Below are positions 1 to 64,000 of a stretch of 64,000 nucleotides of DNA, piece after piece. The stretch is taken from positions 89,931-153,930 of the forward strand of contig JAYYVF010000066.1 in the NCBI GenBank assembly GCA_036343635.1. Direction: 5' to 3'. Every line of letters begins with the position of its first letter. Within the stretch, counting starts at the first letter, position 1. Under the pieces are notes generated by a model. The model saw nothing but the letters and a program-made list of their open reading frames with translations, was not told the DNA's origin and made no database searches. The translations under genes and the position numbers were made by a program. The stretch is from Candidatus Latescibacterota bacterium (lineage in GTDB: Bacteria; Latescibacterota; UBA2968; UBA8231).

Positions 1-1
1 T

Positions 2-718
2 CCAACTCATAAAGATACGCTTTCAGCTGTTGATTCACTTCGTTCAGTTGGAATTTCAGAGGCAAATCAAGATTCATCCTTTCTTCTTGATTTGCTTGAG
101 CAGCTAAAGAGAGAAGAGGCATTAATTGATAGTCTTTATCCAGAGACTGAGGTTGATTCCACTAAAATTTTTATCGATTCTATAGACGGGGTTGTACTAG
201 TGGTTGAAGATTTTTCTGATGCCCAAACGATTGCGCCACAGTTGGCATTCCATCGTTTGAATACCCAAATTTTGGGAAATAGTCTATGGTTTGACCCCGA
301 AGGTTTGAAGAATATGCGACGAAGCGAGCGAAAATACCTGGAAGGTGCTATTATTGCCTCGCCGCATCAGGAGGATTTGGAAAGTGGGCGCAATTTTATT
401 GATGATTATCGAAAAACTTATCTGAATGACCCGAGGTACGCGGCCTTTGGGTTCGATTCTGCACAATTATTGATTAAAGCCTTGATAGATTCGGACGGTG
501 AAGTTGCCAAGATACACGAACGGCTTTCTGAAGTAAAAAGTTATGAGGGTGCTTCGGGGCGCATTAAATTTGATGCAGATCGAAGAGTAAATAGTGCATT
601 GTCATTGTTAAAAATTGAGCGGGATAGATACAAATCGGTATTGACAAACGATTTGCCTGAATTAGGTAACGACTTAGGAACGTTTTTCTGGTATGACGAG
701 GCTGTAGATACGGATTAA
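2..718 (+). CDS. Periplasmic-binding-protein fold protein (type I, Leu/Ile/Val-binding or LppC/LpoA-like); C-terminal fragment whose 5' end lies outside the window
   Basis: The frame stays open from nt 2 to the TAA at 716-718, so track ORF 92..718 only starts at an internal TTG. 'YEGASGRIKFDADRRVNSALSLLKI' and 'AAFGFDSAQLLIKAL' resemble the C-terminal lobe of Peripla_BP_6-type domains. Confidence 0.5.
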   Translation, partial: PTHKDTLSAVDSLRSVGISEANQDSSFLLDLLEQLKREEALIDSLYPETEVDSTKIFIDSIDGVVLVVEDFSDAQTIAPQLAFHRLNTQILGNSLWFDPEGLKNMRRSERKYLEGAIIASPHQEDLESGRNFIDDYRKTYLNDPRYAAFGFDSAQLLIKALIDSDGEVAKIHERLSEVKSYEGASGRIKFDADRRVNSALSLLKIERDRYKSVLTNDLPELGNDLGTFFWYDEAVDTD

Positions 719-757
719 GGAGACTGACTGTGATTTGATTAATTGTTAGACAGTTTG

Positions 758-785
758 TTGCAAAAGATGGAAGAGAGTTTATATT
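758..785 (+). promoter_or_regulatory. Possible sigma70-like promoter (TTGCAA-16 nt-TATATT) upstream of the FmdB-like gene
   Basis: Hexamers read directly in the 95-nt intergenic region. No other support. Confidence 0.3.
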
Positions 786-828
786 TGGAAGTATAGTGAA
801 ATGGATGTATTGAGTGGGGAATATGTCA

Positions 829-1149
829 ATGCCTACGTACGAGTACGAATGTAAGAAATGCAGTTTTCAGTTTGAGGAGTTCCAGAGTATTAATGCTGAG
901 CCAGTAAAGACTTGTCGCAAAGAAGGGTGTCGTGGGCGGGTTAGGCGATTAATCAGTAGCGGTGGAGGATTGCTATTCAAAGGATCCGGTTTTTATGAAA
1001 CTGATTACCGGAGTGATAGTTATCAAAAAGGGGCCAAAGCGGAATCAAAGTCTGATTCTAGTTCGTCTGAATCAAAAGGTTCAAAGTCAGATTCTAGTAG
1101 TCCCAACAGTAAAAGTGTCAAGAAAAATAACGTCGAAAAGAAAAATTAA
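829..1149 (+). CDS. FmdB-family zinc-ribbon putative regulatory protein with a Ser/Lys/Asp-rich tail
   Basis: 'MPTYEYECKKCSFQFEEFQSI...KTCRKEGCRGRVRRLIS' is the CxxC...CxxC signature with the canonical MPxYEY start. The track ORF starts at GTG 814; I prefer ATG 829. Confidence 0.8.
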   Translation: MPTYEYECKKCSFQFEEFQSINAEPVKTCRKEGCRGRVRRLISSGGGLLFKGSGFYETDYRSDSYQKGAKAESKSDSSSSESKGSKSDSSSPNSKSVKKNNVEKKN

Positions 1150-1190
1150 TAAGCGGGAACTAAATAATTCGTTCAGCTGTCTGATTTAAA

Positions 1191-1697
1191 ATGCACAATT
1201 TTGTTTTTCTACCAATTTTTATAGTCGCCAGTTTGATTTTTGGGTGTAGCGGTAAGGACCCTGAAAGTTTGATGGCAGAAGCGCGTTCTGCTGCATCGGT
1301 ACCGAGTGGCTTGCCGAGGGCTGCGGATTTATTCAAAGAGTTCCTAAAACATTACCCTGACCACGAGTTGGCTCCAGAGGCTCTTAAAGAGTTTGCTGCC
1401 GTTGTCCAGCAACGTGGTAGCTTTTTGGACGCCTTGTCTCTTTATGGGCAATTGATAGAGCGATTCCCGGCGAGTGAGCATTGTGATGAGGCCCAGTTTA
1501 TGGTGGCGTTCATTTACGAAGAATTTTTGCAAGATTACTCTAAGGCTCGCGAGGCCTATGAGCAACTTATAGATCGTTATCCTGACTCAGATCTGGTGGA
1601 AAGTGCACGGCATTTATTGCCACACGTTGGGCGTAATCCTGAGGATTGGGTCAATTTCGAAAAGGATTATCCTGAAGCGAGATCAAACGAAAGATGA
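1191..1697 (+). CDS. TPR-repeat lipoprotein (YbgF/BamD-like fold)
   Basis: Signal peptide with lipobox 'LIFGCSG'. TPR-like helices occur at 'AADLFKEFLKHYPDHELAPEA' and 'AREAYEQLIDRYPDSDLVESA'. Confidence 0.6.
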   Translation: MHNFVFLPIFIVASLIFGCSGKDPESLMAEARSAASVPSGLPRAADLFKEFLKHYPDHELAPEALKEFAAVVQQRGSFLDALSLYGQLIERFPASEHCDEAQFMVAFIYEEFLQDYSKAREAYEQLIDRYPDSDLVESARHLLPHVGRNPEDWVNFEKDYPEARSNER

Positions 1698-1810
1698 AAT
1701 GAATTTTTTTCGGATTTGTGAGTTAAACATGGTTAAAGAGAATTTGTTGAAAAATCTTTGGGTAGGATTGCTGTAACGTGATTTTTTGCTTCTAAAATGA
1801 TACAACGGGG

Positions 1811-2812
1811 ATGTATATGGAACCATCTATTGACATCAATGCAATAAGTGAAAAAGTTTCTCAACATGCCGACCTAGTCGAGCGAGTGTTTGTCGAGACC
1901 GATCGTGTAATAGTTGGTCAGCGTATGATGATCGAACGCCTCATCATCGGTTTGATCTGTGGAGGACATGTTTTACTTGAAGGGGTGCCAGGCCTTGCAA
2001 AAACTCTAACTGTTTCTACTGTGGCGCGAATTATCTCGGCTTCTTTTAAGCGAGTACAATTTACGCCCGACCTCCTACCCGCAGATATTACCGGAACATT
2101 AATTTATAATCAGCAAGATGGAAAATTTGTCGCCAAGAAGGGTCCTATTTTTGCTAATTTGGTTTTAGCCGATGAGATAAATCGAGCGCCTGCTAAAGTT
2201 CAAAGTGCCCTATTGGAGTGTATGCAAGAAGGCCAAGTTACTTTAGGTGATAAGACTTACCCATTACCTGAACCCTTCATGGTGCTTGCTACTCAAAACC
2301 CAATAGAGCAAGAGGGAACATATTCGCTTCCTGAAGCTCAAATGGATCGGTTTATGTTGAAAATAAGAGTTACTTATCCTAGTCGGGACGAAGAAAGATC
2401 GATTCTCGATAGGATGGGTGACGGCAGGGAGATTAGCACGCAAGAGGTTCTGACGGAATTAGATCTCAGCTCACTGCGTGAGGTCGTCCGTATGATTTAT
2501 GTAGACGATAAGATTAAAGATTATATAGTTGATTTGGTCCATGCTTCGCGTTCTCCGAAAGAAGTAGGTATCTCTGATCTTGAAGCTCTGATCGAAAACG
2601 GGGCTTCACCTCGTGCGACAATATTTTTGCTCCGAGCGGCCAGAGGACATGCTTTTCTTCGAGGGCGGTCTTACGTAACTCCTGAGGATGTTAAAACGGT
2701 AGGAATGGATGTTTTGCGGCATCGCATCGTGCCTAGTTACGAAGCTGAGGCAGAAGAGATTGATTCCGACACCTTGGTACGAATGTTATTTGATCACGTT
2801 GAAGTCCCTTGA
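1811..2812 (+). CDS. moxR: MoxR-family AAA+ ATPase
   Basis: Walker A 'EGVPGLAKT', Walker B 'LADEINRAPAKVQSALLE', and 'ATQNPIEQEGTYSLPEAQMDRF'. Size and motifs are typical of MoxR/RavA-like ATPases. Confidence 0.9.
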   Translation: MYMEPSIDINAISEKVSQHADLVERVFVETDRVIVGQRMMIERLIIGLICGGHVLLEGVPGLAKTLTVSTVARIISASFKRVQFTPDLLPADITGTLIYNQQDGKFVAKKGPIFANLVLADEINRAPAKVQSALLECMQEGQVTLGDKTYPLPEPFMVLATQNPIEQEGTYSLPEAQMDRFMLKIRVTYPSRDEERSILDRMGDGREISTQEVLTELDLSSLREVVRMIYVDDKIKDYIVDLVHASRSPKEVGISDLEALIENGASPRATIFLLRAARGHAFLRGRSYVTPEDVKTVGMDVLRHRIVPSYEAEAEEIDSDTLVRMLFDHVEVP

Positions 2813-2821
2813 CGGTTTGCT

Positions 2822-3697
2822 TTGTTACCTAAAGAAATCATAGACAAAGTTCGACGTATAGAAATTCGTTCTCGGAACATTGTAACCGAATTATTTTCCG
2901 GTGAATATCATTCTGCTTTTAAGGGGAGCGGGATGGAGTTTGCGGAAGTTCGTGAATATCTTCGAGGAGATGACGTGCGCACGATTGATTGGAACGTAAC
3001 AGCGCGTGTGGGAAGTCCTTATGTTAAAATATTCGAAGAAGAGCGGGAACAGACCGTGATGTTAATTGTTGATGCGAGTGGGTCAGGATCTTTTGGATCA
3101 TTTAAGCAAATGAAAGGTGAAGTGGGTGTAGAAATATCGGCTTTATTAGCGTTTGCTGCTGTCAATAATAACGATCGTGTGGGGTTGCTTATTTTTACGG
3201 ATGGCGTGGAGGTATTTGTTCCACCAGAAAAAGGACGTAAACATGTGCTTCGGGTAATACGTGAGCTCCTATATTTTGAACCTAAGGGAGTTCGGACGGA
3301 TGTGGCGGGAGCTTTGGATCAGTTAGATAAAGTTCTTCATCGTCGAAGTATTGTGTTTTTGATCTCTGATTTTATCGACAAAGAGTTTAGTCGGGCAATT
3401 CAACAGGTTCGTCGACGGCACGATTTGGTCGCTGTCTCGTTATGTGATCCTCGTGAACGTGAATTACCCGATGTAGGATTTATCAATTTAGAAGATGCGG
3501 AGACGGGTGAGCAAATAGTAATTGATACCAAGGTATTACGAATCCGTGAGGAATTTCGGAAAATGCAAATGGAGTCTGAGCAAGATCTCTCGAAGTTATT
3601 TAGAAGACTAGACGTAGATCACGTCTCTATTGATGTCACAAAACCCTACGTTGAACCACTCGTTGCATTGTTCAGCGATAGAGCGCGTCGGCGATGA
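2822..3697 (+). CDS. DUF58 domain protein (VWA-like MoxR partner)
   Basis: N-terminal 'VRRIEIRSRNIVTELFSGEYHSAFKGSGMEFAEVREYLRGDDVRTIDWNVTAR' is the DUF58 hallmark. TTG start lies 9 nt after the moxR stop, in the same frame. Confidence 0.85.
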   Translation: MLPKEIIDKVRRIEIRSRNIVTELFSGEYHSAFKGSGMEFAEVREYLRGDDVRTIDWNVTARVGSPYVKIFEEEREQTVMLIVDASGSGSFGSFKQMKGEVGVEISALLAFAAVNNNDRVGLLIFTDGVEVFVPPEKGRKHVLRVIRELLYFEPKGVRTDVAGALDQLDKVLHRRSIVFLISDFIDKEFSRAIQQVRRRHDLVAVSLCDPRERELPDVGFINLEDAETGEQIVIDTKVLRIREEFRKMQMESEQDLSKLFRRLDVDHVSIDVTKPYVEPLVALFSDRARRR

Positions 3698-3737
3698 ATA
3701 TGGGAAGCAATTAAAAGAATCGACAGATAAAATTTTA

Positions 3738-3745
3738 AAGGAGGG
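3738..3745 (+). promoter_or_regulatory. Shine-Dalgarno site (AAGGAGGG) serving the TTG start at 3752
   Basis: A perfect SD core lies 6-7 nt upstream of the TTG start. Similar sites occur at GAGGAGG ~10 nt before ATG 4681 and AGAGGA before ATG 23714. Confidence 0.6.
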
Positions 3746-3751
3746 CTTAAA

Positions 3752-4681
3752 TTGATAGAAGTAAACGATTTAGCTAAACACTATGGTGAAATAGTCGCCG
3801 TCGAAGGGGTTTCTTTCGGCGTTAGTAAAGGCTCCATTCTTGGTTTTTTAGGGCCAAATGGAGCAGGAAAAACAACAACCATGCGGATGTTGACTTGCTT
3901 TCTTCCTCCGACGAGTGGTACTGCCAGAGTTGCGGGCTTTGATGTGGTTGAAGAATCGATGGAAGTCCGTCGTCGTATTGGATATCTCCCTGAGCAGCCA
4001 CCGCTTTATCTTGATATGACCGTCAAATCCTATCTCCGCTTTATAGCTAGGATAAAGGGGATAGAAAGTGCCTCGATTTCCCATGCAATTGATGAAACTA
4101 TGGAGAAAACAGGCATTGCCCATCACCAACATACGGTGATAAGCCACCTGTCTAAAGGTTACAAGCAGCGTGTCGGATTAGCTCAAGCGCTAGTTCACAA
4201 TCCTGATGTTTTGATCTTAGACGAACCTACCGTAGGGCTCGATCCCAAGCAAATTATTGAAATTCGTGAGGTTATAAAGGGGTTAGCCGGAGATCATACG
4301 GTAATCTTAAGCACACATATACTTTCAGAAGTAAGTATGACATGCGATAAGATTGTAATTATCAATAACGGCCGAATTGCTGGTCAGGGAACGCCAGAAA
4401 GTTTAATTGATCAACTCAAGGATGGTGATGTGCTAAGAGCGGTTATTACCGGTCCGCCTGAGGATGTTTTGGCACAAGTACAGTCCATGGAAGGTGTGCT
4501 CGATGTGGTGAATGAATCAGAAGAGGTCTACTTGATAACTAGTGCACCGGGGGTAGATATTCGTGATATATTGACTCGAAATGTTATTGATCAAGGTTTT
4601 TCTTTGCGTGAATTGCGTCCTTTAGATATGACCTTAGAAGATATTTTTCTGCGTTTGACGACAGAGGAGGTAGCAGTATAA
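3752..4681 (+). CDS. ABC transporter ATP-binding protein (ABC-2 / GldA-like subfamily)
   Basis: Walker A 'GPNGAGKTT', signature 'LSKGYKQRV', Walker B 'VLILDEPTVGLD', H-loop 'LSTHIL'. Confidence 0.9.
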   Translation: MIEVNDLAKHYGEIVAVEGVSFGVSKGSILGFLGPNGAGKTTTMRMLTCFLPPTSGTARVAGFDVVEESMEVRRRIGYLPEQPPLYLDMTVKSYLRFIARIKGIESASISHAIDETMEKTGIAHHQHTVISHLSKGYKQRVGLAQALVHNPDVLILDEPTVGLDPKQIIEIREVIKGLAGDHTVILSTHILSEVSMTCDKIVIINNGRIAGQGTPESLIDQLKDGDVLRAVITGPPEDVLAQVQSMEGVLDVVNESEEVYLITSAPGVDIRDILTRNVIDQGFSLRELRPLDMTLEDIFLRLTTEEVAV

Positions 4682-5463
4682 TGGGAAATTTTATGGCAAT
4701 ATATTCAAAAGAGCTCCGTTCATACTTTGTTTCGCCAGTGGCGTATGTTATTGCGGGAGTATTTCTGTTTTTATCGGGTTTTTTGTTTCGTAGTATTCTG
4801 ATGCAATTTAACCTTATTTGTCTTCAGTTGAGTCAGCGTGCTCAGCAAATGGGTGGTGCGATGCCTGCCCTTAATCTGAATGAGATGGTTGTTACACAGT
4901 TTTTTGCTGTTATGGATTTCATTTGGTTATTGATTGTTCCAATGCTCACAATGCGTCTTTTTGCCGAAGAGAAAAAGACAGGGACTATAGAATTATTGAT
5001 GACATCTCCTGTTACTTCGGTTCAGATATTGTTGGGTAAATTTTTTGCCTGCCTTACCTTGTATAGTGTCATTGTTAGCTTGACTTTGGTTTATTTTTTG
5101 ATTCTTGAGGCGTACGGCTCTCCGGATTGGGGACCTATTTTGTCTGGTTACATGGGCTATTTGTTTCTAGGGGCGACTTTTATATCTGTTGGTATTCTAG
5201 CGTCGGCTTTGACAGAAAATCAAATTATTGCGGTACTTCTCTCCTTCGGTATTCTCCTGTTGTTTTGGCTTATTGACTGGTCTGCCAGTTTTGCAGGTCC
5301 TACCGCAGCGAAAATTCTTCAGTATGTATCTTTCATAGAACACCTCGAAGATTTTCAACGCGGGGTAATTGATAGCCGAGACGTTGTGTTTTATGTCAGT
5401 TTCACTTTTTTCTGTTTGTTTCTTACAACGCGCGTCGTGGAGTCGCGGCGCTGGAGGCGTTGA
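4681..5463 (+). CDS. ABC-2 family permease (GldF-like)
   Basis: About 6 predicted TM helices, with 'FAEEKKTGTIELLMTSPV' typical of ABC-2 permeases. The ATG immediately follows the ATPase stop. Confidence 0.75.
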   Translation: MGNFMAIYSKELRSYFVSPVAYVIAGVFLFLSGFLFRSILMQFNLICLQLSQRAQQMGGAMPALNLNEMVVTQFFAVMDFIWLLIVPMLTMRLFAEEKKTGTIELLMTSPVTSVQILLGKFFACLTLYSVIVSLTLVYFLILEAYGSPDWGPILSGYMGYLFLGATFISVGILASALTENQIIAVLLSFGILLLFWLIDWSASFAGPTAAKILQYVSFIEHLEDFQRGVIDSRDVVFYVSFTFFCLFLTTRVVESRRWRR

Positions 5464-5464
5464 A

Positions 5465-8400
5465 ATGAAAAACTATGCTGTTCCGTTAAGCTTAGCCGGA
5501 GCCTTATTAACGCTGGTTGGTGGAGTTGCCTACGTAATCTCTCCTGAAACTGGTGGTGGCGGTCTTTTCAACGTTGCTATAGGAATTTTCTTAGTTGTGG
5601 TGGCCGGTGTAATTGATAAATCAATGTTTCTTCAGTATGGACGCTGGTTGAATGCGTTTTGGGGCGGGATCATGGTTTTTGGCATTGTTGCCATGGTGAA
5701 TTTTCTTAGTGATCGTTATAGCGAGAGACTTGATCTCACTGAGGGTAAATTACATAGTCTGTCAGATCTGACCGTACAGACTCTACAAAACCTTGATCGG
5801 GATGTTGAAGCATTGGCATTTGTTGAGGGCGGTGAGAATCAAGATTTAGAATTGCTTTTGGCCGAATATGCTAATAACGGTTCTCGGTTTAGCTTCGAAA
5901 TGATAGATCCTGATCGTCAACCTGGGCTTACGGAAGAAAATGGTATTACCCGATACAACACCCTTTTGTTGAAAGCTTTGGGAAAAGAACAACAAATAAC
6001 AGAACTCGAAGAGCGTGAGATCACCAATTCTTTGCTCAAGGTTATTCGTGATCGTAGGGAAAAGGTTTATTTCTCGGTCGGCCACGGTGAAAGGACTCTC
6101 AGTAGTGATCCAGAGGGGTTAAATGTTCTTAAAGATCGATTGAAAAATATCGATTATTTGGTCCAGGATTCATTGCTACTTGCTCGGGTCGATAGAGTAC
6201 CAGAAGATTGCGCAGTTCTTGTCATAGTTGGCCCCCGTAATCCTTTTTTCTCTATTGAAAAAGATCACATCCGCGATTATCTGGAAAACGGGGGAGCGGT
6301 GTTGGCTATGCTTGACCCCATCTATGACAGTGGGCTTGAGCCATTGTTTAGTGATTGGGGTGTTGTCCTTGGTAACGATTTTGTTATTGATACAAGTGGC
6401 CTCGGCTCCCTGTTTGGCCTTGATTTTACTACCCCTGTTTCTGTGTCTTACGGTGACCATCCTATAGCTCAAAAACATGGCGGTCTAATGACGTTTTATC
6501 AGTTGGGAAGATCGGTTCGGTTTGATGGCACAGTAAACCGTAATATTTCTGGCACTGAGTTGTCGCTTACTTCAGAGTCGGGATGGGCTGAGACTGATTT
6601 GTCCGTTCTTACTGGCGGAGATCAGACGGTGAAACTGGATGAAGGAATTGATGTTCCTGGTCCAATTGCTCTGGGTGTTGCAGTTGAGGGAGAAGAGGGA
6701 AGGTTGGTAGTTTTTGGTGATTCTGATTTTGCCACAAACAAATTTTTTGATTACCAAGGCAATGGCGATTTGGTATTAAATTCTGTGAGTTGGTTGGCCG
6801 AAGACGAAGGCCTGATTTCAATTCGGCCTCGAAAAGCTGGACATAACCCAATTGCTCTTACTGATAGTCAAGGCGAATGGGTTTTCTGGCTTAGTGTTGT
6901 TTTATACCCGCTTGCCATATCGGGTATAGGTTTGATGGTTGTTTCTCGGAAAGGCCGATGGAGTGTTAAGGAATTAGTGGGAGCGGGAATTGGAGTCGTT
7001 TTGTCTTTGGGGGTAGCTGCTCTACTAAACTTTATCGGAGATCGTTACAATTTTCGGCAAGATATGACGGCGGAAAACTTGTACACACTATCAAACAAGA
7101 CTTCGGGGCTGCTCAATAACCTTGAAGATAGAGGATACTATGTGAATGTGAAGACATTCATGAGTGAGATGGAGGGGGTTCGTTTCCAAGATTTGATGAA
7201 AGAGTATAAGCATCTATCTAGAAACTTTGACTACGAATTGATTGATCCACAGAAGAATTCGCTTATAGTGCAGCAGAATAATATTCGTGAGCGTGGAGCC
7301 TCAATTGTTGAATTGAGAGGCGAAGGTGGTGTTCGTACCGAGAGGATAATTTTACAAAATGAAAAGGCTTTGAGTAATGCAATATCAAAAGCTTTAAATG
7401 CTAAAGATTTGAAAGCTTATTTTACCACAGGTCATGGTGAATTTGAATTGGATCAGGTGGATGGAAAGGGGTATTCAAAATTTAAATCCCGTCTACTGGA
7501 ACTTAATTTTGATATTATCGATGACCTTGATTTGGGAGAAGGGGTTCCGAAGGATGCAACGTTATTAGTAGCGCTTGGGCCAAAGCAGCCTTTTAGGCCA
7601 GCGGAGTCTGATAACCTAGCCAAATATTTGGCGGGTGGGGGATCTGGCCTTTTTCTACTGGATCCCGGACGATTGACTGGTTTAGAGAATCTGCTCGATT
7701 CTTACTCGATAAACGTAGGTCAGGATTTTGTTGTCGATTTAAGTGGATTGGGTCAATTGTTTGGAGGAACTGATGTGTCCGTGCCGGTAGTTATGAATTA
7801 CGGTGATCATCCTATTAGCGAAAGAATTAGTCGGGGAACAATGAGTTTCTTTCCTTTGGCTCGGTCAATACAGGTAGCCTCCCATCGCTTGAAAAACCCA
7901 GAAATTACTAAATTAGCAATAACGCATGAAAGAAGTTGGGGAGAGAGTGACATGGGGCCCATTATGGGAGATGGAGGACAGGTTGAATATGATCCCCAAC
8001 TTGATACTCGCGGGCCGATTTCAATAGCTGTGGCTGTTAAAGCAAATGTTGACACAGCCATAGCCAAAGAGGGTTCGACAAAGCTTGTCGTTTTTGGCGA
8101 TTCAGATTTTGCTTCTAATGAATATTTTGATCAGCAGGCGAATGGGCAATTGATCAAGAGCAGTGCTGAATGGTTAGCAGAAGGAGAGGATCGCTTAGAG
8201 ATTGAAGAGCGGATTCCCCCTTACAACCCGATAAACTTAATTGGCAATCAGGGGGATGTGATATTATGGATTTCGGTATTTGTTCTACCTTTTGCGGTGG
8301 CTTTGTCAGGGCTTGTTATGGTTTTAAAGAGAGGCTATCAGTCGTATGTTGATGGCTGCCTCGCGTGGCTAATGTACACGTTTGTGGCCAACGGTGTTTT

Positions 8401-8686
8401 TTTACTGATAACTGCGTCGGTCGCCTTAAGTGAAGCGGACATTGTTGGTGGGCAGTTTCATATACTAATTGGGATACTTTGCTTAGGTGTCGCATTTGGT
8501 ATTTATCGGCGGAACGAGATGGTCTGGATACCAGCGATTATCGTTTCTGTAGTGTGTAGTATCGGAGCTTTTTTCGTGTTGTCTGACGAGACTCTTCAAT
8601 TGCTGTATACTGCTGTATTTGTTGTCAATATCGCAGTATTGACATGGATCCGTAAAGCTTTTGTTGATGAGAAGAGAGGTGACTGA
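5465..8686 (+). CDS. GldG-like ABC-transporter auxiliary protein, head-to-tail duplicated, with extra N- and C-terminal TM bundles
   Basis: There are two internal copies: 'SDRYSERLDLTEGKLHSLS...VVFGDSDFATNKFFDYQGNGDLVLNSVSWLAEDE' and 'GDRYNFRQDMTAENLYTLS...VVFGDSDFASNEYFDQQANGQLIKSSAEWLAEGE'. Each is flanked by TM helices. I prefer start ATG 5465 ('MKNYAVPL'), right after the permease stop, over track start 5369, which overlaps the permease. Confidence 0.75.
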   Translation: MKNYAVPLSLAGALLTLVGGVAYVISPETGGGGLFNVAIGIFLVVVAGVIDKSMFLQYGRWLNAFWGGIMVFGIVAMVNFLSDRYSERLDLTEGKLHSLSDLTVQTLQNLDRDVEALAFVEGGENQDLELLLAEYANNGSRFSFEMIDPDRQPGLTEENGITRYNTLLLKALGKEQQITELEEREITNSLLKVIRDRREKVYFSVGHGERTLSSDPEGLNVLKDRLKNIDYLVQDSLLLARVDRVPEDCAVLVIVGPRNPFFSIEKDHIRDYLENGGAVLAMLDPIYDSGLEPLFSDWGVVLGNDFVIDTSGLGSLFGLDFTTPVSVSYGDHPIAQKHGGLMTFYQLGRSVRFDGTVNRNISGTELSLTSESGWAETDLSVLTGGDQTVKLDEGIDVPGPIALGVAVEGEEGRLVVFGDSDFATNKFFDYQGNGDLVLNSVSWLAEDEGLISIRPRKAGHNPIALTDSQGEWVFWLSVVLYPLAISGIGLMVVSRKGRWSVKELVGAGIGVVLSLGVAALLNFIGDRYNFRQDMTAENLYTLSNKTSGLLNNLEDRGYYVNVKTFMSEMEGVRFQDLMKEYKHLSRNFDYELIDPQKNSLIVQQNNIRERGASIVELRGEGGVRTERIILQNEKALSNAISKALNAKDLKAYFTTGHGEFELDQVDGKGYSKFKSRLLELNFDIIDDLDLGEGVPKDATLLVALGPKQPFRPAESDNLAKYLAGGGSGLFLLDPGRLTGLENLLDSYSINVGQDFVVDLSGLGQLFGGTDVSVPVVMNYGDHPISERISRGTMSFFPLARSIQVASHRLKNPEITKLAITHERSWGESDMGPIMGDGGQVEYDPQLDTRGPISIAVAVKANVDTAIAKEGSTKLVVFGDSDFASNEYFDQQANGQLIKSSAEWLAEGEDRLEIEERIPPYNPINLIGNQGDVILWISVFVLPFAVALSGLVMVLKRGYQSYVDGCLAWLMYTFVANGVFLLITASVALSEADIVGGQFHILIGILCLGVAFGIYRRNEMVWIPAIIVSVVCSIGAFFVLSDETLQLLYTAVFVVNIAVLTWIRKAFVDEKRGD

Positions 8687-10095
8687 TGAAATTCAAAACA
8701 AATTTAGTTATAGGTATTGTATTCGCTGCTCTTCTGACTTTTGTCTATCTGTATGAGATCAAAGGTGGAGAAGAACGCCGACAGGCAGCGGAGCAGTCGA
8801 AGAAAATGCTTGATTTCAATGTGTCAGAAGTGACCCAACTGGTAGTGCTAAATGGTGAAGAACGCATAGAGATAAGTCGTGAAGAAAATGATTGGGTTAT
8901 GTTGTCTCCTGTTCAGGACGAAGCGGATTCGGAAGCCGTCGATAGATATTTAAGAAATTTAAACGAATCGGAACGGGAAAAAACGGTTGTTGACAGTGCG
9001 GAGGCTTTGGCCCCCGGTGTGTTCGGTGAGTATGGGTTGGAATCTCCTAGGCTGAGTGTCTTTGTTGAGACAAAACAGGGGCCTCTTGATACGCTTCTTT
9101 TTGGCATTGATGCTCCAACGGATCGTTTTACCTATGTCAGGACGACAGGACCAAACCCCAAGATAGATGTAGTGCGAGCTTGGCGCTATGATAATTTGGA
9201 AAAAACACCGTTTGACCTGCGAAATCGCAAGTTGTCAAATTTGTCGCAGAATGACGTTACCGCAATCCGTAGAGTCAGTGTTGATGCTAAGGATATTGTC
9301 TTAGCTAAGTCTGTTAGCTCATGGCAACTAAAAGCACCGATAATGGCCTCAGCAGATCGTGATAGCGTAGAGGCACTGCTAGGAAATATTCAGAACGCTG
9401 AGATAATTGAGTTTGTCAATGAAAATCCAAATACAAATGATTTGGAACAATATGGGTTAACAATAGATCAGGCTACAAGACTGGATTTTGTTGCAAAGGA
9501 TATAGATGCCGAAGGTGATTTGTTTAGTGGTACGTTTGATGAAATAGATGTCCTGTTTATCGGTCGTAGGGATAAGGATGGTAGATATTTCGCACGTAAT
9601 CCCGAAAGAACGTCGGTTTTCTTAGTCGATTCGACCTTGGTTCAGCAATTGCAATTTTCTGTTTTTGATTTGCGTGATAAAACACCTATTCGATTTTCGC
9701 GAGACCATGTTACCAACATACAGATAAAACGTAATGGAGCTTTTGGCTTTGAAGTTTCGAAGGATACTGCTGGGGTTTGGATTCTGAAAAAACCTGCGGA
9801 AGAACCAGCAAAGTCGTGGAAAGTTAATGCATTGTTGACAGACCTGTTGGATTTAAGGACTCTATCGTTTACAGAAGTTCAACAAGGGGAGTCCATTTTG
9901 GATATATACCTTAATGGGGAGAATGGTATAGTTGCGGAGTTAAAATTTTCCATTAGTGATGGAGAAATTTTCTTAGAAACACCCGAAAGTTTAGAGGCTT
10001 ATCGGATTGATTTGGATAGTTTTGCCGATATAGATCTTGATGTAGATGATGTTCGGCAAGAGGCTACTTTAGTCGATACGGTATCTACGAGGTAG
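8686..10095 (+). CDS. DUF4340-like protein (usual partner downstream of GldG-type genes)
   Basis: N-terminal TM anchor 'LVIGIVFAALLTFVYLY', repeated ~100-aa beta-rich modules, and position directly after the GldG-like gene with a 1-nt overlap. Family assignment rests on context and overall pattern only. Confidence 0.55.
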   Translation: MKFKTNLVIGIVFAALLTFVYLYEIKGGEERRQAAEQSKKMLDFNVSEVTQLVVLNGEERIEISREENDWVMLSPVQDEADSEAVDRYLRNLNESEREKTVVDSAEALAPGVFGEYGLESPRLSVFVETKQGPLDTLLFGIDAPTDRFTYVRTTGPNPKIDVVRAWRYDNLEKTPFDLRNRKLSNLSQNDVTAIRRVSVDAKDIVLAKSVSSWQLKAPIMASADRDSVEALLGNIQNAEIIEFVNENPNTNDLEQYGLTIDQATRLDFVAKDIDAEGDLFSGTFDEIDVLFIGRRDKDGRYFARNPERTSVFLVDSTLVQQLQFSVFDLRDKTPIRFSRDHVTNIQIKRNGAFGFEVSKDTAGVWILKKPAEEPAKSWKVNALLTDLLDLRTLSFTEVQQGESILDIYLNGENGIVAELKFSISDGEIFLETPESLEAYRIDLDSFADIDLDVDDVRQEATLVDTVSTR

Positions 10096-10100
10096 TATTG

Positions 10101-11018
10101 ATGCTTTGGAGCGTAGTTTTTTTTGTCTATTGTTTTGTTGGGCGGGCATCAGGTATGCCTCAAATAGATTTAAGGGCCGATACAACCAGTGTTACTTTGG
10201 GGCAACCCTTAGGAATTGAACTAAAGCTAAAGTATCCTCTGACATATGATTTGCTTAATCCTGATTTGAGGCTTGTGTGGTCAGATGTCGATTTTAGTTT
10301 GACGGAGCTTGTTGGCCCGATAAATATTGACGATAGTCAGCAGATTGTTCTTCATGGTAATATTCAATTCTTTGCGTTGGGACAGCAAACGATACCTCCA
10401 GTAGAATTTCTTTTTTTAGATTCGAAAGAAGACACAATTGTTTCTGAGAGTTTTCCCTTAACGGTTTCCGTTAACAGTGTTCTTTCACAAGATGAAGAGG
10501 AAATTAGAGATATAAAGCCTCCGGTTTATATAACAGGGGGTGTTCCTATTTGGATAGCTATAGTACTTGTCGTTTTGTTATTCATAGTCGTCGCGGGTGG
10601 AGTGTATTTTTTATTTAGACGGTATCGCCACCGTTCTTCGTATGACCTGCATAAAGTTGTAGAAGTAGATTTTGAGGCCGAATTTAATCGGATTGCACAG
10701 ATGGGTTTGTTGGAAAAGGGCGAAATAAAAACGTATTACTCTTTGCTTTCTGACAACTTACGCAAGTTCCTCGAAAAAGTATGGGTCGAAGAAGCAATGG
10801 AGAAAACGACAGGAGAGATCGAGGTTATTTTGCGTAAGCGAAATGTTGACAATGAATTAATTAGACGGACAGGTTTATATTTGTCGACTGCAGATTTAGT
10901 TAAATTTGCCCGTTTTCATCCAGATTTGGATAATGCTAATAATGTTCCCCGTCTTGGTTTGGATATTTTACATAGCTTTGAAAAATTAAATAAGCAGGAA
11001 GAGGAAAATAGCCGATAG
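10101..11018 (+). CDS. Membrane protein: BatD-like N-terminal module + TM + DUF4381-like C-terminal region (the 'hypothetical' slot of Bat operons)
   Basis: 'RADTTSVTLGQPLGIELKLKYP' parallels the BatD N-terminus 'EASVDRTRISQSEPIRYSLRI'. A TM helix 'IWIAIVLVVLLFIVVAGGVYFLF' is followed by RRYRHR. The C-terminal 'TTGEIEVIL...LSTADLVKFARF' parallels the BatD tail 'MTAEDCVRFL...LCDDARFAQ'. Confidence 0.5.
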   Translation: MLWSVVFFVYCFVGRASGMPQIDLRADTTSVTLGQPLGIELKLKYPLTYDLLNPDLRLVWSDVDFSLTELVGPINIDDSQQIVLHGNIQFFALGQQTIPPVEFLFLDSKEDTIVSESFPLTVSVNSVLSQDEEEIRDIKPPVYITGGVPIWIAIVLVVLLFIVVAGGVYFLFRRYRHRSSYDLHKVVEVDFEAEFNRIAQMGLLEKGEIKTYYSLLSDNLRKFLEKVWVEEAMEKTTGEIEVILRKRNVDNELIRRTGLYLSTADLVKFARFHPDLDNANNVPRLGLDILHSFEKLNKQEEENSR

Positions 11019-11037
11019 AAGGCTAAAAGCATAAGCG

Positions 11038-12042
11038 ATGCAAAATCTAAGGTTTGAAAATCCTGAGTGGTTACTTCTTCTTATCCTGTTGCCTTTCCTA
11101 CTCTATGTTTATATCCGCCGGAGGCGTTTTCGACAGAGTAGTGTCCGTTATTCTGACGTCGCTGTTTTTAACAGCCTGAAGGCGCCGCCGTCCATTAGAC
11201 TAAGACACCTGCTGATTGGTTTGAAACTATTGGGTATCGCTTTGTTGATCGTAGCTATGGCACGGCCTCAGGCTGGCAGGTCAAAACGTCAGGTTTCATC
11301 CGATGGTATTGACATCATGCTTACGCTTGATGTTTCAAGTAGTATGGAACTTAATGATCTAGATAATGGCGAGCGTACTCGTTTACAAGTAGCAAAACAG
11401 GTGGTGAGTGATTTTATCAGTGGTCGTCAAAATGACCGTATCGGTATGGTGGTGTTTGCCGGAGAAAGTTTTACGCAATGTCCATTAACACTGGATTATA
11501 AAATATTACTCGAATTTTTAAAAGGGATACCAATTGCGGAAAAAAGTTGGGATGGTACTGCAATTGGTATGGCTTTGATTAATGCAGTTAATAGGCTACG
11601 TGAAGCCGAAGGTCGAAGTCAGGTAATTATTTTATTGACGGATGGAGTTAATAATGCGGGTGAGATTGACCCACAAACGGCAGCAGAAACAGCTGACGCT
11701 GTCGGTGTTCGGGTATATACGATTGGGATAGGTAGCGATGGATCTATACGCCGTGCTGTGCCGGGTATTTTTGGTGCCAGATATCAAAATGTCGATGTTG
11801 AAATTGACGAAGAGACGTTACGTATTGTTGCGGAAAAAACAGGTGGAAAGTACTATCGTGCAACGAGCGAAGAAAAGCTTGAACAAATTTATGAAGAGAT
11901 CGGACAATTAGAACGTACCGAGATAACGTCCGAAATCCATGTGGAATACTCTGAACGTTATACATTGTTTCTCTGGGCCGGATTGCTTTTGCTACTTTGT
12001 GAGATCCTTTTGTCTAATACTAGGTTTCGTAGTTTACCATGA
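11038..12042 (+). CDS. batA: VWA-domain membrane protein BatA
   Basis: 'LRFENPEWLLLLILLP' N-terminus, VWA MIDAS motif 'LTLDVSSSM', 'IILLTDGVNNAG', a C-terminal TM helix, and operon context. Confidence 0.85.
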   Translation: MQNLRFENPEWLLLLILLPFLLYVYIRRRRFRQSSVRYSDVAVFNSLKAPPSIRLRHLLIGLKLLGIALLIVAMARPQAGRSKRQVSSDGIDIMLTLDVSSSMELNDLDNGERTRLQVAKQVVSDFISGRQNDRIGMVVFAGESFTQCPLTLDYKILLEFLKGIPIAEKSWDGTAIGMALINAVNRLREAEGRSQVIILLTDGVNNAGEIDPQTAAETADAVGVRVYTIGIGSDGSIRRAVPGIFGARYQNVDVEIDEETLRIVAEKTGGKYYRATSEEKLEQIYEEIGQLERTEITSEIHVEYSERYTLFLWAGLLLLLCEILLSNTRFRSLP

Positions 12043-12051
12043 GTTTTGATA

Positions 12052-13080
12052 ATGCGATTTGAAAATCCCCCAATTTTTTGGCTTTTATTGTGTTTGCCAA
12101 TGTTGGTCGCTTTTTTTTTGTGGTCGATACGAGATAGACGGAATTCTTTAAAGCGTTTTGCCGATCTGGCCATAGTAAACCAACTTACGCGTGATCTTAG
12201 CCGTACGCGACAATATGCTAAATATATATTGATAACAGGTGGTTTCTTCTTTTCTATATTGTCACTTGCAGGGCCACAGTTTGGAGCAGAATTGAAGATA
12301 TCTCAGCGTACAGGATCTGATGTTGTTGTTGTATTGGATGTGTCTCGAAGTATGTTAGCTGAGGATTTAAAACCCAGTCGCTTGGTACATGCGAAACAAC
12401 AAATTCGCGAATTATTGGATAGTTTGGAGGGCGATCGGGTTGCGTTAGTGGTTTTTGCCGGCCAGGCCTTTGTTCAATGTCCATTAACGCTGGATTATAG
12501 TGCTATAGAGATGTTTTTAGATGTGGTTGATGCAGGAATGATTCCTGTTCAGGGTACTGCAATTGGAGATGCGGTACGTTTGGCGGGTGACTGCTTTGAT
12601 GATAAAGAGGGGCAGCACAAAGTCGTGGTTTTATTTACGGATGGAGAGGAACACGTAGGAGATCCAATAAAGATTGCGAATGAGTTGGCAGAAGAGGATG
12701 TACGGATCTTTGCAGTGGGGCTTGGCACAAACGATGGGGAATTGATCCCTCAGGGTGAAACGGGAGGAGGACGCAGTTATCACAAAGATAAAGCTGGTAA
12801 TTACGTTAAGACTAGACTGGATGAAGAGACTCTAACTTCTATTTCATTGGCGACTGATGGAGACTACTTTCGTTCCACACAAAAAGGTAAAGAGTTGTCC
12901 GTTATTTCTGAACAAATATCTAATATGGATCAACGGGAATTTACATCGGCACCGACGACAAACTTTGAAGATAGATTTCAAATACCTTTGTTTTTTGCTC
13001 TTATTCTTTTCCTCTCTGAAGCTTTCCTAGGTGATCGGCGGGTAATTAGTAATATTTGGAAAGGTCGATTCGAAAGTTGA
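12052..13080 (+). CDS. batB: VWA-domain membrane protein BatB
   Basis: 'MRFENPPIFWLLLCLP', MIDAS 'VVLDVSRSM', 'VVLFTDGEEHVG'. It is a paralog of BatA. I prefer ATG 12052 over TTG 12046. Confidence 0.85.
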   Translation: MRFENPPIFWLLLCLPMLVAFFLWSIRDRRNSLKRFADLAIVNQLTRDLSRTRQYAKYILITGGFFFSILSLAGPQFGAELKISQRTGSDVVVVLDVSRSMLAEDLKPSRLVHAKQQIRELLDSLEGDRVALVVFAGQAFVQCPLTLDYSAIEMFLDVVDAGMIPVQGTAIGDAVRLAGDCFDDKEGQHKVVVLFTDGEEHVGDPIKIANELAEEDVRIFAVGLGTNDGELIPQGETGGGRSYHKDKAGNYVKTRLDEETLTSISLATDGDYFRSTQKGKELSVISEQISNMDQREFTSAPTTNFEDRFQIPLFFALILFLSEAFLGDRRVISNIWKGRFES

Positions 13081-13088
13081 AAAAGATT

Positions 13089-13751
13089 ATGAGAATATCG
13101 GTTTTTGTGGCTGTCTGGTTTTTTAGTAGCGCCTCTACGATTGGAGATCCGGTGGCCTCAAAGAGTGCCGAGGCAAAAGATTTGTACGATAAGGGCAATT
13201 TTGATGACGCATTGCGTCTTTATCGGGATGCTCAGTTAGAGCGGCCCAATTCTGCACATTTAAATTTTAATGTTGGAAATGCTCTTTTTAAAAAGGGAGA
13301 TTTTGAGTCGGCTGTTGATGAATTTAATCAATCGGCAGAGCGCTCCAGTGAAAATTTGAAATCAAGATCACTTTATAATGTGGGTAATGCTTTGTATCTA
13401 CAGCAGCAGTATGAAAAAGCTGCTGAATCATATCGAGAGGCATTGAGGATTAATCCAAATGATGAAGATTTCAAGGCAAATTTAGAGTTGGCTCTCAGAA
13501 AGATGCAGGAGCAAGAGCAGCAGGAGCAAGAGCAAGAGGAGCAAGAGCAAGAGGAGCAAGAGCAGCAGGAGCAAGAGCAGCAGGAGCAAGAGCAGCAGGA
13601 GCAAGAGCAGCAGCAGCGAACTGCTGAAGAAGTTGACCAAATGGGTGAACAAGATGCCGAACAACTTCTGGATGCGTTAAAGGATCGTGAAAAAGATTCC
13701 CAGCGACGTCGTTTTCGAGCTACAGGAGAGACTCATGGTAAGGATTGGTGA
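13089..13751 (+). CDS. batC: TPR protein BatC with a Gln/Glu-rich low-complexity tract
   Basis: Signal or TM segment 'MRISVFVAVWFFSSAS'. TPR units at 'AKDLYDKGNFDDALRLYRDA', 'NVGNALFKKGDFESAVDEF' and 'NVGNALYLQQQYEKAAESYREALRINP'. It sits after batB. ATG 13089 is preferred over track start 13056. Confidence 0.75.
   Translation: MRISVFVAVWFFSSASTIGDPVASKSAEAKDLYDKGNFDDALRLYRDAQLERPNSAHLNFNVGNALFKKGDFESAVDEFNQSAERSSENLKSRSLYNVGNALYLQQQYEKAAESYREALRINPNDEDFKANLELALRKMQEQEQQEQEQEEQEQEEQEQQEQEQQEQEQQEQEQQQRTAEEVDQMGEQDAEQLLDALKDREKDSQRRRFRATGETHGKDW
13509..13616 (+). repeat. In-frame tandem repeat: 7 copies of the 15-nt unit GAGCAAGAGCA(G/A)(C/G)AG plus an extra CAG, encoding (EQEQQ/EQEQE)n inside batC
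   Basis: Read directly from the sequence. The antisense poly-Leu ORF 13482..13664 in the track is an artefact of this repeat. Confidence 0.9.
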
Positions 13752-13754
13752 ATT

Positions 13755-15551
13755 ATGAGGATTAGCGCCAATTTTTGGATGATTTTTTTGCTGGTATCTC
13801 CAGTTGTAGCGCAAGAAATACAATTTGAAGCAAGTGTAGATCGTACACGTATTTCTCAATCAGAGCCAATTAGATATTCGTTGCGAATTATTTCTGATGA
13901 AAATATGTCTCATGTTCCGTCTCCTGTGCTCTCTATGGATGGGTTTCATGTAGAAGGCCCGTCAGTGAGTACCCGGATGGAAATGATAAATTTTAATACG
14001 AGCTTTACGCGTGAATTGACCTACCTCTTATATGCTAAGAAGGCAGGGAATTTTCGAATAGAGCCAGCAGAGATTATACTGGGAGGTGAAATTTATAAAA
14101 CGCGGTCAATAGACATAGAAGTTGGGCAGGTCCAACAGCGCCAGGCGCGATCTACAGGTGCGAATAAGGGTTTTGACATAAATGAACATTTGTATTTGCG
14201 AGTAAATATCGACCGTAAAAAGGTTTTTGTGGGTCAACAGCTCAACGTTGATTTTGATTTGTTTTATCGGCATCAGTTGTATAATGTGGGATTTAAAGAG
14301 ATACCTGGTTTTTCAGGTTTTTGGAATAAGGAGCTATGGGTGGCCAAGCAGTTAGAGCCTCATCGCCAAGTAGTGGAGGGCATTTCATTCAATGTAGCTC
14401 CTCTACGTGTTATGGCTCTTTTCCCAACACGCGCGGGAGTTCATCATATTGAACCGATGACGATAACGTGTGATATCCCTGCTCGTAGGACAAGCAGAGG
14501 TAATATGCTGGACAATTTTTTTTCGTCAGATCCATTTGGAAGATCTCAAAGTATTTTGATTCAGAGTGATTCGTTGTCAATTGATGTTATGTCTCTGCCT
14601 GAACGTGGTCGTCCGGTGTTTTTTACCGGCGTTGTTGGCCATTTCAACCTTTCGGCAATAATAACACCTAACCAGGTTCGGGTAGGAGATCCTGTTACAT
14701 TACGGATAGAAATTTCTGGTGAAGGTAATTTTGCTGCTATAAAAGGTGTTGATTTAGATACTCCCGAGGGAGTGAAACTTTACGATCCAACTATTGAAGA
14801 AGAAGAAACGCTTGTAAAGAGACGATACGGTGGTCGCCGTACCTATGAGTATATTTTAATTCCTCAAAGGGTGGGCATCCTTAAAGTTCCTCCCGTGAAG
14901 TTTGCATATTTTAATCCCGATTTGGAGGAATATATCACTCTTAAATCAGATACAATGTTCGTTCGGTGTGAAGAAGGCGACATGCAAGAAGAGAATGAAA
15001 ATGTGTATAGTCTGAAGAGAGCGGATATCGAACGGGTGGGAAGGGATATTCGTTACATTAAACCTGATTTGAATCAGTGGATGGTACCAACGGTTTTTTA
15101 TGAATCACAGCTTTTTTGGTTAGCGCAGATATTTGTTCCAATATCTTTTGGAATATTATTCGGTGTAAATAAGCATCGCCAGCGTTTGCAAGGAGATTTA
15201 GCATATGCTCGTCGGCGACGTGCGCGCGGAGAGGCGCTAAAGCAGTTAGAACATGTGGACAAATTATTATTATCCGGGGATTCAAATGTTTATTACGCAG
15301 GAGTTCAACATACACTTAAGGAATTTTTGGGAGACAGATTTAATGTTCCTTCGGCAGGTATGACAGCTGAAGATTGCGTGAGGTTTTTGACAAATGCAGA
15401 GGTCCCAACAGAGCTGATAGAGGAAACGCGGTTACTGTTTTCTCTCTGCGATGATGCTCGTTTTGCCCAAAAAAAGGTAAGCATTCAGGAGATGAAAAGA
15501 GTGCGAATTCAACTTGAGGAATTGATTGAATCCTTGGAGCAGCAAGTATGA
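13755..15551 (+). CDS. batD: BatD ('oxygen tolerance') family protein
   Basis: Signal peptide, repeated beta-sandwich modules, a late TM helix 'LFWLAQIFVPISFGILFGV' followed by 'RRRRARGEALKQL', size ~600 aa, and its position between batC and batE. Confidence 0.8.
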   Translation: MRISANFWMIFLLVSPVVAQEIQFEASVDRTRISQSEPIRYSLRIISDENMSHVPSPVLSMDGFHVEGPSVSTRMEMINFNTSFTRELTYLLYAKKAGNFRIEPAEIILGGEIYKTRSIDIEVGQVQQRQARSTGANKGFDINEHLYLRVNIDRKKVFVGQQLNVDFDLFYRHQLYNVGFKEIPGFSGFWNKELWVAKQLEPHRQVVEGISFNVAPLRVMALFPTRAGVHHIEPMTITCDIPARRTSRGNMLDNFFSSDPFGRSQSILIQSDSLSIDVMSLPERGRPVFFTGVVGHFNLSAIITPNQVRVGDPVTLRIEISGEGNFAAIKGVDLDTPEGVKLYDPTIEEEETLVKRRYGGRRTYEYILIPQRVGILKVPPVKFAYFNPDLEEYITLKSDTMFVRCEEGDMQEENENVYSLKRADIERVGRDIRYIKPDLNQWMVPTVFYESQLFWLAQIFVPISFGILFGVNKHRQRLQGDLAYARRRRARGEALKQLEHVDKLLLSGDSNVYYAGVQHTLKEFLGDRFNVPSAGMTAEDCVRFLTNAEVPTELIEETRLLFSLCDDARFAQKKVSIQEMKRVRIQLEELIESLEQQV

Positions 15552-16291
15552 TTTTGTTGGTTTTATTTTTTCTGTCGTCCTTGTCAGAAGTGAGATCTCA
15601 AACTGTCGCAATGGGATTGTATAATGAGGCAAACTCTCATTACAGGGATGGAGAGTTTGCCTCAGCTATTGCCCGATACGAACGAGCCGTAGAATCCGGC
15701 GGAATAAATCCCCTATTATTTTATAATTTGGGTAATGCTTATTTTGAAAATGGAAATGTCGGGAAAGCGATATTGTGGTATGAAAGAGCTAAAAAATTGT
15801 CCCCCCGCGATGAAGATATACAGGCGAATCTACGTTTTGCTCGCGAGGTAAAGAAGGATCGGGAGCCTGATGACACAGGCGACATAGAGAGGTTGTTCGG
15901 TGATTTTTTCAACTTTCCAACAATGAATGAATTAAGCTTGGTTTTTTCCTTTAGCTGGGTTTGTTTATTTGTAATAGCGGGTTGGTGTTTATGGTATAAT
16001 AGATGGAAGGGAAAATCGACAGTATTGTTGGTGATTTTTGTGGTTCTTTCTTTATTCTCTGGTGGTTGGATGCTTTTGCGAATCTACTTTTTGATGGGAG
16101 AGAAACCAGCAATTGTAATGAATGATGTCGTCACTGCTCGTAGTGGGCCTGGGATAACTCAGACGGAAGTTTTTGTTGTTCATGAGGGGACCAAGGTTTT
16201 TGTGAAAAGAGGAGAAAACGAGTGGGTTTTGGTTCGTCTGCACAATGGAATGGGGGGATGGGTACTAGCTTCCCAAATAGAATCAATTTAG
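15548..16291 (+). CDS. batE: BatE-like protein: TPR + TM helices + C-terminal SH3-like domain
   Basis: TPR units 'YNEANSHYRDGEFASAIARYERAV' and 'YNLGNAYFENGNVGKAILWYERAKKLSP'. Two TM helices. The C-terminal 'ARSGPGITQTEVFVVHEGTKVFVKRGENEWVLVRLHNGMGGWV' resembles bacterial SH3. ATGA overlap with batD. Confidence 0.75.
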   Translation: MILLVLFFLSSLSEVRSQTVAMGLYNEANSHYRDGEFASAIARYERAVESGGINPLLFYNLGNAYFENGNVGKAILWYERAKKLSPRDEDIQANLRFAREVKKDREPDDTGDIERLFGDFFNFPTMNELSLVFSFSWVCLFVIAGWCLWYNRWKGKSTVLLVIFVVLSLFSGGWMLLRIYFLMGEKPAIVMNDVVTARSGPGITQTEVFVVHEGTKVFVKRGENEWVLVRLHNGMGGWVLASQIESI

Positions 16292-16372
16292 TAGGCGAAA
16301 CATTGCAATGTGCGTGAAAAATTACGATTTTCTACGCATAATAATTAAAAAAAATGGGAGAGATCATTTTAA

Positions 16373-17428
16373 ATGGAAAAGCTTAAGGTTGGAGTCATTG
16401 GGGTCGGTGGGATTGCTCGGACACATATGCCGGGTTGGGATGCTTCGAGTAATGCAGAAGTTGTCGCGGGATGTGATTTAAATTCTGAAGTGCTTAAGCA
16501 GTGGGGAAATGAACATAGTGTAAAAAAATTACATTCTGACCCAGCCGTTTTATTTGATGATTCAGACATTGATATCATTGATGTCTGTACTCCCAACATG
16601 TATCATGCTCCTTTGAGTATTGCTGCTCTGGAGGCTGGTAAGCATGTTTTGTGTGAAAAACCACTTGCACCAACGCCTGATGATATTCGCAGCATGATTG
16701 ATGCTCGTGATAAGTCCGGTAAGATGTTAATGACTGCTCAGCATTTTCGATATCAGGGATCCTCAATGGCTATGAAGGCCGAATTAGATACAGGATCTTT
16801 AGGACAGATTTATCATGCTCGTAGTTGGATGCTGCGCCGTGCAGGTGCGCCAACAGGTGGAGGGTTTATTCTTAAAGAGCACAGTGGTGGTGGTCCGTGT
16901 ATTGATATCGGGGTTCATATCTTAGATTTAACTCTATGGTTTATGGGAAACCCAGAACCTGTTGCGGTAACTGGTGTTGCGCGCGCTGAACTGGCTAACC
17001 AAAGCGGGACCTTTAGTCAGTGGGGTCGCAATGAAATTCCTCCTGAATATGACGTAGAAGATTTTGCCGCTGCATTTGTTCGCTTTGAAAATGGGGCTAC
17101 TCTTGTACTGGAAGTAAGTTGGTTGCTACATCATGACACCCAAGGTGAAGACATGCAAATGTGGCTGTATGGTACTGACGGAGGAGCTCATTGGCCTAAG
17201 TGTGAGATCTATGAAAGTAATCTTAAAACGCGACAGCAGTATAATCGAGAACTTAAATTGATGTATGACGGTCTGGAAGCACATGCGGAAGAATGTGTCG
17301 ACTTTGCTAAAGCAATTACTGAAAACTTACCATCGCCTGTCCCCGCTGAACAGTCGCTACAGGTCTTGAAAATATTGGACGGGATTTACCGAAGTCAATC
17401 ATCCGGCGGAGAAGTTCAGTTGGACTAA
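16373..17428 (+). CDS. Gfo/Idh/MocA family NAD(P)-dependent oxidoreductase
   Basis: Rossmann N-terminus 'KVGVIGVGGIARTH', 'DVCTPNMYHAPLSIAALEAGKHVLCEKPLA', and a GGGAGAG SD upstream. Confidence 0.85.
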   Translation: MEKLKVGVIGVGGIARTHMPGWDASSNAEVVAGCDLNSEVLKQWGNEHSVKKLHSDPAVLFDDSDIDIIDVCTPNMYHAPLSIAALEAGKHVLCEKPLAPTPDDIRSMIDARDKSGKMLMTAQHFRYQGSSMAMKAELDTGSLGQIYHARSWMLRRAGAPTGGGFILKEHSGGGPCIDIGVHILDLTLWFMGNPEPVAVTGVARAELANQSGTFSQWGRNEIPPEYDVEDFAAAFVRFENGATLVLEVSWLLHHDTQGEDMQMWLYGTDGGAHWPKCEIYESNLKTRQQYNRELKLMYDGLEAHAEECVDFAKAITENLPSPVPAEQSLQVLKILDGIYRSQSSGGEVQLD

Positions 17429-17479
17429 ATCATAATAGTACGAATGGGATTTTAGCTGCATTTTTTTCAGCCCAATATT

Positions 17480-19636
17480 CTATTGCATTATTGGCCGGTG
17501 CTGAATGCCTTGCTGGTCAAGGTATAAAAACGTTTGAATGAGGTCTGTTTTTACTATTATGCTTTCGGTGCTTAGTTTTACTTCGACTCCAGAAAAGATG
17601 GTTCCTTGAGCGGTTATATGTCCAGACCTCTCTATTCGCTTATTTTCTTCTATTAGTACTTCGCGCTCCGAATTCATTTGTTCTTGAGCGCGGGTTGCTT
17701 GGTAAAGTTTTGTGATGAGGCCACCCAATTGGGAACGTCTTTTCTCTGAGGCGCGTTGTAAAATTGATTTTACACGGTTGGAATCAAAGGCTCTTATGCC
17801 CAACATATTTAGATAATGGTCAATTGCATTGCGTAGTTGAGTTAATTTTTTTTCTAGTTTACTTAGTTTGATTGCCGACACCGGATCTGCGATAATTCCG
17901 ACTGTCGTGTTCGTTGCTGTGGCGGAACCTATAAGTCGGGCAGTGATCGACTCAGATGCAAGAATTTCCCCCCCTACGATGCTTCCTCCTCGGTTGCCAG
18001 CACCGGAATGAACAATAACTTTTCCTCCACTTCTTACTTGCGAATTATATATATAACTACCAATATCAACGTCTCCTTGAGCCAGAAGCGATGCGTTTTG
18101 CAAAAATTTTGTTTGAACTTTCCCAAGCGATAATAGTCCTCGAGCAATAACAGTAGTTTTTTCTCCTACGATTCCTTGAGAAACAAGTACGTCACCTTGT
18201 GCGATAAGTTTTGTGCCTGATTCAACTCCACCGCTTACGGTGATACTTCCTCCCGATTCAATTGTAAACCCAGATCGGACCGTACCCATTACATGTACAT
18301 CTACAGGTGAGTTTATATTTCCTGTATTGTAATCAACGTCGCCTTTTACAGTATACAATGGTTTGACGTGTAAGGTCTTACCGGATACATGAACGTTTCC
18401 ATCTATCTCTGCCTTATAAGAAATGGAAGTTTCATTGTCAATATTTTCGACAATCACGTTTTGACCTGCATGATAATTTATGTTTTTACCATCTGTTGTC
18501 GGCTCTTCTTCTCCATACACGTTAATTTTAGGTAAACCTTCTGTAGCGGGGTACACGGTAGCCAATAATTGATTTGAAACAACGCCGATTACGCTATTTC
18601 TTTCTCTAAAATCAATGCTTCCGTCTGACAAAATCTTTCCAGCATGTAATTCGGGATCAAAGGTGTACTCAATTTGGGTATCGGTTCCGGGTATAGCATC
18701 GTCTCCTATGGCTATTCTTGTTAGCGCGAATCTGTTAATAGAAAAATCTTCTGAACATAAATACGTTATTTTTGTCTCATCGACACCATGACATATACTC
18801 ATCTCTTCAAGGATATTGTCTATCCATTTACGATCTATTGGCGAAGGAGAGTACAATAATTCTAAATGGATGTAGAAAACGTTCATTTTCGATTGATCTA
18901 CCCATATGGGTGGTATAATAGAAACCGTATCAATGTCAAAAACAACATAACCTAAACATTCAGCGATTATTTGATTGTCTTCCAAGCGAACGTTAATTCC
19001 CATTTTAATGTTCGCATTAGAACCGGGAAGGATTTGCTCTTTTCCAAATACATCTAAACCAGTTTCTCCTTGAGTCGGTAACTGTATTTTGGCTATGGTT
19101 TGTTCAGGAAGGGCAAGTACTGCTTCGAAGTCAGTTGAGATTCCATCAAAAGAATCCAAATGAAAGAGGTTGCCGGCCTGAGATGCCTTTTCAATATCGG
19201 AGTGCTTGGTGTCTTCAATCCACCGTAGAAATCCGTTCTCCCCAGGGACAGGCTGTCTTCCTGCTGCGATTATTTGGGAGCAATTCAATATTTGATGGGC
19301 ATCGACTTTTGCTAAGGCCAGTATGTCGTCCAAGGCGTTGACGTCAACACCTTCTCTGATTAAATAACATTCTTCCAAGGCCTTGCGTAGATCTTCGACT
19401 CCAAGATCTAAATTTCCGGATAGACAAATCTTTTCCATTCTCGCTTCCTGACCATCGTTTTGAATGTTTACGACCATCCATGACATGGCAGCAGGACCGA
19501 AATACATAGGATGAGCCTCTTCAAATTCATGAGGGCTAACTTGATTGTCTTCGCCTAATTGTTCGAGAAATGTTTCTTCTAAGTCTGAAGCGTCTTTTGG
19601 AGAACGCTTACGCTGATTTTTGTCAGATTTGCTCAA
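17480..19636 (-). CDS. DUF342 / FapA-family protein (beta-helix core + C-terminal coiled coil)
   Basis: Long run of beta-helix-like repeats 'GTVRSGFTIESGGSITVSGGVESGTKLIAQGDVLVSQGIVGEKTTVIARG...GGKVIVHSGAGNRGGSIVGGEILA', then the coiled coil 'KLSKLEKKLTQLRNAIDHYLN'. The TTG start is uncertain. Confidence 0.75.
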   Translation of the reverse strand: MSKSDKNQRKRSPKDASDLEETFLEQLGEDNQVSPHEFEEAHPMYFGPAAMSWMVVNIQNDGQEARMEKICLSGNLDLGVEDLRKALEECYLIREGVDVNALDDILALAKVDAHQILNCSQIIAAGRQPVPGENGFLRWIEDTKHSDIEKASQAGNLFHLDSFDGISTDFEAVLALPEQTIAKIQLPTQGETGLDVFGKEQILPGSNANIKMGINVRLEDNQIIAECLGYVVFDIDTVSIIPPIWVDQSKMNVFYIHLELLYSPSPIDRKWIDNILEEMSICHGVDETKITYLCSEDFSINRFALTRIAIGDDAIPGTDTQIEYTFDPELHAGKILSDGSIDFRERNSVIGVVSNQLLATVYPATEGLPKINVYGEEEPTTDGKNINYHAGQNVIVENIDNETSISYKAEIDGNVHVSGKTLHVKPLYTVKGDVDYNTGNINSPVDVHVMGTVRSGFTIESGGSITVSGGVESGTKLIAQGDVLVSQGIVGEKTTVIARGLLSLGKVQTKFLQNASLLAQGDVDIGSYIYNSQVRSGGKVIVHSGAGNRGGSIVGGEILASESITARLIGSATATNTTVGIIADPVSAIKLSKLEKKLTQLRNAIDHYLNMLGIRAFDSNRVKSILQRASEKRRSQLGGLITKLYQATRAQEQMNSEREVLIEENKRIERSGHITAQGTIFSGVEVKLSTESIIVKTDLIQTFLYLDQQGIQHRPIMQ

Positions 19637-19695
19637 AACGGGTACCCTTTGGCATGATTATGTCCAAGAGCAGTTACCAATATATGACGTAATAT

Positions 19696-19726
19696 ATTAT
19701 AAAACAGAACATTTAGGGAATGCCAA
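19696..19726 (-). promoter_or_regulatory. Possible sigma70-like promoter (TTGGCA-19 nt-TATAAT, minus strand) for the DUF342 gene
   Basis: Hexamers read on the reverse complement ~60 nt upstream of the start. The 19-nt spacer is long. Confidence 0.25.
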
Positions 19727-19769
19727 ACTTTGTTACTGTAATCTAATTACTTAGAGATAGTTAAAATTT

Positions 19770-20381
19770 TTAATTTACAAACTGGGTAGGGAGACGGGAA
19801 AGGATTTTCTCGATCTGAACATCGATGGGTAATAAACTGTTCAAAATCAGGTCTGCTCTTGATCGAGTCGGAATTATATAACGTTTGGACATAGGAGTTA
19901 CCTGCCTGTCGTATTGTTCAATAATGGAATCTAAACCACGTTCCCGCTCATTGATATCACGGTTGATGCGACGATTACGGGCGACCTGATTGGGAATATC
20001 TAAATAGATACTCAAATTATAGAATTGTAAAATAGGCTCAAAATAAAGCGAAAAGATCCCTTCTACTATAATGTTTTTCTTGTTGTTAATCGTTTTTGAG
20101 AGTCCGGCTCTACAATGTTTAGTAAAATCGTACGAGGGAACTTCTATAGATTCGTTGTTTTTTATCTTAGCCAGATCTGCTTCAAATAGTTTTGCGTCCA
20201 ATGATGTGGGGACATCAAAATTCATTTTTCCGCGATCATTGTAGGATAAATGGCTTAAGTCATGGTAATATGAGTCCAAAGAAACGATTTCTGAATTTTT
20301 TAGGGCTCTCTGAAGTTTTTGAGCCAGTGTTGTTTTGCCGGATCCTGATTTTCCAGCTATGGCCATTACATTGACTGTCAT
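19770..20381 (-). CDS. udk: Uridine kinase
   Basis: P-loop 'IAGKSGSGKTTLA' and 'SLDSYYHD...NFDVPTSLD...VPSYDF' are typical of Udk. ATG 20381 ('MTVNVMAIAG') lies 1 nt from the PolX stop; the track start at 20402 overlaps PolX. Confidence 0.85.
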   Translation of the reverse strand: MTVNVMAIAGKSGSGKTTLAQKLQRALKNSEIVSLDSYYHDLSHLSYNDRGKMNFDVPTSLDAKLFEADLAKIKNNESIEVPSYDFTKHCRAGLSKTINNKKNIIVEGIFSLYFEPILQFYNLSIYLDIPNQVARNRRINRDINERERGLDSIIEQYDRQVTPMSKRYIIPTRSRADLILNSLLPIDVQIEKILSRLPTQFVN

Positions 20382-20382
20382 C

Positions 20383-22101
20383 TCATAGTTTATTCTTAGC
20401 AAATTTTATAAACGCAGCTGCATCTATGGTATTGAGTACGTCAGATTTTTGTAGCCATCCTTTGCGAGCAACTCCAATACCGTATTGCAGATTGTCTAAG
20501 CCAGATAGCTGGTGCGCATCTGTATTTATACTTATCAAAACACCGCTATCTCGTGCGGTCTTTACATGTCTCCAATCTAGATCAAGTCTGGACGGATGTG
20601 CGTTTATTTCTATACTGACCTTATTTAGGGCGGCCTCCTCAAAGATAATGTCTAAATTCAATTCATAACCTGGTCTTTCTAAGAGCAATCGACCGGTTAA
20701 ATGACCAATTATACATGTGCTTGGGTGACTTATGGCACGAACAATTCGTTCGGTCATTTTCTCTCGATCCATATTGAATTGAGAATGGATCGACGCTACG
20801 ATGAAATCAAATTGCTCTAATTCATTATCCTTATAATCAAGGGAACCATCTGAAAGAATATCAGATTCTATTCCCTTGAGTATTTTAAACGGCGCCAAGG
20901 TTTCATTCAGAATATCAATCTCTTCCCATTGACGTTTGACGCGGTCAAAAGATAGGCCTCCAGCGTATGCTGCGGTCTGACTGTGGTCGGTTAATCCCAT
21001 ATAACTAAAGCCTCGTAGTTTTACCGCGGTTGCTAAATCAGATATGCTATCTATTCCATCACTATAATTAGAATGGATATGGAGCATCCCTTTTATGTCA
21101 TTCGAGGAAATCAAGTCGGGGATAGTTTCCTTTTCAGCAGCCTCAATTTCTCCCTGGCCTTCTCGAAGTTCAGGCGGAATGTATTGTAAACCTAGTGCAG
21201 CAAAAAAATCATTTTCTCCTACACAACGAATTCGTTCCTCATCCTTGTGTAGGCCATATTCGTTGATCTTTAATCCGCGTTCATTTGCTCTCGCTCGTAA
21301 AGCCACGTTATGCTCTTTACTTCCCGTAAAGTGGTGTAGGGTATAGGGAAATTCTTCCTCGGATACGATACGAAGATCCACTTGCAGCCCACTGTGAAGC
21401 CGAACAGCACTCTTTGTTTTTCCTTGTTGAATTACTTCCTTTACAGAAGAATGTTGTGTAAATAGTTCGGTCGCAGCTGCTGGATCGGTAGCGCTGATAA
21501 CGAAGTCAATATCTTTGACCGTTTCGAGTGCTCGGCGGAACGATCCGGCGATTTCTATTTGTAGAATGTTTTGGTTGTTTTTTAGGGCCCGATAGAGAGG
21601 TACCGTCTCGTTGCCCGCTATGTCTATTCGGGTCCTACCTTGGTTTTCCTTAAGGAGTTCTATGCCTTCTAGTATATTGTTTTGTGTCTTTTCACCAAAT
21701 CCTTTGAGTTCACTGAGGCTGCCATTTTTGCAGGCGGCAGAAAGTTGATCAACCGTGTCGATATTTGCTTCTTTGTGCAAAATAGAAATTTTGCGAGGGC
21801 CGAGACCTGGGATGCGCAACATTTCTAACAATCCATTAGGGATAGATTCTTGGAGTTTAATGAACGCGGTGGATGATCCTGTGGAATAAAATTCTTCGAC
21901 TAAAGAAGCTACGCTTTTCCCAATTCCTTTGATGCTAGTAAGTTTCTTTTCCTCAACTAAACGGTCAATGTCATCTTCCATATTCTCAAATATTCGCACT
22001 GCGTTGCTATATGCACGAGCCCGAAAAGTTTCCGCACCACTTAACTCAAGAAGTGTGCAATATGATTCAAGGTATATAGCGACCTCTCGCGTGGTTTTCA
22101 C
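20383..22101 (-). CDS. polX: Family X DNA polymerase with C-terminal PHP phosphoesterase domain (PolX)
   Basis: HhH motifs 'IKGIGKSVA' and 'IPGLGPRKI', Pol-beta-like core 'IAGSFRRALETVKDIDFV', 'LHHFTGSKEHN', and PHP motifs 'MLHIHSNYSDG' and 'GLTDHS'. The GTG start overlaps the upstream stop (GTGA). Confidence 0.9.
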   Translation of the reverse strand: MKTTREVAIYLESYCTLLELSGAETFRARAYSNAVRIFENMEDDIDRLVEEKKLTSIKGIGKSVASLVEEFYSTGSSTAFIKLQESIPNGLLEMLRIPGLGPRKISILHKEANIDTVDQLSAACKNGSLSELKGFGEKTQNNILEGIELLKENQGRTRIDIAGNETVPLYRALKNNQNILQIEIAGSFRRALETVKDIDFVISATDPAAATELFTQHSSVKEVIQQGKTKSAVRLHSGLQVDLRIVSEEEFPYTLHHFTGSKEHNVALRARANERGLKINEYGLHKDEERIRCVGENDFFAALGLQYIPPELREGQGEIEAAEKETIPDLISSNDIKGMLHIHSNYSDGIDSISDLATAVKLRGFSYMGLTDHSQTAAYAGGLSFDRVKRQWEEIDILNETLAPFKILKGIESDILSDGSLDYKDNELEQFDFIVASIHSQFNMDREKMTERIVRAISHPSTCIIGHLTGRLLLERPGYELNLDIIFEEAALNKVSIEINAHPSRLDLDWRHVKTARDSGVLISINTDAHQLSGLDNLQYGIGVARKGWLQKSDVLNTIDAAAFIKFAKNKL

Positions 22102-22973
22102 GGTCTGGAATCTCCATTTTTAAATGAGTGCTCATTTTCATTAACTCTTTGTAATGTTGAATTTACCAGTTGCGAATTGCCAGCTATCAGGCCCTTTGCG
22201 ATCAGGGTGTTTTTTTGATTATATGAGCGGATCCTGCCGTCGAGGTCCACCATACACCCACCGGCTTCTCGGATTAACAGATCTCCCGCACAAACATCCC
22301 ATTCATTTTTTGGCTGGACACTGAAATTGATATCGTAGTGTCCCGAAGCTACTAATGCGAGTTTATATGCGACACTTCCAATAGGAGTTAATTCACCCAT
22401 GTAGGAACGAAAAGGCTCTATTTCACCTCTTTTGTATTCACTCCGACTAACTGCTACAGAAGCTTTTGAAAGATCGCGGGATTCGCTACAGAAAATGCGT
22501 TTTCCATTGAGAAAACTACCTCCATTTCGAATAGCTGCAAAAAGTTGGTCAAGTGCTGGATTATACTGGACGCCGACGATGGGGGCTCCATTTTCAACAA
22601 GTGCTATACAGATAACGTATTCTGGGATCCCTTCAACAAACTCGCGGGTTCCGTCAATAGGGTCTATAATCCAAACATGCTTCTTATTCAATCGTTCGTC
22701 ATCATCTATAGTCTCTTCAGAAAGCCAACCGTAATTGGGGAATCCACTTGTAAGCCTACTTTTTAGAAGTTTATTTACCGAGATGTCTGCTTCTGAGAGT
22801 ATATCTCCATTGGGTTTTTGAGAGCTTGTAGATTTATCTCCTAGGAGTTCTATTGTTAATTTACCTGCTTCTCGTACGGCATTTATTGCTATCAACAATT
22901 CTTTATTCAAAGGTTGATCTCCTGTTAAAAATCCTACAGAAGTTATATAGTGAGATTTAGATGAGCAACGCAT
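22098..22973 (-). CDS. Inositol monophosphatase family protein (CysQ / 3'(2'),5'-bisphosphate nucleotidase-like)
   Basis: 'WLSEET', 'VWIIDPIDGTREF' and 'WDVCAGDLLIREAGG' are the IMPase-superfamily metal-binding motifs. Confidence 0.8.
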   Translation of the reverse strand: MRCSSKSHYITSVGFLTGDQPLNKELLIAINAVREAGKLTIELLGDKSTSSQKPNGDILSEADISVNKLLKSRLTSGFPNYGWLSEETIDDDERLNKKHVWIIDPIDGTREFVEGIPEYVICIALVENGAPIVGVQYNPALDQLFAAIRNGGSFLNGKRIFCSESRDLSKASVAVSRSEYKRGEIEPFRSYMGELTPIGSVAYKLALVASGHYDINFSVQPKNEWDVCAGDLLIREAGGCMVDLDGRIRSYNQKNTLIAKGLIAGNSQLVNSTLQRVNENEHSFKNGDSRP

Positions 22974-22994
22974 TTGCTATATCAGGGAATTTGT

Positions 22995-23023
22995 TTGACA
23001 TAACTTGTACTTAAAGATAAATT
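22995..23023 (+). promoter_or_regulatory. Probable sigma70-type promoter (TTGACA-17 nt-TAAATT) for the 23064/23714 gene pair
   Basis: A perfect -35 with canonical 17-nt spacing, ~40 nt upstream of ATG 23064, followed by a GAGGTAAGAGG purine tract. Confidence 0.4.
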
Positions 23024-23063
23024 GCGAGAGAGGTAAGAGGTCAAATTTTTACGGGGCATTCTA

Positions 23064-23687
23064 ATGTTACGAGCGTTTCTTTCGGTTTTTGTATTTCAAT
23101 GTGTTTCACTCCATGCCGAGGAATTTTCGCCGCCTATGTTACCCATTCTGAAGAAGCTTGAATCTGAGGGGCTTTGGGGCGAAGCGGTATTGAATAATGG
23201 GAAAACACGTCAAATAAGAGTGGAAAATGTAACGAATGATAGTGTAGAGGTTATTGAGGTTTACGGCGCTCTTCAGCGTAGGATCGTCTCATATAGCGTT
23301 GGAGGGTTTAAATCGATTCGCGTGCTTGGAAACCAGCGTATCCAGCTAAGATCCACCTTGATTGGTAACTCGAAGTCAAAAACCTTTGCCTTGGGTTCCG
23401 AAATGATCTTTCCTGGAGCAGGTTATTTGTATTTAGGCGATAAAAAACAGGCGTTGTCACTTTTTACGTTTACAGGTGTTGCCTTGATGACAGCTGTATT
23501 GACTGGAGAAGACGCTACTGCTGGTTGGTTGCCCTTACTTTCTTGGGTTAAGATTGCATCGATGTTTCAACTCAATGACAAGATAAATGCTATGAACAAA
23601 AATTCCATCCAATGGGATGCAGGCCTTGCCACTTGGTCTGGCAGTGATGGCTTAATGGCTAAAATACGAATGCCGCTAAATTTATAA
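23064..23687 (+). CDS. Hypothetical secreted or membrane protein
   Basis: Signal peptide 'MLRAFLSVFVFQCVSLHA' and two hydrophobic helices ('LSLFTFTGVALMTAVL', 'WLPLLSWVKIASMF'). No family recognised. Confidence 0.4.
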   Translation: MLRAFLSVFVFQCVSLHAEEFSPPMLPILKKLESEGLWGEAVLNNGKTRQIRVENVTNDSVEVIEVYGALQRRIVSYSVGGFKSIRVLGNQRIQLRSTLIGNSKSKTFALGSEMIFPGAGYLYLGDKKQALSLFTFTGVALMTAVLTGEDATAGWLPLLSWVKIASMFQLNDKINAMNKNSIQWDAGLATWSGSDGLMAKIRMPLNL

Positions 23688-23713
23688 CATTTTTTAAAAG
23701 AGAGGATCGAGTT

Positions 23714-24136
23714 ATGAGTTCACCAACCGAAAAATCTCAAAAAAGAGTACAGAAACTAATCGATGCATATACCTCAAAATCTGGAACATGTCCTCATCCG
23801 GATGCCGATACTATGCATTCTGTTTTGTTGGGCTTGGCAAGTAATCTAGATGAATTAGGACGTCCGCTCTGTCCCTGTAGGTTTTATCCTGATAAGACTG
23901 AAGAGATAAAACATAGGACTTGGATCTGTCCATGTGAGGATATGCAGATCTATAAGTATTGCCATTGTCTTCTTTTTGTAACAGAAGAAGGTCTTCCCAT
24001 AACTGAGCATTTACCTGAAGGTCATGAAGGGCGAGATATTTATGGAGTTGTAACGGACCCAACTCCGGATAAGGGGCGAGCTCTTCGCGAAAAAGCTTCA
24101 GCACGAGAAGAAGAACGTATCAACAGGCCGTCCTGA
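23714..24136 (+). CDS. Ferredoxin-thioredoxin reductase catalytic (beta) subunit-like protein
   Basis: The three Cys pairs 'CPCRFY', 'WICPCEDM' and 'YCHCLLF' match the 4Fe-4S/disulfide motif CPC...CPC...CHC of FTR catalytic chains. Confidence 0.8.
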   Translation: MSSPTEKSQKRVQKLIDAYTSKSGTCPHPDADTMHSVLLGLASNLDELGRPLCPCRFYPDKTEEIKHRTWICPCEDMQIYKYCHCLLFVTEEGLPITEHLPEGHEGRDIYGVVTDPTPDKGRALREKASAREEERINRPS

Positions 24137-24197
24137 CGGAATACATTTTGATCATAATTAACGTATCTCTTTTCCAATGGTCGTCTTTTTTTTGTAG

Positions 24198-24950
24198 CTA
24201 ATCCCAAATTACGACCTCAATACGTCGATTGAGCGTTTTATTCTCGGGTGAATTATTAGGTGCAATAGGATACGCCTCTCCATGTCCGCGAGCGTCGATC
24301 ATTTCTGATGTGATAAAGTCGTACGATTCTGTAAGATAATTTTTGACTGCTTTTGCTCTATCTTCGGATAGACGAAGGTTTGAATCCGCATTTCCGTCAC
24401 TATCGGTGTGGCCCACAAGAAGAATTTTTGTGGGGGAGAAATTTCCGACAAATTTTGCAATCCTGTCGAACTCGGCTGCAGTGCCGGGATTGAGCGACGC
24501 CTGGCCAGATGCGAAGAGTACGCTTGCATTGAGAGATAAACGTGGTACGACGTAGTCATTTTTCATTGCAGTCTTATGTAGGATTGTTGCAATTCCAATG
24601 TTTTCGTTTGAGGTAAAATCACCGATACATGTTTTCTCTTGAGAATCTATTATTTCCATTGTTCCAACATAAATACGCATAGTCAAATCTAAATTTCGGT
24701 TGACGATTTCTTTTCGGTATACGTTTAAAGTGTCTCCTGTATTAATGTTTGCATCTTGTCCCCGATCAATTATATAGTCGATGGGTGCTGTAATAGAATC
24801 AGAAGGTGCTAAACCATGATTAAATGGGCGAATAATTGTTATTATTTTAGGTGGTGTAAATCGAGGTTTAGGTTCTTCTTGTGCTGTTGTTGTATTGGCA
24901 ATTAATAAAACCAAGGTAAAAGAAAGTATTTTGTGAAATATGTTTTTCAT
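24198..24950 (-). CDS. OmpA-family peptidoglycan-binding protein with an unknown N-terminal domain
   Basis: Signal peptide, plus the C-terminal OmpA_C motif 'LLVGHTDSDGNADSNLRLSEDRAKAVKNYL...NRRIEVVIW'. Confidence 0.85.
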   Translation of the reverse strand: MKNIFHKILSFTLVLLIANTTTAQEEPKPRFTPPKIITIIRPFNHGLAPSDSITAPIDYIIDRGQDANINTGDTLNVYRKEIVNRNLDLTMRIYVGTMEIIDSQEKTCIGDFTSNENIGIATILHKTAMKNDYVVPRLSLNASVLFASGQASLNPGTAAEFDRIAKFVGNFSPTKILLVGHTDSDGNADSNLRLSEDRAKAVKNYLTESYDFITSEMIDARGHGEAYPIAPNNSPENKTLNRRIEVVIWD

Positions 24951-25013
24951 GAGGTTTATTATTTTGTTGGTAATTCCTCTCGGAGGGAGAAGAGTGTGTA
25001 AAGTTCTGATAAG

Positions 25014-28000
25014 TTAATAATGAATTATTTTCGATTTCCCAAATGATTCAGCAAAAAGAAAGAAATCGTCAAAATCGATTTTTCCGTTAGGTGCTATATC
25101 TATATTTGGATTCCAGGCTGAATCTGTCAATGTTTGCCCAAAAACGTCTGCGAGAATAAAAAAATCTGTTAAGTCAACTAATCCGTCTCTATCAAAATCA
25201 CATGAATTTATTTGTAATGTGGAGTAAGGTCTTATTGGGGTTGTTATAGTGGTTGCTATACCATAATTGTCAGATGCCTGTAAATGTAAGGTGCCATTTG
25301 TAGGAAAACTGTTTGCCGAAATGGATAATGTTTGTGAGGAGTCGATTTCGAAGGTAAAGAGCTGATTTGGTATAATATGCGCTCGCCATGAAAGTTGGTC
25401 TGCCTTGTGAGATGACTCTATATATCGATTCAGATCAATCTTGGTTTTCCCCAATCCAAACAAGGTTATGTCCGGAAGTTTACGTATCTCGATTTTCTTT
25501 CGGGAGATAGTTTGGATAGAAGGAAAGTCTGTTGAGTTGATGTCTATTATAACGGGTTCGCTGTTGGATTGGACTTCTGAAGTTGGTTCATCTGAAGATG
25601 CAGACTCATGTATCATTACGTTGAGGCTCTGTCTTGCAGTTGCTCCTTGTCTATCGGTTGCTGTAAAGTCTATACTTCGCAAACCGGTTTCAGCATTATT
25701 GGCAGAAACCGTAGCAGTATTTAGTACCGTGTGAATACTTACTTGCAGACCTGACTCTGGCATAGCACTCCAAGTCAAAGAATCTACGGGTTCATCGTCT
25801 ACAGCGAAGTGATCAAGTGAAATTCTGAACAATTCTCCAGCACGTAGGAAAATGTCAGGAAACGTATTGATTGTAGGAAGAGGATTCGTGATGATCACTG
25901 GTATTTCCATCACCAATTGGCGTCCAACTTTGGACTCAGCCGTGATGTTCAAACGGGTGTTCCCCTTAAATCCATTAATTGCTTGGATAGAAATGGATTT
26001 CTTTGAAGTGTCAAATGCAGCAGTTAGTTGTTTTGATGGATCTAAAATGATTTGATCTGCCTGAGGGCCCATATAGGGCCCAATGTCAAAATTGAATTCT
26101 TTATACGGTGAAAATTGAATTGTCGGAATTTGTCGGAGTAACGGTTCCGTCCCATTCAGGATAATAGTAACTTCTCCGCTGTCTGTTTTCTGATGAGGGT
26201 CCTTGACTAATAATTTTAATATGTAAAAACTTGAGGGGTTCTCGGTTGGAGGTATCCAGGTTAAAACGTTTTTTTCAATGATAGCGCCGGGAAGCTCAGA
26301 AAATGACCAATTTAGAGTTTCTAGGGAGTCATCTTTGTCATTGACCCAATTGTCCAATTCAATATGAAGCGTTTCATTAGAAGATAAATACAGAGTGTCT
26401 GGGTTAGATAATATTGGAGGTGAGTTCACTTTCTTAATAACAAGGTCTAATGTGTCGATTGAACTCTTTCCATCTTGGTTATGCGCAGTGAAAACTAGTT
26501 GACGTTTTCCATGAAAGGGTGGGGATGGGACTAGTGTAGCATTACCTTCAGAATCAATCTCTACAGTGATTAAAGAATCATACATCGCTGTCCAGTAAAG
26601 ATTGGGAGGTGCACTATCAATATCTGTGGTTAGTTGTTTTAGATCTATTTTGGCTTTATATCCCTGCTGAATAGTCAGTTTTTTCATAGTTAAATTAGGT
26701 GGGTCATTTTTCGGTTCGACCAAAACCATAAACTGTTTATTTTGTGAGATTCTACTAAGATCTTTCGTCTCGATATCTATAGCGAATAAACCATTTGTGT
26801 TATCACCGGTCCACAACTTAAGTATTTGCTCATCAGCGATGTTGTTTATAAATAGGCCTTTTGATGGTGAAAAATATGTTTCTAATTCTGATAGAGCGTT
26901 GTCTGTATCAATTATCAGTGATTTTACAGGTATGCTAAGTGTGTCATCTTCGCTGAATCGTAGTGTGTCAAAAGATGAAAAAGCCGGATAATCATTAACG
27001 GGTTGGATTTGGATCGAAATCGTTTTTGATGTTTCTAAACCTAAATCGTCCCTTGCAGTTATGGTTAATGTGTCTAGGCCATAAAGATTCGGAAAAGGTC
27101 GCATAGTAATTGAGGTATTGGTTAACACGATTTCTGTTTTGTTGCCATTGTGTTTGATGCTTAACTCGTCTTCGTCTTCGTCAAATATGGTATGCTCCAA
27201 AGGAAGTGTGATGCCAATAGGATCATCTTCAATAAATGAATAAGATGATTCAAGTTGAATGACCGGTGGGTCATTGGAGACATTGGTAGCAAATAGTTCT
27301 GATGGCGGGCTTTCCAAAGCATCGTATTTATTGTCTGCGACATTACGAGCGATTAGATACGTTTTCTCATCGTCAGATTCAGTGTCATAGCGTAGTGATG
27401 TGAAAGTCACTTTTCCATTTTTAGCAATTGCAGTGTGTCCAAATAATGTCCCGGATCCTGACGTGTAAACTGCGACCGTATCTGAAAAATTATAGTCTAT
27501 AAGACCATTCTCATCTATGGCATAAACCGTAGGCTGTTGTTTTAAGAAATGGCCACTAAGACTACCTTGGGGTTGTATCTGAAATGAAAGTTTGGTAGAG
27601 TTGACGTTGACGAAAAAAGCTTTTGTATCGTCCGCTGCTATTGCTGTACCGTAGCCACCAACATTAGTAGATAAAGCTCCCGTAGGTGCACTGATACGCA
27701 TTGCATGGTTTTGCGTTGCATGTCTGGAGAAAACAACTGAGAGGATATAGTAGCGTGTTTGGTCTTCTTCTGGCGTTCTCGCAGTAGAAACAGAGACAAA
27801 AGCCTCAATACCAAGAGAGAAATTTGCTGAATCCAAAAGGCCAATTTGAGTCGCATCAGTTAAGGTGTTTTTGTCATTTTCATATAGATTAAAGGAACGT
27901 ACGTCACTTTGCTCAAAACCTGTCGCAGTTTGTAAATCGCTAGCGGTAAAATGTACTCCATTAATACTTGTTTTCCCATCTCCCGTATATGCAATACTAA

Positions 28001-29150
28001 AAAGATGTGCTTCACCGCCTGGCTCAATATTAACACTAGTTGCGGGTCCTATGGTACCGCCTGGCACGATAGTCCGAATTCGGTTGTTGCCTTGGTCGAT
28101 GACGAATAGGGTATCACCAAATTGACAAAAGCTAGTCGGATTCTTCCATTGTGCTCGGTTTGCAGGTGCATTTTCGCCTTTAAAGTTGGCGATATCGTCA
28201 CCGGAGATAGTCCGAATATGGCGATTGGGGATTATTTGTCTTATTCGTTGATTGAAACGATCTGCAATATAAACCGCGGACTGATCATCCAACAATACAT
28301 GGCTTGGAAACGATAAGCGAGCGTCGATGGGTAATCCCCCATCGCCAGAAAATCCTGGAACACCGGTTCCTGCAAATGTAGATAATTGCCCGTCAATATT
28401 ATTTAAAAAACGTATTCTATGATTTCCGCTGTCGGCGATATAGACATTGTGTTTTATGTCTACAAAAATACCGCGTGGCATTTTAAGAGTGGCTTTTGTC
28501 CCTTTGATATTATCAAGAAACAATCCTTCGGTTGTATCGTTTCCAGCAATTGTAGTTATAATACCGCTGCCGTTTATACTCCGTAGCCTATTATTTCCGC
28601 TATCAGAAACATAGATTGTATCACCTCGAATATATAACCCTGTTGGGGAATTTAGTTGGGCAGATGTTGCTAAACCTCCATCTCCAGAAAACCCCCTAAC
28701 TTGCGTCCCAGCAACCGTAGTCATATTTCCACTATTATCTATGCGGCGAACACTATGGTTCCCAGTATCGGTTAAGTAAATATTTCCATTTCCATCCACT
28801 ACCACTGATGTGGGCGTATTCAAATTGCGAGAAATAGCAGCACCATCACCATTGTATGAGGCAACTCCGGTTCCGGCAATCGTCGTAATAGTTCCGCGGT
28901 TGGTATTTATGTGTCTTATACGGTGATTACCTGTATCTGCAATGTATAGGGACCCATTGTTTGCGCGCCAAACAGAACTTGGGCCACTCAATTTGGCGTT
29001 CATAGGCGTAGCACCATCACCGGAAAATCCTTTAACACCGTTTCCAGCTATGGTTGCTACGGTCTGAGCTCTGATCGTTGATGGAATTACAGCCAATAGG
29101 AAAATCAGAGTCCATTGCGTAAGGTGGTTGTTGATCTGCAGATAATACAT
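25014..29150 (-). CDS. Giant secreted protein: 6-blade NHL beta-propeller + Ig-like region + ~7 cadherin-like ~95-aa repeats + C-terminal dockerin-like module (no T9SS CTD)
   Basis: Six NHL blades ('GNHRIRHIN', 'GNHSVRRID', 'GNNRLRSIN', 'GNHRIRFLN', 'FNQRIRQII', 'GNNRIRTIV'). Repeat boundaries at 'NDPPVI', 'VNDYPAF', 'KNDPPNL' and 'VNSPPIL'. The C-terminus is 'CDFDRDGLVDLTDFFILADVFG...DIAPNGKIDFDDFFLFAESFG'. Confidence 0.8.
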   Translation of the reverse strand: MYYLQINNHLTQWTLIFLLAVIPSTIRAQTVATIAGNGVKGFSGDGATPMNAKLSGPSSVWRANNGSLYIADTGNHRIRHINTNRGTITTIAGTGVASYNGDGAAISRNLNTPTSVVVDGNGNIYLTDTGNHSVRRIDNSGNMTTVAGTQVRGFSGDGGLATSAQLNSPTGLYIRGDTIYVSDSGNNRLRSINGSGIITTIAGNDTTEGLFLDNIKGTKATLKMPRGIFVDIKHNVYIADSGNHRIRFLNNIDGQLSTFAGTGVPGFSGDGGLPIDARLSFPSHVLLDDQSAVYIADRFNQRIRQIIPNRHIRTISGDDIANFKGENAPANRAQWKNPTSFCQFGDTLFVIDQGNNRIRTIVPGGTIGPATSVNIEPGGEAHLFSIAYTGDGKTSINGVHFTASDLQTATGFEQSDVRSFNLYENDKNTLTDATQIGLLDSANFSLGIEAFVSVSTARTPEEDQTRYYILSVVFSRHATQNHAMRISAPTGALSTNVGGYGTAIAADDTKAFFVNVNSTKLSFQIQPQGSLSGHFLKQQPTVYAIDENGLIDYNFSDTVAVYTSGSGTLFGHTAIAKNGKVTFTSLRYDTESDDEKTYLIARNVADNKYDALESPPSELFATNVSNDPPVIQLESSYSFIEDDPIGITLPLEHTIFDEDEDELSIKHNGNKTEIVLTNTSITMRPFPNLYGLDTLTITARDDLGLETSKTISIQIQPVNDYPAFSSFDTLRFSEDDTLSIPVKSLIIDTDNALSELETYFSPSKGLFINNIADEQILKLWTGDNTNGLFAIDIETKDLSRISQNKQFMVLVEPKNDPPNLTMKKLTIQQGYKAKIDLKQLTTDIDSAPPNLYWTAMYDSLITVEIDSEGNATLVPSPPFHGKRQLVFTAHNQDGKSSIDTLDLVIKKVNSPPILSNPDTLYLSSNETLHIELDNWVNDKDDSLETLNWSFSELPGAIIEKNVLTWIPPTENPSSFYILKLLVKDPHQKTDSGEVTIILNGTEPLLRQIPTIQFSPYKEFNFDIGPYMGPQADQIILDPSKQLTAAFDTSKKSISIQAINGFKGNTRLNITAESKVGRQLVMEIPVIITNPLPTINTFPDIFLRAGELFRISLDHFAVDDEPVDSLTWSAMPESGLQVSIHTVLNTATVSANNAETGLRSIDFTATDRQGATARQSLNVMIHESASSDEPTSEVQSNSEPVIIDINSTDFPSIQTISRKKIEIRKLPDITLFGLGKTKIDLNRYIESSHKADQLSWRAHIIPNQLFTFEIDSSQTLSISANSFPTNGTLHLQASDNYGIATTITTPIRPYSTLQINSCDFDRDGLVDLTDFFILADVFGQTLTDSAWNPNIDIAPNGKIDFDDFFLFAESFGKSKIIHY
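25017..25202 (-). other. Dockerin-like duplicated Ca-binding loop-helix module (approximate coordinates)
   Basis: Two segments, 'DFDRDGLVDLTDFFILADVF' and 'DIAPNGKIDFDDFFLFAESF', match the DxDxDGxxDxxD + helix pattern of type-I dockerins. Confidence 0.65.
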
Positions 29151-29273
29151 ATCGTAAGTCTGGTTATGTTGATTGCTATTAACTAACTATCCAAGCAATT
29201 AAAGGATTTGAAGGTGCGAGCGATATACTAAAGAGAGACCTTCTTTTATTATGTCGGCTAGAAAACGAAAAAC

Positions 29274-32200
29274 ATGAACATTCTCCGCAATTATTTTTTA
29301 ATATATTTAGTTGTAAGTTTAAGTCCTGCAGTGAGTTGGAGCCAGTCCGCTTCGGTGTCTCCCAGTGGTCTGTCTAGGATACCCTTTGGGGCTACTGTTG
29401 ACAATCCGTTTTGGCAGCGTCTGAAGATCGAATTAAACGAGCACCCTTCTGCGGGAGACACGATAATTGTTCGATTACCTAGTGAAATTGGGATAGCCGA
29501 TACAGACCGCGATGGAGAGTTAGTAGATGAAGTGAATGTAGAAGATTCATCTGGTATTGGTACTGGCTATCGGGTAGTCCAAAATGTTAGTAGTCGAAGA
29601 ATCGTTTTGAAAAGCACCTATGGGGGATTGAAGGGAACAATTTATGTTCATTTTCCCATTGTGAGCCCATCAAATACTAACTCTTCTCAACTGGCATATG
29701 GGCAGATTTCCTTTTCCAACAGTAGGGAACAACCCATTTCAGCGGGCATGCTAATGCTAAACATTGTCCAGCCACGGGATCTAAATGTAGTTCAATTAAA
29801 TTCAGTTTTCGATCGAGCACTGGCTGATACAACAACTAATCCGCAGGGAGATATTTTCCCCACTAATTATTCAGAGGATGAGGGGATCCGGTTCCCGGAT
29901 TTTGTGCAAGACGAAAGTGGTTATGTAGGGAGATATGGTCTTGTTTCTGGGAATACGAATCCCGACGGGAACAATAGCAATGATACTAAATTTTTTGTAT
30001 GGATATCGACGAATGGAAATCTAGATCGTGTCTATGGGGATGTGGCCACGCCTGCTATAAGTAGCGACACCGGAGAATCTATCGGAGCAATAGAGGGCGA
30101 TTTGATGGAATTCAAATTAAAAATTGAAGATTTAGAAGAATTAGTCTATTACGTCTATATCACTTCGAATTTAACGGGTGACTTTCCATTGGCAAGGAGC
30201 AGAGGCATTCGAATTCGGCATGATCCTGTTATTTCATGGGTTGGGGAATTTTTAAGTGATGATAGTGACTATTTGGATTCAGGTAATTTACTTGATTTAG
30301 ATACGGGGGAGCCCGGTGCCCAGTGGAAGTCTCGCAATTCTATGCAAGTTAATTTTAAAGCGATTGATTACAACGACACCGCAACTGTAAAACTTTATTA
30401 CGCAACAGCTGACACTCTTGAAAAGGATTTTTTAATAATTAGTGGTTCGAGTCCCAACTTAGTTGTTGAGGGATTGAAGGAAGCAGAGCCGATAGACTCT
30501 ACAAAAATACTTCTAGAAGGTAGGGATACCGGCCAGTATTGGAATATTGCGATATCGGATTCTATTTACGTCCCTACCGGTGATTACTACATCTATGGTG
30601 TGATAAATGATGGAAAAACGCAAGCAGTTCAGAGATCCAAGCACAGCTTCCGTGTGCGACATTCTCCCTTTATAGCCTTAGACGTACGAAAAGATCGATT
30701 TATCCACACTGGAGGGAGTCTTGGTGAACGGTATTATACTATCACTTGGAATGGAGATCGTGGCCATGAGGGAGATAGAGCAATTGGGGATAGTGCAAAA
30801 ATCTCATTGTATTATAGCAGTCGATTTGATTATTCCATCCCTGATGGAGCAGAAGATATCGCCTCTGCTGCTGCGGATTCTTCAAAAGATACACACTTGA
30901 TTATTGATGGACTCGAAGAAAAAGACGATCGACGTATTGACAATCAATATGAATGGGACATTTGGACTTATCATAATCCTGACGATGGGGGAGTGCCTCG
31001 TGAAGGAGTTGATTATGGAATATATGCCATAGTTGAAACCGACTCTATGCGACGTTTGGTTCGATGGAATGATGAGTCAGATCAGCCACAGGTTCTTCAG
31101 TTTAGTCACGAGCCATTTCTTCGAGTTGTGGAACCTGCTAATACTTTTGAATTCAATGGTCGGCACGGATTTGATGTTGCCTGGGAAGCAATCGATGTGG
31201 ATGATGAAGCGAGCATTTGGGTGATATTGACTTCGGCGTCTGCTGCAGAAATATTGGGAGATTCAACGAGTTACAGTGCTTTGCGGTCGGATGGAATCTC
31301 TGATTGGTTAGCTAATTCGGAAGATGGTTGTAGCTCTACGACACAGTTATTGACCGAAAGTTCTCAACAGAGATTCAGTGTACGTCCTGCCACACTCGTT
31401 AAAACTATGTCGTGCGTGCAAACGTCGATTACAGATGGAGATTATTATGTATATGTCGTGGTAGATGCGACGTTGGAAAGTCAGCCAAATGACGAAGCTT
31501 TGGCTCGTCGTGCCCCGGGTAGGGTAAAGATTACAGGGTTGGGACCGGCTGGTGCCGTTGGATTACCAAGATTAAATCTAGAGTTTTTACCCGCTACTGT
31601 GAATACCGGATCGTCGGGTGATACCGTTACAGTACAAATTTATCCTAATACGGGAGGGGAAGAGGTCGATTTGATTACGATTTTTGCTAGTGTAGACACC
31701 TCCTTAGTTCGATTAGTAGATCAGGTTTCTGGACAGGAAGGCGTCCAACCGTTTCAATTATCAAGTGAAGCTACTGGGATGGTACTGAGGGATACATTAC
31801 TCTCGGGTCAGGATAGTCTGTATGCGGGACAATATCTTCTAGACCTTGTTTATTATGAACAAATGGGAACCAAAAGGTATGATGGAAGGCGGTCCCTTGC
31901 TTCTATTCAATTTGTTACACGGGATACCGTTGGGTCTACTAACGTTTGGTTTAACCATTTAGGGACACGAAAGACGGCATTCTATCGAGATGGTAAGACA
32001 TTAGCAGACATAGCTTCGCATGATGCTATGAAAATAAATGTCCAAAGTCGGGGAAGTATTGATGGGAAAATCCCATTGCAAGGGCGCAAAGATTTTAGTG
32101 GGATAACAACGTTTTATCTAAGAGACCGAAACAGTTTTGAACCTATCAGTGACGCTCGATTTATTGCGGCAAATGATATCGATTCAACGTTGTTGGGAAT

Positions 32201-33296
32201 ACAGGATTCATTGTCCTTTGACGGAAGATTTTCTCTGGTAGATATCCCGAGAGGCGAGTATCAATTAGTTGTGAGGAGACCTGGCTACTTAGATGGACAA
32301 ATCCCATCGGTTCTTATAGATAATGGAAAAACTGTTTCTGATCTTCAACCTACTTTTCAAATGGATGGTAGATCTAATCCGGGTTACTTGCTTGGCGGCG
32401 ATGTCACTGGCTATGTGAATAAGGAAGGTAAATCTATCTCTGACAATGAAATAGACCAACTCGATATTGATTATGTTGTGGCGTATTTTGGTCAGACAGT
32501 AGAGGTAGGTGGAGATGCTACTTTCGCAGATATTGACGGAGATAGCCTTGTATGGATTGCCGATTTGAACATGGTCGCAGCAAATTTTAATTCGCAAGGT
32601 GTGGCACCCGTATTTAAGGCGTCTACTAAGACTTCTGAAAATCCTTCTACTATGAAGATTCTTTCCTCTGAATCGAATGGGCGCCTTCGAATTGAAGCTG
32701 TCTTAGAAGGTGTTTCGGGTATGCGGGCTTATGTCGTCCGAGTTAACTACGATTCAGAAACGTGGAGATGGATAGGTGCCGAAGATTTTTCATTTTCAGG
32801 TCGTCAAGCTGTGTTTGCAGAATATTTCTCTGAGGATGAGGTTGCTTGGGCGTCGGCATTGGTTGGATTTGGTGACGGAGTAAATAATAATTCTACGCTA
32901 GCGAGTTTCGAGTTCGAACGAGTTGGGGATGAGGACGTGCCAGTTCTTATTGCGGAGATGGAGTGGATGGATGTTTTGGGTGGCCGTCACAGAGCAAAAT
33001 TTAGTTCCTCCTCGCAAAAAGAGGTGGTTTTACTTCCTAATGTCCCCAATCCTTTTAACCCATATACGCAAGTAAGCTTCAATTTGCCATACGAAGGAAG
33101 GATAGATGTTGGTGTTTACGACGTACTAGGTCGCAGAGTTCGTTCATTAGTTGGGGGGCTCTCGAAACCAGGTTTGCACACGGTCATTTGGAATGGTAGG
33201 GATAATTCGGGTCGGGATGTGGCATCAGGCACATATTTTTTACGTTTGCGTTTCGATGATAGAATCTCGATTCGCAAGATGCTGTTACTTCGCTGA
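29274..33296 (+). CDS. Giant T9SS cargo 'A1': four ~145-aa unknown modules + cohesin-like + CarboxypepD_reg-like + dockerin-like + second cohesin-like + T9SS CTD
   Basis: Signal peptide 'LVVSLSPAVSWSQ'. Module ends at 'YYVYITSN..RSRGIRIRHDP', 'GDYYIYGVIND..RSKHSFRVRHSP', 'DYGIYAIVETD..FSHEP' and 'GDYYVYVVVDA'. 'GGDVTGYVNKEG...ADIDGDSLVWIADLNMVAANF' is the dockerin-like part. The CTD is listed separately. Paralog of 37341..41324. Confidence 0.8.
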   Translation: MNILRNYFLIYLVVSLSPAVSWSQSASVSPSGLSRIPFGATVDNPFWQRLKIELNEHPSAGDTIIVRLPSEIGIADTDRDGELVDEVNVEDSSGIGTGYRVVQNVSSRRIVLKSTYGGLKGTIYVHFPIVSPSNTNSSQLAYGQISFSNSREQPISAGMLMLNIVQPRDLNVVQLNSVFDRALADTTTNPQGDIFPTNYSEDEGIRFPDFVQDESGYVGRYGLVSGNTNPDGNNSNDTKFFVWISTNGNLDRVYGDVATPAISSDTGESIGAIEGDLMEFKLKIEDLEELVYYVYITSNLTGDFPLARSRGIRIRHDPVISWVGEFLSDDSDYLDSGNLLDLDTGEPGAQWKSRNSMQVNFKAIDYNDTATVKLYYATADTLEKDFLIISGSSPNLVVEGLKEAEPIDSTKILLEGRDTGQYWNIAISDSIYVPTGDYYIYGVINDGKTQAVQRSKHSFRVRHSPFIALDVRKDRFIHTGGSLGERYYTITWNGDRGHEGDRAIGDSAKISLYYSSRFDYSIPDGAEDIASAAADSSKDTHLIIDGLEEKDDRRIDNQYEWDIWTYHNPDDGGVPREGVDYGIYAIVETDSMRRLVRWNDESDQPQVLQFSHEPFLRVVEPANTFEFNGRHGFDVAWEAIDVDDEASIWVILTSASAAEILGDSTSYSALRSDGISDWLANSEDGCSSTTQLLTESSQQRFSVRPATLVKTMSCVQTSITDGDYYVYVVVDATLESQPNDEALARRAPGRVKITGLGPAGAVGLPRLNLEFLPATVNTGSSGDTVTVQIYPNTGGEEVDLITIFASVDTSLVRLVDQVSGQEGVQPFQLSSEATGMVLRDTLLSGQDSLYAGQYLLDLVYYEQMGTKRYDGRRSLASIQFVTRDTVGSTNVWFNHLGTRKTAFYRDGKTLADIASHDAMKINVQSRGSIDGKIPLQGRKDFSGITTFYLRDRNSFEPISDARFIAANDIDSTLLGIQDSLSFDGRFSLVDIPRGEYQLVVRRPGYLDGQIPSVLIDNGKTVSDLQPTFQMDGRSNPGYLLGGDVTGYVNKEGKSISDNEIDQLDIDYVVAYFGQTVEVGGDATFADIDGDSLVWIADLNMVAANFNSQGVAPVFKASTKTSENPSTMKILSSESNGRLRIEAVLEGVSGMRAYVVRVNYDSETWRWIGAEDFSFSGRQAVFAEYFSEDEVAWASALVGFGDGVNNNSTLASFEFERVGDEDVPVLIAEMEWMDVLGGRHRAKFSSSSQKEVVLLPNVPNPFNPYTQVSFNLPYEGRIDVGVYDVLGRRVRSLVGGLSKPGLHTVIWNGRDNSGRDVASGTYFLRLRFDDRISIRKMLLLR
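32394..32600 (+). other. Dockerin-like module in A1 (approximate coordinates)
   Basis: 'GGDVTGYVNKEGKSISDNEIDQLDIDYVVAYFG...ADIDGDSLVWIADLNMVAANFNSQG'. The second loop is canonical and the first carries an insertion. Confidence 0.5.
33030..33293 (+). other. T9SS type-A C-terminal sorting domain (Por_Secre_tail / FlgD-Ig-like) of A1
   Basis: 'LLPNVPNPFNPYTQVSFNLP...VYDVLGRRVRSL...VIWNGRDNSGRDVASGTYFLRL...MLLLR'. Confidence 0.85.
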
Positions 33297-33305
33297 GCTT
33301 TTATC

Positions 33306-36300
33306 ATGGGCGGATTAATATTCGCGTTGATAGTTTTTGCTAGTGAGCTTGTAGCAGATAATGCTTTTCTTTCTCTCAAAACTCCAGCGCCTCAAATAGT
33401 CAGTTTAGGAGATACGCTGTTGGTCGATATTCGAATTGACCCAAGATCTTCTTCAATGACTTCTGCCAGTGTCTACCTCCGATACGATTCTGACTTATTG
33501 AAAATTATTTCAGAGGAATTTGACGCCAATTCTGAATTAATACCTTTTCATAGTGGAAGTTTCTGGGAAGCGAATGTTTATCAAAATTCAATGGATAATG
33601 AGCGGGGGGAACTCAATTACGTGGTGGTTACTGGTCGTGATAACAATGGCTCTCGAATTGTTAGCTCGGTTACAGGCAGTTTGGCTCAAGTACGTTTCAA
33701 AGTAAGAAAAGTTCCAGAATTAGATAGGCGAGCTAAGGTTGAAATCCAAATGGCAGGTCGTAGGCAATCATCCTATACCTTACTAACTCAGCCAGGTGTT
33801 CAACATTTTTTTGATTTCAATAGAATCGGATTAGAATGGATTATTGCTCCGATTCCTTCAGGATTGGACCTTCCTAATACCAAAGATGTAAACGAGGCTC
33901 TTACGAGTAATTTCTCGGTACCTAATCGTGGGCTTTTGTCTTTATTAGAGGATTCTTCACCTGAGGTTTATAATTGGCTAGATCTAATCGGTGTTGAAGA
34001 ATCTATGGCCTTGAATTATGTGGGAACGAGTCGTGGATTGGCTGTGGAAATAGTTGGAGACAGTCTGTATTTAAGAAGCGCTCCCGATTATTTCGGAACA
34101 GGAGTTTTGGAGCTTAATGTCTGCGATGTTTACCATGAATGTGATTCGGTTGAATGGGAAGTTGAGATTGAAGGTCTCAACGATCCTCCGGAATTTGTGA
34201 AATTAATACCTATCGATTTGGTTCAAGGTGAGTCTCTACGTTGGTCCATAGATGATATAGTGTATGATGTGGATAACAGGACAAATGATCTGGAAATTAA
34301 TTGTGAATCAGAGAAGTCTATTCTAGCAACCTGTGGCTTAGGTGAAGTGGAAATACAGGGGATACTTCCTGGAAAGGGGCTTGTAGTTCTAAGTGCTACT
34401 GATCCAAGCGGAGCGACCACTATATTTCCATTGCAAGTAACGGTGAATCCAACGAAATCAGCATCTCCAAATGTTAGAAATGTTTTTAACGGTTATAGAT
34501 CCCTTGGTGAGGTGGGCCAAGTGGATTTACGCGAATATGTTTCTGATCATGATTCGCCTTGGGAATCAATCGTGTTACATCTTGATTCATCAGGTTTAAT
34601 GTGGGAATGGCACGAATCTTCAACTTCCATTGTGGAATTGGGATTTTTTGAAGAAGGTGAGGTTACGTTGTCATTGCGTGTCGAGGATTCAGACGGTAAT
34701 ACTGCTGAAGGCCTATTGTCCTGGTTTGTTGAAAAAAAACATACGTTTTCTCCTGAACAAGTCCCTGAAGATTTAAATTCTTCATTATCACGGAAAGATG
34801 AATTTAACAATTGGGGTCTAAATGTCCCTTCTGTACCAAATCTGCTTCCGGGGAATTCTATATTGATTCCTTTGCACACCTTTATCGAGGGAATTGTTGC
34901 TAATGAATTGGAGTGGAATATTGGAAGGCAAGAAACTATCAGAGCCAAGGTTTATCAGGGATTTGTTGAAATAAGTGCACCCTTGGGTGCGAAAGGTTTT
35001 GGTTGGTTTGAACTATCTGCTTTAGACGAAAAAGGGCATAGCGAAAACATTCGCGTAGAAATTTATTTAATGTCAGAATCTCCCGAACGAAGAATGTCAA
35101 CGACCGAGGTAACCAAGCAGGCTGATTCATTGTTGTCTGTTGATATTCCTGATGTAAGCCTTTCGTACGGAGAATCACTTTTCATCCCTTTAGGCCAGTA
35201 TGCAAATCCCTCGGTAGAATGGTCATATATGGGAGGCGAAGGTCTAAATGTTGTCTTGATTGATAGCGGGGCAACAATTACTTCCTCCGATTCAGTCACA
35301 TCTCAAAGTATCCTTCTTTTTACTGCGACTGATTTGTTTGGAAATGAGATCACGGATGTAGTCCGCGTTGATTTATTTAGTCGTGATTTAATCAAAATTA
35401 CGGACGAATATGAAATAGAAGAAAATGTAGAAAGGGTGGTAATTGAAAAATCAAGTGAAATTTTCATTGAAGGCTTAGAGGATATTACAGTAGATGTTGG
35501 TGAATTTAGAATTAGCGAATCATTGGATCAATTAATAGACGCTAAGGATATTACGAATATGTCGTGGAGTGTTCGCGGAGGGGTGTATGTAAAAATCACG
35601 ATTGATGATAATAGACGGCTTGTTATAAATGCGCAAAATGCTTTTGTGGGTCGTGAATTCTTTGTAGTAAGTGGCGGAAGTGGTAACGCCTCATTTGAAA
35701 TACCTCTTACGATCAATATCAATGAATCTATAGTACGCCTAGACAAAAAAACTGAATATGTAAATGCCTCAAATGATGGTTTCGCATTAAATAATTTACT
35801 TATAGGTGAAGGTGAGGTAGAAGAATGGGCAGTTCGATCTTCGGAAGCCAATGTTGTAGTTGAAAATGGGTTTTTGTACGTCTCTGGGAACCCTGGACTT
35901 TACAGTATAGAAGTAGAAGCACAATTAGTTGATGGTAGATGGATTAAAGGCGGTTTTGTCAATGTTGAAATTGGAAGCAATTATGATAGAAAAAATCTGG
36001 AAGAAAATGTCGATAATAGATATTTCCCGCCGAGCTTTGATATGCCCCCAGAGTTTGAAATAGTTGCAGGAGATTCGGCGCAGTGGATAGTCGTTGTAGA
36101 AGATAAAGATTCGTCTCCGGATCAGTTAATCCTTTCATTGAAAGGGAAACGAGGTGGTTTTTCTCTACAAGGCCGCCATCTTTTTTTTGATGGTTCTTCA
36201 GTACCTGACACTCTATATCTTTTTGTGGAAGACGAGTCTGGGATGACTGATGAAATAGCCGTGAAAATACGGGTGCGTAATATTGAAATAACGCCTCTTA

Positions 36301-37103
36301 GAGTTTCTGTTACGGGTGATTTGCAGCCTGACAATACTATAGCATGGAAATTAGAAACCAATAAACGGTTGGCCCAGATTGAAATTTTAGTTGATCAACA
36401 AAAAATAGAGATACGTGAGCTTGAAGAATCTACGTTTTTTTGGAATCCGATAGGTGTCTCTCGAGCAAAGATTGATTTTGTTGTTCGCGATTTTGATGGA
36501 GAAATAGTTGAATTAAGCCATCATGTTTCAATGGGCCGGATCGGTTTAGGCCGTGGTATATACAGCGCGGATGGGAATTTTAGAATTGAAGGAGAATGGC
36601 GTGATTCATTTGCTCTCGTTTATCAGGATAGCATGGGATACCGCATCTCTTTGCGTGAAGGAATGGCACATGTTTTTATGCACGTCGACAGTAGTTTGTA
36701 TGGTTTAGCTTACTACAACTCAGACTCATGGCAGGGGTTACCAACAGAATATGGGTCAGGTCAATTAAGGGCTATTATTCCAAGATCTGGATGGGTTCGT
36801 GTAGATTCTCGTGGGGCTCCTACCTCTGTTGAATCCGCCTTAAAAGTTTATCCAAATCCGTTCAATAGTACCGTTGCGATAAAACTGGAAATGAGCAAAT
36901 CTGATTTTATAGAAACTGCAGTTTTTGATGTTTTAGGGAGACGAATACGTGACTTTGAGAAGGCCTGGCGAGAAGTTGGTCCGTCCATTCTTCAATGGGA
37001 TGGAAAGGATAATGAAGGGAGGAACGTGAGTAGTGGTATCTATTTTTTTCGTGTACGATCTGGCACTGTACTCGCTTCGGCCCAGATGATGCTCTTACGG
37101 TAG
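33306..37103 (+). CDS. Giant T9SS cargo 'B1': N-terminal cohesin-like module + tandem cadherin-like ~95-aa repeats + T9SS CTD
   Basis: The N-terminal 'LVDIRIDPRSSSMTSASVYLRYDSDLLKI...GSLAQVRFKVRK' is cohesin-like. Repeats carry 'DL..Y..D.D....L.W' cores and an 'NDPPEF' boundary. Starts 9 nt after the A1 stop. Paralog of 41321..45412. Confidence 0.8.
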   Translation: MGGLIFALIVFASELVADNAFLSLKTPAPQIVSLGDTLLVDIRIDPRSSSMTSASVYLRYDSDLLKIISEEFDANSELIPFHSGSFWEANVYQNSMDNERGELNYVVVTGRDNNGSRIVSSVTGSLAQVRFKVRKVPELDRRAKVEIQMAGRRQSSYTLLTQPGVQHFFDFNRIGLEWIIAPIPSGLDLPNTKDVNEALTSNFSVPNRGLLSLLEDSSPEVYNWLDLIGVEESMALNYVGTSRGLAVEIVGDSLYLRSAPDYFGTGVLELNVCDVYHECDSVEWEVEIEGLNDPPEFVKLIPIDLVQGESLRWSIDDIVYDVDNRTNDLEINCESEKSILATCGLGEVEIQGILPGKGLVVLSATDPSGATTIFPLQVTVNPTKSASPNVRNVFNGYRSLGEVGQVDLREYVSDHDSPWESIVLHLDSSGLMWEWHESSTSIVELGFFEEGEVTLSLRVEDSDGNTAEGLLSWFVEKKHTFSPEQVPEDLNSSLSRKDEFNNWGLNVPSVPNLLPGNSILIPLHTFIEGIVANELEWNIGRQETIRAKVYQGFVEISAPLGAKGFGWFELSALDEKGHSENIRVEIYLMSESPERRMSTTEVTKQADSLLSVDIPDVSLSYGESLFIPLGQYANPSVEWSYMGGEGLNVVLIDSGATITSSDSVTSQSILLFTATDLFGNEITDVVRVDLFSRDLIKITDEYEIEENVERVVIEKSSEIFIEGLEDITVDVGEFRISESLDQLIDAKDITNMSWSVRGGVYVKITIDDNRRLVINAQNAFVGREFFVVSGGSGNASFEIPLTININESIVRLDKKTEYVNASNDGFALNNLLIGEGEVEEWAVRSSEANVVVENGFLYVSGNPGLYSIEVEAQLVDGRWIKGGFVNVEIGSNYDRKNLEENVDNRYFPPSFDMPPEFEIVAGDSAQWIVVVEDKDSSPDQLILSLKGKRGGFSLQGRHLFFDGSSVPDTLYLFVEDESGMTDEIAVKIRVRNIEITPLRVSVTGDLQPDNTIAWKLETNKRLAQIEILVDQQKIEIRELEESTFFWNPIGVSRAKIDFVVRDFDGEIVELSHHVSMGRIGLGRGIYSADGNFRIEGEWRDSFALVYQDSMGYRISLREGMAHVFMHVDSSLYGLAYYNSDSWQGLPTEYGSGQLRAIIPRSGWVRVDSRGAPTSVESALKVYPNPFNSTVAIKLEMSKSDFIETAVFDVLGRRIRDFEKAWREVGPSILQWDGKDNEGRNVSSGIYFFRVRSGTVLASAQMMLLR
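36840..37100 (+). other. T9SS type-A C-terminal sorting domain of B1
   Basis: 'LKVYPNPFNSTVAIKL...VFDVLGRRIRDF...LQWDGKDNEGRNVSSGIYFFRV...MMLLR'. Confidence 0.85.
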
Positions 37104-37340
37104 TACGGGTATTTAAAGGAAAGTCTGATTAGTTGGAACATTGTTTGCTCTTATGAACCATGGGATTTTTATCTGGCTATGTAGAGATTTTATACAGCAG
37201 AATCGTATAATGCGGTAAATGCCATATATAATAAGAGTTTATGGTCATTTAACTCTTTGTGATGTCCGGTGAGAGGTATATGTGAAACGGAAAGATCTTC
37301 TTTACTTTGCGGAACATAATCTGCAAATGAAAGCTACGTC

Positions 37341-40300
37341 ATGAAAAAATTACTGTTTGCTGGATTTGTTGCTGTTTGGCTGGGAGAGCCCAAAGCAAAC
37401 GCGCAAAACATTAGTATCGTGCCCGATCAGCTTTCTACCATACCCATTGGGGGACTGCTACCCCAATCGTATTGGCAGCAGTTATTAGTTTCGTTGTCAA
37501 CGACTCATCCAGCCTCAGATAAATCGATGACCATATTTTTGCCTGACGGTCTTAAAATACTTGATAGTGACAATGACGGTCAGTTTAGAGATGAGGTTCG
37601 AGTTTCTTATGAACCAATTGGTTTTGATGATCCGAGTATCTTTGTCAGCGATCAAACGGCTTCGGGTTCGATTGTTATAGGATCTTTGGGTAATATTGCA
37701 GAAAATTCTGAGATCTATATACAATTCCCAGTTTACGCTGGCTTAAATACCCCTATTGGTGTCGCTTCTTACGGCGAAGTATTATTCGCCAATGAAGAGG
37801 AACCTGGTGTTGCCAAAGGTCCTGAAGTTCGCTTTGTAGATGAATCTAATTGGAGTCAACTCGGTGCTAAAGCTATAGTGCAATTTTCGAATCTTTATGC
37901 TGCTGGTGCAGATACTGTAATATTATTTGATGGTAACCTTTTTCCTAAGGAACCCAAACCACTTGTTGAATTTCTTCCGGATCTTGTTGTAGATCGTGGC
38001 GTTACCTCTATCAGCAATATTTTAGACATAGGTGACAAAAATGATGATAACGATCTGGTGTATAGTTTCTTTTGGTCAAAAGCATCAGATATAGTTCATA
38101 TAGATACCTTGAGTTTAGAGCCTGTATTAACCAGTACTGGCGTTCGTTACTCTACCTCAGAAAGACACGCTGCGAGCATTCAATTAGATTTAGGTGGTTT
38201 AGCTGAAGGAAATTATTTTCTCTACGCTATTTGTAATATGACAGAGGATTTGGTTCTTGGCCGTAGTCGAAAAATCCAGATTCTTCGTCCTCCGAAAATT
38301 AATTCTGTGGGACCCATTGATGACGTTACCCTTGATTCTGGGGGGTTGTATAATGTCAACGGTGTGCCTGACGGTAAAGGTCCGAGAAGGGTTAAGATAG
38401 ACTTTGAGGTAAATGATGCAGATGATCCCCCAGAAGTCTATCTTTTTGCTAGTCAAGATTCTACGCTTACTGTGGCGGCAAACTCCTTTAATGCCGAAGG
38501 TCTGCCTGAGTTGGCAGATGCTGAATTACTAAATAAAGCCGGACCAATCAGTATAACAGATAGCTTCTTTTGGAAATTTTCAGGAAATGATTTCGTTGCC
38601 GAGGGTGTGTATTATGTTTATGCGCTTGTTTCTGATGCGAGCAGTATTGTACTGGGAAGAAGTAAGGGGCGCATCCAAGTTATTCATTCTCCTTATTTAC
38701 GTTTTGATACTCCAACTGACGGTCGTGGTGGAAAGGTGGATACCATCTTCACGGGGGGAGTTAATCCCCAGCGTTATCTGACTTTTACTTGGGGAAAAAA
38801 GGGATTTAATGGAGATTTTGATTTAGACGATAATGCTCTAATTGATCTTTATTATAGCAGTGAGCCAGCAGGGAAAGCCTCGGGTTTTGAATTACCCGGC
38901 ACCGATGGATTGTTCACTGCCTTGTTGAAAGATAAAGCATGGGTGATAGCCGGAGGGATAGAAGAAGATGGAGATTCGCGGGAAGACAACCAATATGTTT
39001 GGGATTTGTGGTCGTTGGATGGTGAAGAAAGTTCATCTTTGATAGGTGGTCAGCCCTACTATTTTTACGGGCTGATTAGCGATGGGAAGCATCGTAGATT
39101 GGTTCAAATAAATGGTGGTCAAGAAAATGATCAGGGTTCTAAAATTATTTTTGATCATCCGCCAGCGCTAACGCCATTGCAGCCAGTCGATGAGATAACA
39201 GTTGGTCCTGGGGATCTCGGAAGAATTGCATGGGATGCTATAGACATAGATGATGATGCACAGATTCGTGTTTTATTGGTTAGCTCCGAGTTTGGTTCAG
39301 TAGCGAAATACCGCGAACTGATTGAAAATGTCGTATATGTGGTAAATTCTTCTGACGGATATAGTGAATCTAAAACTAATGCGATTTACGACCTAAGTGA
39401 AGACGATTCCAGTGATTATATCGATTTTTCCATAGACCATTTGGTACGTGGGATAAATAGCGATGCGCCACCTGGGCAAGGCACCTATAATGTGTATATC
39501 GCGATAACCGATGAATCTGAATTTACTGAGGCATGGTGTTGGCAAGCGCCCGGTCTAATTACGATAGAAAATGAAAGTGTAGAAAAAATTATTGATTTAC
39601 CGATTTCGCTCTGGCCTGAACAATTTACTATGGGAAACCAGGGTATGTCTCAGACTTTCGAACTTCGTATCACGGCAGAGCAATCTGTTGATCTGATTAA
39701 AACGAGTATTCTTTTTGATAATATTGCGTTTTCTCCAATAGATCAGGATCCTGAATTAGAGGGAGTGCAACCCTTTTATCTATCGCCAAATTTTTCATCA
39801 GCAAAGATGTTAAAAAACAGCGTTAGTTCATTAGAAGACGGCTCGGGGCAGTCTATACTTACTTTGGACTATTTAGAGCCAGCTGCGGGAGGTATATCCG
39901 GACTGAAGGAGGGTGCTGTACTGGCTTATTTTGAAATGAAGACGTTGCTTTATTCTGGTCTAACGAGCTTAGAATTAAAAGTAGGAGAGAAAGATCAGCC
40001 ATTTTCTCTCCTAGAATTGGACGGAGAAGAAATAGGAAATCTATCCGATGGAGTGTTATCGCAGGGGTCTTTAATTTCAGGCAGAGCTACGTTAAGTGGA
40101 TCCATACAGTTAGAAGGCCGCGTGGACATGCAGACAGAAGCAACAGCACAAATTCGTAGTAATGGTTCTTATCTTCCTATCTCCGACTCAACCTTTTCGA
40201 TTACAAACGATATAAATCCAAATCGCATTGGAATTCAGACGGTGATAGAAACAAGCGGTAAATTTGAATTGGTTAACGTTCCAGCAGGTCTTTGGGATCT

Positions 40301-41324
40301 ATACCTCGTAATAGATGGATATTTGCCAGGTGTTTCTCGTTCTCTATCTGCTAACGCTGGTCAGGTTATATCAGGATTGCATCCCGTTAGCGATCCCTAT
40401 GAGGGCTCTGGTTTTGTTCGTGGAGGAGACGTAGTAGGTTACGTCGATGAAAATGGTGAACTGCTGGCTGACAACGAAATAACTTTAGCTGATTGGGATT
40501 ATGTAGCTAGCTATTTTGGTTTAAACGTCGCCGATGGTGATAGTATCCGAAAAGCTGATATAACAGCGGATGGAAAGATTGACATTGTCGATTTGTCTAT
40601 TGTTGGTTCTAATTTTTCTAAACGTGGTCTGGATCCCGTATACAAAACTATTGTCGACGTACCCTCATTTAGCTTTGAATATGAGACAGAAAGAGAATCC
40701 GTTAGTGTTGGAGATTTCTATGTCGTTCCTATTACAAAGTTAGGACCAGAATTGTTGGTAGGTTATCAGTTCGAATTTAAATGGTCCGATACGGATTGGG
40801 ATTGGGTTTCTGTCACAAGCTCTGATGGCGACTTAGGAATGAGCGTCCAACGTAAAACATCATATGGAACTTTGTGGGGATTCTCCAGCTTAGGCGGGAA
40901 ACCTATCCCTGCCAAATTAGAATGGAAGTTGAAGGCACGTGTTAATGATCCCGAATTGCCGGTCGTTAGTAACGTGCTCGTTGTTGATGATGGAATGAAC
41001 GCTATCAAAGCTTTGGTTAATGGCAATACAGTTGACTTAAAGCCTGCAGATTTTCGATTGAATCTTAATTATCCGAACCCATTCAACCCTTCCACTCACA
41101 TCCCTTTTAGTGTTGATATTGATGGTCCAATATCACTTGTCGTCTATGATGTCCTCGGAAGACCCGTCAAAGAAATTTATAATGGTTGGATTGAATCGGG
41201 CTGGTATAAAATGAGTTGGGACGGCTTAAATGCAGATGATCGGGAAGTAGCAAGCGGTGTATATCTTTGCCGTCTAAAGAGTAATAATGAAGTCGAGACT
41301 ATCAGCATGGTTTTATTACGATGA
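37341..41324 (+). CDS. Giant T9SS cargo 'A2', paralog of A1 with the same module order
   Basis: Collinear with A1: 'IPIGGLLPQSYWQQLLVSL' vs 'IPFGATVDNPFWQRLKIEL'; 'GVYYVYALVSD..RSKGRIQVIHSP' vs 'GDYYIYGVIND..RSKHSFRVRHSP'; 'EDNQYVWDLWS' vs 'IDNQYEWDIWT'; 'IAWDAIDIDDDAQIRVLLVS' vs 'VAWEAIDVDDEASIWVILTS'. Confidence 0.8.
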   Translation: MKKLLFAGFVAVWLGEPKANAQNISIVPDQLSTIPIGGLLPQSYWQQLLVSLSTTHPASDKSMTIFLPDGLKILDSDNDGQFRDEVRVSYEPIGFDDPSIFVSDQTASGSIVIGSLGNIAENSEIYIQFPVYAGLNTPIGVASYGEVLFANEEEPGVAKGPEVRFVDESNWSQLGAKAIVQFSNLYAAGADTVILFDGNLFPKEPKPLVEFLPDLVVDRGVTSISNILDIGDKNDDNDLVYSFFWSKASDIVHIDTLSLEPVLTSTGVRYSTSERHAASIQLDLGGLAEGNYFLYAICNMTEDLVLGRSRKIQILRPPKINSVGPIDDVTLDSGGLYNVNGVPDGKGPRRVKIDFEVNDADDPPEVYLFASQDSTLTVAANSFNAEGLPELADAELLNKAGPISITDSFFWKFSGNDFVAEGVYYVYALVSDASSIVLGRSKGRIQVIHSPYLRFDTPTDGRGGKVDTIFTGGVNPQRYLTFTWGKKGFNGDFDLDDNALIDLYYSSEPAGKASGFELPGTDGLFTALLKDKAWVIAGGIEEDGDSREDNQYVWDLWSLDGEESSSLIGGQPYYFYGLISDGKHRRLVQINGGQENDQGSKIIFDHPPALTPLQPVDEITVGPGDLGRIAWDAIDIDDDAQIRVLLVSSEFGSVAKYRELIENVVYVVNSSDGYSESKTNAIYDLSEDDSSDYIDFSIDHLVRGINSDAPPGQGTYNVYIAITDESEFTEAWCWQAPGLITIENESVEKIIDLPISLWPEQFTMGNQGMSQTFELRITAEQSVDLIKTSILFDNIAFSPIDQDPELEGVQPFYLSPNFSSAKMLKNSVSSLEDGSGQSILTLDYLEPAAGGISGLKEGAVLAYFEMKTLLYSGLTSLELKVGEKDQPFSLLELDGEEIGNLSDGVLSQGSLISGRATLSGSIQLEGRVDMQTEATAQIRSNGSYLPISDSTFSITNDINPNRIGIQTVIETSGKFELVNVPAGLWDLYLVIDGYLPGVSRSLSANAGQVISGLHPVSDPYEGSGFVRGGDVVGYVDENGELLADNEITLADWDYVASYFGLNVADGDSIRKADITADGKIDIVDLSIVGSNFSKRGLDPVYKTIVDVPSFSFEYETERESVSVGDFYVVPITKLGPELLVGYQFEFKWSDTDWDWVSVTSSDGDLGMSVQRKTSYGTLWGFSSLGGKPIPAKLEWKLKARVNDPELPVVSNVLVVDDGMNAIKALVNGNTVDLKPADFRLNLNYPNPFNPSTHIPFSVDIDGPISLVVYDVLGRPVKEIYNGWIESGWYKMSWDGLNADDREVASGVYLCRLKSNNEVETISMVLLR
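40422..40628 (+). other. Dockerin-like module in A2 (approximate coordinates)
   Basis: 'GGDVVGYVDENGELLADNEITLADWDYVASYFG...ADITADGKIDIVDLSIVGSNFSKRG'. Confidence 0.55.
41058..41321 (+). other. T9SS type-A C-terminal sorting domain of A2
   Basis: 'LNLNYPNPFNPSTHIPFSV...VYDVLGRPVKEI...MSWDGLNADDREVASGVYLCRL...MVLLR'. Confidence 0.85.
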
Positions 41325-44300
41325 ACAATATGTTAAGAAAACTAAAATCGTTATTCTTCGGGTTGTTACTTATCTCATCCTCACCGTCAATGGCAGCGAA
41401 GATAGAAATAAGTAGTCCAATGTTGATTGAAACGAATCGCGTTGAGTTGGGACAAACAGTACCCGTGGAGATTGTGATCGACACCGAAGGTGAGATTATC
41501 AATGGTTATAGTATTTATTTGTCCTACGATCCAAACGTGTTGTCCGTAGATCCTGTTTCGGGGTCAGATGGAAAGGGAATGCCTTTTTTAAGTGGAGATT
41601 TTTTAGATGGAATAATGCTTCAAAATTCGGCAGAAAACAAAGATGAAAAGGTCCTTTTGAGTTATGTAGAAGCTGTTGGTGGTGCGCCAAGACAAGGGGT
41701 AAAAGGGAAGGGAGTAGTTGCGCATATTAATTTCAAGGTTTTGCGTAGGATTAGTGGCGATACGACGTCTATAGTTGTAGAAGAGGCACCTGGAGACTAT
41801 ATAACACATTACGTTTATGACGGGGCTCCTGGCCGCGAAATATACTTTAATACTCCTATTGAATCCGTAACGATACATGTCACGGGTTTTCGTATGGATC
41901 CATTGCCTGACATCGATCTGATAGAGGGAAAATCAGAAATGGTATTCGATTTAGATCAGTACGTCGATACGTTGTTGACAGACGTTTTCTGGACGCATTC
42001 TCGCTTGAGTGAAATATCAACATTTATTAATGAGCAAACTAATCAAGTTACGATGAGGCCCGACAAAGAATTTGTTGGAAGAAGACGGATGATATTTACC
42101 GCCTATGAATTAAATGAAGGTATCTCTGTATCAGATACCATATCACTAAATGTGCGTTCAGCACCTGTGATAAAAAGTTTGCCAGCAAAGGTAGGTTTCC
42201 TTGAGGATGGTGAGGATAAGTCAATTGATCTAGATAGTAAAGTAACTGATTTAGATGACGATTTAGAAGATTTAATTTGGGAGGCAAAGAGTGGGGATGG
42301 TTTGAACGTGAAGATTGACCCCATTTCAAAGATTGTCACCTTTACTACTAAGCCTGATTATTTCGGAAATAATTTTGTTGATTTTTTTGTTACTGATAGC
42401 GATGGATTAACCGATTCGCTTAGGGTACCCGTAGAAGTGATTCCCGTAAATGATCCGCCGGAAGCTTTTGCTCCAAGCCCAATTTATCCAGTTGTCAATG
42501 GGCCACCCATAACAATTCCCTTAGAAGATTTTTTCACAGACGTTGATGACTCTATTGAGTCGCTTCAAGTATTTTTTGAATTGCAAGATGGTGTTAGAGC
42601 CGAATTGTCAGATAACGATGTTTTAATCTATGGGACAAAAGTTGGCCGAAGTATTGTCACAATAAGCGCTCAGGATCTTTCCGGACTTAGTATTAAGACG
42701 AGGCAAATTGTAATTGTCTTAGAAGAAGGACAGTCTATCGGGCCTGAATTAGATCAATTTTCACTCATGCGAATCCCAATGGGTGGTCAGCAGCAACTAA
42801 TTTTGACTGACAAAGTTACTGACGATCAATCACAAGAAGAAATAATCTGGACGATAGAGCCTGATAGTGGCTTTGTTGCGAACATAATCGACGGTGTACT
42901 GTATGTTGCTGCTGAGCCAGGTTTTAAAGGAATGGGCGAGGTTGGAGTTACGGCGACTGACCGTCAGGGGAATTTTGACCGCGAGGTTATAACGGTTTAT
43001 ATGCAACAGGGCGAAGATGGCTTGGGGCCGATTCTCACGGTTAATGGTAAAGTGGGATTGAGGTCAGGCGAAATTGCAAGTTTTCTGGTGGATGACTGGG
43101 TGGAGGACCCTGATCACCAAGATTCTCAATTGAATTGGAATTTTATCTCTACCTCGGGTGTTATTTCGCAGTACGATGTATTTGAGAGAGAGTTGTTTGT
43201 TAGAGCTGAGGAGTCACTTGTTGAACCTGCTGCTATAACTTTACGGGTAAATGATCCTGATGGAAATTTTGATGAGGTTACGTTGCCTGTATTGTTTGCT
43301 CGAAGTGGTGAGCCTCCTAAATTAGCCCCTTTGCCTGAAGTCAATCTGGAAAGTAGTGGCGACGAGGCAAAAGTAGATCTAGATGACTTTGCCTATGATG
43401 ATACCGATCGTGAAAGCGAATTAATCTGGGAAATTGAATCTGATCCGGGAATTGACGTTTCCTATAATCCTATTAGTCACGATTTATCAATTCGACGGGA
43501 AGACTCTGACGGATTAGAGGGGGCACCGTTATCTGCTCAAGTCATTGTTAAAACACAGGATACGAGTGGTTTAGAAAAAGCGGGGCGTATCGATGTCGGT
43601 TTACCACCAGTTTTTGAATTGTTTCCCTTTCCTGCCGTGGAACTGTATTCAGGAAGCGCTGATTCGTCTCTTTTATTAACTGAATATGTACTGGCACCCG
43701 AAGGTCGACCTTCTCCGGTTTTAGTTTGGAGTATTGATTCAACAAATGAAATTGTAGCCGAAATTGATTCGAGTTCTAACAGACTTTATTTGCGAGTCGG
43801 TTTGGAAAGTTTTACAGGAAGTCAGAGCCTTGAATTAAAGGCTCTGGATCGCACAGGCCGGATTCGTACCTCGGACCTTCGCGTTGTTGTTAATGGGTTA
43901 GGTCTGTCTCCTCAATTACGTTCCTTTCCGAGATTAGAAATACTGCAAGGCAACATCGACTCATCTGTTGATTTAGATGATTATGTTGTAGACGATAACC
44001 CAGATTCCAAATTACAATGGAGTGTTAGTGGTCACGAGGATCTTCCGGTTTCAATTGACCCTGATACTCGGATTTTAACGGTTGACGCCACGGAGACTCA
44101 GGTCTCAATTGAGGTCCTTCATTTTATCGTTCGTGACCCAGCTGGAAACGTAGATGTTGGCTCTATGGAAGTGGGGATTCTTCGTGGAGGCAATCCGCCG
44201 ACGATAGGCCAGTTGCCACAAGTTATTTTAAAGGAAGGTGGACGCGAACAGCAGATCGATCTGAAGCCTTATATTGTTGACGAGGATACGCCAGTTGAAA

Positions 44301-45412
44301 ATATGAAGGTGGATGTGGAAGCGGAAGCTGGTGTTGCTGCTCGTATTTCCGATGGGCAACTAATTTTATCTGTGCCTGGAGGACAAAGAGGAAACCGCAC
44401 ATTAAAGATTACAGCTACGGATCCGCAGGGTAATGTAGATGTTGCAGAGCTTAAAGTATTAATTGATCAAGATGAGGAAGTACCAGAGCTAAGTCTCGAT
44501 ATAGTTCGTCATCCAATATTTTCCGAAGAACTTGGCATATCAATTAGTGCCGATGAAGCTTTGATGAGCCCACCGTTAGTTACTGTTGGTCAGGATAGTC
44601 TTTCTGTAAAAGATGTTGGACCGAATACTTACAAAACAGCTTTTATACATCCAGGTGAACCTAAACAGAGTATTGTATATATAGAGGTTAAAGCTCAAGA
44701 TTTGGCGGGTAATGTAGGTATAAAACGACAGGAAGTAAGTTTGTCCTGGATGGATGATAAAGGCGGCAATATTCGAAGCCCTGATCCGGAAGTTATGCTC
44801 AATGTACCTTCTTCTGCATCAAGGCCTGGGCAACTTGCTGTCGTTTACAAGTTGGATCCACAGAAAGTACCAGGGGGGAGTGAAGGAGAACCGGTTTACT
44901 CGATTGATTTGGAGAGAGGAAAAAAATTGAGGGCTCCAGTTACTGTGAATTTTCTGACTTCGTCTGAAAAAAACTCGGATTTAGGTCTATTGCGTTGGGA
45001 TGATGATAAAAAAGAATGGGTTGATTTACCGACAAGTATTGATCCACAGACAGGATGGCTCTCAACTACGGTTGAAGATCTTGGATTGTTCAGGAAGGGA
45101 GTTGTTTCACCGGATAATAGATTAGAAAATGATCCCTTGCGTGTTTATCCAAATCCATTTCGACCTGGAAAAACACAAGATGTACGAGTTGATTATCGAG
45201 TTAAATATCCGGGCGAAATTCGCTTATATATTTTTAACGCTCTGGGGACAAAGGTGCGAACTCTTACCGATGAATATCAGGAAGTAGGAGCTTGGAGCGT
45301 AGGATGGGATGGGTCGGATGATAAGGGTATGAGAGTAGCGAGTGGAGTTTATTATTTTGAATTGCAAAATTATAGCCGTCGTGAGAGGGCTGTGTTGGTG
45401 TTAATCCGTTGA
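41321..45412 (+). CDS. Giant T9SS cargo 'B2', paralog of B1: cohesin-like N-terminus + ~9 cadherin-like repeats + Ig-like region + T9SS CTD
   Basis: 'VPVEIVIDTEGEIINGYSIYLSYDPNVLSV...GVVAHINFKVLRR' is cohesin-like. About 9 repeats have cores such as 'IDLDSKVTDLDDDLEDLIWEA' and 'VDLDDYVVDDNPDSKLQWSV', with a 'VNDPPEA' boundary. ATGA overlap with the A2 stop. Confidence 0.8.
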   Translation: MNNMLRKLKSLFFGLLLISSSPSMAAKIEISSPMLIETNRVELGQTVPVEIVIDTEGEIINGYSIYLSYDPNVLSVDPVSGSDGKGMPFLSGDFLDGIMLQNSAENKDEKVLLSYVEAVGGAPRQGVKGKGVVAHINFKVLRRISGDTTSIVVEEAPGDYITHYVYDGAPGREIYFNTPIESVTIHVTGFRMDPLPDIDLIEGKSEMVFDLDQYVDTLLTDVFWTHSRLSEISTFINEQTNQVTMRPDKEFVGRRRMIFTAYELNEGISVSDTISLNVRSAPVIKSLPAKVGFLEDGEDKSIDLDSKVTDLDDDLEDLIWEAKSGDGLNVKIDPISKIVTFTTKPDYFGNNFVDFFVTDSDGLTDSLRVPVEVIPVNDPPEAFAPSPIYPVVNGPPITIPLEDFFTDVDDSIESLQVFFELQDGVRAELSDNDVLIYGTKVGRSIVTISAQDLSGLSIKTRQIVIVLEEGQSIGPELDQFSLMRIPMGGQQQLILTDKVTDDQSQEEIIWTIEPDSGFVANIIDGVLYVAAEPGFKGMGEVGVTATDRQGNFDREVITVYMQQGEDGLGPILTVNGKVGLRSGEIASFLVDDWVEDPDHQDSQLNWNFISTSGVISQYDVFERELFVRAEESLVEPAAITLRVNDPDGNFDEVTLPVLFARSGEPPKLAPLPEVNLESSGDEAKVDLDDFAYDDTDRESELIWEIESDPGIDVSYNPISHDLSIRREDSDGLEGAPLSAQVIVKTQDTSGLEKAGRIDVGLPPVFELFPFPAVELYSGSADSSLLLTEYVLAPEGRPSPVLVWSIDSTNEIVAEIDSSSNRLYLRVGLESFTGSQSLELKALDRTGRIRTSDLRVVVNGLGLSPQLRSFPRLEILQGNIDSSVDLDDYVVDDNPDSKLQWSVSGHEDLPVSIDPDTRILTVDATETQVSIEVLHFIVRDPAGNVDVGSMEVGILRGGNPPTIGQLPQVILKEGGREQQIDLKPYIVDEDTPVENMKVDVEAEAGVAARISDGQLILSVPGGQRGNRTLKITATDPQGNVDVAELKVLIDQDEEVPELSLDIVRHPIFSEELGISISADEALMSPPLVTVGQDSLSVKDVGPNTYKTAFIHPGEPKQSIVYIEVKAQDLAGNVGIKRQEVSLSWMDDKGGNIRSPDPEVMLNVPSSASRPGQLAVVYKLDPQKVPGGSEGEPVYSIDLERGKKLRAPVTVNFLTSSEKNSDLGLLRWDDDKKEWVDLPTSIDPQTGWLSTTVEDLGLFRKGVVSPDNRLENDPLRVYPNPFRPGKTQDVRVDYRVKYPGEIRLYIFNALGTKVRTLTDEYQEVGAWSVGWDGSDDKGMRVASGVYYFELQNYSRRERAVLVLIR
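45137..45409 (+). other. T9SS C-terminal sorting domain of B2 (slightly divergent)
   Basis: 'LRVYPNPFRPGKTQDVRV...IFNALGTKVRTL...VGWDGSDDKGMRVASGVYYFEL...LVLIR'. Confidence 0.8.
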
Positions 45413-45422
45413 GCTTGCGAGA

Positions 45423-48400
45423 ATGACTATGAGAAAATCAAAGTTCAACATCATATTTCTATTTATTGTGTCCTCTCAAGTAGGAATATTGATGGCTGCG
45501 ACTAATGAATGGTCGAATGCGGGGAGTGGTATTTCCGCTGCAGTCAATGTTGTCGATTTTCACGAGGGACATTTGGACACACTCTATGCGGGGTCTGTGC
45601 ATGGGTTGTATCGGAGTGACGATGGAGGTCGTAATTGGCAACTGCGTGGGGTATCTTTGATCGATCGAAACATACTTAGCCTTGCTATCAATCCTCAGAA
45701 GCCCAAAACTGTCTACGCGGGAACGAGGTCCGGCATGTGGTTGAGCGAAGATGCAGGATCCACTTGGGCGGCGGTCGCAGGTTTTGATACGGGAGTGCTC
45801 AGTCTTTCGACGGGCATTAATAATCGTGTTTATGCAGGGACTTTTGGCCAAGGTGTTTTTAGGAGTTTGGATGGAGGAGATACTTGGGCCAATATAAGTT
45901 CGGGGTTTTTATCAGAGATTATTTTTTGTGTAGTGGTGCACCCTCTTAACCCAGACATAGTTTACGCTGGTACGGATAACGGTATGTATAAAAGTACAGA
46001 TGCCGGAGTAAACTGGACCTTAATGGATGAATTTTCAGGTTTAAGTGTTCGCAGCATAGCCATCGGAGTCGAAGCTGGAAGCGGTTCAGTTAATGTTGGC
46101 ACTTTTGGTCAAGGGGTCTTTATAAGTAGTGATGGGGGGAACCAATGGCAAGCTTCGAATAATGGTTTAACGGATTTGAATGTTCGTGCCATTGCTATTG
46201 ATTCAGAGAGCCCCGGTGTGTTTTTTGCAGGGACTTCGTCAGAAGGTTTTTACCGCAGTAAAGATAGCGGTCGCACCTGGTCATCAATTAACAATGGTCT
46301 CTCAAACCTCTCTGTCCGAACGATTTCATTGATATCAGGGGATGAACGAAGAGTATTGGTGGGGACGGCTGGTTCAGGTGTCTATTCAATTGATTTTGTT
46401 CCGGAGCCAATAATAAGAACGAGCGTTTATAAGCTTGATCTAGGTGCAGTGAAGGTGTCGGAAACAGATTTTAAAATGTTTGAAATATATAACGATGGTA
46501 CGGAAGAATTAATTGTTTCAGAAATAATAACCAAAAATACCGGAAACTTTTCAGTCAGTTTGAAAGATTTTGTTATTCCTGTCGGCGGGTCTAAACAGAT
46601 CCAAATTGATTTTCATCCTGTAGCTGTGGGTGATATCGTAGAAAATATTGAAATCAAAAGTAACGATAGAGATACTCCGGTTTCAGAGTTAGAGGTAATA
46701 GGCCTCGGGCAACAAGTATCATTAATCCTGACTCCATCAGAGGTTCAATTTGATGATGTCGCACTTGATTCCTATGTGGACACTTTCATAGTTTTATCGA
46801 ATATCGGTAATATCTCAGCCAAGTTACGTAATGCTTATTTTGAAAATGACTCTTTTCGTCTAATGAGTATTCTTCCGAATTTGTTATTACCTGGGAATGA
46901 AATAAAACTCCAATTGCGTTTTATACCTTCGATAGCGAAGGGAATATCGTCTCGTTTCGTGGTGTTAGGAGAAGATGATTCAAAGGTCGAAGCTACTGTA
47001 GATGGTGTTGGGTCTGCATCGGAATTGACGCTTTCAACAACGAATTTTGATTTTTCTACCGTCGAATTGGTGTCTGATTCCTTAGGGGTTGTTTTGATAA
47101 GTAACAGTGGAAACATTTCACTAAGGGTGGATGAGTTGTCTGTTGATGGACAGGGCTTTACTGTTGCATCTGAGGAAAGTTTTGTGGTTGAGCCAGCTCA
47201 AGAACATCGAGTAGTGATTCGATTTTCTCCTCAAACAGCTGGCGAATATGTTGGTCAACTCGTAATCAGAAGTGATGCAAGGATCAATGCCGAAGTTCGG
47301 GTTCCATTACGCGGTATTGGCAGTGCTCTTGCCTTAAGAGCACAGAATGGTCTGCATGTCGGCCGAGGGATATCAAGGATGCTCAATGCTGATTTAGATG
47401 CAAATGGAGCGATCGATATCGTTTTGGCAGATAGTGTGGCGGGGTCTTTGCGTATTTTATTGAACGATGGTAATGGAAATTTTGGGACGCAACAGAGAAT
47501 ACCGTCGAACAGTGTAACGTATGGAGATTGGGATAGCCCGAACTCCATGGCCGTCGCACCGATATATGGTGAGGCGCCTGATTTAATTGTTGCTGATCCA
47601 ATGGCCAGAACATTGTCGGTACTCAGGAATAATGGGGCCGGAGATTTGGCCTCGGATAGAAACGATATTTATATCGGTTACACGGTCGCGGCTGTTTTGC
47701 CTCTTGATGTTGATGCAGATGGGGATTTTGATCTTGCAACAGCAAATAGTGATGCTGCCTCGGTAATGGTTCTCCAGAACAATGGCCGAGGGACGTTTAG
47801 CACTCGCGATGCCTATCAAGTCGCGTTGAGCCCTACTGATTTAACAGGTGGCAACCTGAATGAAGATGTCTATCCAGATATTGTCGTTGCCAACAGCGGA
47901 TCCGGTAGTGTTTCGATAATGTTGGGAGATGGTAGTGGAAAGTTTGATGAACCATATGAAATTCAAGTTGGATTGGGTACGACCCGTGTCCATATTGCAG
48001 ATATTGATGCCGATGGTGACAACGATATTATAGCCGCAAATCAGGAGTCTAAAGATATCGCTATAGTTTTAAATGATGGTGATGGAACTTTTTACCTTGA
48101 CCAGAGAGTCCCTGTCGGATTGGCGCCAATTGATATGGATTTGTCGGATTTGACGCTGGATGTTTTTAGTGACATAGTGGTAGTCGGTGGCGACGGTGAT
48201 TTTTTGACTTTTATTGAAAACAATGGTAATTCGAATTATAGTACTCGCCAAGTAGTAACAGCGAAATCTGTTCTTTCAGATGTTGCCATTTTTGATGTAA
48301 ATAATGACGGAGCAAATGACATTGTTGCAATTGCTCCGTCTGATGAGGAGCTTGTTGTCTTTTTAAATGAAGACGCCCGACGCGGTGATGCCCCTAGACC

Positions 48401-50351
48401 TCCAACTAAGTTGACGGCAAATGATCTTGGCCAGGATTTGGGTCGTCGCGTTGAACTGCAATGGGTTGCCCCGGAAATAGATGAACAACTAGGCAGAACA
48501 ACCCATTACGTAATTTACAGAGCGGATGATCGTGAAGGAGACTATGTTGCGATAGATACCGTTGGTCAGGGTCTTCGTAGATATGTTGATGTAGCGGCAA
48601 CCTTAGTGGATACGTTCTTCTATAACGTTGTTGCTAGTAATGCTTCTGTCTCATCTACTCCTTCTGACACGGTGTGGGCTATTTCCCAACCTGCTCCTTT
48701 TTTCGAATTTGAAGTCAGGAATGAAGGGCCTTATAGTATCGGTGATACAATAGCTATTCGCACTTTTTTGATACCTACTGTGCATTCAGTGACGGGAATT
48801 TCTCTTTATTTGTCGTACGATGATTCTTCTTTAACACTCATTGATGCCCTTACTGATTCATTGATTACTAATCTGTCTAAAAGTTTGTCCGCTGCTGTTC
48901 CATTTAATGTGGATGGACTATTTACTGGACGTGTTTATCAGAACAAATTACATGATGGAGAAGTTGGAAAGGTAGATCTGTCAATATTACATTCAGTTGG
49001 GACGGCCTTGGTAGACCCGGGTATCGATCCGGTTTATTTAGGAGAGCTTCGGTTTGTGGCAAATGTAGAAGATCAGTCTATTTTATACATAGACAATGAT
49101 GTAATCAATAATCGTATAAGTGCTATAGCGGATGTCGATGGTAGTTTGGTAATGCCGTTCATTCCAGCGATTCCGCTAGAAATAGCTGTGAGTGATTTTT
49201 TAGTTAGAGGAAATATAAAATTACAGGGTTGGCCTGCAAATACAGGTAGTGCAGTAACGGTGCTGCTTTATGACGAAGCAGGAAAATTGTTCATGTCTCC
49301 ATCAAACGATCTAGACCCTCTTAAATTTGGAATTCAGCGTTTGGTTGATAGAAATGGAGATTTTAACCTTCGTCAGGTCCCACCAGGTAGTTACGATGTT
49401 TTGGTGAAATCTCCGACTCATTTACAGGTTCGGGCTCAGGGTGGGAAAGTCGTGGTAGGAGAGGAATTGGCCGATACTACACTGAGTTTTGAATGGGTTG
49501 GTCGAGATACCAGTTCGATTTTATTGGCTGGCGACGCAAATGATGATAACAGAATTAATCTAGCTGACTTTGCGCTTCTGGTCGATTTTTTCAATCAGAA
49601 TGTGGCACAGGAACCAAAGGCTCGCCAAAGTGATTTTAATGGTGACGATACTGTTAACATAGCGGATTTTTTCTTATTGGCAGAGAATTTTGGTCTTGTA
49701 GGTATGGAGTGGAGTCTACCGGCAAGCAAGCGATCCAGAATTGTGTACGAATTGGAACGAGGGCAGTATGGAGGGCTGAGGCTCAGTAACAGCCTATCTT
49801 TGCGAGGTATGGCTCTGCTGGTTGGTGGTGACAGTCCGAATGACTTGACAATTACAGGTAGTATTTGGGATAGGCCTGATGTTGTGACACGAATTTGGCA
49901 GGAAAAAAATGGATTAAGGATCGCCAGCGTTTTGACAGATGGAGCGGTTGAAGCCGGCGCTGGTTCACCGGTTCTAGGTCTTCCTTCTGACATGAGTTTG
50001 CTAAGCGGCGAATTATTGATGGAGGATGGTAGAATCCTTCGTGTAGGTATGAAAGAGAAAGTTTATTTAAATGCCACGAATAAACTTTTGAATAATTACC
50101 CTAATCCATTCAACCCACAAACAACAATTCCATTTGTTCTTGCTAATGATTCTCACATTGATTTAAAAATTTACAACTCTCTGGGGCAAATTGTTCGGTC
50201 TTTATTCAGTGGACAGATTAAAGGGGGATCTCATAATTTTAATTGGGACGGGAGAAATGATGTGGAGAAACCTGTTGCCTCAGGAATTTATTTCTATCGT
50301 TTACGTGTGAAAGATCAAGCAATGGTTCGAAGGTTGCTGCTCGTTCGATAA
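45423..50351 (+). CDS. Giant T9SS cargo 'C': BNR/Asp-box propeller + 3 HYDIN/PapD-like Ig domains + FG-GAP/VCBS propeller + FN3 + cohesin-like + CarboxypepD_reg-like + dockerin-like + T9SS CTD
   Basis: Asp-boxes 'SDDGGRNW', 'SEDAGSTW', 'SLDGGDTW', 'STDAGVNW', 'SSDGGNQW', 'SKDSGRTW'. FG-GAP loops 'DLDANGAIDIV', 'DVDADGDFDL', 'DIDADGDNDII', 'DVNNDGANDIV'. Cohesin-like 'IGDTIAIRTFLIPTVHSVTGISLYLSYDDSSLTL'. The dockerin and CTD are listed separately. Confidence 0.8.
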   Translation: MTMRKSKFNIIFLFIVSSQVGILMAATNEWSNAGSGISAAVNVVDFHEGHLDTLYAGSVHGLYRSDDGGRNWQLRGVSLIDRNILSLAINPQKPKTVYAGTRSGMWLSEDAGSTWAAVAGFDTGVLSLSTGINNRVYAGTFGQGVFRSLDGGDTWANISSGFLSEIIFCVVVHPLNPDIVYAGTDNGMYKSTDAGVNWTLMDEFSGLSVRSIAIGVEAGSGSVNVGTFGQGVFISSDGGNQWQASNNGLTDLNVRAIAIDSESPGVFFAGTSSEGFYRSKDSGRTWSSINNGLSNLSVRTISLISGDERRVLVGTAGSGVYSIDFVPEPIIRTSVYKLDLGAVKVSETDFKMFEIYNDGTEELIVSEIITKNTGNFSVSLKDFVIPVGGSKQIQIDFHPVAVGDIVENIEIKSNDRDTPVSELEVIGLGQQVSLILTPSEVQFDDVALDSYVDTFIVLSNIGNISAKLRNAYFENDSFRLMSILPNLLLPGNEIKLQLRFIPSIAKGISSRFVVLGEDDSKVEATVDGVGSASELTLSTTNFDFSTVELVSDSLGVVLISNSGNISLRVDELSVDGQGFTVASEESFVVEPAQEHRVVIRFSPQTAGEYVGQLVIRSDARINAEVRVPLRGIGSALALRAQNGLHVGRGISRMLNADLDANGAIDIVLADSVAGSLRILLNDGNGNFGTQQRIPSNSVTYGDWDSPNSMAVAPIYGEAPDLIVADPMARTLSVLRNNGAGDLASDRNDIYIGYTVAAVLPLDVDADGDFDLATANSDAASVMVLQNNGRGTFSTRDAYQVALSPTDLTGGNLNEDVYPDIVVANSGSGSVSIMLGDGSGKFDEPYEIQVGLGTTRVHIADIDADGDNDIIAANQESKDIAIVLNDGDGTFYLDQRVPVGLAPIDMDLSDLTLDVFSDIVVVGGDGDFLTFIENNGNSNYSTRQVVTAKSVLSDVAIFDVNNDGANDIVAIAPSDEELVVFLNEDARRGDAPRPPTKLTANDLGQDLGRRVELQWVAPEIDEQLGRTTHYVIYRADDREGDYVAIDTVGQGLRRYVDVAATLVDTFFYNVVASNASVSSTPSDTVWAISQPAPFFEFEVRNEGPYSIGDTIAIRTFLIPTVHSVTGISLYLSYDDSSLTLIDALTDSLITNLSKSLSAAVPFNVDGLFTGRVYQNKLHDGEVGKVDLSILHSVGTALVDPGIDPVYLGELRFVANVEDQSILYIDNDVINNRISAIADVDGSLVMPFIPAIPLEIAVSDFLVRGNIKLQGWPANTGSAVTVLLYDEAGKLFMSPSNDLDPLKFGIQRLVDRNGDFNLRQVPPGSYDVLVKSPTHLQVRAQGGKVVVGEELADTTLSFEWVGRDTSSILLAGDANDDNRINLADFALLVDFFNQNVAQEPKARQSDFNGDDTVNIADFFLLAENFGLVGMEWSLPASKRSRIVYELERGQYGGLRLSNSLSLRGMALLVGGDSPNDLTITGSIWDRPDVVTRIWQEKNGLRIASVLTDGAVEAGAGSPVLGLPSDMSLLSGELLMEDGRILRVGMKEKVYLNATNKLLNNYPNPFNPQTTIPFVLANDSHIDLKIYNSLGQIVRSLFSGQIKGGSHNFNWDGRNDVEKPVASGIYFYRLRVKDQAMVRRLLLVR
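49524..49695 (+). other. Dockerin-like module in C (approximate coordinates)
   Basis: 'GDANDDNRINLADFALLVDFF...SDFNGDDTVNIADFFLLAENFG' forms two canonical Ca-loop + helix segments. Confidence 0.7.
50085..50348 (+). other. T9SS type-A C-terminal sorting domain of C
   Basis: 'LLNNYPNPFNPQTTIPFVL...IYNSLGQIVRSL...FNWDGRNDVEKPVASGIYFYRL...LLLVR'. Confidence 0.85.
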
Positions 50352-50368
50352 ATTTACACATTTAGTAA

Positions 50369-51307
50369 ATGTTATTTTGTGCTAGTTGTTATCTCTTCAG
50401 AAGATTATACTTGATTGCGGCAATATGTTTCTTGAATTTCGACCTAGTGAATTCTCAAGACGTTGATTACCGGGAAATAACTTATGTCGATTCTTCTTCG
50501 CTAGGTTACAAAACATACTTTGCTAAAGATTCCGAAGTTTTTTCTGCTTCCACTTGGCGGGATCTTTTTTTGAAACAAGTAACAAGCGATACTGCCCAAG
50601 TTGCAAAAAGGTTGATCGTCCGATCTCCAGATTCTGTCTCGTTGCGGTCCATGCCGAAAGATATGCTCCAACTCCCAGTTGCAGAAAAAAAAGAATTATT
50701 TTTCTCTGTTATGGGCCGCATTGCTAAGTTCCATAATGATGTGATCGCTGTAAGGCGGGAGCGCTTGATTCGGCTGCTGCATTCAAGTAATGACGATGTT
50801 TTTCTCGAGAAAATGGTAACCGAATACTCACTTGAACGTGTTAATCTTAAAATGCCATCACGTAGAGATACTTTACTTGAACTTTTAACTAGAGTAGACT
50901 GTATACCTCCGTCTCTAATTTTGGCACAGGCAGCTATTGAATCTGGATGGGGGACCTCACGTTTTGCGCGAGAGGGAAACAATTTGTTTGGCCAACGAGT
51001 TTGGAGTGATAAAATTCCTGGAATGGAAGCAAGTGGGAGATCGGATGCTAAGTTTCGATTAGCTGTCTATACTAGCATTTCTGAAAGTGTAAAAGGCTAT
51101 TTGCGCAATTTGAATACGCATCCTTTTTATCAGTCTCTTCGCGTAATTCGGAAGCGCAAAAGAGATCAAGATCAAAGTGTTTTTGGCTTGGATCTCGTAG
51201 GCCAGTTAGGTTCTTATTCGATACGTGGTGAAGCATATATTTCCGATGTTACAAGAATGATTGAATTCAACAATCTTTCACAGTTAGATGAAAAAGCCTG
51301 TATATAA
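50369..51307 (+). CDS. Bax-like mannosyl-glycoprotein endo-beta-N-acetylglucosaminidase domain protein
   Basis: 'LILAQAAIESGWGTSRFAREGNNLFGQR' is the glucosaminidase (FlgJ/Bax-type) catalytic signature. N-terminal hydrophobic anchor. Confidence 0.75.
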   Translation: MLFCASCYLFRRLYLIAAICFLNFDLVNSQDVDYREITYVDSSSLGYKTYFAKDSEVFSASTWRDLFLKQVTSDTAQVAKRLIVRSPDSVSLRSMPKDMLQLPVAEKKELFFSVMGRIAKFHNDVIAVRRERLIRLLHSSNDDVFLEKMVTEYSLERVNLKMPSRRDTLLELLTRVDCIPPSLILAQAAIESGWGTSRFAREGNNLFGQRVWSDKIPGMEASGRSDAKFRLAVYTSISESVKGYLRNLNTHPFYQSLRVIRKRKRDQDQSVFGLDLVGQLGSYSIRGEAYISDVTRMIEFNNLSQLDEKACI

Positions 51308-52393
51308 ATGCTCTTTTTATTGTTGTTGCTGCTGTTTCGTAACCCTATTTATGGCGACGAAATTGAATTGCGTCCCAGATACGTGAGTATTTTGTTGTAT
51401 CATCGTTTTGGTGAGAGTAAATACCCTTCGACAAATATTTCTCCCGAATTATTTCGTGAACAGTTAGAGTTTTTGCGTCAGGAGAATTATACAGTACTAA
51501 ATTTGGATCAATTCCGAGATTTGGTATTCAATCGGGAACCATTCCCGAAAAAGTCAGTATTGATAACGATAGATGATGCATATAGCTCTATATACAATTA
51601 CGCTTTTCCTATTCTAAAAGAGTATAATTTCCCATTTACATTGTTTGTAGATGTTCGGCCCTTATCTAGCGGAGCGACGGGTGCCATGACATGGGAAATG
51701 TTGAAAAAAATGATGGAATGGGGAGCCACTGTGGGTAATCATACGTATACCCACGGAAGGATCGGCCGACCTAAATCAAATCAAACCTTGTCTCAATATC
51801 GAGAATGGGTAAAGTCAGATATTTTATTAGCGCAGAAAAGGCTTAATGAGAATGGCATTTTTACCGATGTCATTGCCTATCCTTATGGCGAATACAATGA
51901 AGTCGTTGTCGACGTTGCTCGAGAAGTGGGATTCGAATTGATGTTTGCCCAAGACGAGGGAGCAGTTGACTCTACGGTCGATTTAACTCGTATCCCGCGT
52001 TTACCTATTGTCGGTGGAAATATGGATGAGACTCGATTCAAATATAAGCTCAATTTATCTCCATTACATGTCTCGAATTTAGTTCCATCCGCAATTGAAA
52101 TGACGACTAATCCGCCACCATATTTTTCGCTTCGAATTGTTGATCCGAGTAGATATCGTCCCGGCGTAGTAAACGCATTTTTTTCTGAAGTCGGTCGGCT
52201 TGATATTTCTTATGACGGGAAAAGTGGAGAGATCAAATCGGTGATTGAATCACCTTTTGAACGCCAAATAAATCGTTTGATTGTCACTGCTCGGGAAAAG
52301 AATAGTCCACATTTTTCTATGTTTTCGCGGTTGTATGTGAGGCCGTTGGTCGAATTAGGGTTAATTCCTGATTCTTTAGATATAAAAAAATAA
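51308..52393 (+). CDS. Polysaccharide deacetylase (NodB-fold, PgaB-like) with an extra C-terminal domain
   Basis: Signal peptide, plus NodB motifs 'LITIDDAYSS', 'PFTLFV' and 'GNHTYTH'. The ATG immediately follows the preceding stop. Confidence 0.8.
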   Translation: MLFLLLLLLFRNPIYGDEIELRPRYVSILLYHRFGESKYPSTNISPELFREQLEFLRQENYTVLNLDQFRDLVFNREPFPKKSVLITIDDAYSSIYNYAFPILKEYNFPFTLFVDVRPLSSGATGAMTWEMLKKMMEWGATVGNHTYTHGRIGRPKSNQTLSQYREWVKSDILLAQKRLNENGIFTDVIAYPYGEYNEVVVDVAREVGFELMFAQDEGAVDSTVDLTRIPRLPIVGGNMDETRFKYKLNLSPLHVSNLVPSAIEMTTNPPPYFSLRIVDPSRYRPGVVNAFFSEVGRLDISYDGKSGEIKSVIESPFERQINRLIVTAREKNSPHFSMFSRLYVRPLVELGLIPDSLDIKK

Positions 52394-52420
52394 AAACCGG
52401 ACCATATAATTGGCCGATTC

Positions 52421-53131
52421 TTATACTTTTCCATCTTGTTTTTTCTTAAAATCAATCACATTCTGTTGTGGCGAAATATTTATTTCGTCGATTACGGTGC
52501 CATTTCTTGTAGTGATAGCTTGGTATATTGTAGATGCGATGTCTTCGACCTCAATGGCATGTTGACCATGTGGTCCAGGTTGGAATTTTAGGTTAGAAAA
52601 AAATGGTGTCCGTACCATTCCTGGGTTAATTAAAGTTACGCGAATACCACATCCGGATACTTCTTCCCTTAGCGCCTGTGAAAAACCTCGAAGAGCAAAT
52701 TTGGATGCTGCATAAACAGTTCCTTGTTGAGTACCTCGAAGAGCAGCCTCTGAACCGATGAATATTATATGTCCCTGCTGTTGATATTTCATTTGTGGTA
52801 TAATTGCGCGTGTTAAGTAAATTGCAGACGTTAAGTTTAAATCGATGACAGAGCGTATTTGGTCGTAGGAGAACTGTTCAAGGTGGCCAAAAAGGCCTTG
52901 GCCTGCGGACAAGATGGCAACGTCGATAGGCTCAATTTTTTTGCAGATAGTATTTAATTTTTCCGGCAGACTTTTTATTTGGCCAAGATCTATAGAGAAG
53001 GCGTCCAAGTTAGCGTGTTGAACTGTCATTGAGCGTCTAGATAAGCCTATTACGGAGTGACCTTCGCTTAATAATTTATTTGTGCAAGCCAGCCCAATGC
53101 CGGATGAACTTCCAGTGATCAGAATTTTCAT
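52421..53131 (-). CDS. Short-chain dehydrogenase/reductase (SDR)
   Basis: 'MKILITGSSSGIGLA' (TGxxxGIG) and the catalytic 'YAASKFALRG' (YxxxK). ATG 53131 forms an ATGA overlap with the upstream stop; the track start at 53164 is less likely. Confidence 0.85.
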   Translation of the reverse strand: MKILITGSSSGIGLACTNKLLSEGHSVIGLSRRSMTVQHANLDAFSIDLGQIKSLPEKLNTICKKIEPIDVAILSAGQGLFGHLEQFSYDQIRSVIDLNLTSAIYLTRAIIPQMKYQQQGHIIFIGSEAALRGTQQGTVYAASKFALRGFSQALREEVSGCGIRVTLINPGMVRTPFFSNLKFQPGPHGQHAIEVEDIASTIYQAITTRNGTVIDEINISPQQNVIDFKKKQDGKV

Positions 53132-54141
53132 ATTGCAATTTTTTCGGTTGTGATTGATGGACATGGAAAAATAATGTCTGAAGGTACATAGCTTTCCAAA
53201 GATTTAAGGCAGAACTCGTGCATTTCAGAGGCCCATTTTTCTTGATAAGACACCTGGCCGTTTTGTTGGGTCAAGCCCCATGAAAGAATAGGCTCCTCCG
53301 GATACAAGGTTTGAATTCGTTTGAACATTTTCGTTGGTAATCTAAACTGGCCCAAACTCACTGAATGAATACTGCTCAAAGAAACGTTGTTGAATACATA
53401 GTGGAAGAGTGAGCTGTATTGGGCTTTCCAATCTTTATGATAAATTAGAGGATCAAATCGCAGTCCAATAGGCCATCCATTGGAAGATAGCTTTGTTATA
53501 ACTCGCATTCTTTGGGATAAATTAGGAGTTCCTTTCTCAAGCTCAGTTGAGACACATTGAGGGTTCAAGCTGAAGGCAACCACGCAATTTGGTAGAGCTG
53601 TTCGTTTCAATAAACTTCTTATTTGAACACTTTTGGTGCGGAGTTCAATAATGGCGTCCGAATGCTTTTCAAAGAAATTTAAAAAATGATCGGAAAAACC
53701 ACTTATCGGATCTAAGGCTAGACTGTCGCAATCATACCCAGAAAAAAAATGAGGGCTCTTATTGGCGGATGTAATTTTTTCTTCGATTTGCGCAGAGAAA
53801 TCCTCATAATTGATAAACAGAACAATGTTAGCACTTTGATACATTCCTTGTAAGAAGCAATAACGACAGTCATAAATACAATTCAGCATGTGTGAAAAGT
53901 AATAATTATTTTCCCCTCCAATTCCATAGCCTTCAGGAGTAGGTATCACGATCTTTCCTAATTTTTCCGCAATTATTAAAGCAGGTTGTTGTTTCTGAAA
54001 CCGGAAGTTTTGTTTGCGACGATTAAAGACCTCGTTGTAACGCTCGCATATTATGTGCTCCGCTTGGGGAAACCTATCAAGTATTTCTCTGGTCCTTTGA
54101 TTTTTTACCAAAGATTTTTCGATATATATTAGTCTGAACAT
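53128..54141 (-). CDS. Spore-photoproduct-lyase-family radical SAM protein (SPL-like, in a non-sporulation context)
   Basis: Radical-SAM cluster motif 'CIYDCRYCFLQG' (CxxxCxxC). Overall length and N-terminal 'IYIEK...ILDRFP' resemble SplB-family proteins. Confidence 0.65.
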   Translation of the reverse strand: MFRLIYIEKSLVKNQRTREILDRFPQAEHIICERYNEVFNRRKQNFRFQKQQPALIIAEKLGKIVIPTPEGYGIGGENNYYFSHMLNCIYDCRYCFLQGMYQSANIVLFINYEDFSAQIEEKITSANKSPHFFSGYDCDSLALDPISGFSDHFLNFFEKHSDAIIELRTKSVQIRSLLKRTALPNCVVAFSLNPQCVSTELEKGTPNLSQRMRVITKLSSNGWPIGLRFDPLIYHKDWKAQYSSLFHYVFNNVSLSSIHSVSLGQFRLPTKMFKRIQTLYPEEPILSWGLTQQNGQVSYQEKWASEMHEFCLKSLESYVPSDIIFPCPSITTEKIAI

Positions 54142-54161
54142 TTCCGAATTGTCTCTTTGCG

Positions 54162-55010
54162 TTAAGCATCTTTACTTGATAAATCTGGTGCGTTTTTTAC
54201 GTCCGATAGTGCATTCTTTAATTTAATCAAAACTTCATGACTTGATGCTGGTGTTTTAATCCATGGGAGTTTATGGGAAGAAACGGTTTGCCACTGTCTT
54301 AATAGACGAAGCAATTCAGATTGTTGCGTTTGGCTGAATTTCCAGCGAGTTATTGCTTCGGTATAAAAACTGGGATTCGCTTCTAATTCAATCCAAGATT
54401 TAACAAATGGAGCCATGCAGTCATGCAAATTGGTAATGCCGTCAATAGCGGAAGCAATGTGTCCAATAATCACCTTAGATGTTATGTCTTTAAAAGGGTT
54501 TTTGATGTTGTCCGACACAATTTTTATTGAATGTACCAATTCGGCTGGAACATATTGCTGACCTATGTGAAAAAATGCAGAACATTCCATATCGTAAAGG
54601 CAGTTATCTGGATATTTCGAGGTTGGTTGGTCGCATGTTATAATTTTTGATCCACGAAAAGGTGTTTCAAATGGAATAGAGGGGTAGTATGTTGATTTTG
54701 TAGAGTGTTCGACGGCTTTATTTATTAAAAATATGTCACCGATAGATGCTGAGGCGTGACCTGCTATGCCTACATTGACCCATGGGCCAGGATGTTTTTG
54801 AAATTGAATCGAAGTCGCTGAGATAGCTGCTGCGGTAGCTACTTTTCCTTGGCCTGAAATAACCAAACAGACTTCACTAGACTTATAAATCCTGAAGGGG
54901 TTGGGACTGAAATCCTGACGGAGTTGGTAAAAATCGATCAGCGGCCTGGCTTCGCTGGGGAGCGCGACATGAAAGTAAAGCATAGAAAAGAATATAATAG
55001 GAATAGTCAT
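54162..55010 (-). CDS. PNP_UDP_1 (nucleoside phosphorylase / MTA-SAH-nucleosidase-like) family protein
   Basis: 'VALPSEARPL' N-terminal strand-helix, 'LVISGQGKVATAAAI' and 'WVNVGIAGHAS' resemble the phosphorylase family-1 fold. Start is either ATG 55010 or TTG 55019. Confidence 0.5.
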   Translation of the reverse strand: MTIPIIFFSMLYFHVALPSEARPLIDFYQLRQDFSPNPFRIYKSSEVCLVISGQGKVATAAAISATSIQFQKHPGPWVNVGIAGHASASIGDIFLINKAVEHSTKSTYYPSIPFETPFRGSKIITCDQPTSKYPDNCLYDMECSAFFHIGQQYVPAELVHSIKIVSDNIKNPFKDITSKVIIGHIASAIDGITNLHDCMAPFVKSWIELEANPSFYTEAITRWKFSQTQQSELLRLLRQWQTVSSHKLPWIKTPASSHEVLIKLKNALSDVKNAPDLSSKDA

Positions 55011-55119
55011 TCTAACCAATATAGTTGACCACCTTTAACTCAGTTTATAATTTTCTTGAGTTGTTAAATAGATGTGGTTGGTTGCTGCGATAATTCACGA
55101 ATTACCGGATGAGCCAATA

Positions 55120-55989
55120 ATGAAAAATGGATTTTTTAAGGGACATGGGTTGGGTAACGATTATATTGCTATGGATCCTAATGAATTGGAATTTAAACTT
55201 ACTCCTGGAAATATTCGCAAAATATGTGATAGAAATTGGGGGATTGGTTCCGATGGTATTTTAGCCCTGGACAAAAGCAAAGAAGCTGATTTTGGTCTCC
55301 GAATATACAATCCTGATGGAAGCGAGGCGGAAAAGTCGGGAAATGGTCTGAGGATTTTTGCCCGTTATCTACATGCGACCCGAAAGGTGCGTAAGACCTC
55401 TTTTAGCGTGGATACAAAGGGCGGTCGTGTTTATATAAAATTGCACGTAAATGATGATGGCGTGGCCGATAGTGCAACGGTAGAAATGGGACAGGCAACG
55501 TTTGAACCTCATTCTTTGCCGTGTACCATGAAGGTGAAAGAACTTATTGAAAAATCTATTAAAATCGGTGGTGCAAAATTTCGTTTTACCGGTGTAAGTG
55601 TGGGTAACCCTCACTGCGTGTTATTTCGAGAAAAGGGTGAGAAATGGACACGAGAGGAATTAATTGATCTCGGTCCACAGATAGAAAATCATTCCATATT
55701 CCCAAGGCGTATTAATGTTCAGTTGGCTGTTCCCTTAGGGCCTAAATCTATTTATATCTTAATCTGGGAACGAGGGGCAGGGGAAACACAGGCATCCGGA
55801 TCGTCCTCATGTGCTGCTGCAAGTGCTGCTGTTCGATTAGGTTTGGTGAAAGGTCCGGTGACAGTTAAGTCGCCAGGTGGCACTTTGTATATCGACGTTG
55901 GATCGAGTTTCGATCTTACTATGAAAGGTCCTGTGCAGGAGGTCGCTCGCGGTGTGCTTAGTCCATCATTTTTGAGTACCCTCCGTTGA
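55120..55989 (+). CDS. dapF: Diaminopimelate epimerase
   Basis: 'GHGLGNDYIAMD', 'NPDGSEAEKSGNGLRIFARYL', 'VSVGNPHCVLF' and 'ERGAGETQASGSSSCAAASAA' contain both catalytic Cys motifs. ATG 55120 is preferred over track start 55072. Confidence 0.9.
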   Translation: MKNGFFKGHGLGNDYIAMDPNELEFKLTPGNIRKICDRNWGIGSDGILALDKSKEADFGLRIYNPDGSEAEKSGNGLRIFARYLHATRKVRKTSFSVDTKGGRVYIKLHVNDDGVADSATVEMGQATFEPHSLPCTMKVKELIEKSIKIGGAKFRFTGVSVGNPHCVLFREKGEKWTREELIDLGPQIENHSIFPRRINVQLAVPLGPKSIYILIWERGAGETQASGSSSCAAASAAVRLGLVKGPVTVKSPGGTLYIDVGSSFDLTMKGPVQEVARGVLSPSFLSTLR

Positions 55990-55993
55990 ATAG

Positions 55994-57073
55994 ATGCAAT
56001 CAATACGGGGGTCTTTAGGTCATCTTCGAGTTGAATGGGCGCGTCAAATCTTATATTGGTGGAAGCATTACAATTCTCTTTATCTGCACGAAGCTCTTGT
56101 TGCTCCCTTAATTGATGTCGGTTCGTCTCAGACTTATCTGGGGCGGTGGTGTAATAATCCTCCTGTCATAAGTATTTCATACGATCATGTTGTAAGAGAC
56201 TCTTGGCTAACGGTTCTGGATACATTGAGACACGAGATGGCTCATCAATACGTTGATCAGGTTATCCGGCCAGACGACGAAACAGCTCATGGCCCCGCTT
56301 TTCGCATGGCTTGCAAGCGTTTACGGTGTAGCGATAAGTCAACTGGAGGGTTATTGAAAGATCCAGGTCTACAAAAAAGTGTCATGGAGCGCGTACGCAA
56401 AGTATTGTCGTTGGTTGATAGTCCCAATGAACACGAGGCTCAAGCGGCAATTCAGAAGGTTCGTACGCTTCTCATGAAGTATAATATTGATCTCGTTGAA
56501 TTGGATAGGGATCGTCAATTTGTGCGTCGATCGATTGGGCCAGTAAAGCGACGACATGCATCTTATGAACTCTGGTTGGCCTATATTCTTAATGAACATT
56601 TTTTCGTTGAAACAATATGGGCCGAATCCTACGTTGCATCCTGTAATCAGATCGGGACCGTCTTGGAGATTTACGGTACTATCGCAAATACAGATATGGC
56701 TTCGTACGTTCATCAATATCTGTCCAATTTATTGCCCGTATTGTGGGATGATTACCGAAAGAAAGAAGGAATAAAATCGAATAAGGAAAGACAACGTTAT
56801 TGGTCCGGTGTTTTACAGGGTTTTTGTGAAAAATTGTCGAGTCGTGACAGAAAAGAAAAAATTGAAAGAGAAGGTATAGCTTTGTGGCATGGCGACCCTA
56901 AGCTTCTTGAGTTTTATCACAATTTTAATCCAAATGTACTAGTTCGCCGTTCAGGCGGTGTTCGACAAAGCGATACCTTTACCGCTGGAATACGCACGGG
57001 TCAAAAAGTCGAGATTCGTTCTGGGATTGAAAGCAGAGGTAATGACTTTGGGGGTTATTTGGAAAATGTTTAA
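55994..57073 (+). CDS. SprT-like zinc-metallopeptidase motif protein with a DUF2786-like central region
   Basis: 'LDTLRHEMAHQYVD' carries HExxH in an SprT-like context. 'VRKVLSLVDSPNEHEAQAAIQKVRTLLMKYNI' resembles the DUF2786 helix pair. Confidence 0.55.
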   Translation: MQSIRGSLGHLRVEWARQILYWWKHYNSLYLHEALVAPLIDVGSSQTYLGRWCNNPPVISISYDHVVRDSWLTVLDTLRHEMAHQYVDQVIRPDDETAHGPAFRMACKRLRCSDKSTGGLLKDPGLQKSVMERVRKVLSLVDSPNEHEAQAAIQKVRTLLMKYNIDLVELDRDRQFVRRSIGPVKRRHASYELWLAYILNEHFFVETIWAESYVASCNQIGTVLEIYGTIANTDMASYVHQYLSNLLPVLWDDYRKKEGIKSNKERQRYWSGVLQGFCEKLSSRDRKEKIEREGIALWHGDPKLLEFYHNFNPNVLVRRSGGVRQSDTFTAGIRTGQKVEIRSGIESRGNDFGGYLENV

Positions 57074-59837
57074 AAAGATTTCCTTTTGTTTAATATGGGC
57101 AAGTTTTAGTTACGGGCAGATACTTGGTTTTGGAAAAAATAAGGTTCAGTTTGATGAATTTGAATGGAAAAAAATCGAGACTGCACATTTCGACCTCTTT
57201 TTTTTCCCTGAAGAGGAAGAGCTTGCATCTCATACGGCTACAATGGCTGAAAGAAAATTTCGAGATTTAGAGCGAAAGTTTGTTCACACGGTCAGGCGGC
57301 GTATACCGCTCGTTATCTACTCTTCCCATATCTATTTCGAACAGACGAATATTATACCGAATCTATTGCCGGAAGGTGTCGCTGGATTCACAGAATACCT
57401 AAAGGGTAGAGTAGCATTGCCTCTCAGTGGTTCGATCCCGGAATATGAACGTGTCCTGCACCATGAATTGGTGCATGTTTTTATGTTTGACCGAATCGCG
57501 CGAATCCTTGAACGCCATGGCGTTCTCGATTTTCGTCCGGCCCCTCTTTGGTTTTCTGAAGGGTTGGCCGAATATTGGTCAAGTCGGAAATCAGCATTAG
57601 GAGACATGATTTTGCGTGACGCTTTGTTTAGTCAGAATTTTCCCTCAATACAACAAATCTACCAGATAAATGGAACTTTCCAGATGTATAAACAGGGTGA
57701 ATCCATTTGTGAATTTATGGCGCACGAATACGGTGAGGATGTTTTTGAACAATTATTTGTGAATTGGTGGCGTGCTGAAACGTTTAACGAAGTTTTTTCT
57801 CTTACAACTGGAGAAACCGTCGAATCATTCAACGAAAAATGGATTTTTGGGGAACGTAAACGTTATTTTCCTGCTATTTCAAACCGAAACCTTCTGTCTC
57901 AGTCTGCTAAAGCTTTGACTCATGGCGGATTTAATATCAAACCAGCGTGGATGCTCGATAATGAAGGCTCACTTGATTATATCTATTTTAACAACCGGCA
58001 GGGGTACACTCAGATAGCCCGAGGAGGGGATGATGAAAGCGGCGAGACCATTGTCGAAGGCGAACGCTTAACAGCTATTGAATCATTACACCCATTGACA
58101 AGCAAACTTGCTGTTTCTTTTGACGGACATTTGTTGGCTTTCGCAGCGAAAAACCGTGGACGTGATCATTTATATATCTGGGATATTGAAAGAAAAAAAT
58201 TGCTACACGACCTATATTTTGATGACGTAATTGCAATCTCCTCTCCATCTTTTTCTCCTAATGGAGATAAACTTGTTTTCTCTGGTGCGGGGAAAAATGG
58301 TTTTACGGATTTGTACTTTGTAGACACTAATATAGGCTCGCTGAGTCCGTTGATGCAGGATGTATATCATGACCGGGACCCCGATTGGTCTCCTGATGGA
58401 AACTTTATTGCTTTCAGTTCAGATCGCTTTCCGCAGGGTAGGTACGGGAATTACAATATTTTTCTCTATAGCATTGCAAATAGTCAACTAACGCGTTTAA
58501 CAAAAGGTGAATTTATTGATCAGCAACCGGATTTTGGACCTGATAGTCGTTCGATCATTTTTAGTTCAGACCGTGATTCTGTTTTCAACATCCATTTAAT
58601 AAGGTTTGACGATGAGGTGGCACATGTTCGTCAATTAACACGTTTTTTGACTGGAGCATTTGACCCGGCGTGGTCTCCTGATGGTGATGAATTTTTATTT
58701 TCGGGCTATCAAGGAGGCAAGTTTCAAATCTATAGGTCTGACTTAAAGTTGCCATATGAGCATGATGTTCAATTTTTCACGAGTTTGGCAGACTCTTTGC
58801 CATGGACGGTGGAAAATGGTGGGGGGAATAGACGTTTTGCGCAAAGGCCTTATAATAGGAAGATGGAGTTGGATGTTGCACAAAGTCAGATATCGCAAGA
58901 TCCTGAATTTGGTACGTCCGGAGGTTTGCAGTTTTTGCTGAGTGATATTTTAGGGAATGATCAATATTCGTTTGTCCTCTCGCATATTTCGGGTAACCAG
59001 TCTGGCTTTGCAAATGGATTAAACTTGGCTTTAACACGTTTACATTTAGGCCAACAACGAAACTGGTCGTGGGGACTTTTTAGATTAAATGATCGATTCT
59101 CAAGCAAGTTCGGTAGATTTGTCAGGGAAGAGCGAACAGGAGGGTTTGTAGGCGTTAGCTATCCGTTTTCTCGCCACAAACGTCTTGATAGCCGAATTTC
59201 GTTACGCCATGCACAAATTGACCGGCAATTTGAAGGAAGGAAATTGAATGGTTGGTTGATTAACAATTTCATTAGTTATCGCCATGACACTTCGTTATGG
59301 ATGCCAACCGGACCAATTGAGGGAACAAGGTATAATATTGGCTTATCTCAGACTGTCGACTTGAAGAGTTCACGCCGGTTTAACTTTTCAGTCTACGGGG
59401 ATTATCGTCATTATTTTCGTTTGGGGCAAAGGTTGAACTGGGCTATGCGTTATATGGCCCGAAGGAGTTTCGGTGACGTACCTGAATATTTTTCACTTGG
59501 TGGATCATGGACTCTTAGGGGATATCCTTGGCGTTCAATTTGGGGCAGTAAGATGCTACTGATTAATCAGGAGTTGAGGTTTCCTTTCATAGACAGATTC
59601 CACATTGGTTTACCTTTTGGCAACATAGATTTTGGTCAATTCAGAGGAGCACTATTACTGGATGCAGGTAATGCATGGACGGATTCGTTTGGAGATTGGC
59701 GTGGAGCACTTGGGGTTGGCTCTCGTTTGGCGCTTGGAGGAGCTTTTGTCTTTCGTTTGGACGCAACTCGCCGAACAAATTTTAAGTCAGTACAGTCAAA
59801 AACTAATTGGGATTTTTTCTTTGGATGGGACTTTTAA
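57066..59837 (+). CDS. Outer-membrane fusion protein: Peptidase_MA-like domain + PD40/TolB-like beta-propeller + Omp85-type (Bac_surface_Ag) beta-barrel
   Basis: Signal peptide 'MFKKISFCLIWASFSYGQ'. 'HHELVHVF...WFSEGLAEYW' fits gluzincin HExxH...E. PD40 repeats at 'SFSPNGDKLVFSG', 'DPDWSPDGNFIAFSSDR', 'PDFGPDSRSIIFSSDR' and 'DPAWSPDGDEFLFSG'. The C-terminal 'LGGSWTLRGYP...INQELRFPF...LLLDAGNAW...GVGSRL...FFFGWDF' is Omp85-like. ATG 57066 is preferred over track start 56958. Confidence 0.75.
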   Translation: MFKKISFCLIWASFSYGQILGFGKNKVQFDEFEWKKIETAHFDLFFFPEEEELASHTATMAERKFRDLERKFVHTVRRRIPLVIYSSHIYFEQTNIIPNLLPEGVAGFTEYLKGRVALPLSGSIPEYERVLHHELVHVFMFDRIARILERHGVLDFRPAPLWFSEGLAEYWSSRKSALGDMILRDALFSQNFPSIQQIYQINGTFQMYKQGESICEFMAHEYGEDVFEQLFVNWWRAETFNEVFSLTTGETVESFNEKWIFGERKRYFPAISNRNLLSQSAKALTHGGFNIKPAWMLDNEGSLDYIYFNNRQGYTQIARGGDDESGETIVEGERLTAIESLHPLTSKLAVSFDGHLLAFAAKNRGRDHLYIWDIERKKLLHDLYFDDVIAISSPSFSPNGDKLVFSGAGKNGFTDLYFVDTNIGSLSPLMQDVYHDRDPDWSPDGNFIAFSSDRFPQGRYGNYNIFLYSIANSQLTRLTKGEFIDQQPDFGPDSRSIIFSSDRDSVFNIHLIRFDDEVAHVRQLTRFLTGAFDPAWSPDGDEFLFSGYQGGKFQIYRSDLKLPYEHDVQFFTSLADSLPWTVENGGGNRRFAQRPYNRKMELDVAQSQISQDPEFGTSGGLQFLLSDILGNDQYSFVLSHISGNQSGFANGLNLALTRLHLGQQRNWSWGLFRLNDRFSSKFGRFVREERTGGFVGVSYPFSRHKRLDSRISLRHAQIDRQFEGRKLNGWLINNFISYRHDTSLWMPTGPIEGTRYNIGLSQTVDLKSSRRFNFSVYGDYRHYFRLGQRLNWAMRYMARRSFGDVPEYFSLGGSWTLRGYPWRSIWGSKMLLINQELRFPFIDRFHIGLPFGNIDFGQFRGALLLDAGNAWTDSFGDWRGALGVGSRLALGGAFVFRLDATRRTNFKSVQSKTNWDFFFGWDF

Positions 59838-59841
59838 TATT

Positions 59842-60909
59842 GTGAAATCACTTTTTTTTGTTGTTTTTACAGTTCTTTTCTATTCTGGATGTAGCCCCGG
59901 TATATTTGTCGGAACAAGAGTGCCCGATAATATTGTGCCAACCCCACCCCTAACCTTGCTTTGGAGTTACTCTATGGACGGCCCAGCGATGGGTCAGACC
60001 CTTGGTGCCGAAGGCGTGATTTATCAAGCCACTACTTCTGGCTCATTATATGCTTTTGATAATAAAACGGGTGAAAGAATTGGGAAGAAAAAATTTAGAG
60101 AGCAAATAAGTGCTCCTTTGGCTTTGTCTAATGCCTGGTTCGGTTTGCCCGTCCAGGAAAAAGATTTTGGTATGTTAATTTGGAATCGTGCAACTCAATC
60201 TCAATACTGGAATGGGCTAGAGAGCGGTTGCATGACGCCTGTTTTTGTTGGGGATGTAATAATTGTCGGGAATGAAAATGGAAAAATAATAGCTTATGAT
60301 TTGGTTCTAGGTGAAGAGTTGTGGAATACTGAATTAGAAAATACTCTACGTGTGCGCCCTGGGTATTTTGAAAATGCAGTCTACGTTGGTAGCAGCGATG
60401 GAACTATAAGTCATTTTTCGGTTGAAACGGGAAGATCTAATTGGACCAATCAACTTGATAGCGCCGTAAGAAGTATACCCTTTGGTGACAGGGTTGGGCT
60501 TTTTGTTGCAACGGCAAGTGGCAAGGTGTTTTTATTGGACATTAATAACGGTGCTATTAAGTGGGAGTGTTCGATCAGTGGCTTGCCGACTGAAGGACTG
60601 TCGCTTGAAAAGGATATTCTTGTTGTCGGAACGTCTGATAGAAAATTGCACGGTATTGAAATCGATACTGGAAACCTTCGATGGAATTACGAAACCGAAG
60701 GTGTTGTGAAAGGTAGTCCGGTTGTCACAGGTGGAATTGTTTACGTACCTTCAAGTGATGAGCATATTTATGCGATCGATATTGAAAGCGGGAAACTTCT
60801 TTGGGAATTTCGGCTCGATGGCCCCGCGTTGCAGCCCGCAGCGTTTTTAGATGGAACGATCTTTGTGGCAACTGAAAAAAAGACCCTTTATGCTTTTGGT
60901 AACCGTTGA
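59842..60909 (+). CDS. PQQ-like beta-propeller repeat lipoprotein (BamB-like)
   Basis: GTG 59842 gives the lipoprotein signal 'VKSLFFVVFTVLFYSGCS'. Repeated blades at 'GSLYAFDNKTGERIW-like', 'GKIIAYDLVLGEELW', 'GTISHFSVETGRSNW', 'GKVFLLDINNGAIKW', 'RKLHGIEIDTGNLRW' and 'EHIYAIDIESGKLLW'. The track start at 59632 overlaps the upstream gene. Confidence 0.75.
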   Translation: MKSLFFVVFTVLFYSGCSPGIFVGTRVPDNIVPTPPLTLLWSYSMDGPAMGQTLGAEGVIYQATTSGSLYAFDNKTGERIGKKKFREQISAPLALSNAWFGLPVQEKDFGMLIWNRATQSQYWNGLESGCMTPVFVGDVIIVGNENGKIIAYDLVLGEELWNTELENTLRVRPGYFENAVYVGSSDGTISHFSVETGRSNWTNQLDSAVRSIPFGDRVGLFVATASGKVFLLDINNGAIKWECSISGLPTEGLSLEKDILVVGTSDRKLHGIEIDTGNLRWNYETEGVVKGSPVVTGGIVYVPSSDEHIYAIDIESGKLLWEFRLDGPALQPAAFLDGTIFVATEKKTLYAFGNR

Positions 60910-60912
60910 ATC

Positions 60913-61338
60913 ATGTTGAACCGAAGCCGGATTCCTTTATTAGCCATAGTGATTATGCTGTTTTTTGTGACGTTTGTGAGTGCAGTCGATTTACAACCAG
61001 TTCTACCTGTTTGCTGTACTGAGGTTAATGAGTCATCAGTGCGGGATTTTTCTTTGAAACAAAAAATACGGGTCCGAGATTCTGTTCCTTCCCTGACTGT
61101 TTTTCGGTCTTCAGTCCTCTTTACTTCAGTTTTTACGGTCGCTGGGGGAATTATTGCTTACTGGAACAAAAAGCAGGCTGATAGAGCTTATCGTAGTTAT
61201 CTAAGGACTGCCAATTCCTCTAAGTTACAGAATGAATTCACTAAAGCTGAGCGTTTAGATAAATTGGCGGGTTCGGCTTTGGTTGCTATGGAGCTAGGTA
61301 TTGGTATGACGACGTATCTAATATTTTTTTGCGAATGA
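60913..61338 (+). CDS. Hypothetical small membrane protein
   Basis: Three hydrophobic segments and no family recognised. It sits in tight operon context. Confidence 0.35.
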   Translation: MLNRSRIPLLAIVIMLFFVTFVSAVDLQPVLPVCCTEVNESSVRDFSLKQKIRVRDSVPSLTVFRSSVLFTSVFTVAGGIIAYWNKKQADRAYRSYLRTANSSKLQNEFTKAERLDKLAGSALVAMELGIGMTTYLIFFCE

Positions 61339-62567
61339 AATGGTTTTGTTGTTTCACCGTCATCTGTTTTGTTGCTTGTTCGGACCGTCAGCGCGTAAAC
61401 CCCTTTGATTCTAAGGCTATAGATGCCCACGGAAGTCCGACTACTTTAGTGTGTATTGCTGGAGATGGTTACGTAAGCTTAGAATGGAACTTAACTGCTT
61501 ATGATGACATTGAAGGGTACAAATTGCTTCGTCTGAACGGGTCAGGAAGCGAATGGCAGATTTTGAATGACCCTGTTTTGGCACCGGAAACGACAAATTT
61601 CCGAGATGAACAGGTTGAAAATGGAGAAACTTATGAATACAGGTTAGCCATAATAGTGGAGGATGAAGGCGAACAACTTTTAGGTGAAGTCCATTTGGCC
61701 ACGCCGGGTCCTGAAATTATTTGGTTAGCTGATAAAGGGACTGGTTTTGTTTGGAAGATAAGTCCTGATGGAAGGAGTGGCCATTTCGCGCGTGGGCAAT
61801 TTTCGGAAATCAATGATATTGGAGTCAACGTTTTGGATGGTAGTTGTTGGTTTGTAGATGGTTTATCATCTAGTATCATACGTATTGATATCGAGGGACG
61901 AGTCCAGTCTTTTACAACTGATTTGGGTGAGGTCGTTGACATAGAAATAGACGGGGTGGCAGGTTTGGGATGGGTTGCAGATATAACTCAGCAGAGAGTT
62001 TTTTCGTTTGATCTTTCGATGCAAGATTCATTAGAGCTTGTTGCAGTTGATGCTAATTTCGATCAGCCAGTAGGGCTTGCCGGTTACGCTGGGTCTTGTT
62101 GGATAGTTGATAGGTTACAAGGGCGGATATTGCGTTACTCGGCAGATCGTAGAAAAGTACTGGAATTTGGAGGTTTAGATCGGCCGATGGCTATTTCTGT
62201 AGATAGCTTTGGGGATAGCTGGGTACTAACGGATGAAGGACATAAAATAATTAAATTGAAGTCTGATGGCTCAGACAAGCTTTATAATCTGTCAATCATC
62301 GATGCAATAGGTTTATCCGTAGATGTAGTTGAGGAAGTTATTTGGCTTTTTTCAAATAAGACATTAGCAAAATTAACAACAAACGGTGAATTGCTGCGGG
62401 AATGGGTCGATCTTCCTCAGCTGCGATCAATAGCTGTTGATAGAAGGAGCAAGGTGGTCTGGGTCGCAATGGGCCAGAGGCTTTGGAAGATAGATGAATC
62501 GGATCAAATCTTATCGAGGTTATCTGGTTTTTCCAGTTTGGGGCAAATCGTCGTGAGTTCTAGATAA
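61335..62567 (+). CDS. Lipoprotein with FN3-like domain + six-blade NHL/YncE-like beta-propeller
   Basis: Lipobox 'CFVACSD'. FN3-like 'SLEWNLTAYDDIEGYKLLR...GETYEYRLA'. Six blades at 'IIWLADKGTGFVWKI', 'SCWFVDGLSSSIIRI', 'GLGWVADITQQRVFSF', 'SCWIVDRLQGRILRY', 'DSWVLTDEGHKIIKL' and 'VVWVAMGQRLWKI'. ATG 61335 forms an ATGA overlap with the upstream stop. Confidence 0.6.
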   Translation: MKWFCCFTVICFVACSDRQRVNPFDSKAIDAHGSPTTLVCIAGDGYVSLEWNLTAYDDIEGYKLLRLNGSGSEWQILNDPVLAPETTNFRDEQVENGETYEYRLAIIVEDEGEQLLGEVHLATPGPEIIWLADKGTGFVWKISPDGRSGHFARGQFSEINDIGVNVLDGSCWFVDGLSSSIIRIDIEGRVQSFTTDLGEVVDIEIDGVAGLGWVADITQQRVFSFDLSMQDSLELVAVDANFDQPVGLAGYAGSCWIVDRLQGRILRYSADRRKVLEFGGLDRPMAISVDSFGDSWVLTDEGHKIIKLKSDGSDKLYNLSIIDAIGLSVDVVEEVIWLFSNKTLAKLTTNGELLREWVDLPQLRSIAVDRRSKVVWVAMGQRLWKIDESDQILSRLSGFSSLGQIVVSSR

Positions 62568-62644
62568 CATTAAGTACATCTCGACACATTGTGCAGGGCC
62601 AATTATCTTTAGAAACTAATCTCAAAGCAAATGGAATATAAGAT

Positions 62645-63529
62645 ATGATTACCAGTATGACAGGATTTGGGCGTGCTTGTGTTGAAGGTTCCGCCGGACA
62701 AGTAAATATTGAGATAAGGTCTGTTAATTCCCGATTCCTTGATATCCAAATACGATGCCCACAGATGTTGCAATCTATCGAACCATTACTGCGTGAATGC
62801 CTGCAGAAATCGGTGAATCGCGGTAAAGTTAGTGTGAATTTGAGTATGGATTTTTTCGACCAAGATAGCACGATGCCTGTTTTAAATGAAAAAGTCGTCG
62901 AGCGTTATTTAATAGAGGCAAAGCGACTGAAGGAGATAACTGGGATTTGGTCATCGGGAAATATTGAGTTGGGAACATTTATGCAGTTGCCTGATGTCTT
63001 TGCAAAAGAATCAATGGATCCTCAGCATGATCAATTAAAAAATTTGGTTCTGAAGGCATTTGAAGAGGCTACCGATGAATTTGTAGCTATGCGTGGAAGG
63101 GAAGGTCAGCTGTTGGCGGAAGACATAAAAATGCGAATTGAGAAAATAATAGCTGTTCTTGCAGATATTTCCGAAGAAGTTCCTATCGCTAGGAAACAAA
63201 TCAACGATCGTCTTAGGTCACGAATTGATGATTTGATAGAATCTGCAGAAATTGATGAGGATCGCTTAGCAATGGAAGTTACATTGATTGCGGAGCGAAG
63301 TGATATAACGGAGGAGCTTGTTAGATTTGAGAGTCATAATGAGCAATTCATGGAGACGCTGAGTGTGGGTGGAGAGGTAGGACGTAGGTTTAATTTTTTA
63401 CTTCAGGAAATGAACCGCGAAGCGAATACTGTTAGTTCTAAGGCCGCAAATACAAATATTGTACACAAGGTAATTGAAATTAAAGAAGAATTAGAACGGA
63501 TTCGCGAACAAGTTCAAAATTTGGCCTGA
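62645..63529 (+). CDS. yicC: YicC/YloC family stress-induced protein (endoribonuclease)
   Basis: 'MITSMTGFGRA' N-terminus and 'DITEELVRFESH...FLLQEMNREANTVSSKA' C-terminal (DUF1732) signature. Confidence 0.9.
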   Translation: MITSMTGFGRACVEGSAGQVNIEIRSVNSRFLDIQIRCPQMLQSIEPLLRECLQKSVNRGKVSVNLSMDFFDQDSTMPVLNEKVVERYLIEAKRLKEITGIWSSGNIELGTFMQLPDVFAKESMDPQHDQLKNLVLKAFEEATDEFVAMRGREGQLLAEDIKMRIEKIIAVLADISEEVPIARKQINDRLRSRIDDLIESAEIDEDRLAMEVTLIAERSDITEELVRFESHNEQFMETLSVGGEVGRRFNFLLQEMNREANTVSSKAANTNIVHKVIEIKEELERIREQVQNLA

Positions 63530-63530
63530 A

Positions 63531-64000
63531 ATGGATTATTCGATTGTTACAATAAGTGGGCTTCCTGGTAGTGGAACTAGTACCGCAAGTAGCAAGCTGC
63601 GTACTCGTCTTAATTGGTCGTACGTTAATGCTGGGCAAATATTTCGCGTGTTGGCCAAAGAGGCTAATATGACGCTCAATGAGTTTGGGATTCGGGCGGA
63701 ATCTGATCCAACCATAGACCGTGAACTTGACAAAAAAATGATTCGATATGCTGAAAAGGGAGAACCGATTATAATGGAAGGGCGCTTGGTTGGATGGATG
63801 ACTTTGCGAAATAAAATACCAGCTTTGCGAGTATGGCTAGAGGCAACTAATTCTACTAGAGCAGATCGTTTGTCATTGCGAGAAGGCGATACTCAGGCCT
63901 TGGTCAATATGAAGATGCGTGAGGAATCAGAATTGAAACGTTATAAGATTTTTCATGATATTGACCTACAGGACCTGTCGATATATGATCTCGTTATAAA
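63531..64000 (+). CDS. cmk: Cytidylate kinase, family 2 (archaeal-type / putative Cmk); 3' end outside the window
   Basis: The frame is open from ATG 63531 to the window end and is not listed in the ORF track. P-loop 'ISGLPGSGTSTAS', 'VNAGQIFRVLAKE...DRELDKKM' and 'IIMEGRLVGW'. Confidence 0.65.
   Translation, partial: MDYSIVTISGLPGSGTSTASSKLRTRLNWSYVNAGQIFRVLAKEANMTLNEFGIRAESDPTIDRELDKKMIRYAEKGEPIIMEGRLVGWMTLRNKIPALRVWLEATNSTRADRLSLREGDTQALVNMKMREESELKRYKIFHDIDLQDLSIYDLVI

Follow-up and report, generated by a model that had tools for sequence, protein, structure and literature searches.

A conserved six-gene cluster of cohesin-, X- and dockerin-bearing T9SS cargo in an uncultured marine bacterium: a candidate non-enzymatic surface assembly

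Cohesin-dockerin pairing is known above all from Gram-positive cellulosomes, whose parts it glues together. Six adjacent giant genes (p1-p6) from an uncultured marine bacterium of the Latescibacterota/Gemmatimonadota group encode proteins that carry such modules, most of them together with a T9SS C-terminal sorting domain (CTD), which raises the question of what these modules hold together in a diderm cell. We analysed the locus within a 64-kb stretch of DNA, here called the window, and compared it with related loci, solved structures and described cohesin-dockerin systems.

Gene layout and module identities

The ORF check returned all six genes with exactly the coordinates and lengths given by an earlier note on this DNA (Table 1), and their tight packing, together with the overlap of p4 and p5, suggests co-expression. 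Module HMMs detected no cohesin, dockerin or CTD module in the remainder of the window. A scan for sigma-70 promoters and terminators gave a site count no higher than expected by chance, its sole notable site lying in the p3-p4 gap. The OmpA-family neighbour is syntenic in six related loci and matched NCBIfam OmpA-like lipoprotein families, each below its cutoff. On the other side of the cluster, the glucosaminidase gene, syntenic in three related loci, and the deacetylase gene possibly form one operon with p6.

Table 1. Genes of the cluster, their modules and neighbouring genes (nt, positions in the window; aa, residues of the protein)
Gene	Feature	nt	Strand	aa	Remark or evidence
OmpA	OmpA-family peptidoglycan-binding protein	24198..24950	-		Pfam OmpA; conserved cluster neighbour
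p1	gene	25014..29150	-	1378
p1	NHL beta-propeller			~29-360	after signal peptide; Pfam TEN_NHL, NHL
p1	beta-rich region			360-620
p1	cadherin-like repeats, 7			642-1307	repeat HMM; Pfam Big_9 also in p1
p1	C-terminal dockerin	25038-25205		1316-1371	no X module
p2	gene	29274..33296	+	1340
p2	Ig-like beta-sandwich domains, ~5			24-752	after signal peptide
p2	cohesin	31575-32048		768-925
p2	Ig-like X module			927-1040
p2	dockerin	32394-32609		1041-1112
p2	beta-sandwich Y			1126-1240
p2	T9SS CTD			1253-1340
p3	gene	33306..37103	+	1265
p3	N-terminal cohesin	33378-33836		25-177	after short signal peptide
p3	cadherin-like repeats, at least 7			230-990	repeat HMM
p3	pre-CTD module			990-1178
p3	T9SS CTD			1181-1265	Por_Secre_tail, TIGR04183
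p4	gene	37341..41324	+	1327
p4	Ig array			22-741	module HMMs
p4	cohesin			754-915
p4	X module			916-1019
p4	dockerin	40419-40637		1027-1099
p4	Y			1115-1224
p4	CTD			1240-1327
p5	gene	41321..45412	+	1363	start overlaps p4 stop by 4 nt
p5	N-terminal cohesin	41402-41863		28-181	after signal peptide
p5	cadherin-like repeats, 9			205-1048	repeat HMM
p5	pre-CTD module			1055-1270
p5	CTD			1275-1363
p6	gene	45423..50351	+	1642
p6	BNR/Asp-box propeller, single			~30-325	after signal peptide; Pfam, NCBIfam
p6	HYDIN/ASH-type Ig domains, 3			329-640
p6	FG-GAP propeller			~650-985
p6	cohesin	48696-49208		1092-1262
p6	X module			1263-1358
p6	dockerin	49509-49712		1363-1430	Dockerin_1
p6	Y			1436-1552
p6	CTD			1555-1642
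bax-like	glucosaminidase	50369-51307	+		Pfam Glucosaminidase, NCBIfam; 17-nt gap after p6
PgaB/IcaB-like	polysaccharide deacetylase	51308-52393	+		Pfam Polysacc_deac_1, NCBIfam; 0-nt gap after glucosaminidase

Three of the proteins, p2, p4 and p6, end in a common cassette of cohesin, Ig-like X module, dockerin, beta-sandwich Y and CTD. p4 is a full-length paralogue of p2 (blastp E=1e-115, 29% identity), and residues 715-1340 of p2 align with residues 1057-1642 of p6 (blastp E=3e-34). AF2 models of p2 reached pLDDT values of 79 and 85, with ~90 within the cohesin domain, and a Foldseek search with the p2 model bore out the earlier module assignment, the best matches being the CohI9-X-DocII fragment of CipA (4fl4_C and 3kcp_A, E~1e-11 over ~370 columns). 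The same model also matched the cohesins 2w1n and 3l8q, its X-dockerin part aligned with 4u3s_B, 5k39_B, 4wi0_B and 2b59_B (target TM 0.68-0.70, rmsd ~4.6 Å), and the N-terminal model resembled arrays of Ig and macroglobulin domains. At the level of sequence, the p2/p4 family profile matched the X-dockerin chains 5g5d_B, 2b59_B and 4u3s_B (E=5e-5 to 1e-2) and p6 matched 4wi0_B, 2b59_B and 3kcp_A by phmmer, with alignments spanning both modules. By sequence profile and predicted structure, the first three modules of the cassette match the C-terminal CohI9-X-DocII of CipA, and in all three proteins the X module lies directly N-terminal to the dockerin, as in solved type II/III X-dockerins. Module Y is weakly cohesin-like (80-84% hhalign probability).

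The view that five of the ORFs (p2-p6) carry a cohesin was upheld by profile-profile comparison, which links all five modules at 95-99.7% probability. The cohesins of p3 and p5, which sit at the tips of cadherin-like stalks, match each other at 99.7% (their pre-CTD modules at 98.2%; hhalign), and their common profile matched almost exclusively cohesin chains in the PDB, the closest being type II cohesins (3l8q_A, 9e-7; SdbA 2bm3, 2b59_A and 3kcp_B). The jelly-roll beta-sandwich fold of cohesins is thus matched both by the predicted structure of p2 and by the p3/p5 profile. Direct searches with Pfam PF00963 succeeded in part: p5 passed the gathering score of 24.1 with 30.3 bits (35.2 when its module was scored alone), p3 reached 18.8 bits, and p2, p4 and p6 gave no direct match; among relatives, matches were obtained for 5 of 31 p2/p4-family members (best 4.7e-8) and for 7 of the 29 proteins examined that carry the cassette (best 6e-12).

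Dockerins were recognised by two tandem F-hands, each made up of a 12-residue Ca2+ loop (D/N at positions 1, 3, 5, 9 and 12) and the helix behind it. The duplicated motifs previously noted in four of the ORFs proved to be of this kind in p1, p2, p4 and p6, and their profiles match solved dockerins or X-dockerin dyads; compared with one another, the modules gave hhalign probabilities of 98%. With Pfam PF00404, p6 passed the gathering score (24.2 against 22.9 bits) and p1, p2 and p4 did not. Ca-loop residues are conserved in both duplicated loops of all orthologues, and helices follow the loops in the p2 model. Both loops are canonical across orthologues of the p1- and p6-type dockerins, loop 1 of the p2/p4 dockerins is extended by ~8 residues, and loop 2 of the p2 type has Trp at position 9, so that Ca binding there may be atypical; an orthologue alignment also revealed systematic differences between p2-type and p4-type dockerins. 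The p1-type profile matched the enzyme-borne cellulosomal dockerin 2y3n_B over its full length (E=1.5e-9) and, at weaker E-values, calmodulin-type EF-hands. Only the cohesin of p5 and the dockerin of p6 reach direct Pfam significance, a point that we counted against the assembly model set out below. The module identities can be stated more specifically than before: the comparisons support type II-like cohesins at the stalk tips and a Coh-X-Doc trimodule resembling that of CipA.

p2 to p6 all end in a T9SS type-A CTD, as the earlier note had held: at a TIGR04183 cutoff of 23 bits, p2 (25.7), p3 (23.3), p4 (28.3) and p6 (36.0) match at the extreme C-terminus, and p5 (16.4) is recognised by Pfam FlgD_ig (33.6 against 27 bits) and by the p2/p4-family CTD HMM (64 bits). 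p1 lacks a CTD, and its orthologues likewise end in a dockerin without one; no route by which p1 could cross the outer membrane is known, which we also counted against the assembly model. Genes for the T9SS machinery (SprA/Sov, PorU, PorV, GldKLMN) are absent from the window, and beyond its right end we found only housekeeping genes and none for T9SS; for Gemmatimonadetes and further FCB phyla, the literature goes no further than to say that a T9SS "may be present" (PMC11285876). A role as gliding adhesins found no support: the CTDs are type A, the GldA/F/G-like ABC transporter genes fall below NCBIfam equivalog cutoffs and no gliding-motor genes were identified.

The remaining architecture is of the binding type. 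NHL, BNR, FG-GAP and Ig-like domains are present according to Pfam, phmmer and PDB comparison, and the p1 propeller matches the teneurin-like NHL structure 9ifo_A at E=8e-78. Cadherin-like repeats occur as reported, the repeat HMM bringing their number from "about 25" to 23 (7 in p1, 7 in p3 and 9 in p5), and the FN3 domain ascribed to p6 found no Pfam support. Neither Pfam, NCBIfam nor fold comparison revealed a catalytic domain in the six proteins, unassigned regions included, in agreement with the initial impression, and no CBM was found in p1-p6 by Pfam and module searches. The assignment of the N-terminus of p6 to a GH74 xyloglucanase or an "F510_1955 glycosylhydrolase" was discarded. The region is one ~300-aa propeller, not the two seven-bladed ones that form the catalytic cleft of GH74; 1sqj and 2ebs aligned only as fragmentary, non-collinear blade-to-blade matches; and NF045728, at 130 bits, stayed below its cutoff of 175.

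Conservation of the locus and of its module rules

More than 30 species-level MAGs share this gene order, their proteins being 25-72% identical. The term "island" that was applied to the cluster has to be dropped in any compositional or mobile sense: GC is uniform at 0.39-0.44 throughout, and synteny in many genomes takes in PolX, IMPase and OmpA on the flanks; a mobile or horizontally acquired element was rejected on these grounds. This is a vertically conserved core locus.

Across 48 related loci, every full-length cohesin ORF carries a CTD (81 of 81) and every dockerin-only ORF lacks one (22 of 22), a division that fits an anchored scaffold recruiting partners. p1 is kept in every genome of the synteny set, and in every locus the cassette proteins are accompanied by p3, p5 and p1, each with one kind of module. 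Relatives have additional dockerin proteins of the binding type, namely LRR and FG-GAP/FGE-sulfatase proteins with a p1-type dockerin. An exhaustive profile search matched the Coh-X-Doc cassette end to end in more than 100 protein clusters, whose current annotation reads only "hypothetical" or "T9SS sorting domain-containing"; catalytic Pfam domains occur in none of 29 diverse cassette carriers.

These patterns bear on two simpler explanations. Each protein could be an independent giant adhesin that is secreted by T9SS and acts alone, its cohesin- and dockerin-like modules serving as structural beta-sandwich and Ca2+-binding EF-hand spacers that do not bind one another. Most modules do score below Pfam gathering thresholds, the dockerin profile does extend to EF-hands, and cohesin and dockerin modules that lie outside cellulosomes and have no assigned function occur widely (Peer et al. 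2009, as cited in PMC8542988). Mere spacers would, however, hardly account for five cohesins and four dockerins packed into six adjacent genes, for the strict CTD rule, for conservation of the whole X-dockerin dyad with its Ca loops in distant orthologues, or for the retention of an anchorless dockerin protein, and we regard this explanation as distinctly unlikely. Alternatively, the cohesin and dockerin of one cassette could bind each other, within a molecule or between identical molecules, giving autoinhibition or head-to-tail homopolymer fibres. That the two modules always occur together in the cassette would suit such a latch, as would the possibility that many carriers have no dedicated partners nearby; yet CohI9 and DocII of CipA differ in specificity and do not pair (PDB 3kcp, 4fl4), and the constant company of single-module proteins argues for hetero-pairing. 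We consider such a latch quite improbable.

A proposed assembly and its reach

On balance we lean towards reading the cluster as a non-enzymatic, hierarchical and Ca2+-dependent cohesin-dockerin surface adhesion assembly of T9SS cargo proteins. After Sec export, the CTD proteins would cross the outer membrane via T9SS and remain attached to the surface, where the dockerins would fold in Ca2+-rich water. By analogy with C. thermocellum, we propose that the X-dockerin dyads of p2, p4 and p6 would bind the type II-like cohesins at the tips of p3 and p5, the likeliest cognate pairs being the products of adjacent genes (p2-p3 and p4-p5), and that p1, whose dockerin has no X module, would dock onto a cohesin of the cassette proteins; the LRR and FG-GAP/FGE-sulfatase proteins of relatives may dock likewise. 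Such self-assembly would present the binding domains, propellers and repeats alike, in many copies on a branched structure, by which the cell could be attached to particles, polymers or other cells. In a proposed pair such as p2-p3 both partners are self-anchored, unlike classical scaffoldin-anchor pairs, and this too was counted against the assembly model.

In uncultured FCB-group bacteria of worldwide distribution, the system appears to arrange non-catalytic binding proteins on the outer membrane. Its six genes supply five cohesin sockets and four dockerin plugs and make it a compact, conserved test case for non-cellulosomal pairing. If the assembly is real, it would add to the known ways of organising T9SS cargo, could help to explain how these particle-associated bacteria attach, and would add a new orthogonal Coh-XDoc pair family for protein engineering. 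The cassette also gives the more than 100 protein clusters their first functional label. A bolder extension, which we hold only tentatively and think rather doubtful, is that the cassette with its sandwich module and CTD marks a broad group of self-assembling T9SS surface scaffolds that has so far gone unrecognised in the FCB candidate phyla (Latescibacterota, a Gemmatimonadota-labelled lineage and KSB1). In this group pairing would have been repurposed from enzyme display to a Ca2+-dependent adhesion lattice, and CTD-less dockerin proteins such as p1 would be secreted by "hitch-hiking", having docked onto cargo with a cohesin either ahead of T9SS transport or in its course.

Comparison with known systems and the less likely alternative of enzyme display

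The module logic of the cluster mirrors the CipA/SdbA hierarchy of Clostridium (Acetivibrio) thermocellum. CipA CohI9-X-DocII (PDB 3kcp, 4fl4, 2b59) has the module order of p2, p4 and p6, although sequence identity to the CipA fragment is only ~15%, and CipA is held by type II cohesins on separate cell-anchored proteins (SdbA, OlpB and Orf2p), the type to which the p3 and p5 cohesins are closest. The cipA-olpB-orf2p-olpA scaffoldin gene cluster contains no enzyme genes, a likeness to the present cluster that renders overstated the earlier claim that the absence of enzymes sets it apart from classical cellulosomes. The differences lie elsewhere: the host is a diderm FCB-group bacterium; anchoring is by predicted T9SS type-A CTDs in place of SLH domains; every cohesin protein carries its own anchor, unlike in the CipA system; CipA has nine cohesins and a CBM3, whereas there is one clear cohesin per protein here and no CBM, in place of the tandem cohesins and CBM of a cellulosomal scaffoldin; and the payload consists of propellers and Ig/cadherin-like repeats instead of glycoside hydrolases.

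A T9SS CTD on a cohesin scaffoldin is not new. In the Cloacimonadota, "Ca. Stygibacter" was inferred in silico to attach a scaffoldin-like cohesin protein to its surface by such a domain (Williams et al. 2021, PMC8542988); this is a single 3,755-aa protein with tandem cohesins and CBM2/CBM3, and dockerins were assigned to GH18, GH57 and peptidases, whereas the present locus offers a conserved six-gene cluster with Coh-X-Doc cassettes and neither CBMs nor enzymes.

On a rival reading, the six genes are only the scaffoldin/adaptor part of a cellulosome-like system of the kind found in clostridia and proposed for Cloacimonadota; hydrolases with dockerins, encoded at other places in the genome, would dock onto the cohesins of the stalk tips or the cassettes. 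The trimodule and the type II-like cohesins would copy scaffoldin-anchor logic, an enzyme-free scaffoldin cluster would be nothing unusual, five cohesins against four dockerins would leave one socket free, and a passage in PMC7081726, citing Farag 2017, ascribes "cellulosome-affiliated enzymes" to Latescibacteria; Youssef 2015 and a 2023 Latescibacterota paper make no mention of cohesin or dockerin. Against this, neither the cluster nor the 48 related loci hold a dockerin-bearing glycoside hydrolase or other enzyme, the dockerin-only proteins beside the cluster being all of the binding type (NHL, FG-GAP, LRR, FGE-sulfatase-like); CBMs are lacking, each protein has one cohesin (two if Y is counted) and no tandem array, and the 29 diverse cassette carriers are free of enzyme domains. 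A search with the p1-type dockerin profile returned only fragments of 42-125 aa, too short to reveal enzyme carriers. We judge enzyme display unlikely.

Returning to the adhesion assembly, its CTDs of type A (TIGR04183) can be likened to the C-terminal Ig-like sorting domains that occur on large, repeat-rich surface proteins such as the gingipains of Porphyromonas gingivalis and SprB and RemA of Flavobacterium; SprB differs in having a type-B CTD and a gliding track. We know of no T9SS cargo reported to carry cohesin-X-dockerin cassettes. Pairing outside cellulose degradation has a counterpart in the NagH/NagJ toxin complexes of Clostridium perfringens (PDB 2jnk, 2ozn, 2o4e), which join secreted enzymes of a Gram-positive pathogen where the present proteins are non-catalytic T9SS cargo, and NagH/NagJ chains are among the weaker profile matches of both the p3/p5 cohesin and the p1-type dockerin.

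Modules of the six proteins

Sequence comparison and structural modelling suggest that the six-gene cluster (p1-p6) encodes a cohesin-dockerin system that is not cellulosomal and is carried on T9SS cargo. ORF coordinates and lengths match the earlier note exactly. Direct Pfam and NCBIfam scans identified NHL/TEN_NHL and Big_9/cadherin-like domains in p1, and BNR/Sortilin, three HYDIN/ASH-type Ig, FG-GAP repeats, CarboxypepD_reg and Dockerin_1 in p6, which recovers the NHL, BNR and FG-GAP propellers described before. Only the p5 cohesin (30.3 bits, gathering score 24.1) and the p6 dockerin (24.2 bits, gathering score 22.9) passed Pfam thresholds directly; the p3 cohesin, at 18.8 bits, was under the gathering score of 24.1. 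The T9SS type-A C-terminal sorting domain (CTD; TIGR04183) scored over its cutoff in p2, p3, p4 and p6. In p5 it was under that cutoff, passed as FlgD_ig and reached 64 bits with a CTD HMM from the p2/p4 family; no CTD was detected in p1 by these scans, in line with the five CTDs claimed earlier. A hydrophobic, signal-like N-terminal segment is present in 6/6 proteins, as had been proposed; that of p3 is short, atypical and without a basic residue.

Over their full length p2 and p4 align as paralogues (E=1e-115, 29% identity), and they have their C-terminal ~600 residues in common with p6 (E=3e-34), while p3 and p5 share the N-terminal module, internal repeats and C-terminal part. An iteratively built repeat HMM found 23 repeats of ~95 aa (seven each in p1 and p3, nine in p5), close to the 'about 25' cadherin-like repeats first counted.

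Positions of the genes and sites discussed
Feature	Position	Strand	Length or site
Bat/MoxR operon	1811-16291
GldA/GldF/GldG-like ABC transporter and DUF4340	3752-10095
FapA-family gene	17480-19636	-	718 aa
ORF beside cluster	23064-23687		207 aa
p1	25014-29150	-	1378 aa
p2	29274-33296	+	1340 aa
p3	33306-37103	+	1265 aa
p4	37341-41324	+	1327 aa
p5	41321-45412	+	1363 aa
p6	45423-50351	+	1642 aa
Gln after signal-peptidase site, p1			aa 29
Gln after signal-peptidase site, p2	29343		aa 24
Gln after signal-peptidase site, p4	37404		aa 22
Glucosaminidase and N-deacetylase	50369-52393
SprT/DUF2786 gene	55994-57073
TolB-like ORF	56958-59837		959 aa
Dockerin-sulfatase-like genes, related loci	L012:1904-5143, L013:1-5967, L014:3-5717, L015		upstream of p1 orthologue
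LRR-protein genes, related loci	L017:15743-19513, L002:6742-9555

Searched against PDB sequences, a p2/p4-family profile of 31 proteins matched FlgD/CTD-type entries as well as X module-dockerin (XDoc) chains of cellulosomal scaffoldins, namely 5g5d_B (4.9e-5), 2b59_B, 4u3s_B, 3kcp_A, 4wi0_B and 5k39_B; p6 alone gave the same XDoc matches with phmmer. An AlphaFold2 model of p2 aa 750-1340 (19-sequence alignment; mean pLDDT 79, ~90 in the first two domains) has five domains: a beta-sandwich comes first, an Ig-like domain second and a helical dockerin third, ahead of another beta-sandwich ('Y') and the CTD. Its best PDB matches were CohI9-X-DocII of the C. thermocellum scaffoldin CipA (4fl4_C, 1.3e-11; 3kcp_A, 4.4e-11; ~370 aligned columns), followed by isolated XDoc dyads with target TM 0.68-0.70. 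We therefore assign the cassette of p2, p4 and p6 as cohesin, X module and dockerin, followed by an extra sandwich and the T9SS CTD. The cohesin-X-dockerin order is that of the CipA C-terminus.

Orthologue-derived module alignments were compared by hhalign. The p5 and p3 cohesins matched with a probability of 99.7%, those of p3 and p6 at 98.2%, and the p2/p4 cohesins matched those of p3, p6 and p5 at 96.4%, 95.3% and 94.8%; p6 matched p2/p4 in its X module (98.9%) and dockerin (98.1%), and its dockerin also matched that of p1 (97.8%). Module Y resembled the cohesins weakly (80-84%). The N-terminal (tip) cohesins of p3 and p5, as a 31-sequence profile, matched almost exclusively cohesins in the PDB, with type II at the top (ScaB dyad 3l8q_A, 9e-7; SdbA 2bm3, 2b59_A and 3kcp_B, 2-3e-3), then 5m0y_A, 5g5d_A and 1tyj_A. 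The p1-type dockerin profile aligned over its full length, both F-hand repeats included, with the enzyme-borne cellulosomal dockerin 2y3n_B (1.5e-9). Ca-loop residues are kept in all orthologues; p1-type and p6-type loops are canonical and the first loop of p2/p4 dockerins is extended. Systematic differences separate the p2-type from the p4-type dockerins, which would be expected if each paralogue pair had its own specificity. Throughout the 64-kb window, dockerins occur only in p1, p2, p4 and p6, and cohesins and CTDs only in p2-p6, in agreement with the five cohesin-bearing and four dockerin-bearing ORFs of the earlier note.

For p2 aa 24-752, the model (pLDDT 85) is all-beta with ~five sandwich domains and matched macroglobulin-domain, Ig/FN3, protocadherin and S-layer assembly arrays, with no enzyme fold among its structural matches. 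Rescanning p1 aa 355-625, the p3/p5 pre-CTD modules, p6 aa 985-1095 and module Y gave no Pfam match at E<=1, except one faint Ig-like match in the p1 segment. GH74 was rejected for the N-terminal propeller of p6, a single ~300-aa propeller with only fragmentary blade-to-blade resemblance to GH74/BNR proteins, as was NCBIfam 'F510_1955 glycosylhydrolase', which scored under cutoff. We therefore accept the original statement that the proteins hold no recognisable enzyme.

Conservation and distribution

About 32 full-length proteins in the protein collection, none of them named, belong to the p2/p4 family. Among species-representative genomes the family occurs in about 40 MAGs, which different records label inconsistently as Candidatus Latescibacterota, Gemmatimonadota/-etes or Handelsmanbacteria; the closest MAG (72% identity) comes from Tara Oceans and is labelled 'Gemmatimonadetes bacterium'. 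When the six proteins and flanks were mapped onto related loci, the order PolX, IMPase, 207-aa ORF, OmpA, p1 (opposite strand), p2-p3-p4-p5-p6 and glucosaminidase recurred at 25-72% identity, answering the suggestion to look for it in related MAGs. The locus is inherited vertically and belongs to the core features of the lineage. The word 'island' does not hold, since the order recurs across MAGs and GC (0.39-0.44) is the same as in the flanks. Because some lineages have a reduced order (p1, p4-p5-p6, adh_short), p2-p3 appears to have arisen long ago as a tandem copy of the pair p4-p5. p3 diverges much faster than its neighbours: its orthologues are 23-29% identical versus 38-48% for p2, p4 and p5 in the same genomes, and 56% versus 68-72% in the closest MAG. 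The 207-aa ORF, kept in many relatives at 39-65% identity, has no Pfam or NCBIfam match.

Across all ORFs in the related loci, cohesin, dockerin and CTD are joined in 54, and cohesin and CTD in 27, whereas none of the 22 dockerin-only ORFs has a CTD; the eight ORFs with a cohesin but no CTD are short pieces of genes that are split. Cellulosomes divide anchored scaffoldins from free subunits in the same way, and the rule supports a function for the modules. In relatives, extra dockerin-only genes of two kinds adjoin the cluster, both encoding binding-type accessory payloads: a CTD-less protein, about 1,900 aa long, in which NHL and FG-GAP propellers are combined with a p1-type dockerin and a C-terminal FGE-sulfatase-like domain, and a CTD-less dockerin-LRR protein (dockerin near the N-terminus in locus L017).

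An exhaustive HMMER search of 1.84 billion representative proteins with a Coh-X-Doc-only profile gave 124 matches at E<=1e-30 and 814 at E<=1e-10, and well over 100 representatives matched the whole cassette in one stretch. A separate search with the p1-type dockerin profile matched fragments only. Carriers, from Latescibacterota and candidate division KSB1, span 600-2,900 aa, usually with the cassette 250-350 residues ahead of the C-terminus, and are named 'hypothetical protein', 'T9SS type A sorting domain-containing protein' or 'FlgD immunoglobulin-like domain containing protein'. Pfam scans of 29 carriers outside the p2/p4/p6 size classes found FlgD_ig (CTD) in 27 (best E 1.8e-13), Por_Secre_tail in 17 (4.7e-9), Cohesin in seven (6e-12), Dockerin_1 in five (7e-9), FG-GAP_3 in four (2.8e-47), DUF642 in one (2.3e-5) and no catalytic family.

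Our literature search found no account of the six-gene cluster or the Coh-X-Doc-CTD cassette. According to reviews, Gemmatimonadetes, Cloacimonadota, Fibrobacterota and other FCB phyla may have a T9SS (PMC11285876). In Cloacimonadota, a cellulosome-like complex of a CTD-bearing cohesin scaffoldin and dockerin-tagged enzymes has been inferred (PMC8542988), and PMC7081726, citing Farag 2017, attributes 'cellulosome-affiliated enzymes' to Latescibacteria.

Proposed assembly and neighbouring genes

The earlier reading of a surface scaffold is partly supported: the identity and order of the modules, their conservation and the CTD rule are established, and assembly itself is proposed as follows. From knowledge of these families, the proteins would leave the cytoplasm by Sec export, p2-p6 would undergo T9SS transport and surface retention, and cohesin-dockerin pairing would be Ca2+-dependent. 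CipA XDocII binds type II cohesins of SdbA, OlpB and Orf2p. By analogy with CipA, the tip cohesins of p3/p5, which are type II-like, would receive the XDoc dyads of p2/p4/p6, and the plain p1 dockerin would bind a cassette cohesin. The p2-p3 and p4-p5 genes are adjacent, p4 and p5 overlap by 4 nt and p2 and p3 lie 9 nt apart, which makes these two the likeliest cognate pairs. On this model, the resulting branched structure would display NHL, BNR and FG-GAP propellers on cadherin-like stalks and serve as an adhesion apparatus.

In p1, p2 and p4 the predicted signal-peptidase site (A-x-A) is followed by Gln, as it is in most orthologues (L001-L041), p3 orthologues included, and Gln is the invariant first mature residue in a 16-sequence alignment (A3). 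It recalls, here outside Bacteroidota, the 'Bacteroidetes Q-rule' of N-terminal pyroglutamate, as cited in PMC11285876.

Downstream of p6, a gap of 17 nt leads to a bax-like glucosaminidase, syntenic in three related loci (L020, L024, L027), and a gap of 0 nt to a PgaB/IcaB-like polysaccharide N-deacetylase. Both may be co-transcribed with the scaffold genes; they fit a cell-envelope or matrix context and prove nothing.

Elsewhere, a Bat/MoxR aerotolerance-type operon (MoxR AAA_3, DUF58, BatA, BatB, TPR, BatD, TPR-SH3) is interrupted by the GldA/GldF/GldG-like ABC transporter and DUF4340 genes. The best NCBIfam matches of the ABC genes are gliding-motility ABC subunits, all under equivalog cutoffs. 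At 1105 aa, with two ABC_transp_aux stretches, the GldG-like protein is of unusual length. The FapA-family gene (named for flagellar assembly protein A), between this operon and the cluster, adjoins uridine kinase, PolX and inositol monophosphatase genes. The 959-aa ORF has TolB-like PD40 repeats and a weak C-terminal Omp85-family match; as listed it shares about 115 nt with the SprT/DUF2786 gene before it, and its GTG start was probably called too far upstream.

Follow-up and report, generated by a model that had tools for sequence, protein, structure and literature searches.

The window analyzed here, a stretch of 64,000 nucleotides, contains four long ORFs on the plus strand, A1 (29274..33296, 1340 aa), B1 (33306..37103, 1265 aa), A2 (37341..41324, 1327 aa) and B2 (41321..45412, 1363 aa), and the ORF calls agree with the coordinates and strand that a sequence-only reading had given for them. 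A1 encodes a putative scaffoldin-like adaptor and A2 a protein with the same module order, while B1 encodes a putative stalk protein and B2 its paralog. That reading omitted that the A-B pairs are part of a larger conserved cluster, U(-)-A1-B1-A2-B2-C. U (25014..29150, minus strand) is oriented divergently from A1 and encodes a secreted NHL beta-propeller protein, and C (45423..50351, plus strand), downstream of B2, encodes another beta-propeller protein. The host of the U-A-B-C cluster is an uncultured marine bacterium, most likely a member of the Latescibacterota.

A1 consists of a signal peptide, an N-terminal domain with repeats, a cohesin-like module, an X module, a dockerin, a second cohesin-like module and a T9SS C-terminal domain (TIGR04183 score 25.7, cut-off 23), and its AF2 model has a mean pLDDT of 82.9. 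Self-hhalign resolved aa 24-755 into the N-terminal domain and four homologous beta-sandwich repeats of ~140 aa; this ~730-aa array is rare, carries no annotation and is specific to the A family. The upstream cohesin-like module (31581..32048, plus strand; aa ~770-925) matched the cohesins of B2 (E 9e-10) and B1 (E 1e-8) in hhalign with clean negative controls, and the A1 model matched CohI9-X-DocII of CipA (4fl4_C) with a TM score of 0.45 normalised to the target. The following segment (32061..32597, plus strand) comprises a CarboxypepD_reg-like Ig domain as X-module (aa ~930-1035) and the dockerin (aa ~1040-1108), in which the AF2 model places three helices at aa ~1062-1103. Positions 971-1097 of the A-family profile matched PDB X-dockerin chains 5g5d_B, 2b59_B, 4u3s_B, 3kcp_A, 4wi0_B and 5k39_B (E 4e-5 to 7e-3), with the best X-module-dockerin dyads (2b59_B, 5g5d_B, 4u3s_B and 3kcp_A) at E 4e-5 to 5e-4, and Pfam detected CarboxypepD_reg in 19 and Dockerin_1 in 2 of the 29 family members. 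The downstream cohesin-like module (32646..33023, plus strand; aa ~1125-1250) matched the B2 cohesin in hhalign (E 4e-7), and in P0010, P0015, P0019 and the A-like protein of L087 the corresponding position scored above the Pfam Cohesin cut-off. Conservation within A is lowest in this module (mean ortholog identity 28%), and the dockerin is the most conserved one in A1 (68%), A2 (61%) and C (60%). In the dockerin alignment, the signatures of A1 and A2 (A2 dockerin at nt 40419-40625, plus strand; aa ~1027-1095) are each fixed within their clade and differ from each other. In the A dockerins, the first calcium loop departs from the usual pattern: it has an insertion and lacks canonical Asp/Asn residues. 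These data bear out the earlier description of A as a dockerin plus cohesin-like protein.

B2 has an N-terminal cohesin (nt 41390-41875, plus strand; aa ~24-185; Pfam Cohesin 30.3 bits, cut-off 24.1), one extra domain, a tandem-95/Big_9 stalk (Big_9 33.3, cut-off 23.6) and a T9SS-type C-terminal domain (FlgD_ig 33.6, cut-off 27). In Foldseek searches with the AF2 model of its aa 24-330 (pLDDT 82.5), the top PDB matches were cohesins, the type II cohesin 1qzn first. Behind its signal peptide, B1 likewise carries an N-terminal cohesin at aa ~18-175, then cadherin/PKD-like repeats and, at aa 1181-1265, a T9SS C-terminal domain (TIGR04183 score 23.3, cut-off 23); its Pfam Cohesin match is below cut-off (E 0.0019), but the module is homologous to the B2 cohesin by hhalign (E 5.5e-23). 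The earlier assignment of an N-terminal cohesin-like domain and a long cadherin-like stalk to B thus holds for both copies. The B stalk has about ten Ig-like repeats matching NF012211 (tand_rpt_95) and Pfam Big_9, and the B family shares a defined architecture of ~1265-1390 aa with an N-terminal cohesin, a specific pre-CTD domain and an A gene always adjoining. B1 evolves faster than any other gene of the cluster (ortholog identity 27-36% vs 39-54% for adjoining genes), and the conservation of its cohesin (38%, against 68% for the A1 dockerin) does not look like that of a tightly co-constrained interface.

U combines an NHL beta-propeller with Big_9/tandem-95 repeats (Pfam, NCBIfam), and its alignment with C and the U orthologs shows a two-repeat dockerin of canonical type at the C-terminus (aa ~1312-1372); Pfam and NCBIfam searches found no T9SS C-terminal domain in it. 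C carries BNR/Sortilin-like and FG-GAP beta-propellers and HYDIN-like Ig domains (Pfam), followed by a C-terminal module in common with A, namely cohesin, X, dockerin, cohesin and T9SS C-terminal domain (residues 715-1340 of A1 vs 1057-1642 of C, 26% identity, E 3e-34). Its dockerin is canonical (Dockerin_1 24.2 bits, cut-off 22.9). No catalytic CAZyme domain was found by Pfam and NCBIfam on the dockerin-bearing proteins within the window, and the putative scaffold carries no recognisable enzymes.

The junctions were read directly from the sequence and are as the earlier reading had claimed. The TGA stop of A1 (33294-33296) and the ATG of B1 (33306) are separated by 9 nt (33297..33305, plus strand; gcttttatc), and A2 and B2 share an ATGA (41321..41324, plus strand) as stop and start. 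A second in-frame ATG for B2 lies at 41330, where the public gene call P0068 (1360 aa) begins, and a start there would turn the overlap into a 5-nt gap. Among orthologs, the A1-B1 junction is 9 nt (L004, L092), 11 nt (L091) or 14 nt (L005, L089), and the 4-nt A2/B2 overlap recurs in the gene calls of L001, L004, L005 and L092, with gaps of +1 to +8 nt elsewhere, so that the distance from A to B stays between -4 and +14 nt across all A1/A2-clade loci examined. The B1-A2 spacer, in contrast, is 237 nt (37104..37340, plus strand; read directly), and 171-282 nt across the loci with both flanking genes called intact. One of the region's two best sigma-70-like consensus matches lies in it (37182-37211) and no terminator-like hairpin was found in its 237 nt, both of which are weak evidence. 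This difference in spacing, together with the existence of more distant A-like/B-like pairs (L087, L086 and L002), agrees with the suggestion that A and B form a functional unit. The distance from the B2 stop to the C start, which had gone unmentioned, is also only 10 nt as read directly; since B2 and C lie as close together as A and B do, tight packing belongs to the operon and is not specific to A-B.

The order U(-)-A1-B1-A2-B2 is found in the window and five other contigs (L004, L005, L089, L091 and L092), with U in the same position and orientation in each. C lies downstream of B2 wherever these contigs reach that far (the window, L089 and L091), and A2-B2-C also occurs in L001, L002 and L090. 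A precedes B not only in the A1 and A2 clades but also in the more distant ones.

A1 and A2 are collinear paralogs, as had been proposed: residues 8-1340 of A1 and 6-1327 of A2 fall into one BLASTP alignment (29% identity, E 2e-116). For B1 and B2, BLASTP gave only patches, one of 141 aa in the N-terminal domain (29% identity) and others in the repeats and the C-terminal domain, which might be taken to mean that the paralogy is an artefact of generic domains such as the T9SS C-terminal domain and Ig repeats. However, profile-profile comparison aligned the two in one collinear stretch of 1133 columns (positions 8-1214 vs 9-1358, E 2.2e-79, 21% identity) with an in-register score of 676, against at most 220 for out-of-register alternatives and 214, in the repeat region only, for the B1 profile against the repeat-bearing control U. 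The similarity is therefore not confined to generic domains in either pair, and we reject the artefact as practically negligible in probability. Between the two units, no DNA similarity was found (best blastn E-value 0.65), in line with the reported absence of a DNA-level repeat.

The duplication is old and both copies have been kept, as the sequence-only reading had held. The A1, A2, B1 and B2 clades each have bootstraps of 100/100, both pairs are syntenic in at least six contigs, and all four genes are under purifying selection, with dN/dS values against the TARA relative L092 of 0.150 (A1), 0.309 (B1), 0.172 (A2) and 0.161 (N-terminal half of B2), i.e. 0.15-0.31. The two pairs have been retained since before the split of the sampled lineages. 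Whether A and B were copied together is less clear-cut: B1 and B2 are sisters in only 17/100 bootstraps, B1 grouping weakly with a 1900-aa B' clade, as would be expected if A and B had been duplicated separately and the A-B-A-B order had arisen by rearrangement. But B1 is a long, fast branch, which makes the B topology unreliable, A1 and A2 are sisters in 99/100, all six contigs holding both pairs show the same order, and one block duplication needs fewer events. We consider separate duplications very unlikely; because of the weak B1/B2 sisterhood, a single duplication of A-B as a block is favoured by parsimony but not proven.

Taken together, we think it reasonably probable that the two ancient paralogous, close-coupled A-B pairs of this conserved cluster form a cellulosome-like, type IX-secreted surface scaffold with two docking channels. 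All cluster members would be Sec-exported, and A, B and C, which unlike U have a T9SS C-terminal domain, would probably be exported by type IX secretion and displayed on the outer membrane because of this domain. The outer surface of the bacterium thus probably bears a cellulosome-like scaffold, in which we infer the A-B wiring as follows. A would be a scaffoldin-like adaptor in which a cohesin, the X-module, the dockerin and another cohesin come after the beta-sandwich array, and B an anchoring stalk with the cohesin at its far (N-terminal) end, Ig-like repeats and a C-terminal domain. Calcium-dependent cohesin-dockerin binding is predicted to join A to B, in a layout like that by which a clostridial primary scaffoldin docks its X-dockerin onto the type II cohesin of an anchoring scaffoldin, and spare cohesins may recruit U and C, the dockerin-bearing beta-propeller proteins. 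Each clade has its own dockerin signature, which makes separate docking specificities of the two pairs probable; given the long retention of both pairs and the clade-fixed, different A1 and A2 signatures, two non-interchangeable channels, i.e. subfunctionalised pairs, seem most likely. It is the clade-specific signatures and the faster evolution of B1, and these only, that suggest subfunctionalisation. The biological role may be surface adhesion or substrate capture. Points against this reading are an awkward geometry, the surplus of cohesin-like modules over dockerins, the atypical calcium loop of A, the divergence of the B1 cohesin, the lack of a dockerin-linked CAZyme, the poorly supported B1/B2 sisterhood and the equally close B2-C junction.

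A and B could instead be independent T9SS surface adhesins encoded in one operon, whose modules bind other partners, carbohydrates or nothing, with no A-B complex and with a spacing that reflects ordinary operon compaction. The tight B2-to-C junction, the gaps of 162-562 nt in the more distant A-like/B-like pairs, the intrinsic-terminator-like hairpin between A' and B' in L002 and the poorly conserved B1 cohesin would all fit, and non-cellulosomal cohesin-like modules of unknown partner are described as widespread (Peer et al. 2009, as cited in PMC8542988). However, the conserved A-then-B order, the position of dockerins as the most conserved modules of A and C, and the presence of an X-dockerin together with a type II-like cohesin, the classical anchoring pair, argue against independence, which we regard as possible but unlikely. 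Alternatively, the A dockerin might bind a cohesin of A, in another A molecule, or one of C, forming head-to-tail chains, and the distal cohesin of B might take up a dockerin from U or C rather than from A. Two cohesin-like modules flank the dockerin of A, and U, with a dockerin but no T9SS C-terminal domain, would need a cohesin partner for surface retention. In addition, the A dockerin lies near its own C-terminal domain (membrane-proximal) and the B cohesin at the distal tip of a stalk of ~1000 aa, so A would have to be released or the stalk to bend for the two to dock directly on a single cell. With about 8 cohesin-like modules to 4 dockerins in the cluster, many wirings are possible. Nothing speaks directly against such a rewiring, but A-B pairing is slightly favoured by the clade-specific A1/A2 dockerin signatures together with the joint retention of B1 and B2, and we consider the rewiring rather improbable.

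The proposed A-B scaffold resembles the clostridial cellulosome in several respects. The order of cohesin, X-module and dockerin near the C-terminus of A is that at the end of CipA (…CohI9-X-DocII; 2b59, 4fl4), B has a type II-like cohesin (single and terminal) and a surface anchor as do SdbA/OlpB/Orf2p of Acetivibrio/Clostridium thermocellum, and scaffold and anchor genes are clustered in both. In contrast, the host here is a Gram-negative member of the FCB group, predicted T9SS C-terminal domains on both A and B would take the place of SLH repeats as anchors, and the cluster has no dockerin-bearing glycoside hydrolases. CipA has nine cohesins and a CBM3; A has only two cohesin-like modules, the second of them after the dockerin, a unique array of ~730 aa at its N-terminus and an atypical first calcium loop in its dockerin, and B differs from the clostridial anchors in its long Ig-repeat stalk. 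The stalk repeats are those of the tandem-95/Big_9/cadherin-like T9SS adhesins of the FCB group (NF012211, Big_9), and Fibrobacter tandem-95 repeat proteins are distant matches of B2 (P0094-P0110); unlike these adhesins, B has an N-terminal cohesin, a specific pre-CTD domain and an adjoining A gene. Dockerins have been reported in Latescibacteria, according to a secondary citation in PMC7424252. In the Cloacimonadota, a cellulosome-like cohesin scaffold, fixed to the cell surface by a T9SS C-terminal domain, was inferred from genome data for 'Ca. Stygibacter' (PMC8542988), likewise an FCB-group bacterium with dockerin-bearing secreted proteins. Its dockerins are on recognisable hydrolases and peptidases, whereas here an X-dockerin is on the scaffold and the 'cargo' consists of beta-propeller proteins without assigned catalysis. 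Moreover, the 'Ca. Stygibacter' scaffoldin is one giant protein of 3755 aa with tandem cohesins and CBM2/CBM3, whereas the scaffold proposed here is built from duplicated two-gene units with single or double cohesins.

The sequence-only reading had proposed that two A genes and two B genes, here termed adaptor and stalk genes, form a tandem duplication, A1-B1 and A2-B2, in which each B gene is tightly coupled to its A gene. All four genes are present in the six-frame ORF list exactly where they had been placed, on the forward strand: A1 at 29274-33296 (1340 aa), B1 at 33306-37103 (1265 aa), A2 at 37341-41324 (1327 aa) and B2 at 41321-45412 (1363 aa). The TGA stop codon of A1 is followed by the described gap of 9 nt and then by the ATG of B1. 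The ATGA said to be shared by the A2 stop and the B2 start is probable rather than certain, because a public gene call (P0068, 1360 aa) begins B2 not at the ATG at 41321 but at a second ATG three codons downstream (41330), which gives a 5-nt gap; the 4-nt overlap is also called at four other loci. The next gene, C (45423-50351), which encodes a dockerin-bearing beta-propeller protein, starts 10 nt after the B2 stop, and therefore the tight spacing extends past the A-B pairs. The A-to-B spacing is -4 to +14 nt at all A1-clade and A2-clade loci, and the B1-to-A2 spacer is 171-282 nt at loci where both genes are called intact. A promoter/terminator consensus scan detected no terminator-like hairpin in the B1-A2 spacer; it returned fewer promoter-like sites than in shuffled controls and is uninformative on promoters.

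A1 and A2 were joined by a single BLASTP alignment (residues 8-1340 vs 6-1327, 29% identity, E 2e-116). BLASTP of B1 against B2 gave patches only, in the N-terminal domain, the repeats and the C-terminal domain. Profiles built from ortholog alignments of each B protein were then compared, and they aligned in register over 1133 columns (HMM positions 8-1214 vs 9-1358, E 2.2e-79, score 676), compared with scores of no more than 220 for out-of-register alternatives and of 214, in the repeat region only, for the B1 profile against U, the upstream neighbour with the same repeat type. Similarity limited to generic domains, which would speak against a duplication, was thus found for neither pair, and that of B1 and B2 goes beyond their shared generic domains. 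At the DNA level no repeat is visible, as had been noted, the two units having no similarity (best blastn E-value 0.65).

A search of 5.8 billion clustered proteins yielded about 32 full-length A1 relatives, of which some are A1-like, with 37-79% identity to A1, and the others A2-like, with 34-40% identity to A2. In neighbour-joining trees of A and of B (100 bootstraps), the A1, A2, B1 and B2 clades each had a bootstrap value of 100, and, with more distant A-like proteins as reference, A1 and A2 were sisters (99); the value of 17 for B1 and B2 as sisters is uninformative because B1 is a long branch. These clades, together with the synteny of both pairs across loci, show that the duplication is old and that both copies have been kept, as had been proposed. 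Confidence is high that the units are duplicated, that the duplication is old and that the modules are as assigned below. By itself, such a duplication is ordinary gene-family evolution.

The order U(-)-A1-B1-A2-B2 is found in the window and in the DNA around homologs in contigs L004, L005, L089, L091 and L092. C follows B2 in L089 and L091, and the sequences of L004, L005 and L092 stop inside B2. Contig L001 carries A2-B2-C without an A1-clade pair directly upstream, and L090 begins within a B-like gene followed by A2-B2-C. In L002, the A1-B1 slot upstream of A2-B2-C is filled by a much larger pair, A' (A-like, 2451 aa) and B' (B-like, 1922 aa). In the trees A' falls outside A1+A2 and B' groups weakly with B1, and the two may be orthologs of A1 and B1 that have expanded and diverged strongly. 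These two genes lie 162 nt apart in L002 (1-9708) and in L003, with a strong terminator-like hairpin within the gap. An insertion splitting B' in L003 relative to L002 was considered and dropped: the comparison covered the stretch running from the end of A' to the beginning of B', which is identical, and the region of differing gene calls lies outside it. Three small ORFs called inside the B' region gave no match in Pfam. A more distant pair, A-like followed by B-like, is present in L087 and, in fragments, in L086, where flagellar rod and ring genes flank a B-like gene. Homologs are named as Candidatus Latescibacterota for P0020, P0092 and L006, and some metagenome-assembled genomes are labelled otherwise. 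A profile-pattern scan of genome contigs with the A-family alignment found L006 (Candidatus Latescibacterota) as the sole true ortholog; 79 of the 80 loci were unrelated type IX secretion system (T9SS) cargo, because one of the two back-translated patterns is the T9SS C-terminal motif NYPNPFNP.

Since synonymous sites between the paralogs are saturated and no DNA similarity is left, dN/dS was computed against L092, a scaffold from TARA Oceans and the closest relative. The values were 0.150 for A1, 0.309 for B1, 0.172 for A2, 0.161 for the N-terminal half of B2 and 0.195 for U, against 0.06 for housekeeping neighbours, and A1, B1, A2 and B2 are all under purifying selection. B1 evolves fastest throughout, with dN/dS of 0.31 vs 0.15-0.20 for its four cluster neighbours and 27-36% identity between genomes (L004, L005, L089, L091, L092) where the other cluster genes have 39-54%, and its divergence is distributed over the entire protein. 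The cause may be either a relaxation of constraint or diversifying selection acting on a stalk that is exposed. Because of this fast divergence, a word-indexed homolog search with B1 recovered three close orthologs only, and the more distant ones were taken from loci fetched via their A neighbours.

The A proteins consist, in order, of a putative signal peptide, an N-terminal array, a cohesin, an X-module, a dockerin, a second cohesin and a T9SS C-terminal domain. No Pfam or NCBIfam model covers their first ~750 residues. An AF2 model of A1 residues 24-1223 (31 sequences) had a mean pLDDT of 82.9 and was nearly all beta, and self-comparison of the A profile resolved an N-terminal domain followed by four homologous units of ~140 aa. 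These correspond to four beta-sandwich units that close with a recurrent R…V(R)H(S)P motif within an array at 29343-31553 (A1 aa 24-760), and numerous Asp, Trp and His residues of the ~730-aa region are invariant. When 1.84 billion representatives were scanned exhaustively by HMMER with the array, only 106 clusters matched at E <= 1e-3, mostly proteins of 1300-1430 aa with the array at their N-terminus. By these matches, the ~730-aa module is rare and confined to the lineage of the window, and the array is a candidate new domain family.

A cohesin module is a nine-stranded beta-sandwich (Pfam PF00963), and a dockerin module comprises two EF-hand-like calcium loops, each followed by a helix (PF00404). 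The dockerin and cohesin-like content ascribed to A is borne out by PDB profile matches for the former and by hhalign and Pfam for the latter. Positions 971-1097 of the A-family profile match the X-module-dockerin dyads 5g5d_B, 2b59_B, 4u3s_B, 3kcp_A, 4wi0_B and 5k39_B (E 4e-5 to 7e-3) and align to residues 46-155 of 2b59_B and 5g5d_B, with the X-module directly N-terminal to the dockerin; 19 of 29 A-family members have CarboxypepD_reg-like Ig matches. The A1 model shows beta-strands and then three helices at this position. When the whole 1200-aa A1 model was submitted to Foldseek, most matches were generic multi-Ig proteins, and the sole informative one was 4fl4, the CohI9-X-DocII fragment of CipA (4fl4_C, target-normalised TM 0.45). 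Residues ~770-925 of A1, before the X-module, are homologous to the B cohesins (hhalign E 9e-10 vs B2, 1e-8 vs B1), and residues ~1125-1250, after the dockerin, match the B2 cohesin (E 4e-7), with clean hhalign negative controls for both modules. PF00963 also scored above its cut-off at the downstream position in the orthologs P0010, P0015 and P0019 and the L087 protein. The second dockerin repeat is canonical (ADIDGDSLVWIADL in A1 and ADITADGKIDIVDL in A2) and the first loop is atypical in both; a PF00404 match was obtained in only 2 of 29 family members. In A1, A2 and C alike, conservation is highest in the dockerin (60-68%), whose clade-fixed signatures are DNEIDQLDxDFVV … ADIDGDSLVWIxDLNxVAANF in the A1 clade and DNEVTLADWDYVA … ADITGDGxVxIxDLSLVGANF in the A2 clade.

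The B proteins had been described as an N-terminal cohesin-like domain on a long cadherin-like stalk, and Pfam, B1/B2 profile homology and repeat matches all point the same way. The cohesin assignment rests on Pfam, a structure model and Foldseek. The B2 N-terminus scored 30.3 bits on PF00963 (cut-off 24.1), and the AF2 model of its residues 24-330 (pLDDT 82.5) had the cohesins 1qzn, 3ghp, 6kgf, 1g1k and 2zf9 as best PDB matches (target-normalised TM 0.51-0.69). The type II cohesin 1qzn ranked first in Foldseek (24% identity), with type I and type III cohesins at nearly equal scores. B1 reached 18.8 bits on PF00963, below the cut-off, and its N-terminal profile is homologous to that of B2 (E 5.5e-23). 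Against PDB sequences, the B1 and B2 profiles gave no cohesin match, and matched PKD/cadherin and FlgD-like C-terminal domains only. The remainder of B is made up of tandem-95/Big_9/PKD-like repeats and a T9SS-type C-terminal domain: the B2 repeats match two models of tandem Ig-like repeats of ~95 aa, Big_9 (PF17963, 33.3 bits, cut-off 23.6) and tand_rpt_95 (NF012211, E 8e-12), the B1 profile matches KIAA0319-like PKD domains (E 7e-10), and the repeat regions of both align to the repeats of U.

U (25014-29150, minus strand) consists of an NHL propeller and Big_9 repeats with a canonical two-repeat dockerin right at its C-terminus. C has BNR/Sortilin-like and FG-GAP propellers followed by an A-type C-terminal module (cohesin, X, dockerin, cohesin and T9SS C-terminal domain); A1 residues 715-1340 align to C residues 1057-1642 with 26% identity, and the C dockerin scored 24.2 bits on PF00404 (cut-off 22.9). 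The dockerins of U and C each have two canonical DxDxDG…D loops. No GH, PL, CE or peptidase catalytic domain was found on U, A1, A2 or C, and C scored 130 bits against the 'F510_1955 family glycosylhydrolase' model, under its cut-off of 175. Sorting domains of the T9SS type (TIGR04183 / PF18962) are carried by five of the six large cluster proteins: TIGR04183 (cut-off 23) gave 25.7 for A1, 23.3 for B1, 28.3 for A2 and 36.0 for C, and B2 reached only 16.4 and had FlgD_ig at 33.6 (cut-off 27). U has no such domain, unlike the other five, and as a putatively Sec-exported protein it could reach the cell surface piggy-back or act in the periplasm. Hydrophobic N-termini with plausible cleavage sites can be read from the translations, and no T9SS machinery (PorK/L/M/N, SprA, PorU/V) was recognised within the 64-kb window. 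Downstream, a glucosaminidase-domain protein (50369-51307) is encoded 17 nt after C, as also in L002 and L091, and is abutted by a polysaccharide deacetylase gene (51308-52393). Upstream lie a Bat-type (aerotolerance-like) operon at 1811-16291 (MoxR AAA ATPase, DUF58, BatA/BatB-like VWA, TPR proteins and BatD), interleaved with a GldA/GldF/GldG-like ABC transporter set at 3752-10095 (ABC_tran, ABC-2 permease, ABC_transp_aux, DUF4340), and, on the minus strand at 17480-19636 and 20383-22101, genes for a homolog of FapA (flagellar assembly protein A) and a family X DNA polymerase with a PHP domain.

In total, about eight cohesin-like modules are encoded in the cluster, against four dockerins. 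Once exported, the proteins would be joined into a surface complex by calcium-dependent contacts between cohesins and dockerins; within it, the X-dockerin of A would dock on the cohesin of B and the dockerins of U and C would be bound by the cohesins of A. This wiring is the most economical one because it parallels the clostridial CipA-to-SdbA/OlpB anchoring. Specific A-to-B docking is nevertheless a tentative proposal, somewhat short of an even chance: the A dockerin lies near the membrane-proximal end of its own protein, the B cohesin sits at the tip of the stalk, the B1 cohesin is only 38% conserved, and the A dockerins have an atypical first loop. Moreover, cohesins outnumber dockerins, and therefore A proteins may instead form A-A chains, or B may capture U or C; domain-wise conservation did not discriminate between these wirings.

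If A does dock on B, the two pairs might do so with orthogonal specificities. The strong conservation of the dockerin and the clade-fixed differences between A1 and A2 favour two channels, and we nonetheless consider orthogonality unlikely. The fullest version of the proposal is that Latescibacterota-like marine bacteria build a type IX-secreted, two-tier non-cellulosomal scaffold, whose duplicated adaptor/stalk pair forms two orthogonal channels (A1-B1 and A2-B2) displaying different beta-propeller proteins (U and C) on the tips of ~40-nm stalks; this too is improbable, at roughly one chance in a few. Were the two-tier scaffold real, Gram-negative bacteria would have re-invented independently the anchoring logic that clostridia base on the X-dockerin/type II cohesin pair, and would have done so around a ~730-aa N-terminal module not described before. 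The observations of the sequence-only reading are confirmed, and its interpretation is supported to the extent that in silico analysis reaches. What in silico evidence does support is a putative non-cellulosomal cohesin-dockerin surface assembly on presumed T9SS cargo.

To our knowledge, nearly all that is understood of cohesin-dockerin assemblies comes from Gram-positive cellulolytic Firmicutes, and the examples outside Firmicutes are mostly scattered, partnerless "non-cellulosomal" modules. Unlike these, the present cluster is compact, deeply conserved and syntenic, with both partners present (X-dockerin and type II-like cohesin), and it is notable for its deeply conserved duplicated two-gene unit and its undescribed N-terminal module. 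The host lineage is uncultured, marine and globally distributed, with a close relative in a TARA Oceans sample. Because their dockerins differ in a clade-fixed manner, the duplicated pairs are a natural system in which to study the divergence of docking specificity after duplication and a possible source of orthogonal protein-protein connectors, whose practical value hinges on binding; they are relevant to specialists in cohesin-dockerin systems, T9SS and uncultured marine bacteria. The closest published concept is a cohesin scaffold attached via a T9SS C-terminal domain, inferred from Cloacimonadota MAGs (PMC8542988), and a further article notes dockerins in Latescibacteria (PMC7424252, citing Youssef 2015 and Farag 2017). 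An incomplete search of the literature on cohesin/dockerin with T9SS and on Latescibacteria found no description of the A/B family or of a duplicated adaptor/stalk pair.

In clostridia, pairing of an X-dockerin with a type II cohesin anchors the scaffold to the cell, and the Coh-X-Doc order of A, together with the single terminal type II-like cohesin of B on an anchoring stalk, parallels the anchoring of CipA to SdbA/OlpB. Dockerin-borne catalytic subunits, such as glycoside hydrolases, are the defining feature of a cellulosome. Since no catalytic domain was found on the dockerin-bearing proteins here, the cluster should not be called a cellulosome; it would work like a cellulosome-type scaffold, but without dockerin-borne catalytic subunits in the cluster.

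Follow-up and report, generated by a model that had tools for sequence, protein, structure and literature searches.

A conserved cohesin, X-module, dockerin, and T9SS CTD cassette closes three proteins of a six-gene cluster in marine Latescibacterota

Three proteins encoded in the 64-kb stretch of DNA analyzed here (the window), A1 (29274..33296, plus strand, 1340 aa), A2 (37341..41324, plus strand, 1327 aa), and C (45423..50351, plus strand, 1642 aa), end in a cassette of a cohesin (CohA), an X-module, a dockerin, a second cohesin (CohB), and a T9SS type A CTD. This conserved C-terminal cassette is best explained as an "assembly and anchoring" unit of T9SS-secreted surface proteins, and the six-gene cluster to which the three genes belong probably assembles a nonenzymatic protein complex on the cell surface. 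A1, A2, and C have a collinear C-terminal region of ~550 to 575 aa in common (A1 versus C, 26% identity over 653 columns, E = 7e-35), and local domain HMMs gave the identical module order in all three. A common cassette with this order was the core of the original prediction, which placed it at the correct coordinates and quoted six sequence strings, all of which we found. The N-terminal halves had been described as unrelated; this holds for C, but A1 and A2 can be aligned along their whole length (29% identity, 1397 columns, E = 2e-116), which rules out unrelated heads for these two. A1 and A2 are ancient full-length paralogs; other genomes carry separate orthologs of the two, and the head of C alone is unrelated.

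The cluster has the gene order N, A1, B1, A2, B2, C, with N divergent from the rest, and is completely syntenic in 16 marine Latescibacterota/"Gemmatimonadota" MAGs, the uncultured lineage from which the window derives. B1 (33306..37103, plus strand) begins 9 nt past A1 and encodes a signal peptide, an N-terminal cohesin (about residues 20 to 175, nt 33363..33830, plus strand; Pfam Cohesin, E = 0.0019), a repeat region, and a T9SS CTD. B2 (41321..45412, plus strand), the start of which lies over the A2 stop codon in a 4-nt overlap, has an N-terminal cohesin (41393..41869, plus strand; Pfam Cohesin, 30.3 bits, exceeding the cutoff of 24.1), Big_9/tandem-95 repeats, and a CTD. N (25014..29150, minus strand) comprises an NHL propeller, Big_9/cadherin-like repeats, and a C-terminal dockerin (25026..25223, minus strand) and is without a CTD. 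It is syntenic in all 15 related loci with sequence upstream of A1 (L001 to L014 and L016), and its dockerin is kept in 11 of 12 aligned sequences, a set that includes the N of the window. A B gene, encoding a protein that begins with a cohesin and carries a CTD, lies directly 3' of every cassette gene examined; the A-to-B adjacency extends to distant relatives, the B proteins of which open with a CohA-type cohesin (E of about 1e-15). No cohesin, dockerin, or CTD modules were detected in the window outside these six genes. The cohesins at the start of B1 and B2 and the dockerin at the end of N had previously been overlooked.

CohA is a divergent cohesin, as had been proposed for the first module. 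In A1, it spans 31575..32048 (plus strand, residues 768 to 925) and is supported by profile and model matches, while Pfam scored all cassette cohesins (CohA and CohB) of the window proteins below thresholds. A smaller profile matched type II cohesins in the PDB at E = 0.07, and a 29-sequence CohA profile matched cohesins only (E = 1e-4 to 4e-4, with 1ZV9/1QZN at 4e-4). Among the window proteins, the CohA profile recovered the cohesins of B2 (E = 1.2e-14) and B1 (E = 2.5e-12), and, judged by sequence, CohA and the B cohesins share one subtype. CohB (32628..33023, plus strand, residues 1119 to 1250 in A1) had been listed as a second beta-sandwich, its cohesin nature having been overlooked; it is a second divergent cohesin, which evolves fast and is very reduced in C. 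This assignment is based on profiles and on Pfam searches of relatives. A smaller profile of the post-dockerin module matched type I cohesins in the PDB (E = 3.8e-5), and a larger CohB profile matched 3L8Q_A (E = 6e-10) as well as the NagJ cohesin over its full length (E = 6e-6). At E <= 0.01, Pfam Cohesin was found in 12 of 28 members of the CohB family (best, 2.4e-12) and in 4 of 29 members of the CohA family; in the homolog P0008, it matched at the CohB position with E = 2e-11. The C-type tails matched the CohB profile using hhalign (93%, E = 3.5e-7). CohB is poorly conserved and may be a mere spacer.

The A1 X-module (32049..32360, plus strand, residues 926 to 1029) has a CarboxypepD_reg-like Ig fold, matched Pfam CarboxypepD_reg below threshold, and adjoins the dockerin (32376..32612, plus strand, residues 1035 to 1113), which forms three helices in the cassette model. 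A profile of both modules matched the XDoc chains 2B59_B, 3KCP_A, and 4U3S_B in the PDB across their junction (E = 1.6e-9). The two modules had been predicted as separate CarboxypepD_reg-like and dockerin-like units; the types are right, and together they are one X-module-dockerin (XDoc) dyad like the type II XDoc of cellulosomal scaffoldins. The A1 and A2 dockerins remained below Pfam thresholds, and that of C, which is without the loop insertion, scored above the Dockerin_1 cutoff. The insertion, a conserved stretch of 10 residues, splits the first Ca-loop in the A-type dockerin and leaves it uncertain whether this site binds Ca2+. The tail ends of A1, A2, and C are T9SS type A CTDs, as anticipated. 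In A1, the CTD with the stop codon occupies 33039..33296 (plus strand, residues 1256 to 1340) and matched TIGR04183 (25.7 bits, cutoff of 23) and FlgD_ig (30.4 bits, cutoff of 27); TIGR04183 also exceeded its cutoff in A2, C (36 bits), and B1.

The A2 cassette (39600..41324, plus strand) consists of CohA (39600..40079), X (40083..40391), dockerin (40404..40640), CohB (40656..41051), and CTD (41067..41324), and the C cassette (48714..50351, plus strand) consists of CohA (48714..49196), X (49194..49493), dockerin (49509..49724), the reduced CohB-like module (49734..50078), and CTD (50094..50351). An AF2 model of the cassette (pLDDT 78) had the C. thermocellum CipA CohI9-X-DocII structures (3KCP_A and 4FL4) as top Foldseek matches (E = 3e-10, 367 columns) and also matched the XDoc of 4U3S_B (target-normalized TM-score of 0.66), supporting cohesin and dockerin folds. 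Searched for as a unit, the cassette was found in ~170 protein clusters (50% identity), mostly with one head family of Ig-like domains, and both the module order and the A-to-B pairing are kept across these clusters.

By Pfam and NCBIfam, the six cluster proteins are without a CAZyme, peptidase, or CBM module. The A1 head (29274..31574, plus strand) is a signal peptide followed by a string of Ig-like beta-sandwich domains, for which we found no Pfam match, no sequence relative in the PDB, and no catalytic domain; its AF2 model is all-beta (pLDDT 79), and Foldseek matched it to Ig-domain strings (hydin, titin, contactin, and the Sap S-layer assembly domain). The paralogous A2 head (37341..39599, plus strand) is 31% identical to it. 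The C head (45423..48713, plus strand) contains a BNR/sortilin-type propeller, three HYDIN/ASH Ig domains, and FG-GAP/VCBS repeats; the N-terminal propeller had a weak, subthreshold match to NF045728, a putative glycosyl-hydrolase family (130 bits; cutoff, 175).

The dockerin is the most conserved cassette module (70% in A1 among orthologs and 59%, versus 45 to 57% for others) and carries paralog-specific signatures maintained across species, and CohB is the least conserved (27 to 32% identity; A1 CohB, 32% among orthologs). In B1, the cohesin (44%) is the best-conserved part outside the CTD (47%), the middle region being at 32%. In partial Mantel tests, which covered 8 taxa and at least 10 tests on linked genes with a history in common, A1_Doc correlated with B1_Coh (r = 0.43, p = 0.017) and A2_Doc with B2_Coh (r = 0.62, p = 0.0005). 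Cross pairs between A and B of different pairs were not significant, and adjacent CTDs were not correlated. The covariation with the B cohesin is not specific to the dockerin; A1 CohA, X, and CohB track the B1 cohesin about as well.

We regard as an even call the proposal that the cluster forms a heteroassembly, in which the XDoc of an A protein would plug into the cohesin of the adjacent B protein, as a scaffoldin does into an anchor protein. The B gene pairing conserved in distant relatives and the covariation favor the B cohesin as the partner. The proteins would be exported by Sec and then pass the outer membrane via T9SS with removal of the CTD, followed by surface anchoring or release. 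The XDoc of A1 would bind the N-terminal cohesin of B1 in a Ca2+-dependent manner, and that of A2 the cohesin of B2, while CohA and CohB would stay free and recruit other dockerin proteins, with N and C, which have dockerins of a separate F-rich class, as candidates. The product would be a hierarchical noncovalent complex of Ig-like rods, beta-propellers, and cadherin-like repeats. Because there is no catalytic module except for the subthreshold propeller match of C, an adhesive or structural assembly is likelier than a polysaccharide-degrading cellulosome. Against the model stand the subthreshold Pfam scores of the A1 and A2 dockerins and of the cassette cohesins, the split Ca-loop, the covariation that is not specific to the dockerin, and the poor conservation of CohB. 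In addition, the geometry is awkward if both proteins are anchored, with the B cohesin at the distal N terminus and the A XDoc <~230 residues from its own anchor; the export route of N, which has no CTD, is unexplained; and among the scanned ORFs of the window, none was noticed as T9SS machinery.

Rather unlikely, in our view, is self-polymerization, in which the cassette dockerin would bind one of the two cassette cohesins in a second molecule, either identical or paralogous, and give head-to-tail chains or a lateral surface lattice. One chain does hold one dockerin and two cohesins, and because CohA is of the B cohesin subtype, the XDoc might bind CohA too if it binds the B cohesin. A2_Doc covaries with A2_CohA (r = 0.63, p = 0.002), but A1_Doc does not covary with A1_CohA (r = -0.11), and covariation inside one protein is expected anyway. 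The match of the head model to the Sap domain fits a lattice and is one among many Ig-string matches. In known scaffoldins that combine cohesins with a dockerin, the two module types differ in specificity, and self-binding is therefore not what one would expect by default; it would also fail to account for the B gene, which is strictly conserved 3' of the cassette gene and encodes a cohesin itself. We likewise doubt strongly that the chief role of CohA and CohB is to capture hydrolases that carry dockerins and are encoded elsewhere in the genome, with the cassette proteins as cell-bound scaffoldins. Cellulosome-like scaffolds have been proposed for Cloacimonadota and Latescibacteria, including a predicted CTD-anchored cohesin scaffoldin in Ca. 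Stygibacter (PMC8542988) and, according to work cited in PMC7081726, cellulosome-affiliated enzymes in Latescibacteria, and the weak NF045728 match of the C propeller points in the same direction. Against this stand the enzyme- and CBM-free cluster proteins and the restriction of cohesins, dockerins, and CTDs in the window to the six genes. Very improbable is an intramolecular clasp of the dockerin on a cohesin of its own chain, or a loss of binding that would leave the modules as a rigid stalk between anchor and head. CohA adjoins X without a linker, X and dockerin are contiguous, and the poorly conserved CohB, the disrupted Ca-loop, and the low Pfam scores of the window's cassette cohesins are compatible with such a stalk; however, the strong conservation and paralog-specific signatures of the dockerin fit a specific external partner, and module order and A-to-B pairing are kept across ~170 clusters.

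Elements of the heteroassembly have counterparts in known systems. Ca. Stygibacter (Cloacimonadota), also of the FCB group, has a predicted cellulosome-like complex that combines cohesin-dockerin modules with a T9SS CTD for surface attachment (PMC8542988). Its 3,755-aa scaffoldin carries tandem cohesins and CBMs and is accompanied by dockerin-tagged chitinase, amylase, and peptidases, whereas the Coh-X-Doc-Coh cassette, the A/B gene pair, and the enzyme-free architecture are not described for it (PMC8542988). Noncellulosomal cohesin and dockerin modules have been treated by Peer et al. 2009, as cited in PMC8542988. In the Clostridium perfringens NagJ/NagH toxin complexes (2JH2, 2O4E, and 2W1N), cohesin-dockerin pairs likewise assemble noncellulolytic secreted proteins, and besides its match to the CohB profile, the NagJ cohesin was a Foldseek match of the cassette model (2W1N); these modules occur singly on glycoside hydrolases, the organism is a Gram-positive pathogen, and an X-module, a CTD, and a conserved multigene cluster are absent. 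The Acetivibrio cellulolyticus scaffoldins (ScaA XDoc and ScaB cohesins; 4U3S, 4WI0, 3L8Q, and 1ZV9) gave the best sequence-profile matches for XDoc, CohB, and CohA, and the logic of hierarchical assembly via proteins with cohesins and a dockerin would be common to both. That organism is a cellulolytic Firmicute with SLH anchoring, whereas here the lineage is known from marine MAGs and Ig-like rods and propellers form the heads.

The C terminus of Clostridium thermocellum CipA (CohI9-X-DocII; 3KCP, 4FL4, and 2B59) has the same order of cohesin, X-module, and dockerin; structurally, it matches the cassette model best, and it was also a profile match across X and dockerin. The partners of the CipA XDoc are type II cohesins on the anchoring proteins SdbA, OlpB, and Orf2p, and the proposed plug of A into B would mirror this. 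In the cipA-olpB-orf2p-olpA locus, genes for surface proteins that bear cohesins lie downstream of the XDoc gene, as they do in the cluster. The cluster differs in its Gram-negative setting, with a T9SS CTD on each putative partner in place of SLH-anchored partners, in the extra cohesin between dockerin and anchor, in having two cohesins rather than nine, in the 10-residue insertion in Ca-loop 1 of the A-type dockerin, and in being without CBM3 and enzyme-borne type I dockerins. A genuine CipA-like scaffoldin, P0263, was among the matches of the cassette profile.

A1, A2, and C (29274..33296, 37341..41324, and 45423..50351, respectively; all on the same strand) end in a common cassette, as the original prediction proposed. 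Their last ~550-575 residues are collinear from exactly the positions predicted for its start, and all strings quoted as examples of its modules were found in the three proteins. The accompanying view of the N-terminal halves as unrelated proved correct for C only. Specifically, BLASTP aligned A1 with C at E 7e-35 in a match confined to the C-terminal ~570-650 residues, whereas A1 and A2 aligned over their whole length (29% identity, E 2e-116). The head of A1, i.e., the part that precedes the cassette, is a string of Ig-like domains in which no catalytic fold was detected, and the internal repeats of the A head gave only a weak signal (hhalign 52%). In C, the BNR/sortilin propeller at the N-terminus (45423..46400, +) scored 130 bits against NCBIfam NF045728 ("F510_1955 family glycosylhydrolase"), short of the cut-off of 175; this match is the sole hint of a catalytic module in the cluster.

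In the window proteins, Pfam detected the C-terminal sorting domain (CTD; FlgD_ig/Por_Secre_tail), a sub-threshold CarboxypepD_reg, and an above-threshold Dockerin_1 in C, while single-sequence Pfam and PDB searches with the A1 cassette returned nothing beyond the CTD and the weak CarboxypepD_reg. Using a three-sequence profile, we retrieved the CipA chains 2B59_B, 5G5D_B, and 3KCP_A and the Acetivibrio cellulolyticus chains 4U3S_B and 4WI0_B, which contain an X-module and a type II dockerin, with a single alignment running through both. With a 10-sequence profile, one HMM alignment extended across both modules of 4U3S_B, 3KCP_A, 2B59_B, 5G5D_B, and 5K39_B (E 1.6e-9 to 1.5e-5). The modules originally described as CarboxypepD_reg-like and dockerin-like are therefore better described together as an X-module and a type II dockerin; the Pfam CarboxypepD_reg match itself stayed below threshold. 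The two lie ~5 residues apart and, with a contiguous Ig-like X and homology across both modules, are predicted to be an XDoc dyad (X-module plus dockerin) of the type II/III kind known from scaffoldins. The cassette search also retrieved P0263, a CipA-like scaffoldin (eight cohesins, CBM3, X, dockerin), which ties the XDoc described here to the classical one.

The dockerin of C matched Dockerin_1 (PF00404) at 24.2 bits (cut-off, 22.9) and PDB dockerins at E 6e-5. Those of A1 (32376..32612) and A2 (40404..40640) had no Pfam match; their profile matches the XDoc chains, three helices are present in the model, and duplicated D-x-D/N-x-D...D loops are visible. Both carry a 10-residue insertion (e.g., YVNKEGKSIS) inside Ca-loop 1 that is kept in all A1 and A2 orthologs and is absent from the dockerins of C and of N, the divergent upstream ORF. 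A1-type dockerins have Trp at position 9 of the second loop, and A1-type and A2-type dockerins maintain separate signatures across species. The C and N dockerins have F-rich helices in common.

The cohesin-like first module (CohA) was borne out by a 29-sequence profile, of which the significant PDB matches were cohesins only (1G1K/2VN5 at 1e-4; 1ZV9/1QZN/3F2L/3BWZ at 4e-4, near full length). B2 and B1, the ORFs directly downstream of A2 and A1, each start with a cohesin recognised by Pfam, and this profile matched both cohesins as well (E 1.2e-14 for B2 and 2.5e-12 for B1). The CohA modules of A1, A2, and C did not match Pfam PF00963 at E <= 0.1, and 4 of the 29 family members matched it at E <= 0.01; the lowest E was 0.0022, and none of the four reached the gathering score. 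Thus, by remote homology and predicted fold, CohA is a cohesin that scores below the curated Pfam threshold. For the module following the dockerin (CohB), originally described as a second beta-sandwich, the sandwich is present in the structure model, and the profile and Pfam matches of homologs sharpen the assignment to a second cohesin. The 10-sequence profile without the CTD matched type I cohesins here (2VN5_A and 1G1K_A, E 3.8e-5) and type II cohesins at the first module (1TYJ_A and 2Y3N_A, E 0.07). The window copies of CohB had no Pfam Cohesin match, but 12 of 28 homologs did at E <= 0.01 (best, 2.4e-12). P0008, a Latescibacterota homolog with the whole cassette, matched it in this position (E 2e-11; 44.6 bits versus a cut-off of 24.1). 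A 28-sequence CohB profile matched 3L8Q_A (6e-10) and, over its full length, the NagJ cohesin (6e-6), and CohA and CohB are related to each other (hhalign probability, 87%; E 4e-6). We conclude from its close homologs that CohB is a predicted cohesin; in C, the evidence is remote, as the post-dockerin module is a reduced CohB found by profile-profile comparison only (hhalign 93%, E 3.5e-7).

The predicted T9SS CTD was recovered in all three proteins, with scores for the type A sorting domain (TIGR04183/PF18962; TIGR04183 cut-off, 23) of 25.7 bits for A1, 28.3 for A2, and 36.0 for C. B1 scored 23.3 and B2 scored below the cut-off (16.4); FlgD_ig was above its cut-off in A1, C, and B2. Hydrophobic leaders are visible at the N-termini of the CTD proteins. 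With this domain at the extreme C-terminus and a putative signal peptide at the N-terminus, these proteins are, as judged from sequence, candidates for type A sorting.

An AlphaFold2 model of the A1 cassette (pLDDT, 78; pTM, 0.54) contains beta-sandwiches at residues 1-165 and 176-257, a three-helix module at 295-338, a low-confidence linker at 339-353, and a third beta-sandwich at 359-473, followed by a linker and the CTD sandwich. The best PDB matches in Foldseek were CohI9-X-DocII of CipA (3KCP_A and 4FL4; E 3e-10, 367 columns, target-normalised TM-score 0.51), followed by the NagJ cohesin-FN3, the type II cohesin dyad 3L8Q, and the XDoc 4U3S_B (target-normalised TM-score, 0.66). Together with the profile searches, the Pfam matches of homologs, and the TIGR04183 scores, the model supports that the cassette has the predicted order CohA-X-Doc-CohB-CTD.

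The six genes of the cluster account for all cohesin, dockerin, and CTD modules identified in the 64-kb window. B1 (33306..37103) and B2 (41321..45412) lie on the same strand as A1, A2, and C, with a gap of 9 nt between the A1 and B1 ORFs and an overlap of 4 nt between A2 and B2. The product of N (25014..29150, minus strand; 1378 aa) combines an NHL beta-propeller with Big_9/cadherin-like repeats and ends in a canonical dockerin, and no T9SS CTD was found in it. Promoter and terminator scans around the cluster gave matches at chance level only, and the cluster's neighbours are ordinary chromosomal genes. A pair of genes that begins 17 nt past C in the same orientation (50369..52393, +), for a glucosaminidase-domain protein and a polysaccharide deacetylase, may represent co-transcribed cell-wall-modifying functions.

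To map the cassette as a unit, for which a catalogue search had been suggested, we used an exhaustive HMM search of 1.84 billion representatives and identified 169 proteins at E <= 1e-30. In ~140 of the best 150, the profile match is continuous and lies at the C-terminal end; these proteins are 580-2,900 aa long. By local domain HMMs, 69 proteins have the architecture CohA-X-Doc-CohB, 37 have CohA-X-Doc with a CohB too divergent for detection, and 26 have X-Doc-CohB without a detected CohA, some of the latter being short, N-terminally truncated entries. Few homologs have names, and these are "hypothetical protein" of Latescibacteria. A first, word-indexed search had given 834 matches, mostly to the CTD only, with ~10 covering the cassette, and a second search with the CTD left out gave 7. 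Of 107 heads, 84 are A-like and 18 are C-like, and the idea that the cassette moves freely among many unrelated heads was rejected on this basis.

When GTDB species genomes were scanned, 17 loci were identified in 16 marine MAGs labelled Gemmatimonadota or Latescibacterota; the labels also include Planctomycetota for one locus (L012) and, for two loci, "uncultured bacterium" only. The best match had 70% identity. Based on tblastn, all long-enough contigs keep the genes in the sequence N(-), A1, B1, A2, B2, followed by C on those that reach it, and N is syntenic in all 15 related loci (L001-L014 and L016) with DNA reaching upstream of A1. A1 and A2 orthologs are clearly distinct from each other across loci, supporting that the duplication is old. 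Three distant relatives have a Big_9-plus-CTD gene of ~1,300 aa directly after the cassette gene (16675..20535 in L019, 13688..17698 in L020, and in the P0169 locus); two of these B-like proteins were examined, and both have a CohA-type cohesin at the N-terminus (E ~1e-15). The B-like gene is itself followed by a TPR gene and a VWA gene in two of the three relatives, hinting that the conserved neighbourhood is larger.

Mean pairwise identity among orthologs is highest for the dockerin (70% for A1 and 59% for A2) and lowest for CohB (32% and 27%), with the remaining modules at 45-57%. In partial Mantel tests on eight position-checked taxa with head divergence controlled, the A1 dockerin co-varied with the B1 cohesin (r 0.43, p 0.017) and the A2 dockerin with the B2 cohesin (r 0.62, p 0.0005), while the cross pairs were not significant. 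The neighbouring CTDs were uncorrelated with the B cohesins, arguing against a pure linkage effect; other A1 cassette modules correlated with the B1 cohesin as well as the dockerin did. The co-variation supports that the A and B proteins co-evolve, without pinpointing a specific interface.

Based on these data and by analogy with the docking of a scaffoldin on its anchor protein, the A proteins would be exported by Sec and translocated by the T9SS, the CTD would be cut off with subsequent surface attachment or release, and the XDoc would dock on the N-terminal cohesin of the neighbouring B protein. CohA and CohB might then recruit the second dockerin class (N and C) or other dockerin proteins. 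The original prediction envisaged self-polymerisation instead, which is a less likely possibility here, as is an intramolecular or spacer role.

A further, less likely possibility is that the cassette scaffolds enzymes. Cohesin-dockerin assembly is characteristic of Gram-positive cellulosomes, and elsewhere the modules are known mostly in isolation. According to PMC7081726, which cites the primary work (Youssef 2015 and Farag 2017), cellulosome-affiliated enzymes are reported from Latescibacteria, and the nearest precedent for cohesins with a T9SS CTD is an in silico "cellulosome-like" system of Ca. Stygibacter (PMC8542988). In the six cluster proteins, Pfam and NCBIfam detected no GH, CE, PL, peptidase, or CBM domains, each cassette protein has two cohesins, and the dockerins are accompanied by propellers (NHL, BNR, or FG-GAP) or Ig rods. 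By domain content, the six are not a cellulosome, defined as a multi-cohesin scaffoldin with a CBM and dockerin-bearing glycoside hydrolases. Given that no catalytic modules were detected, an adhesive or structural assembly is the favoured reading.

The closest known systems are CipA CohI9-X-DocII/SdbA and the A. cellulolyticus ScaA/ScaB adaptors. No description of a Coh-X-Doc-Coh-CTD cassette or of the A/B cluster was found in the literature searched. New in combination are a type-II-like XDoc between two cohesins fused to a T9SS sorting domain, the conservation of this unit in about 170 protein clusters that all bear the label "hypothetical", and a conserved cluster with paired cohesin-tipped partners and without enzymes. 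As a tentative and rather doubtful overall model, N, A1-B1, and A2-B2-C might constitute, in marine Latescibacterota-like bacteria, a hitherto undescribed coat or "adhesosome" free of enzymes, in which T9SS-exported Ig-rod proteins self-assemble via two orthogonal XDoc-cohesin pairs (A1-B1 and A2-B2) and a second dockerin class (N and C) into a hierarchical or polymeric fibre or lattice on the Gram-negative outer membrane. Such a structure would be a non-covalent, cohesin-dockerin analogue of pili or S-layers by which the bacteria might attach to particles or other cells, and the cassette would be a concrete handle on particle attachment by these bacteria. If the pairings hold, cellulosome-style plug-and-socket logic would have been recruited by an abundant, uncultured lineage of marine bacteria for a surface structure on the outer membrane, and new orthogonal, possibly mechanostable XDoc-cohesin pairs would become available for protein engineering.

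Upstream of the cluster, the window contains genes for a GldG-like ABC_transp_aux protein with DUF4340 and a BatD protein (5369..10095 and 13755..15551, +); of the window ORFs scanned, none but this GldG-like protein was noted in connection with the T9SS translocon and sortase (SprA/Sov, PorV, PorU, GldKLMN). FapA is encoded at 17480..19636 (-) and, together with flagellar genes in related loci, suggests a bacterium with flagella as well as T9SS-type cargo. An SprT-like/DUF2786/DUF7168 protein is encoded at 55994..57073 (+) among what are otherwise housekeeping genes, and two mechanically called ORFs (56958..59837 and 59632..60909) share ~200 nt, probably because start codons were over-extended. 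Finally, the first 21,875 nt (1..21875) of a 3.4-Mb ENA contig from a related genome (L001) hold a degraded copy of the locus, in which the A1-like gene has lost its middle and is split into two pieces, one of 624 aa and one of 119 aa with the CTD, and which is surrounded by IS66 and DDE transposase genes.
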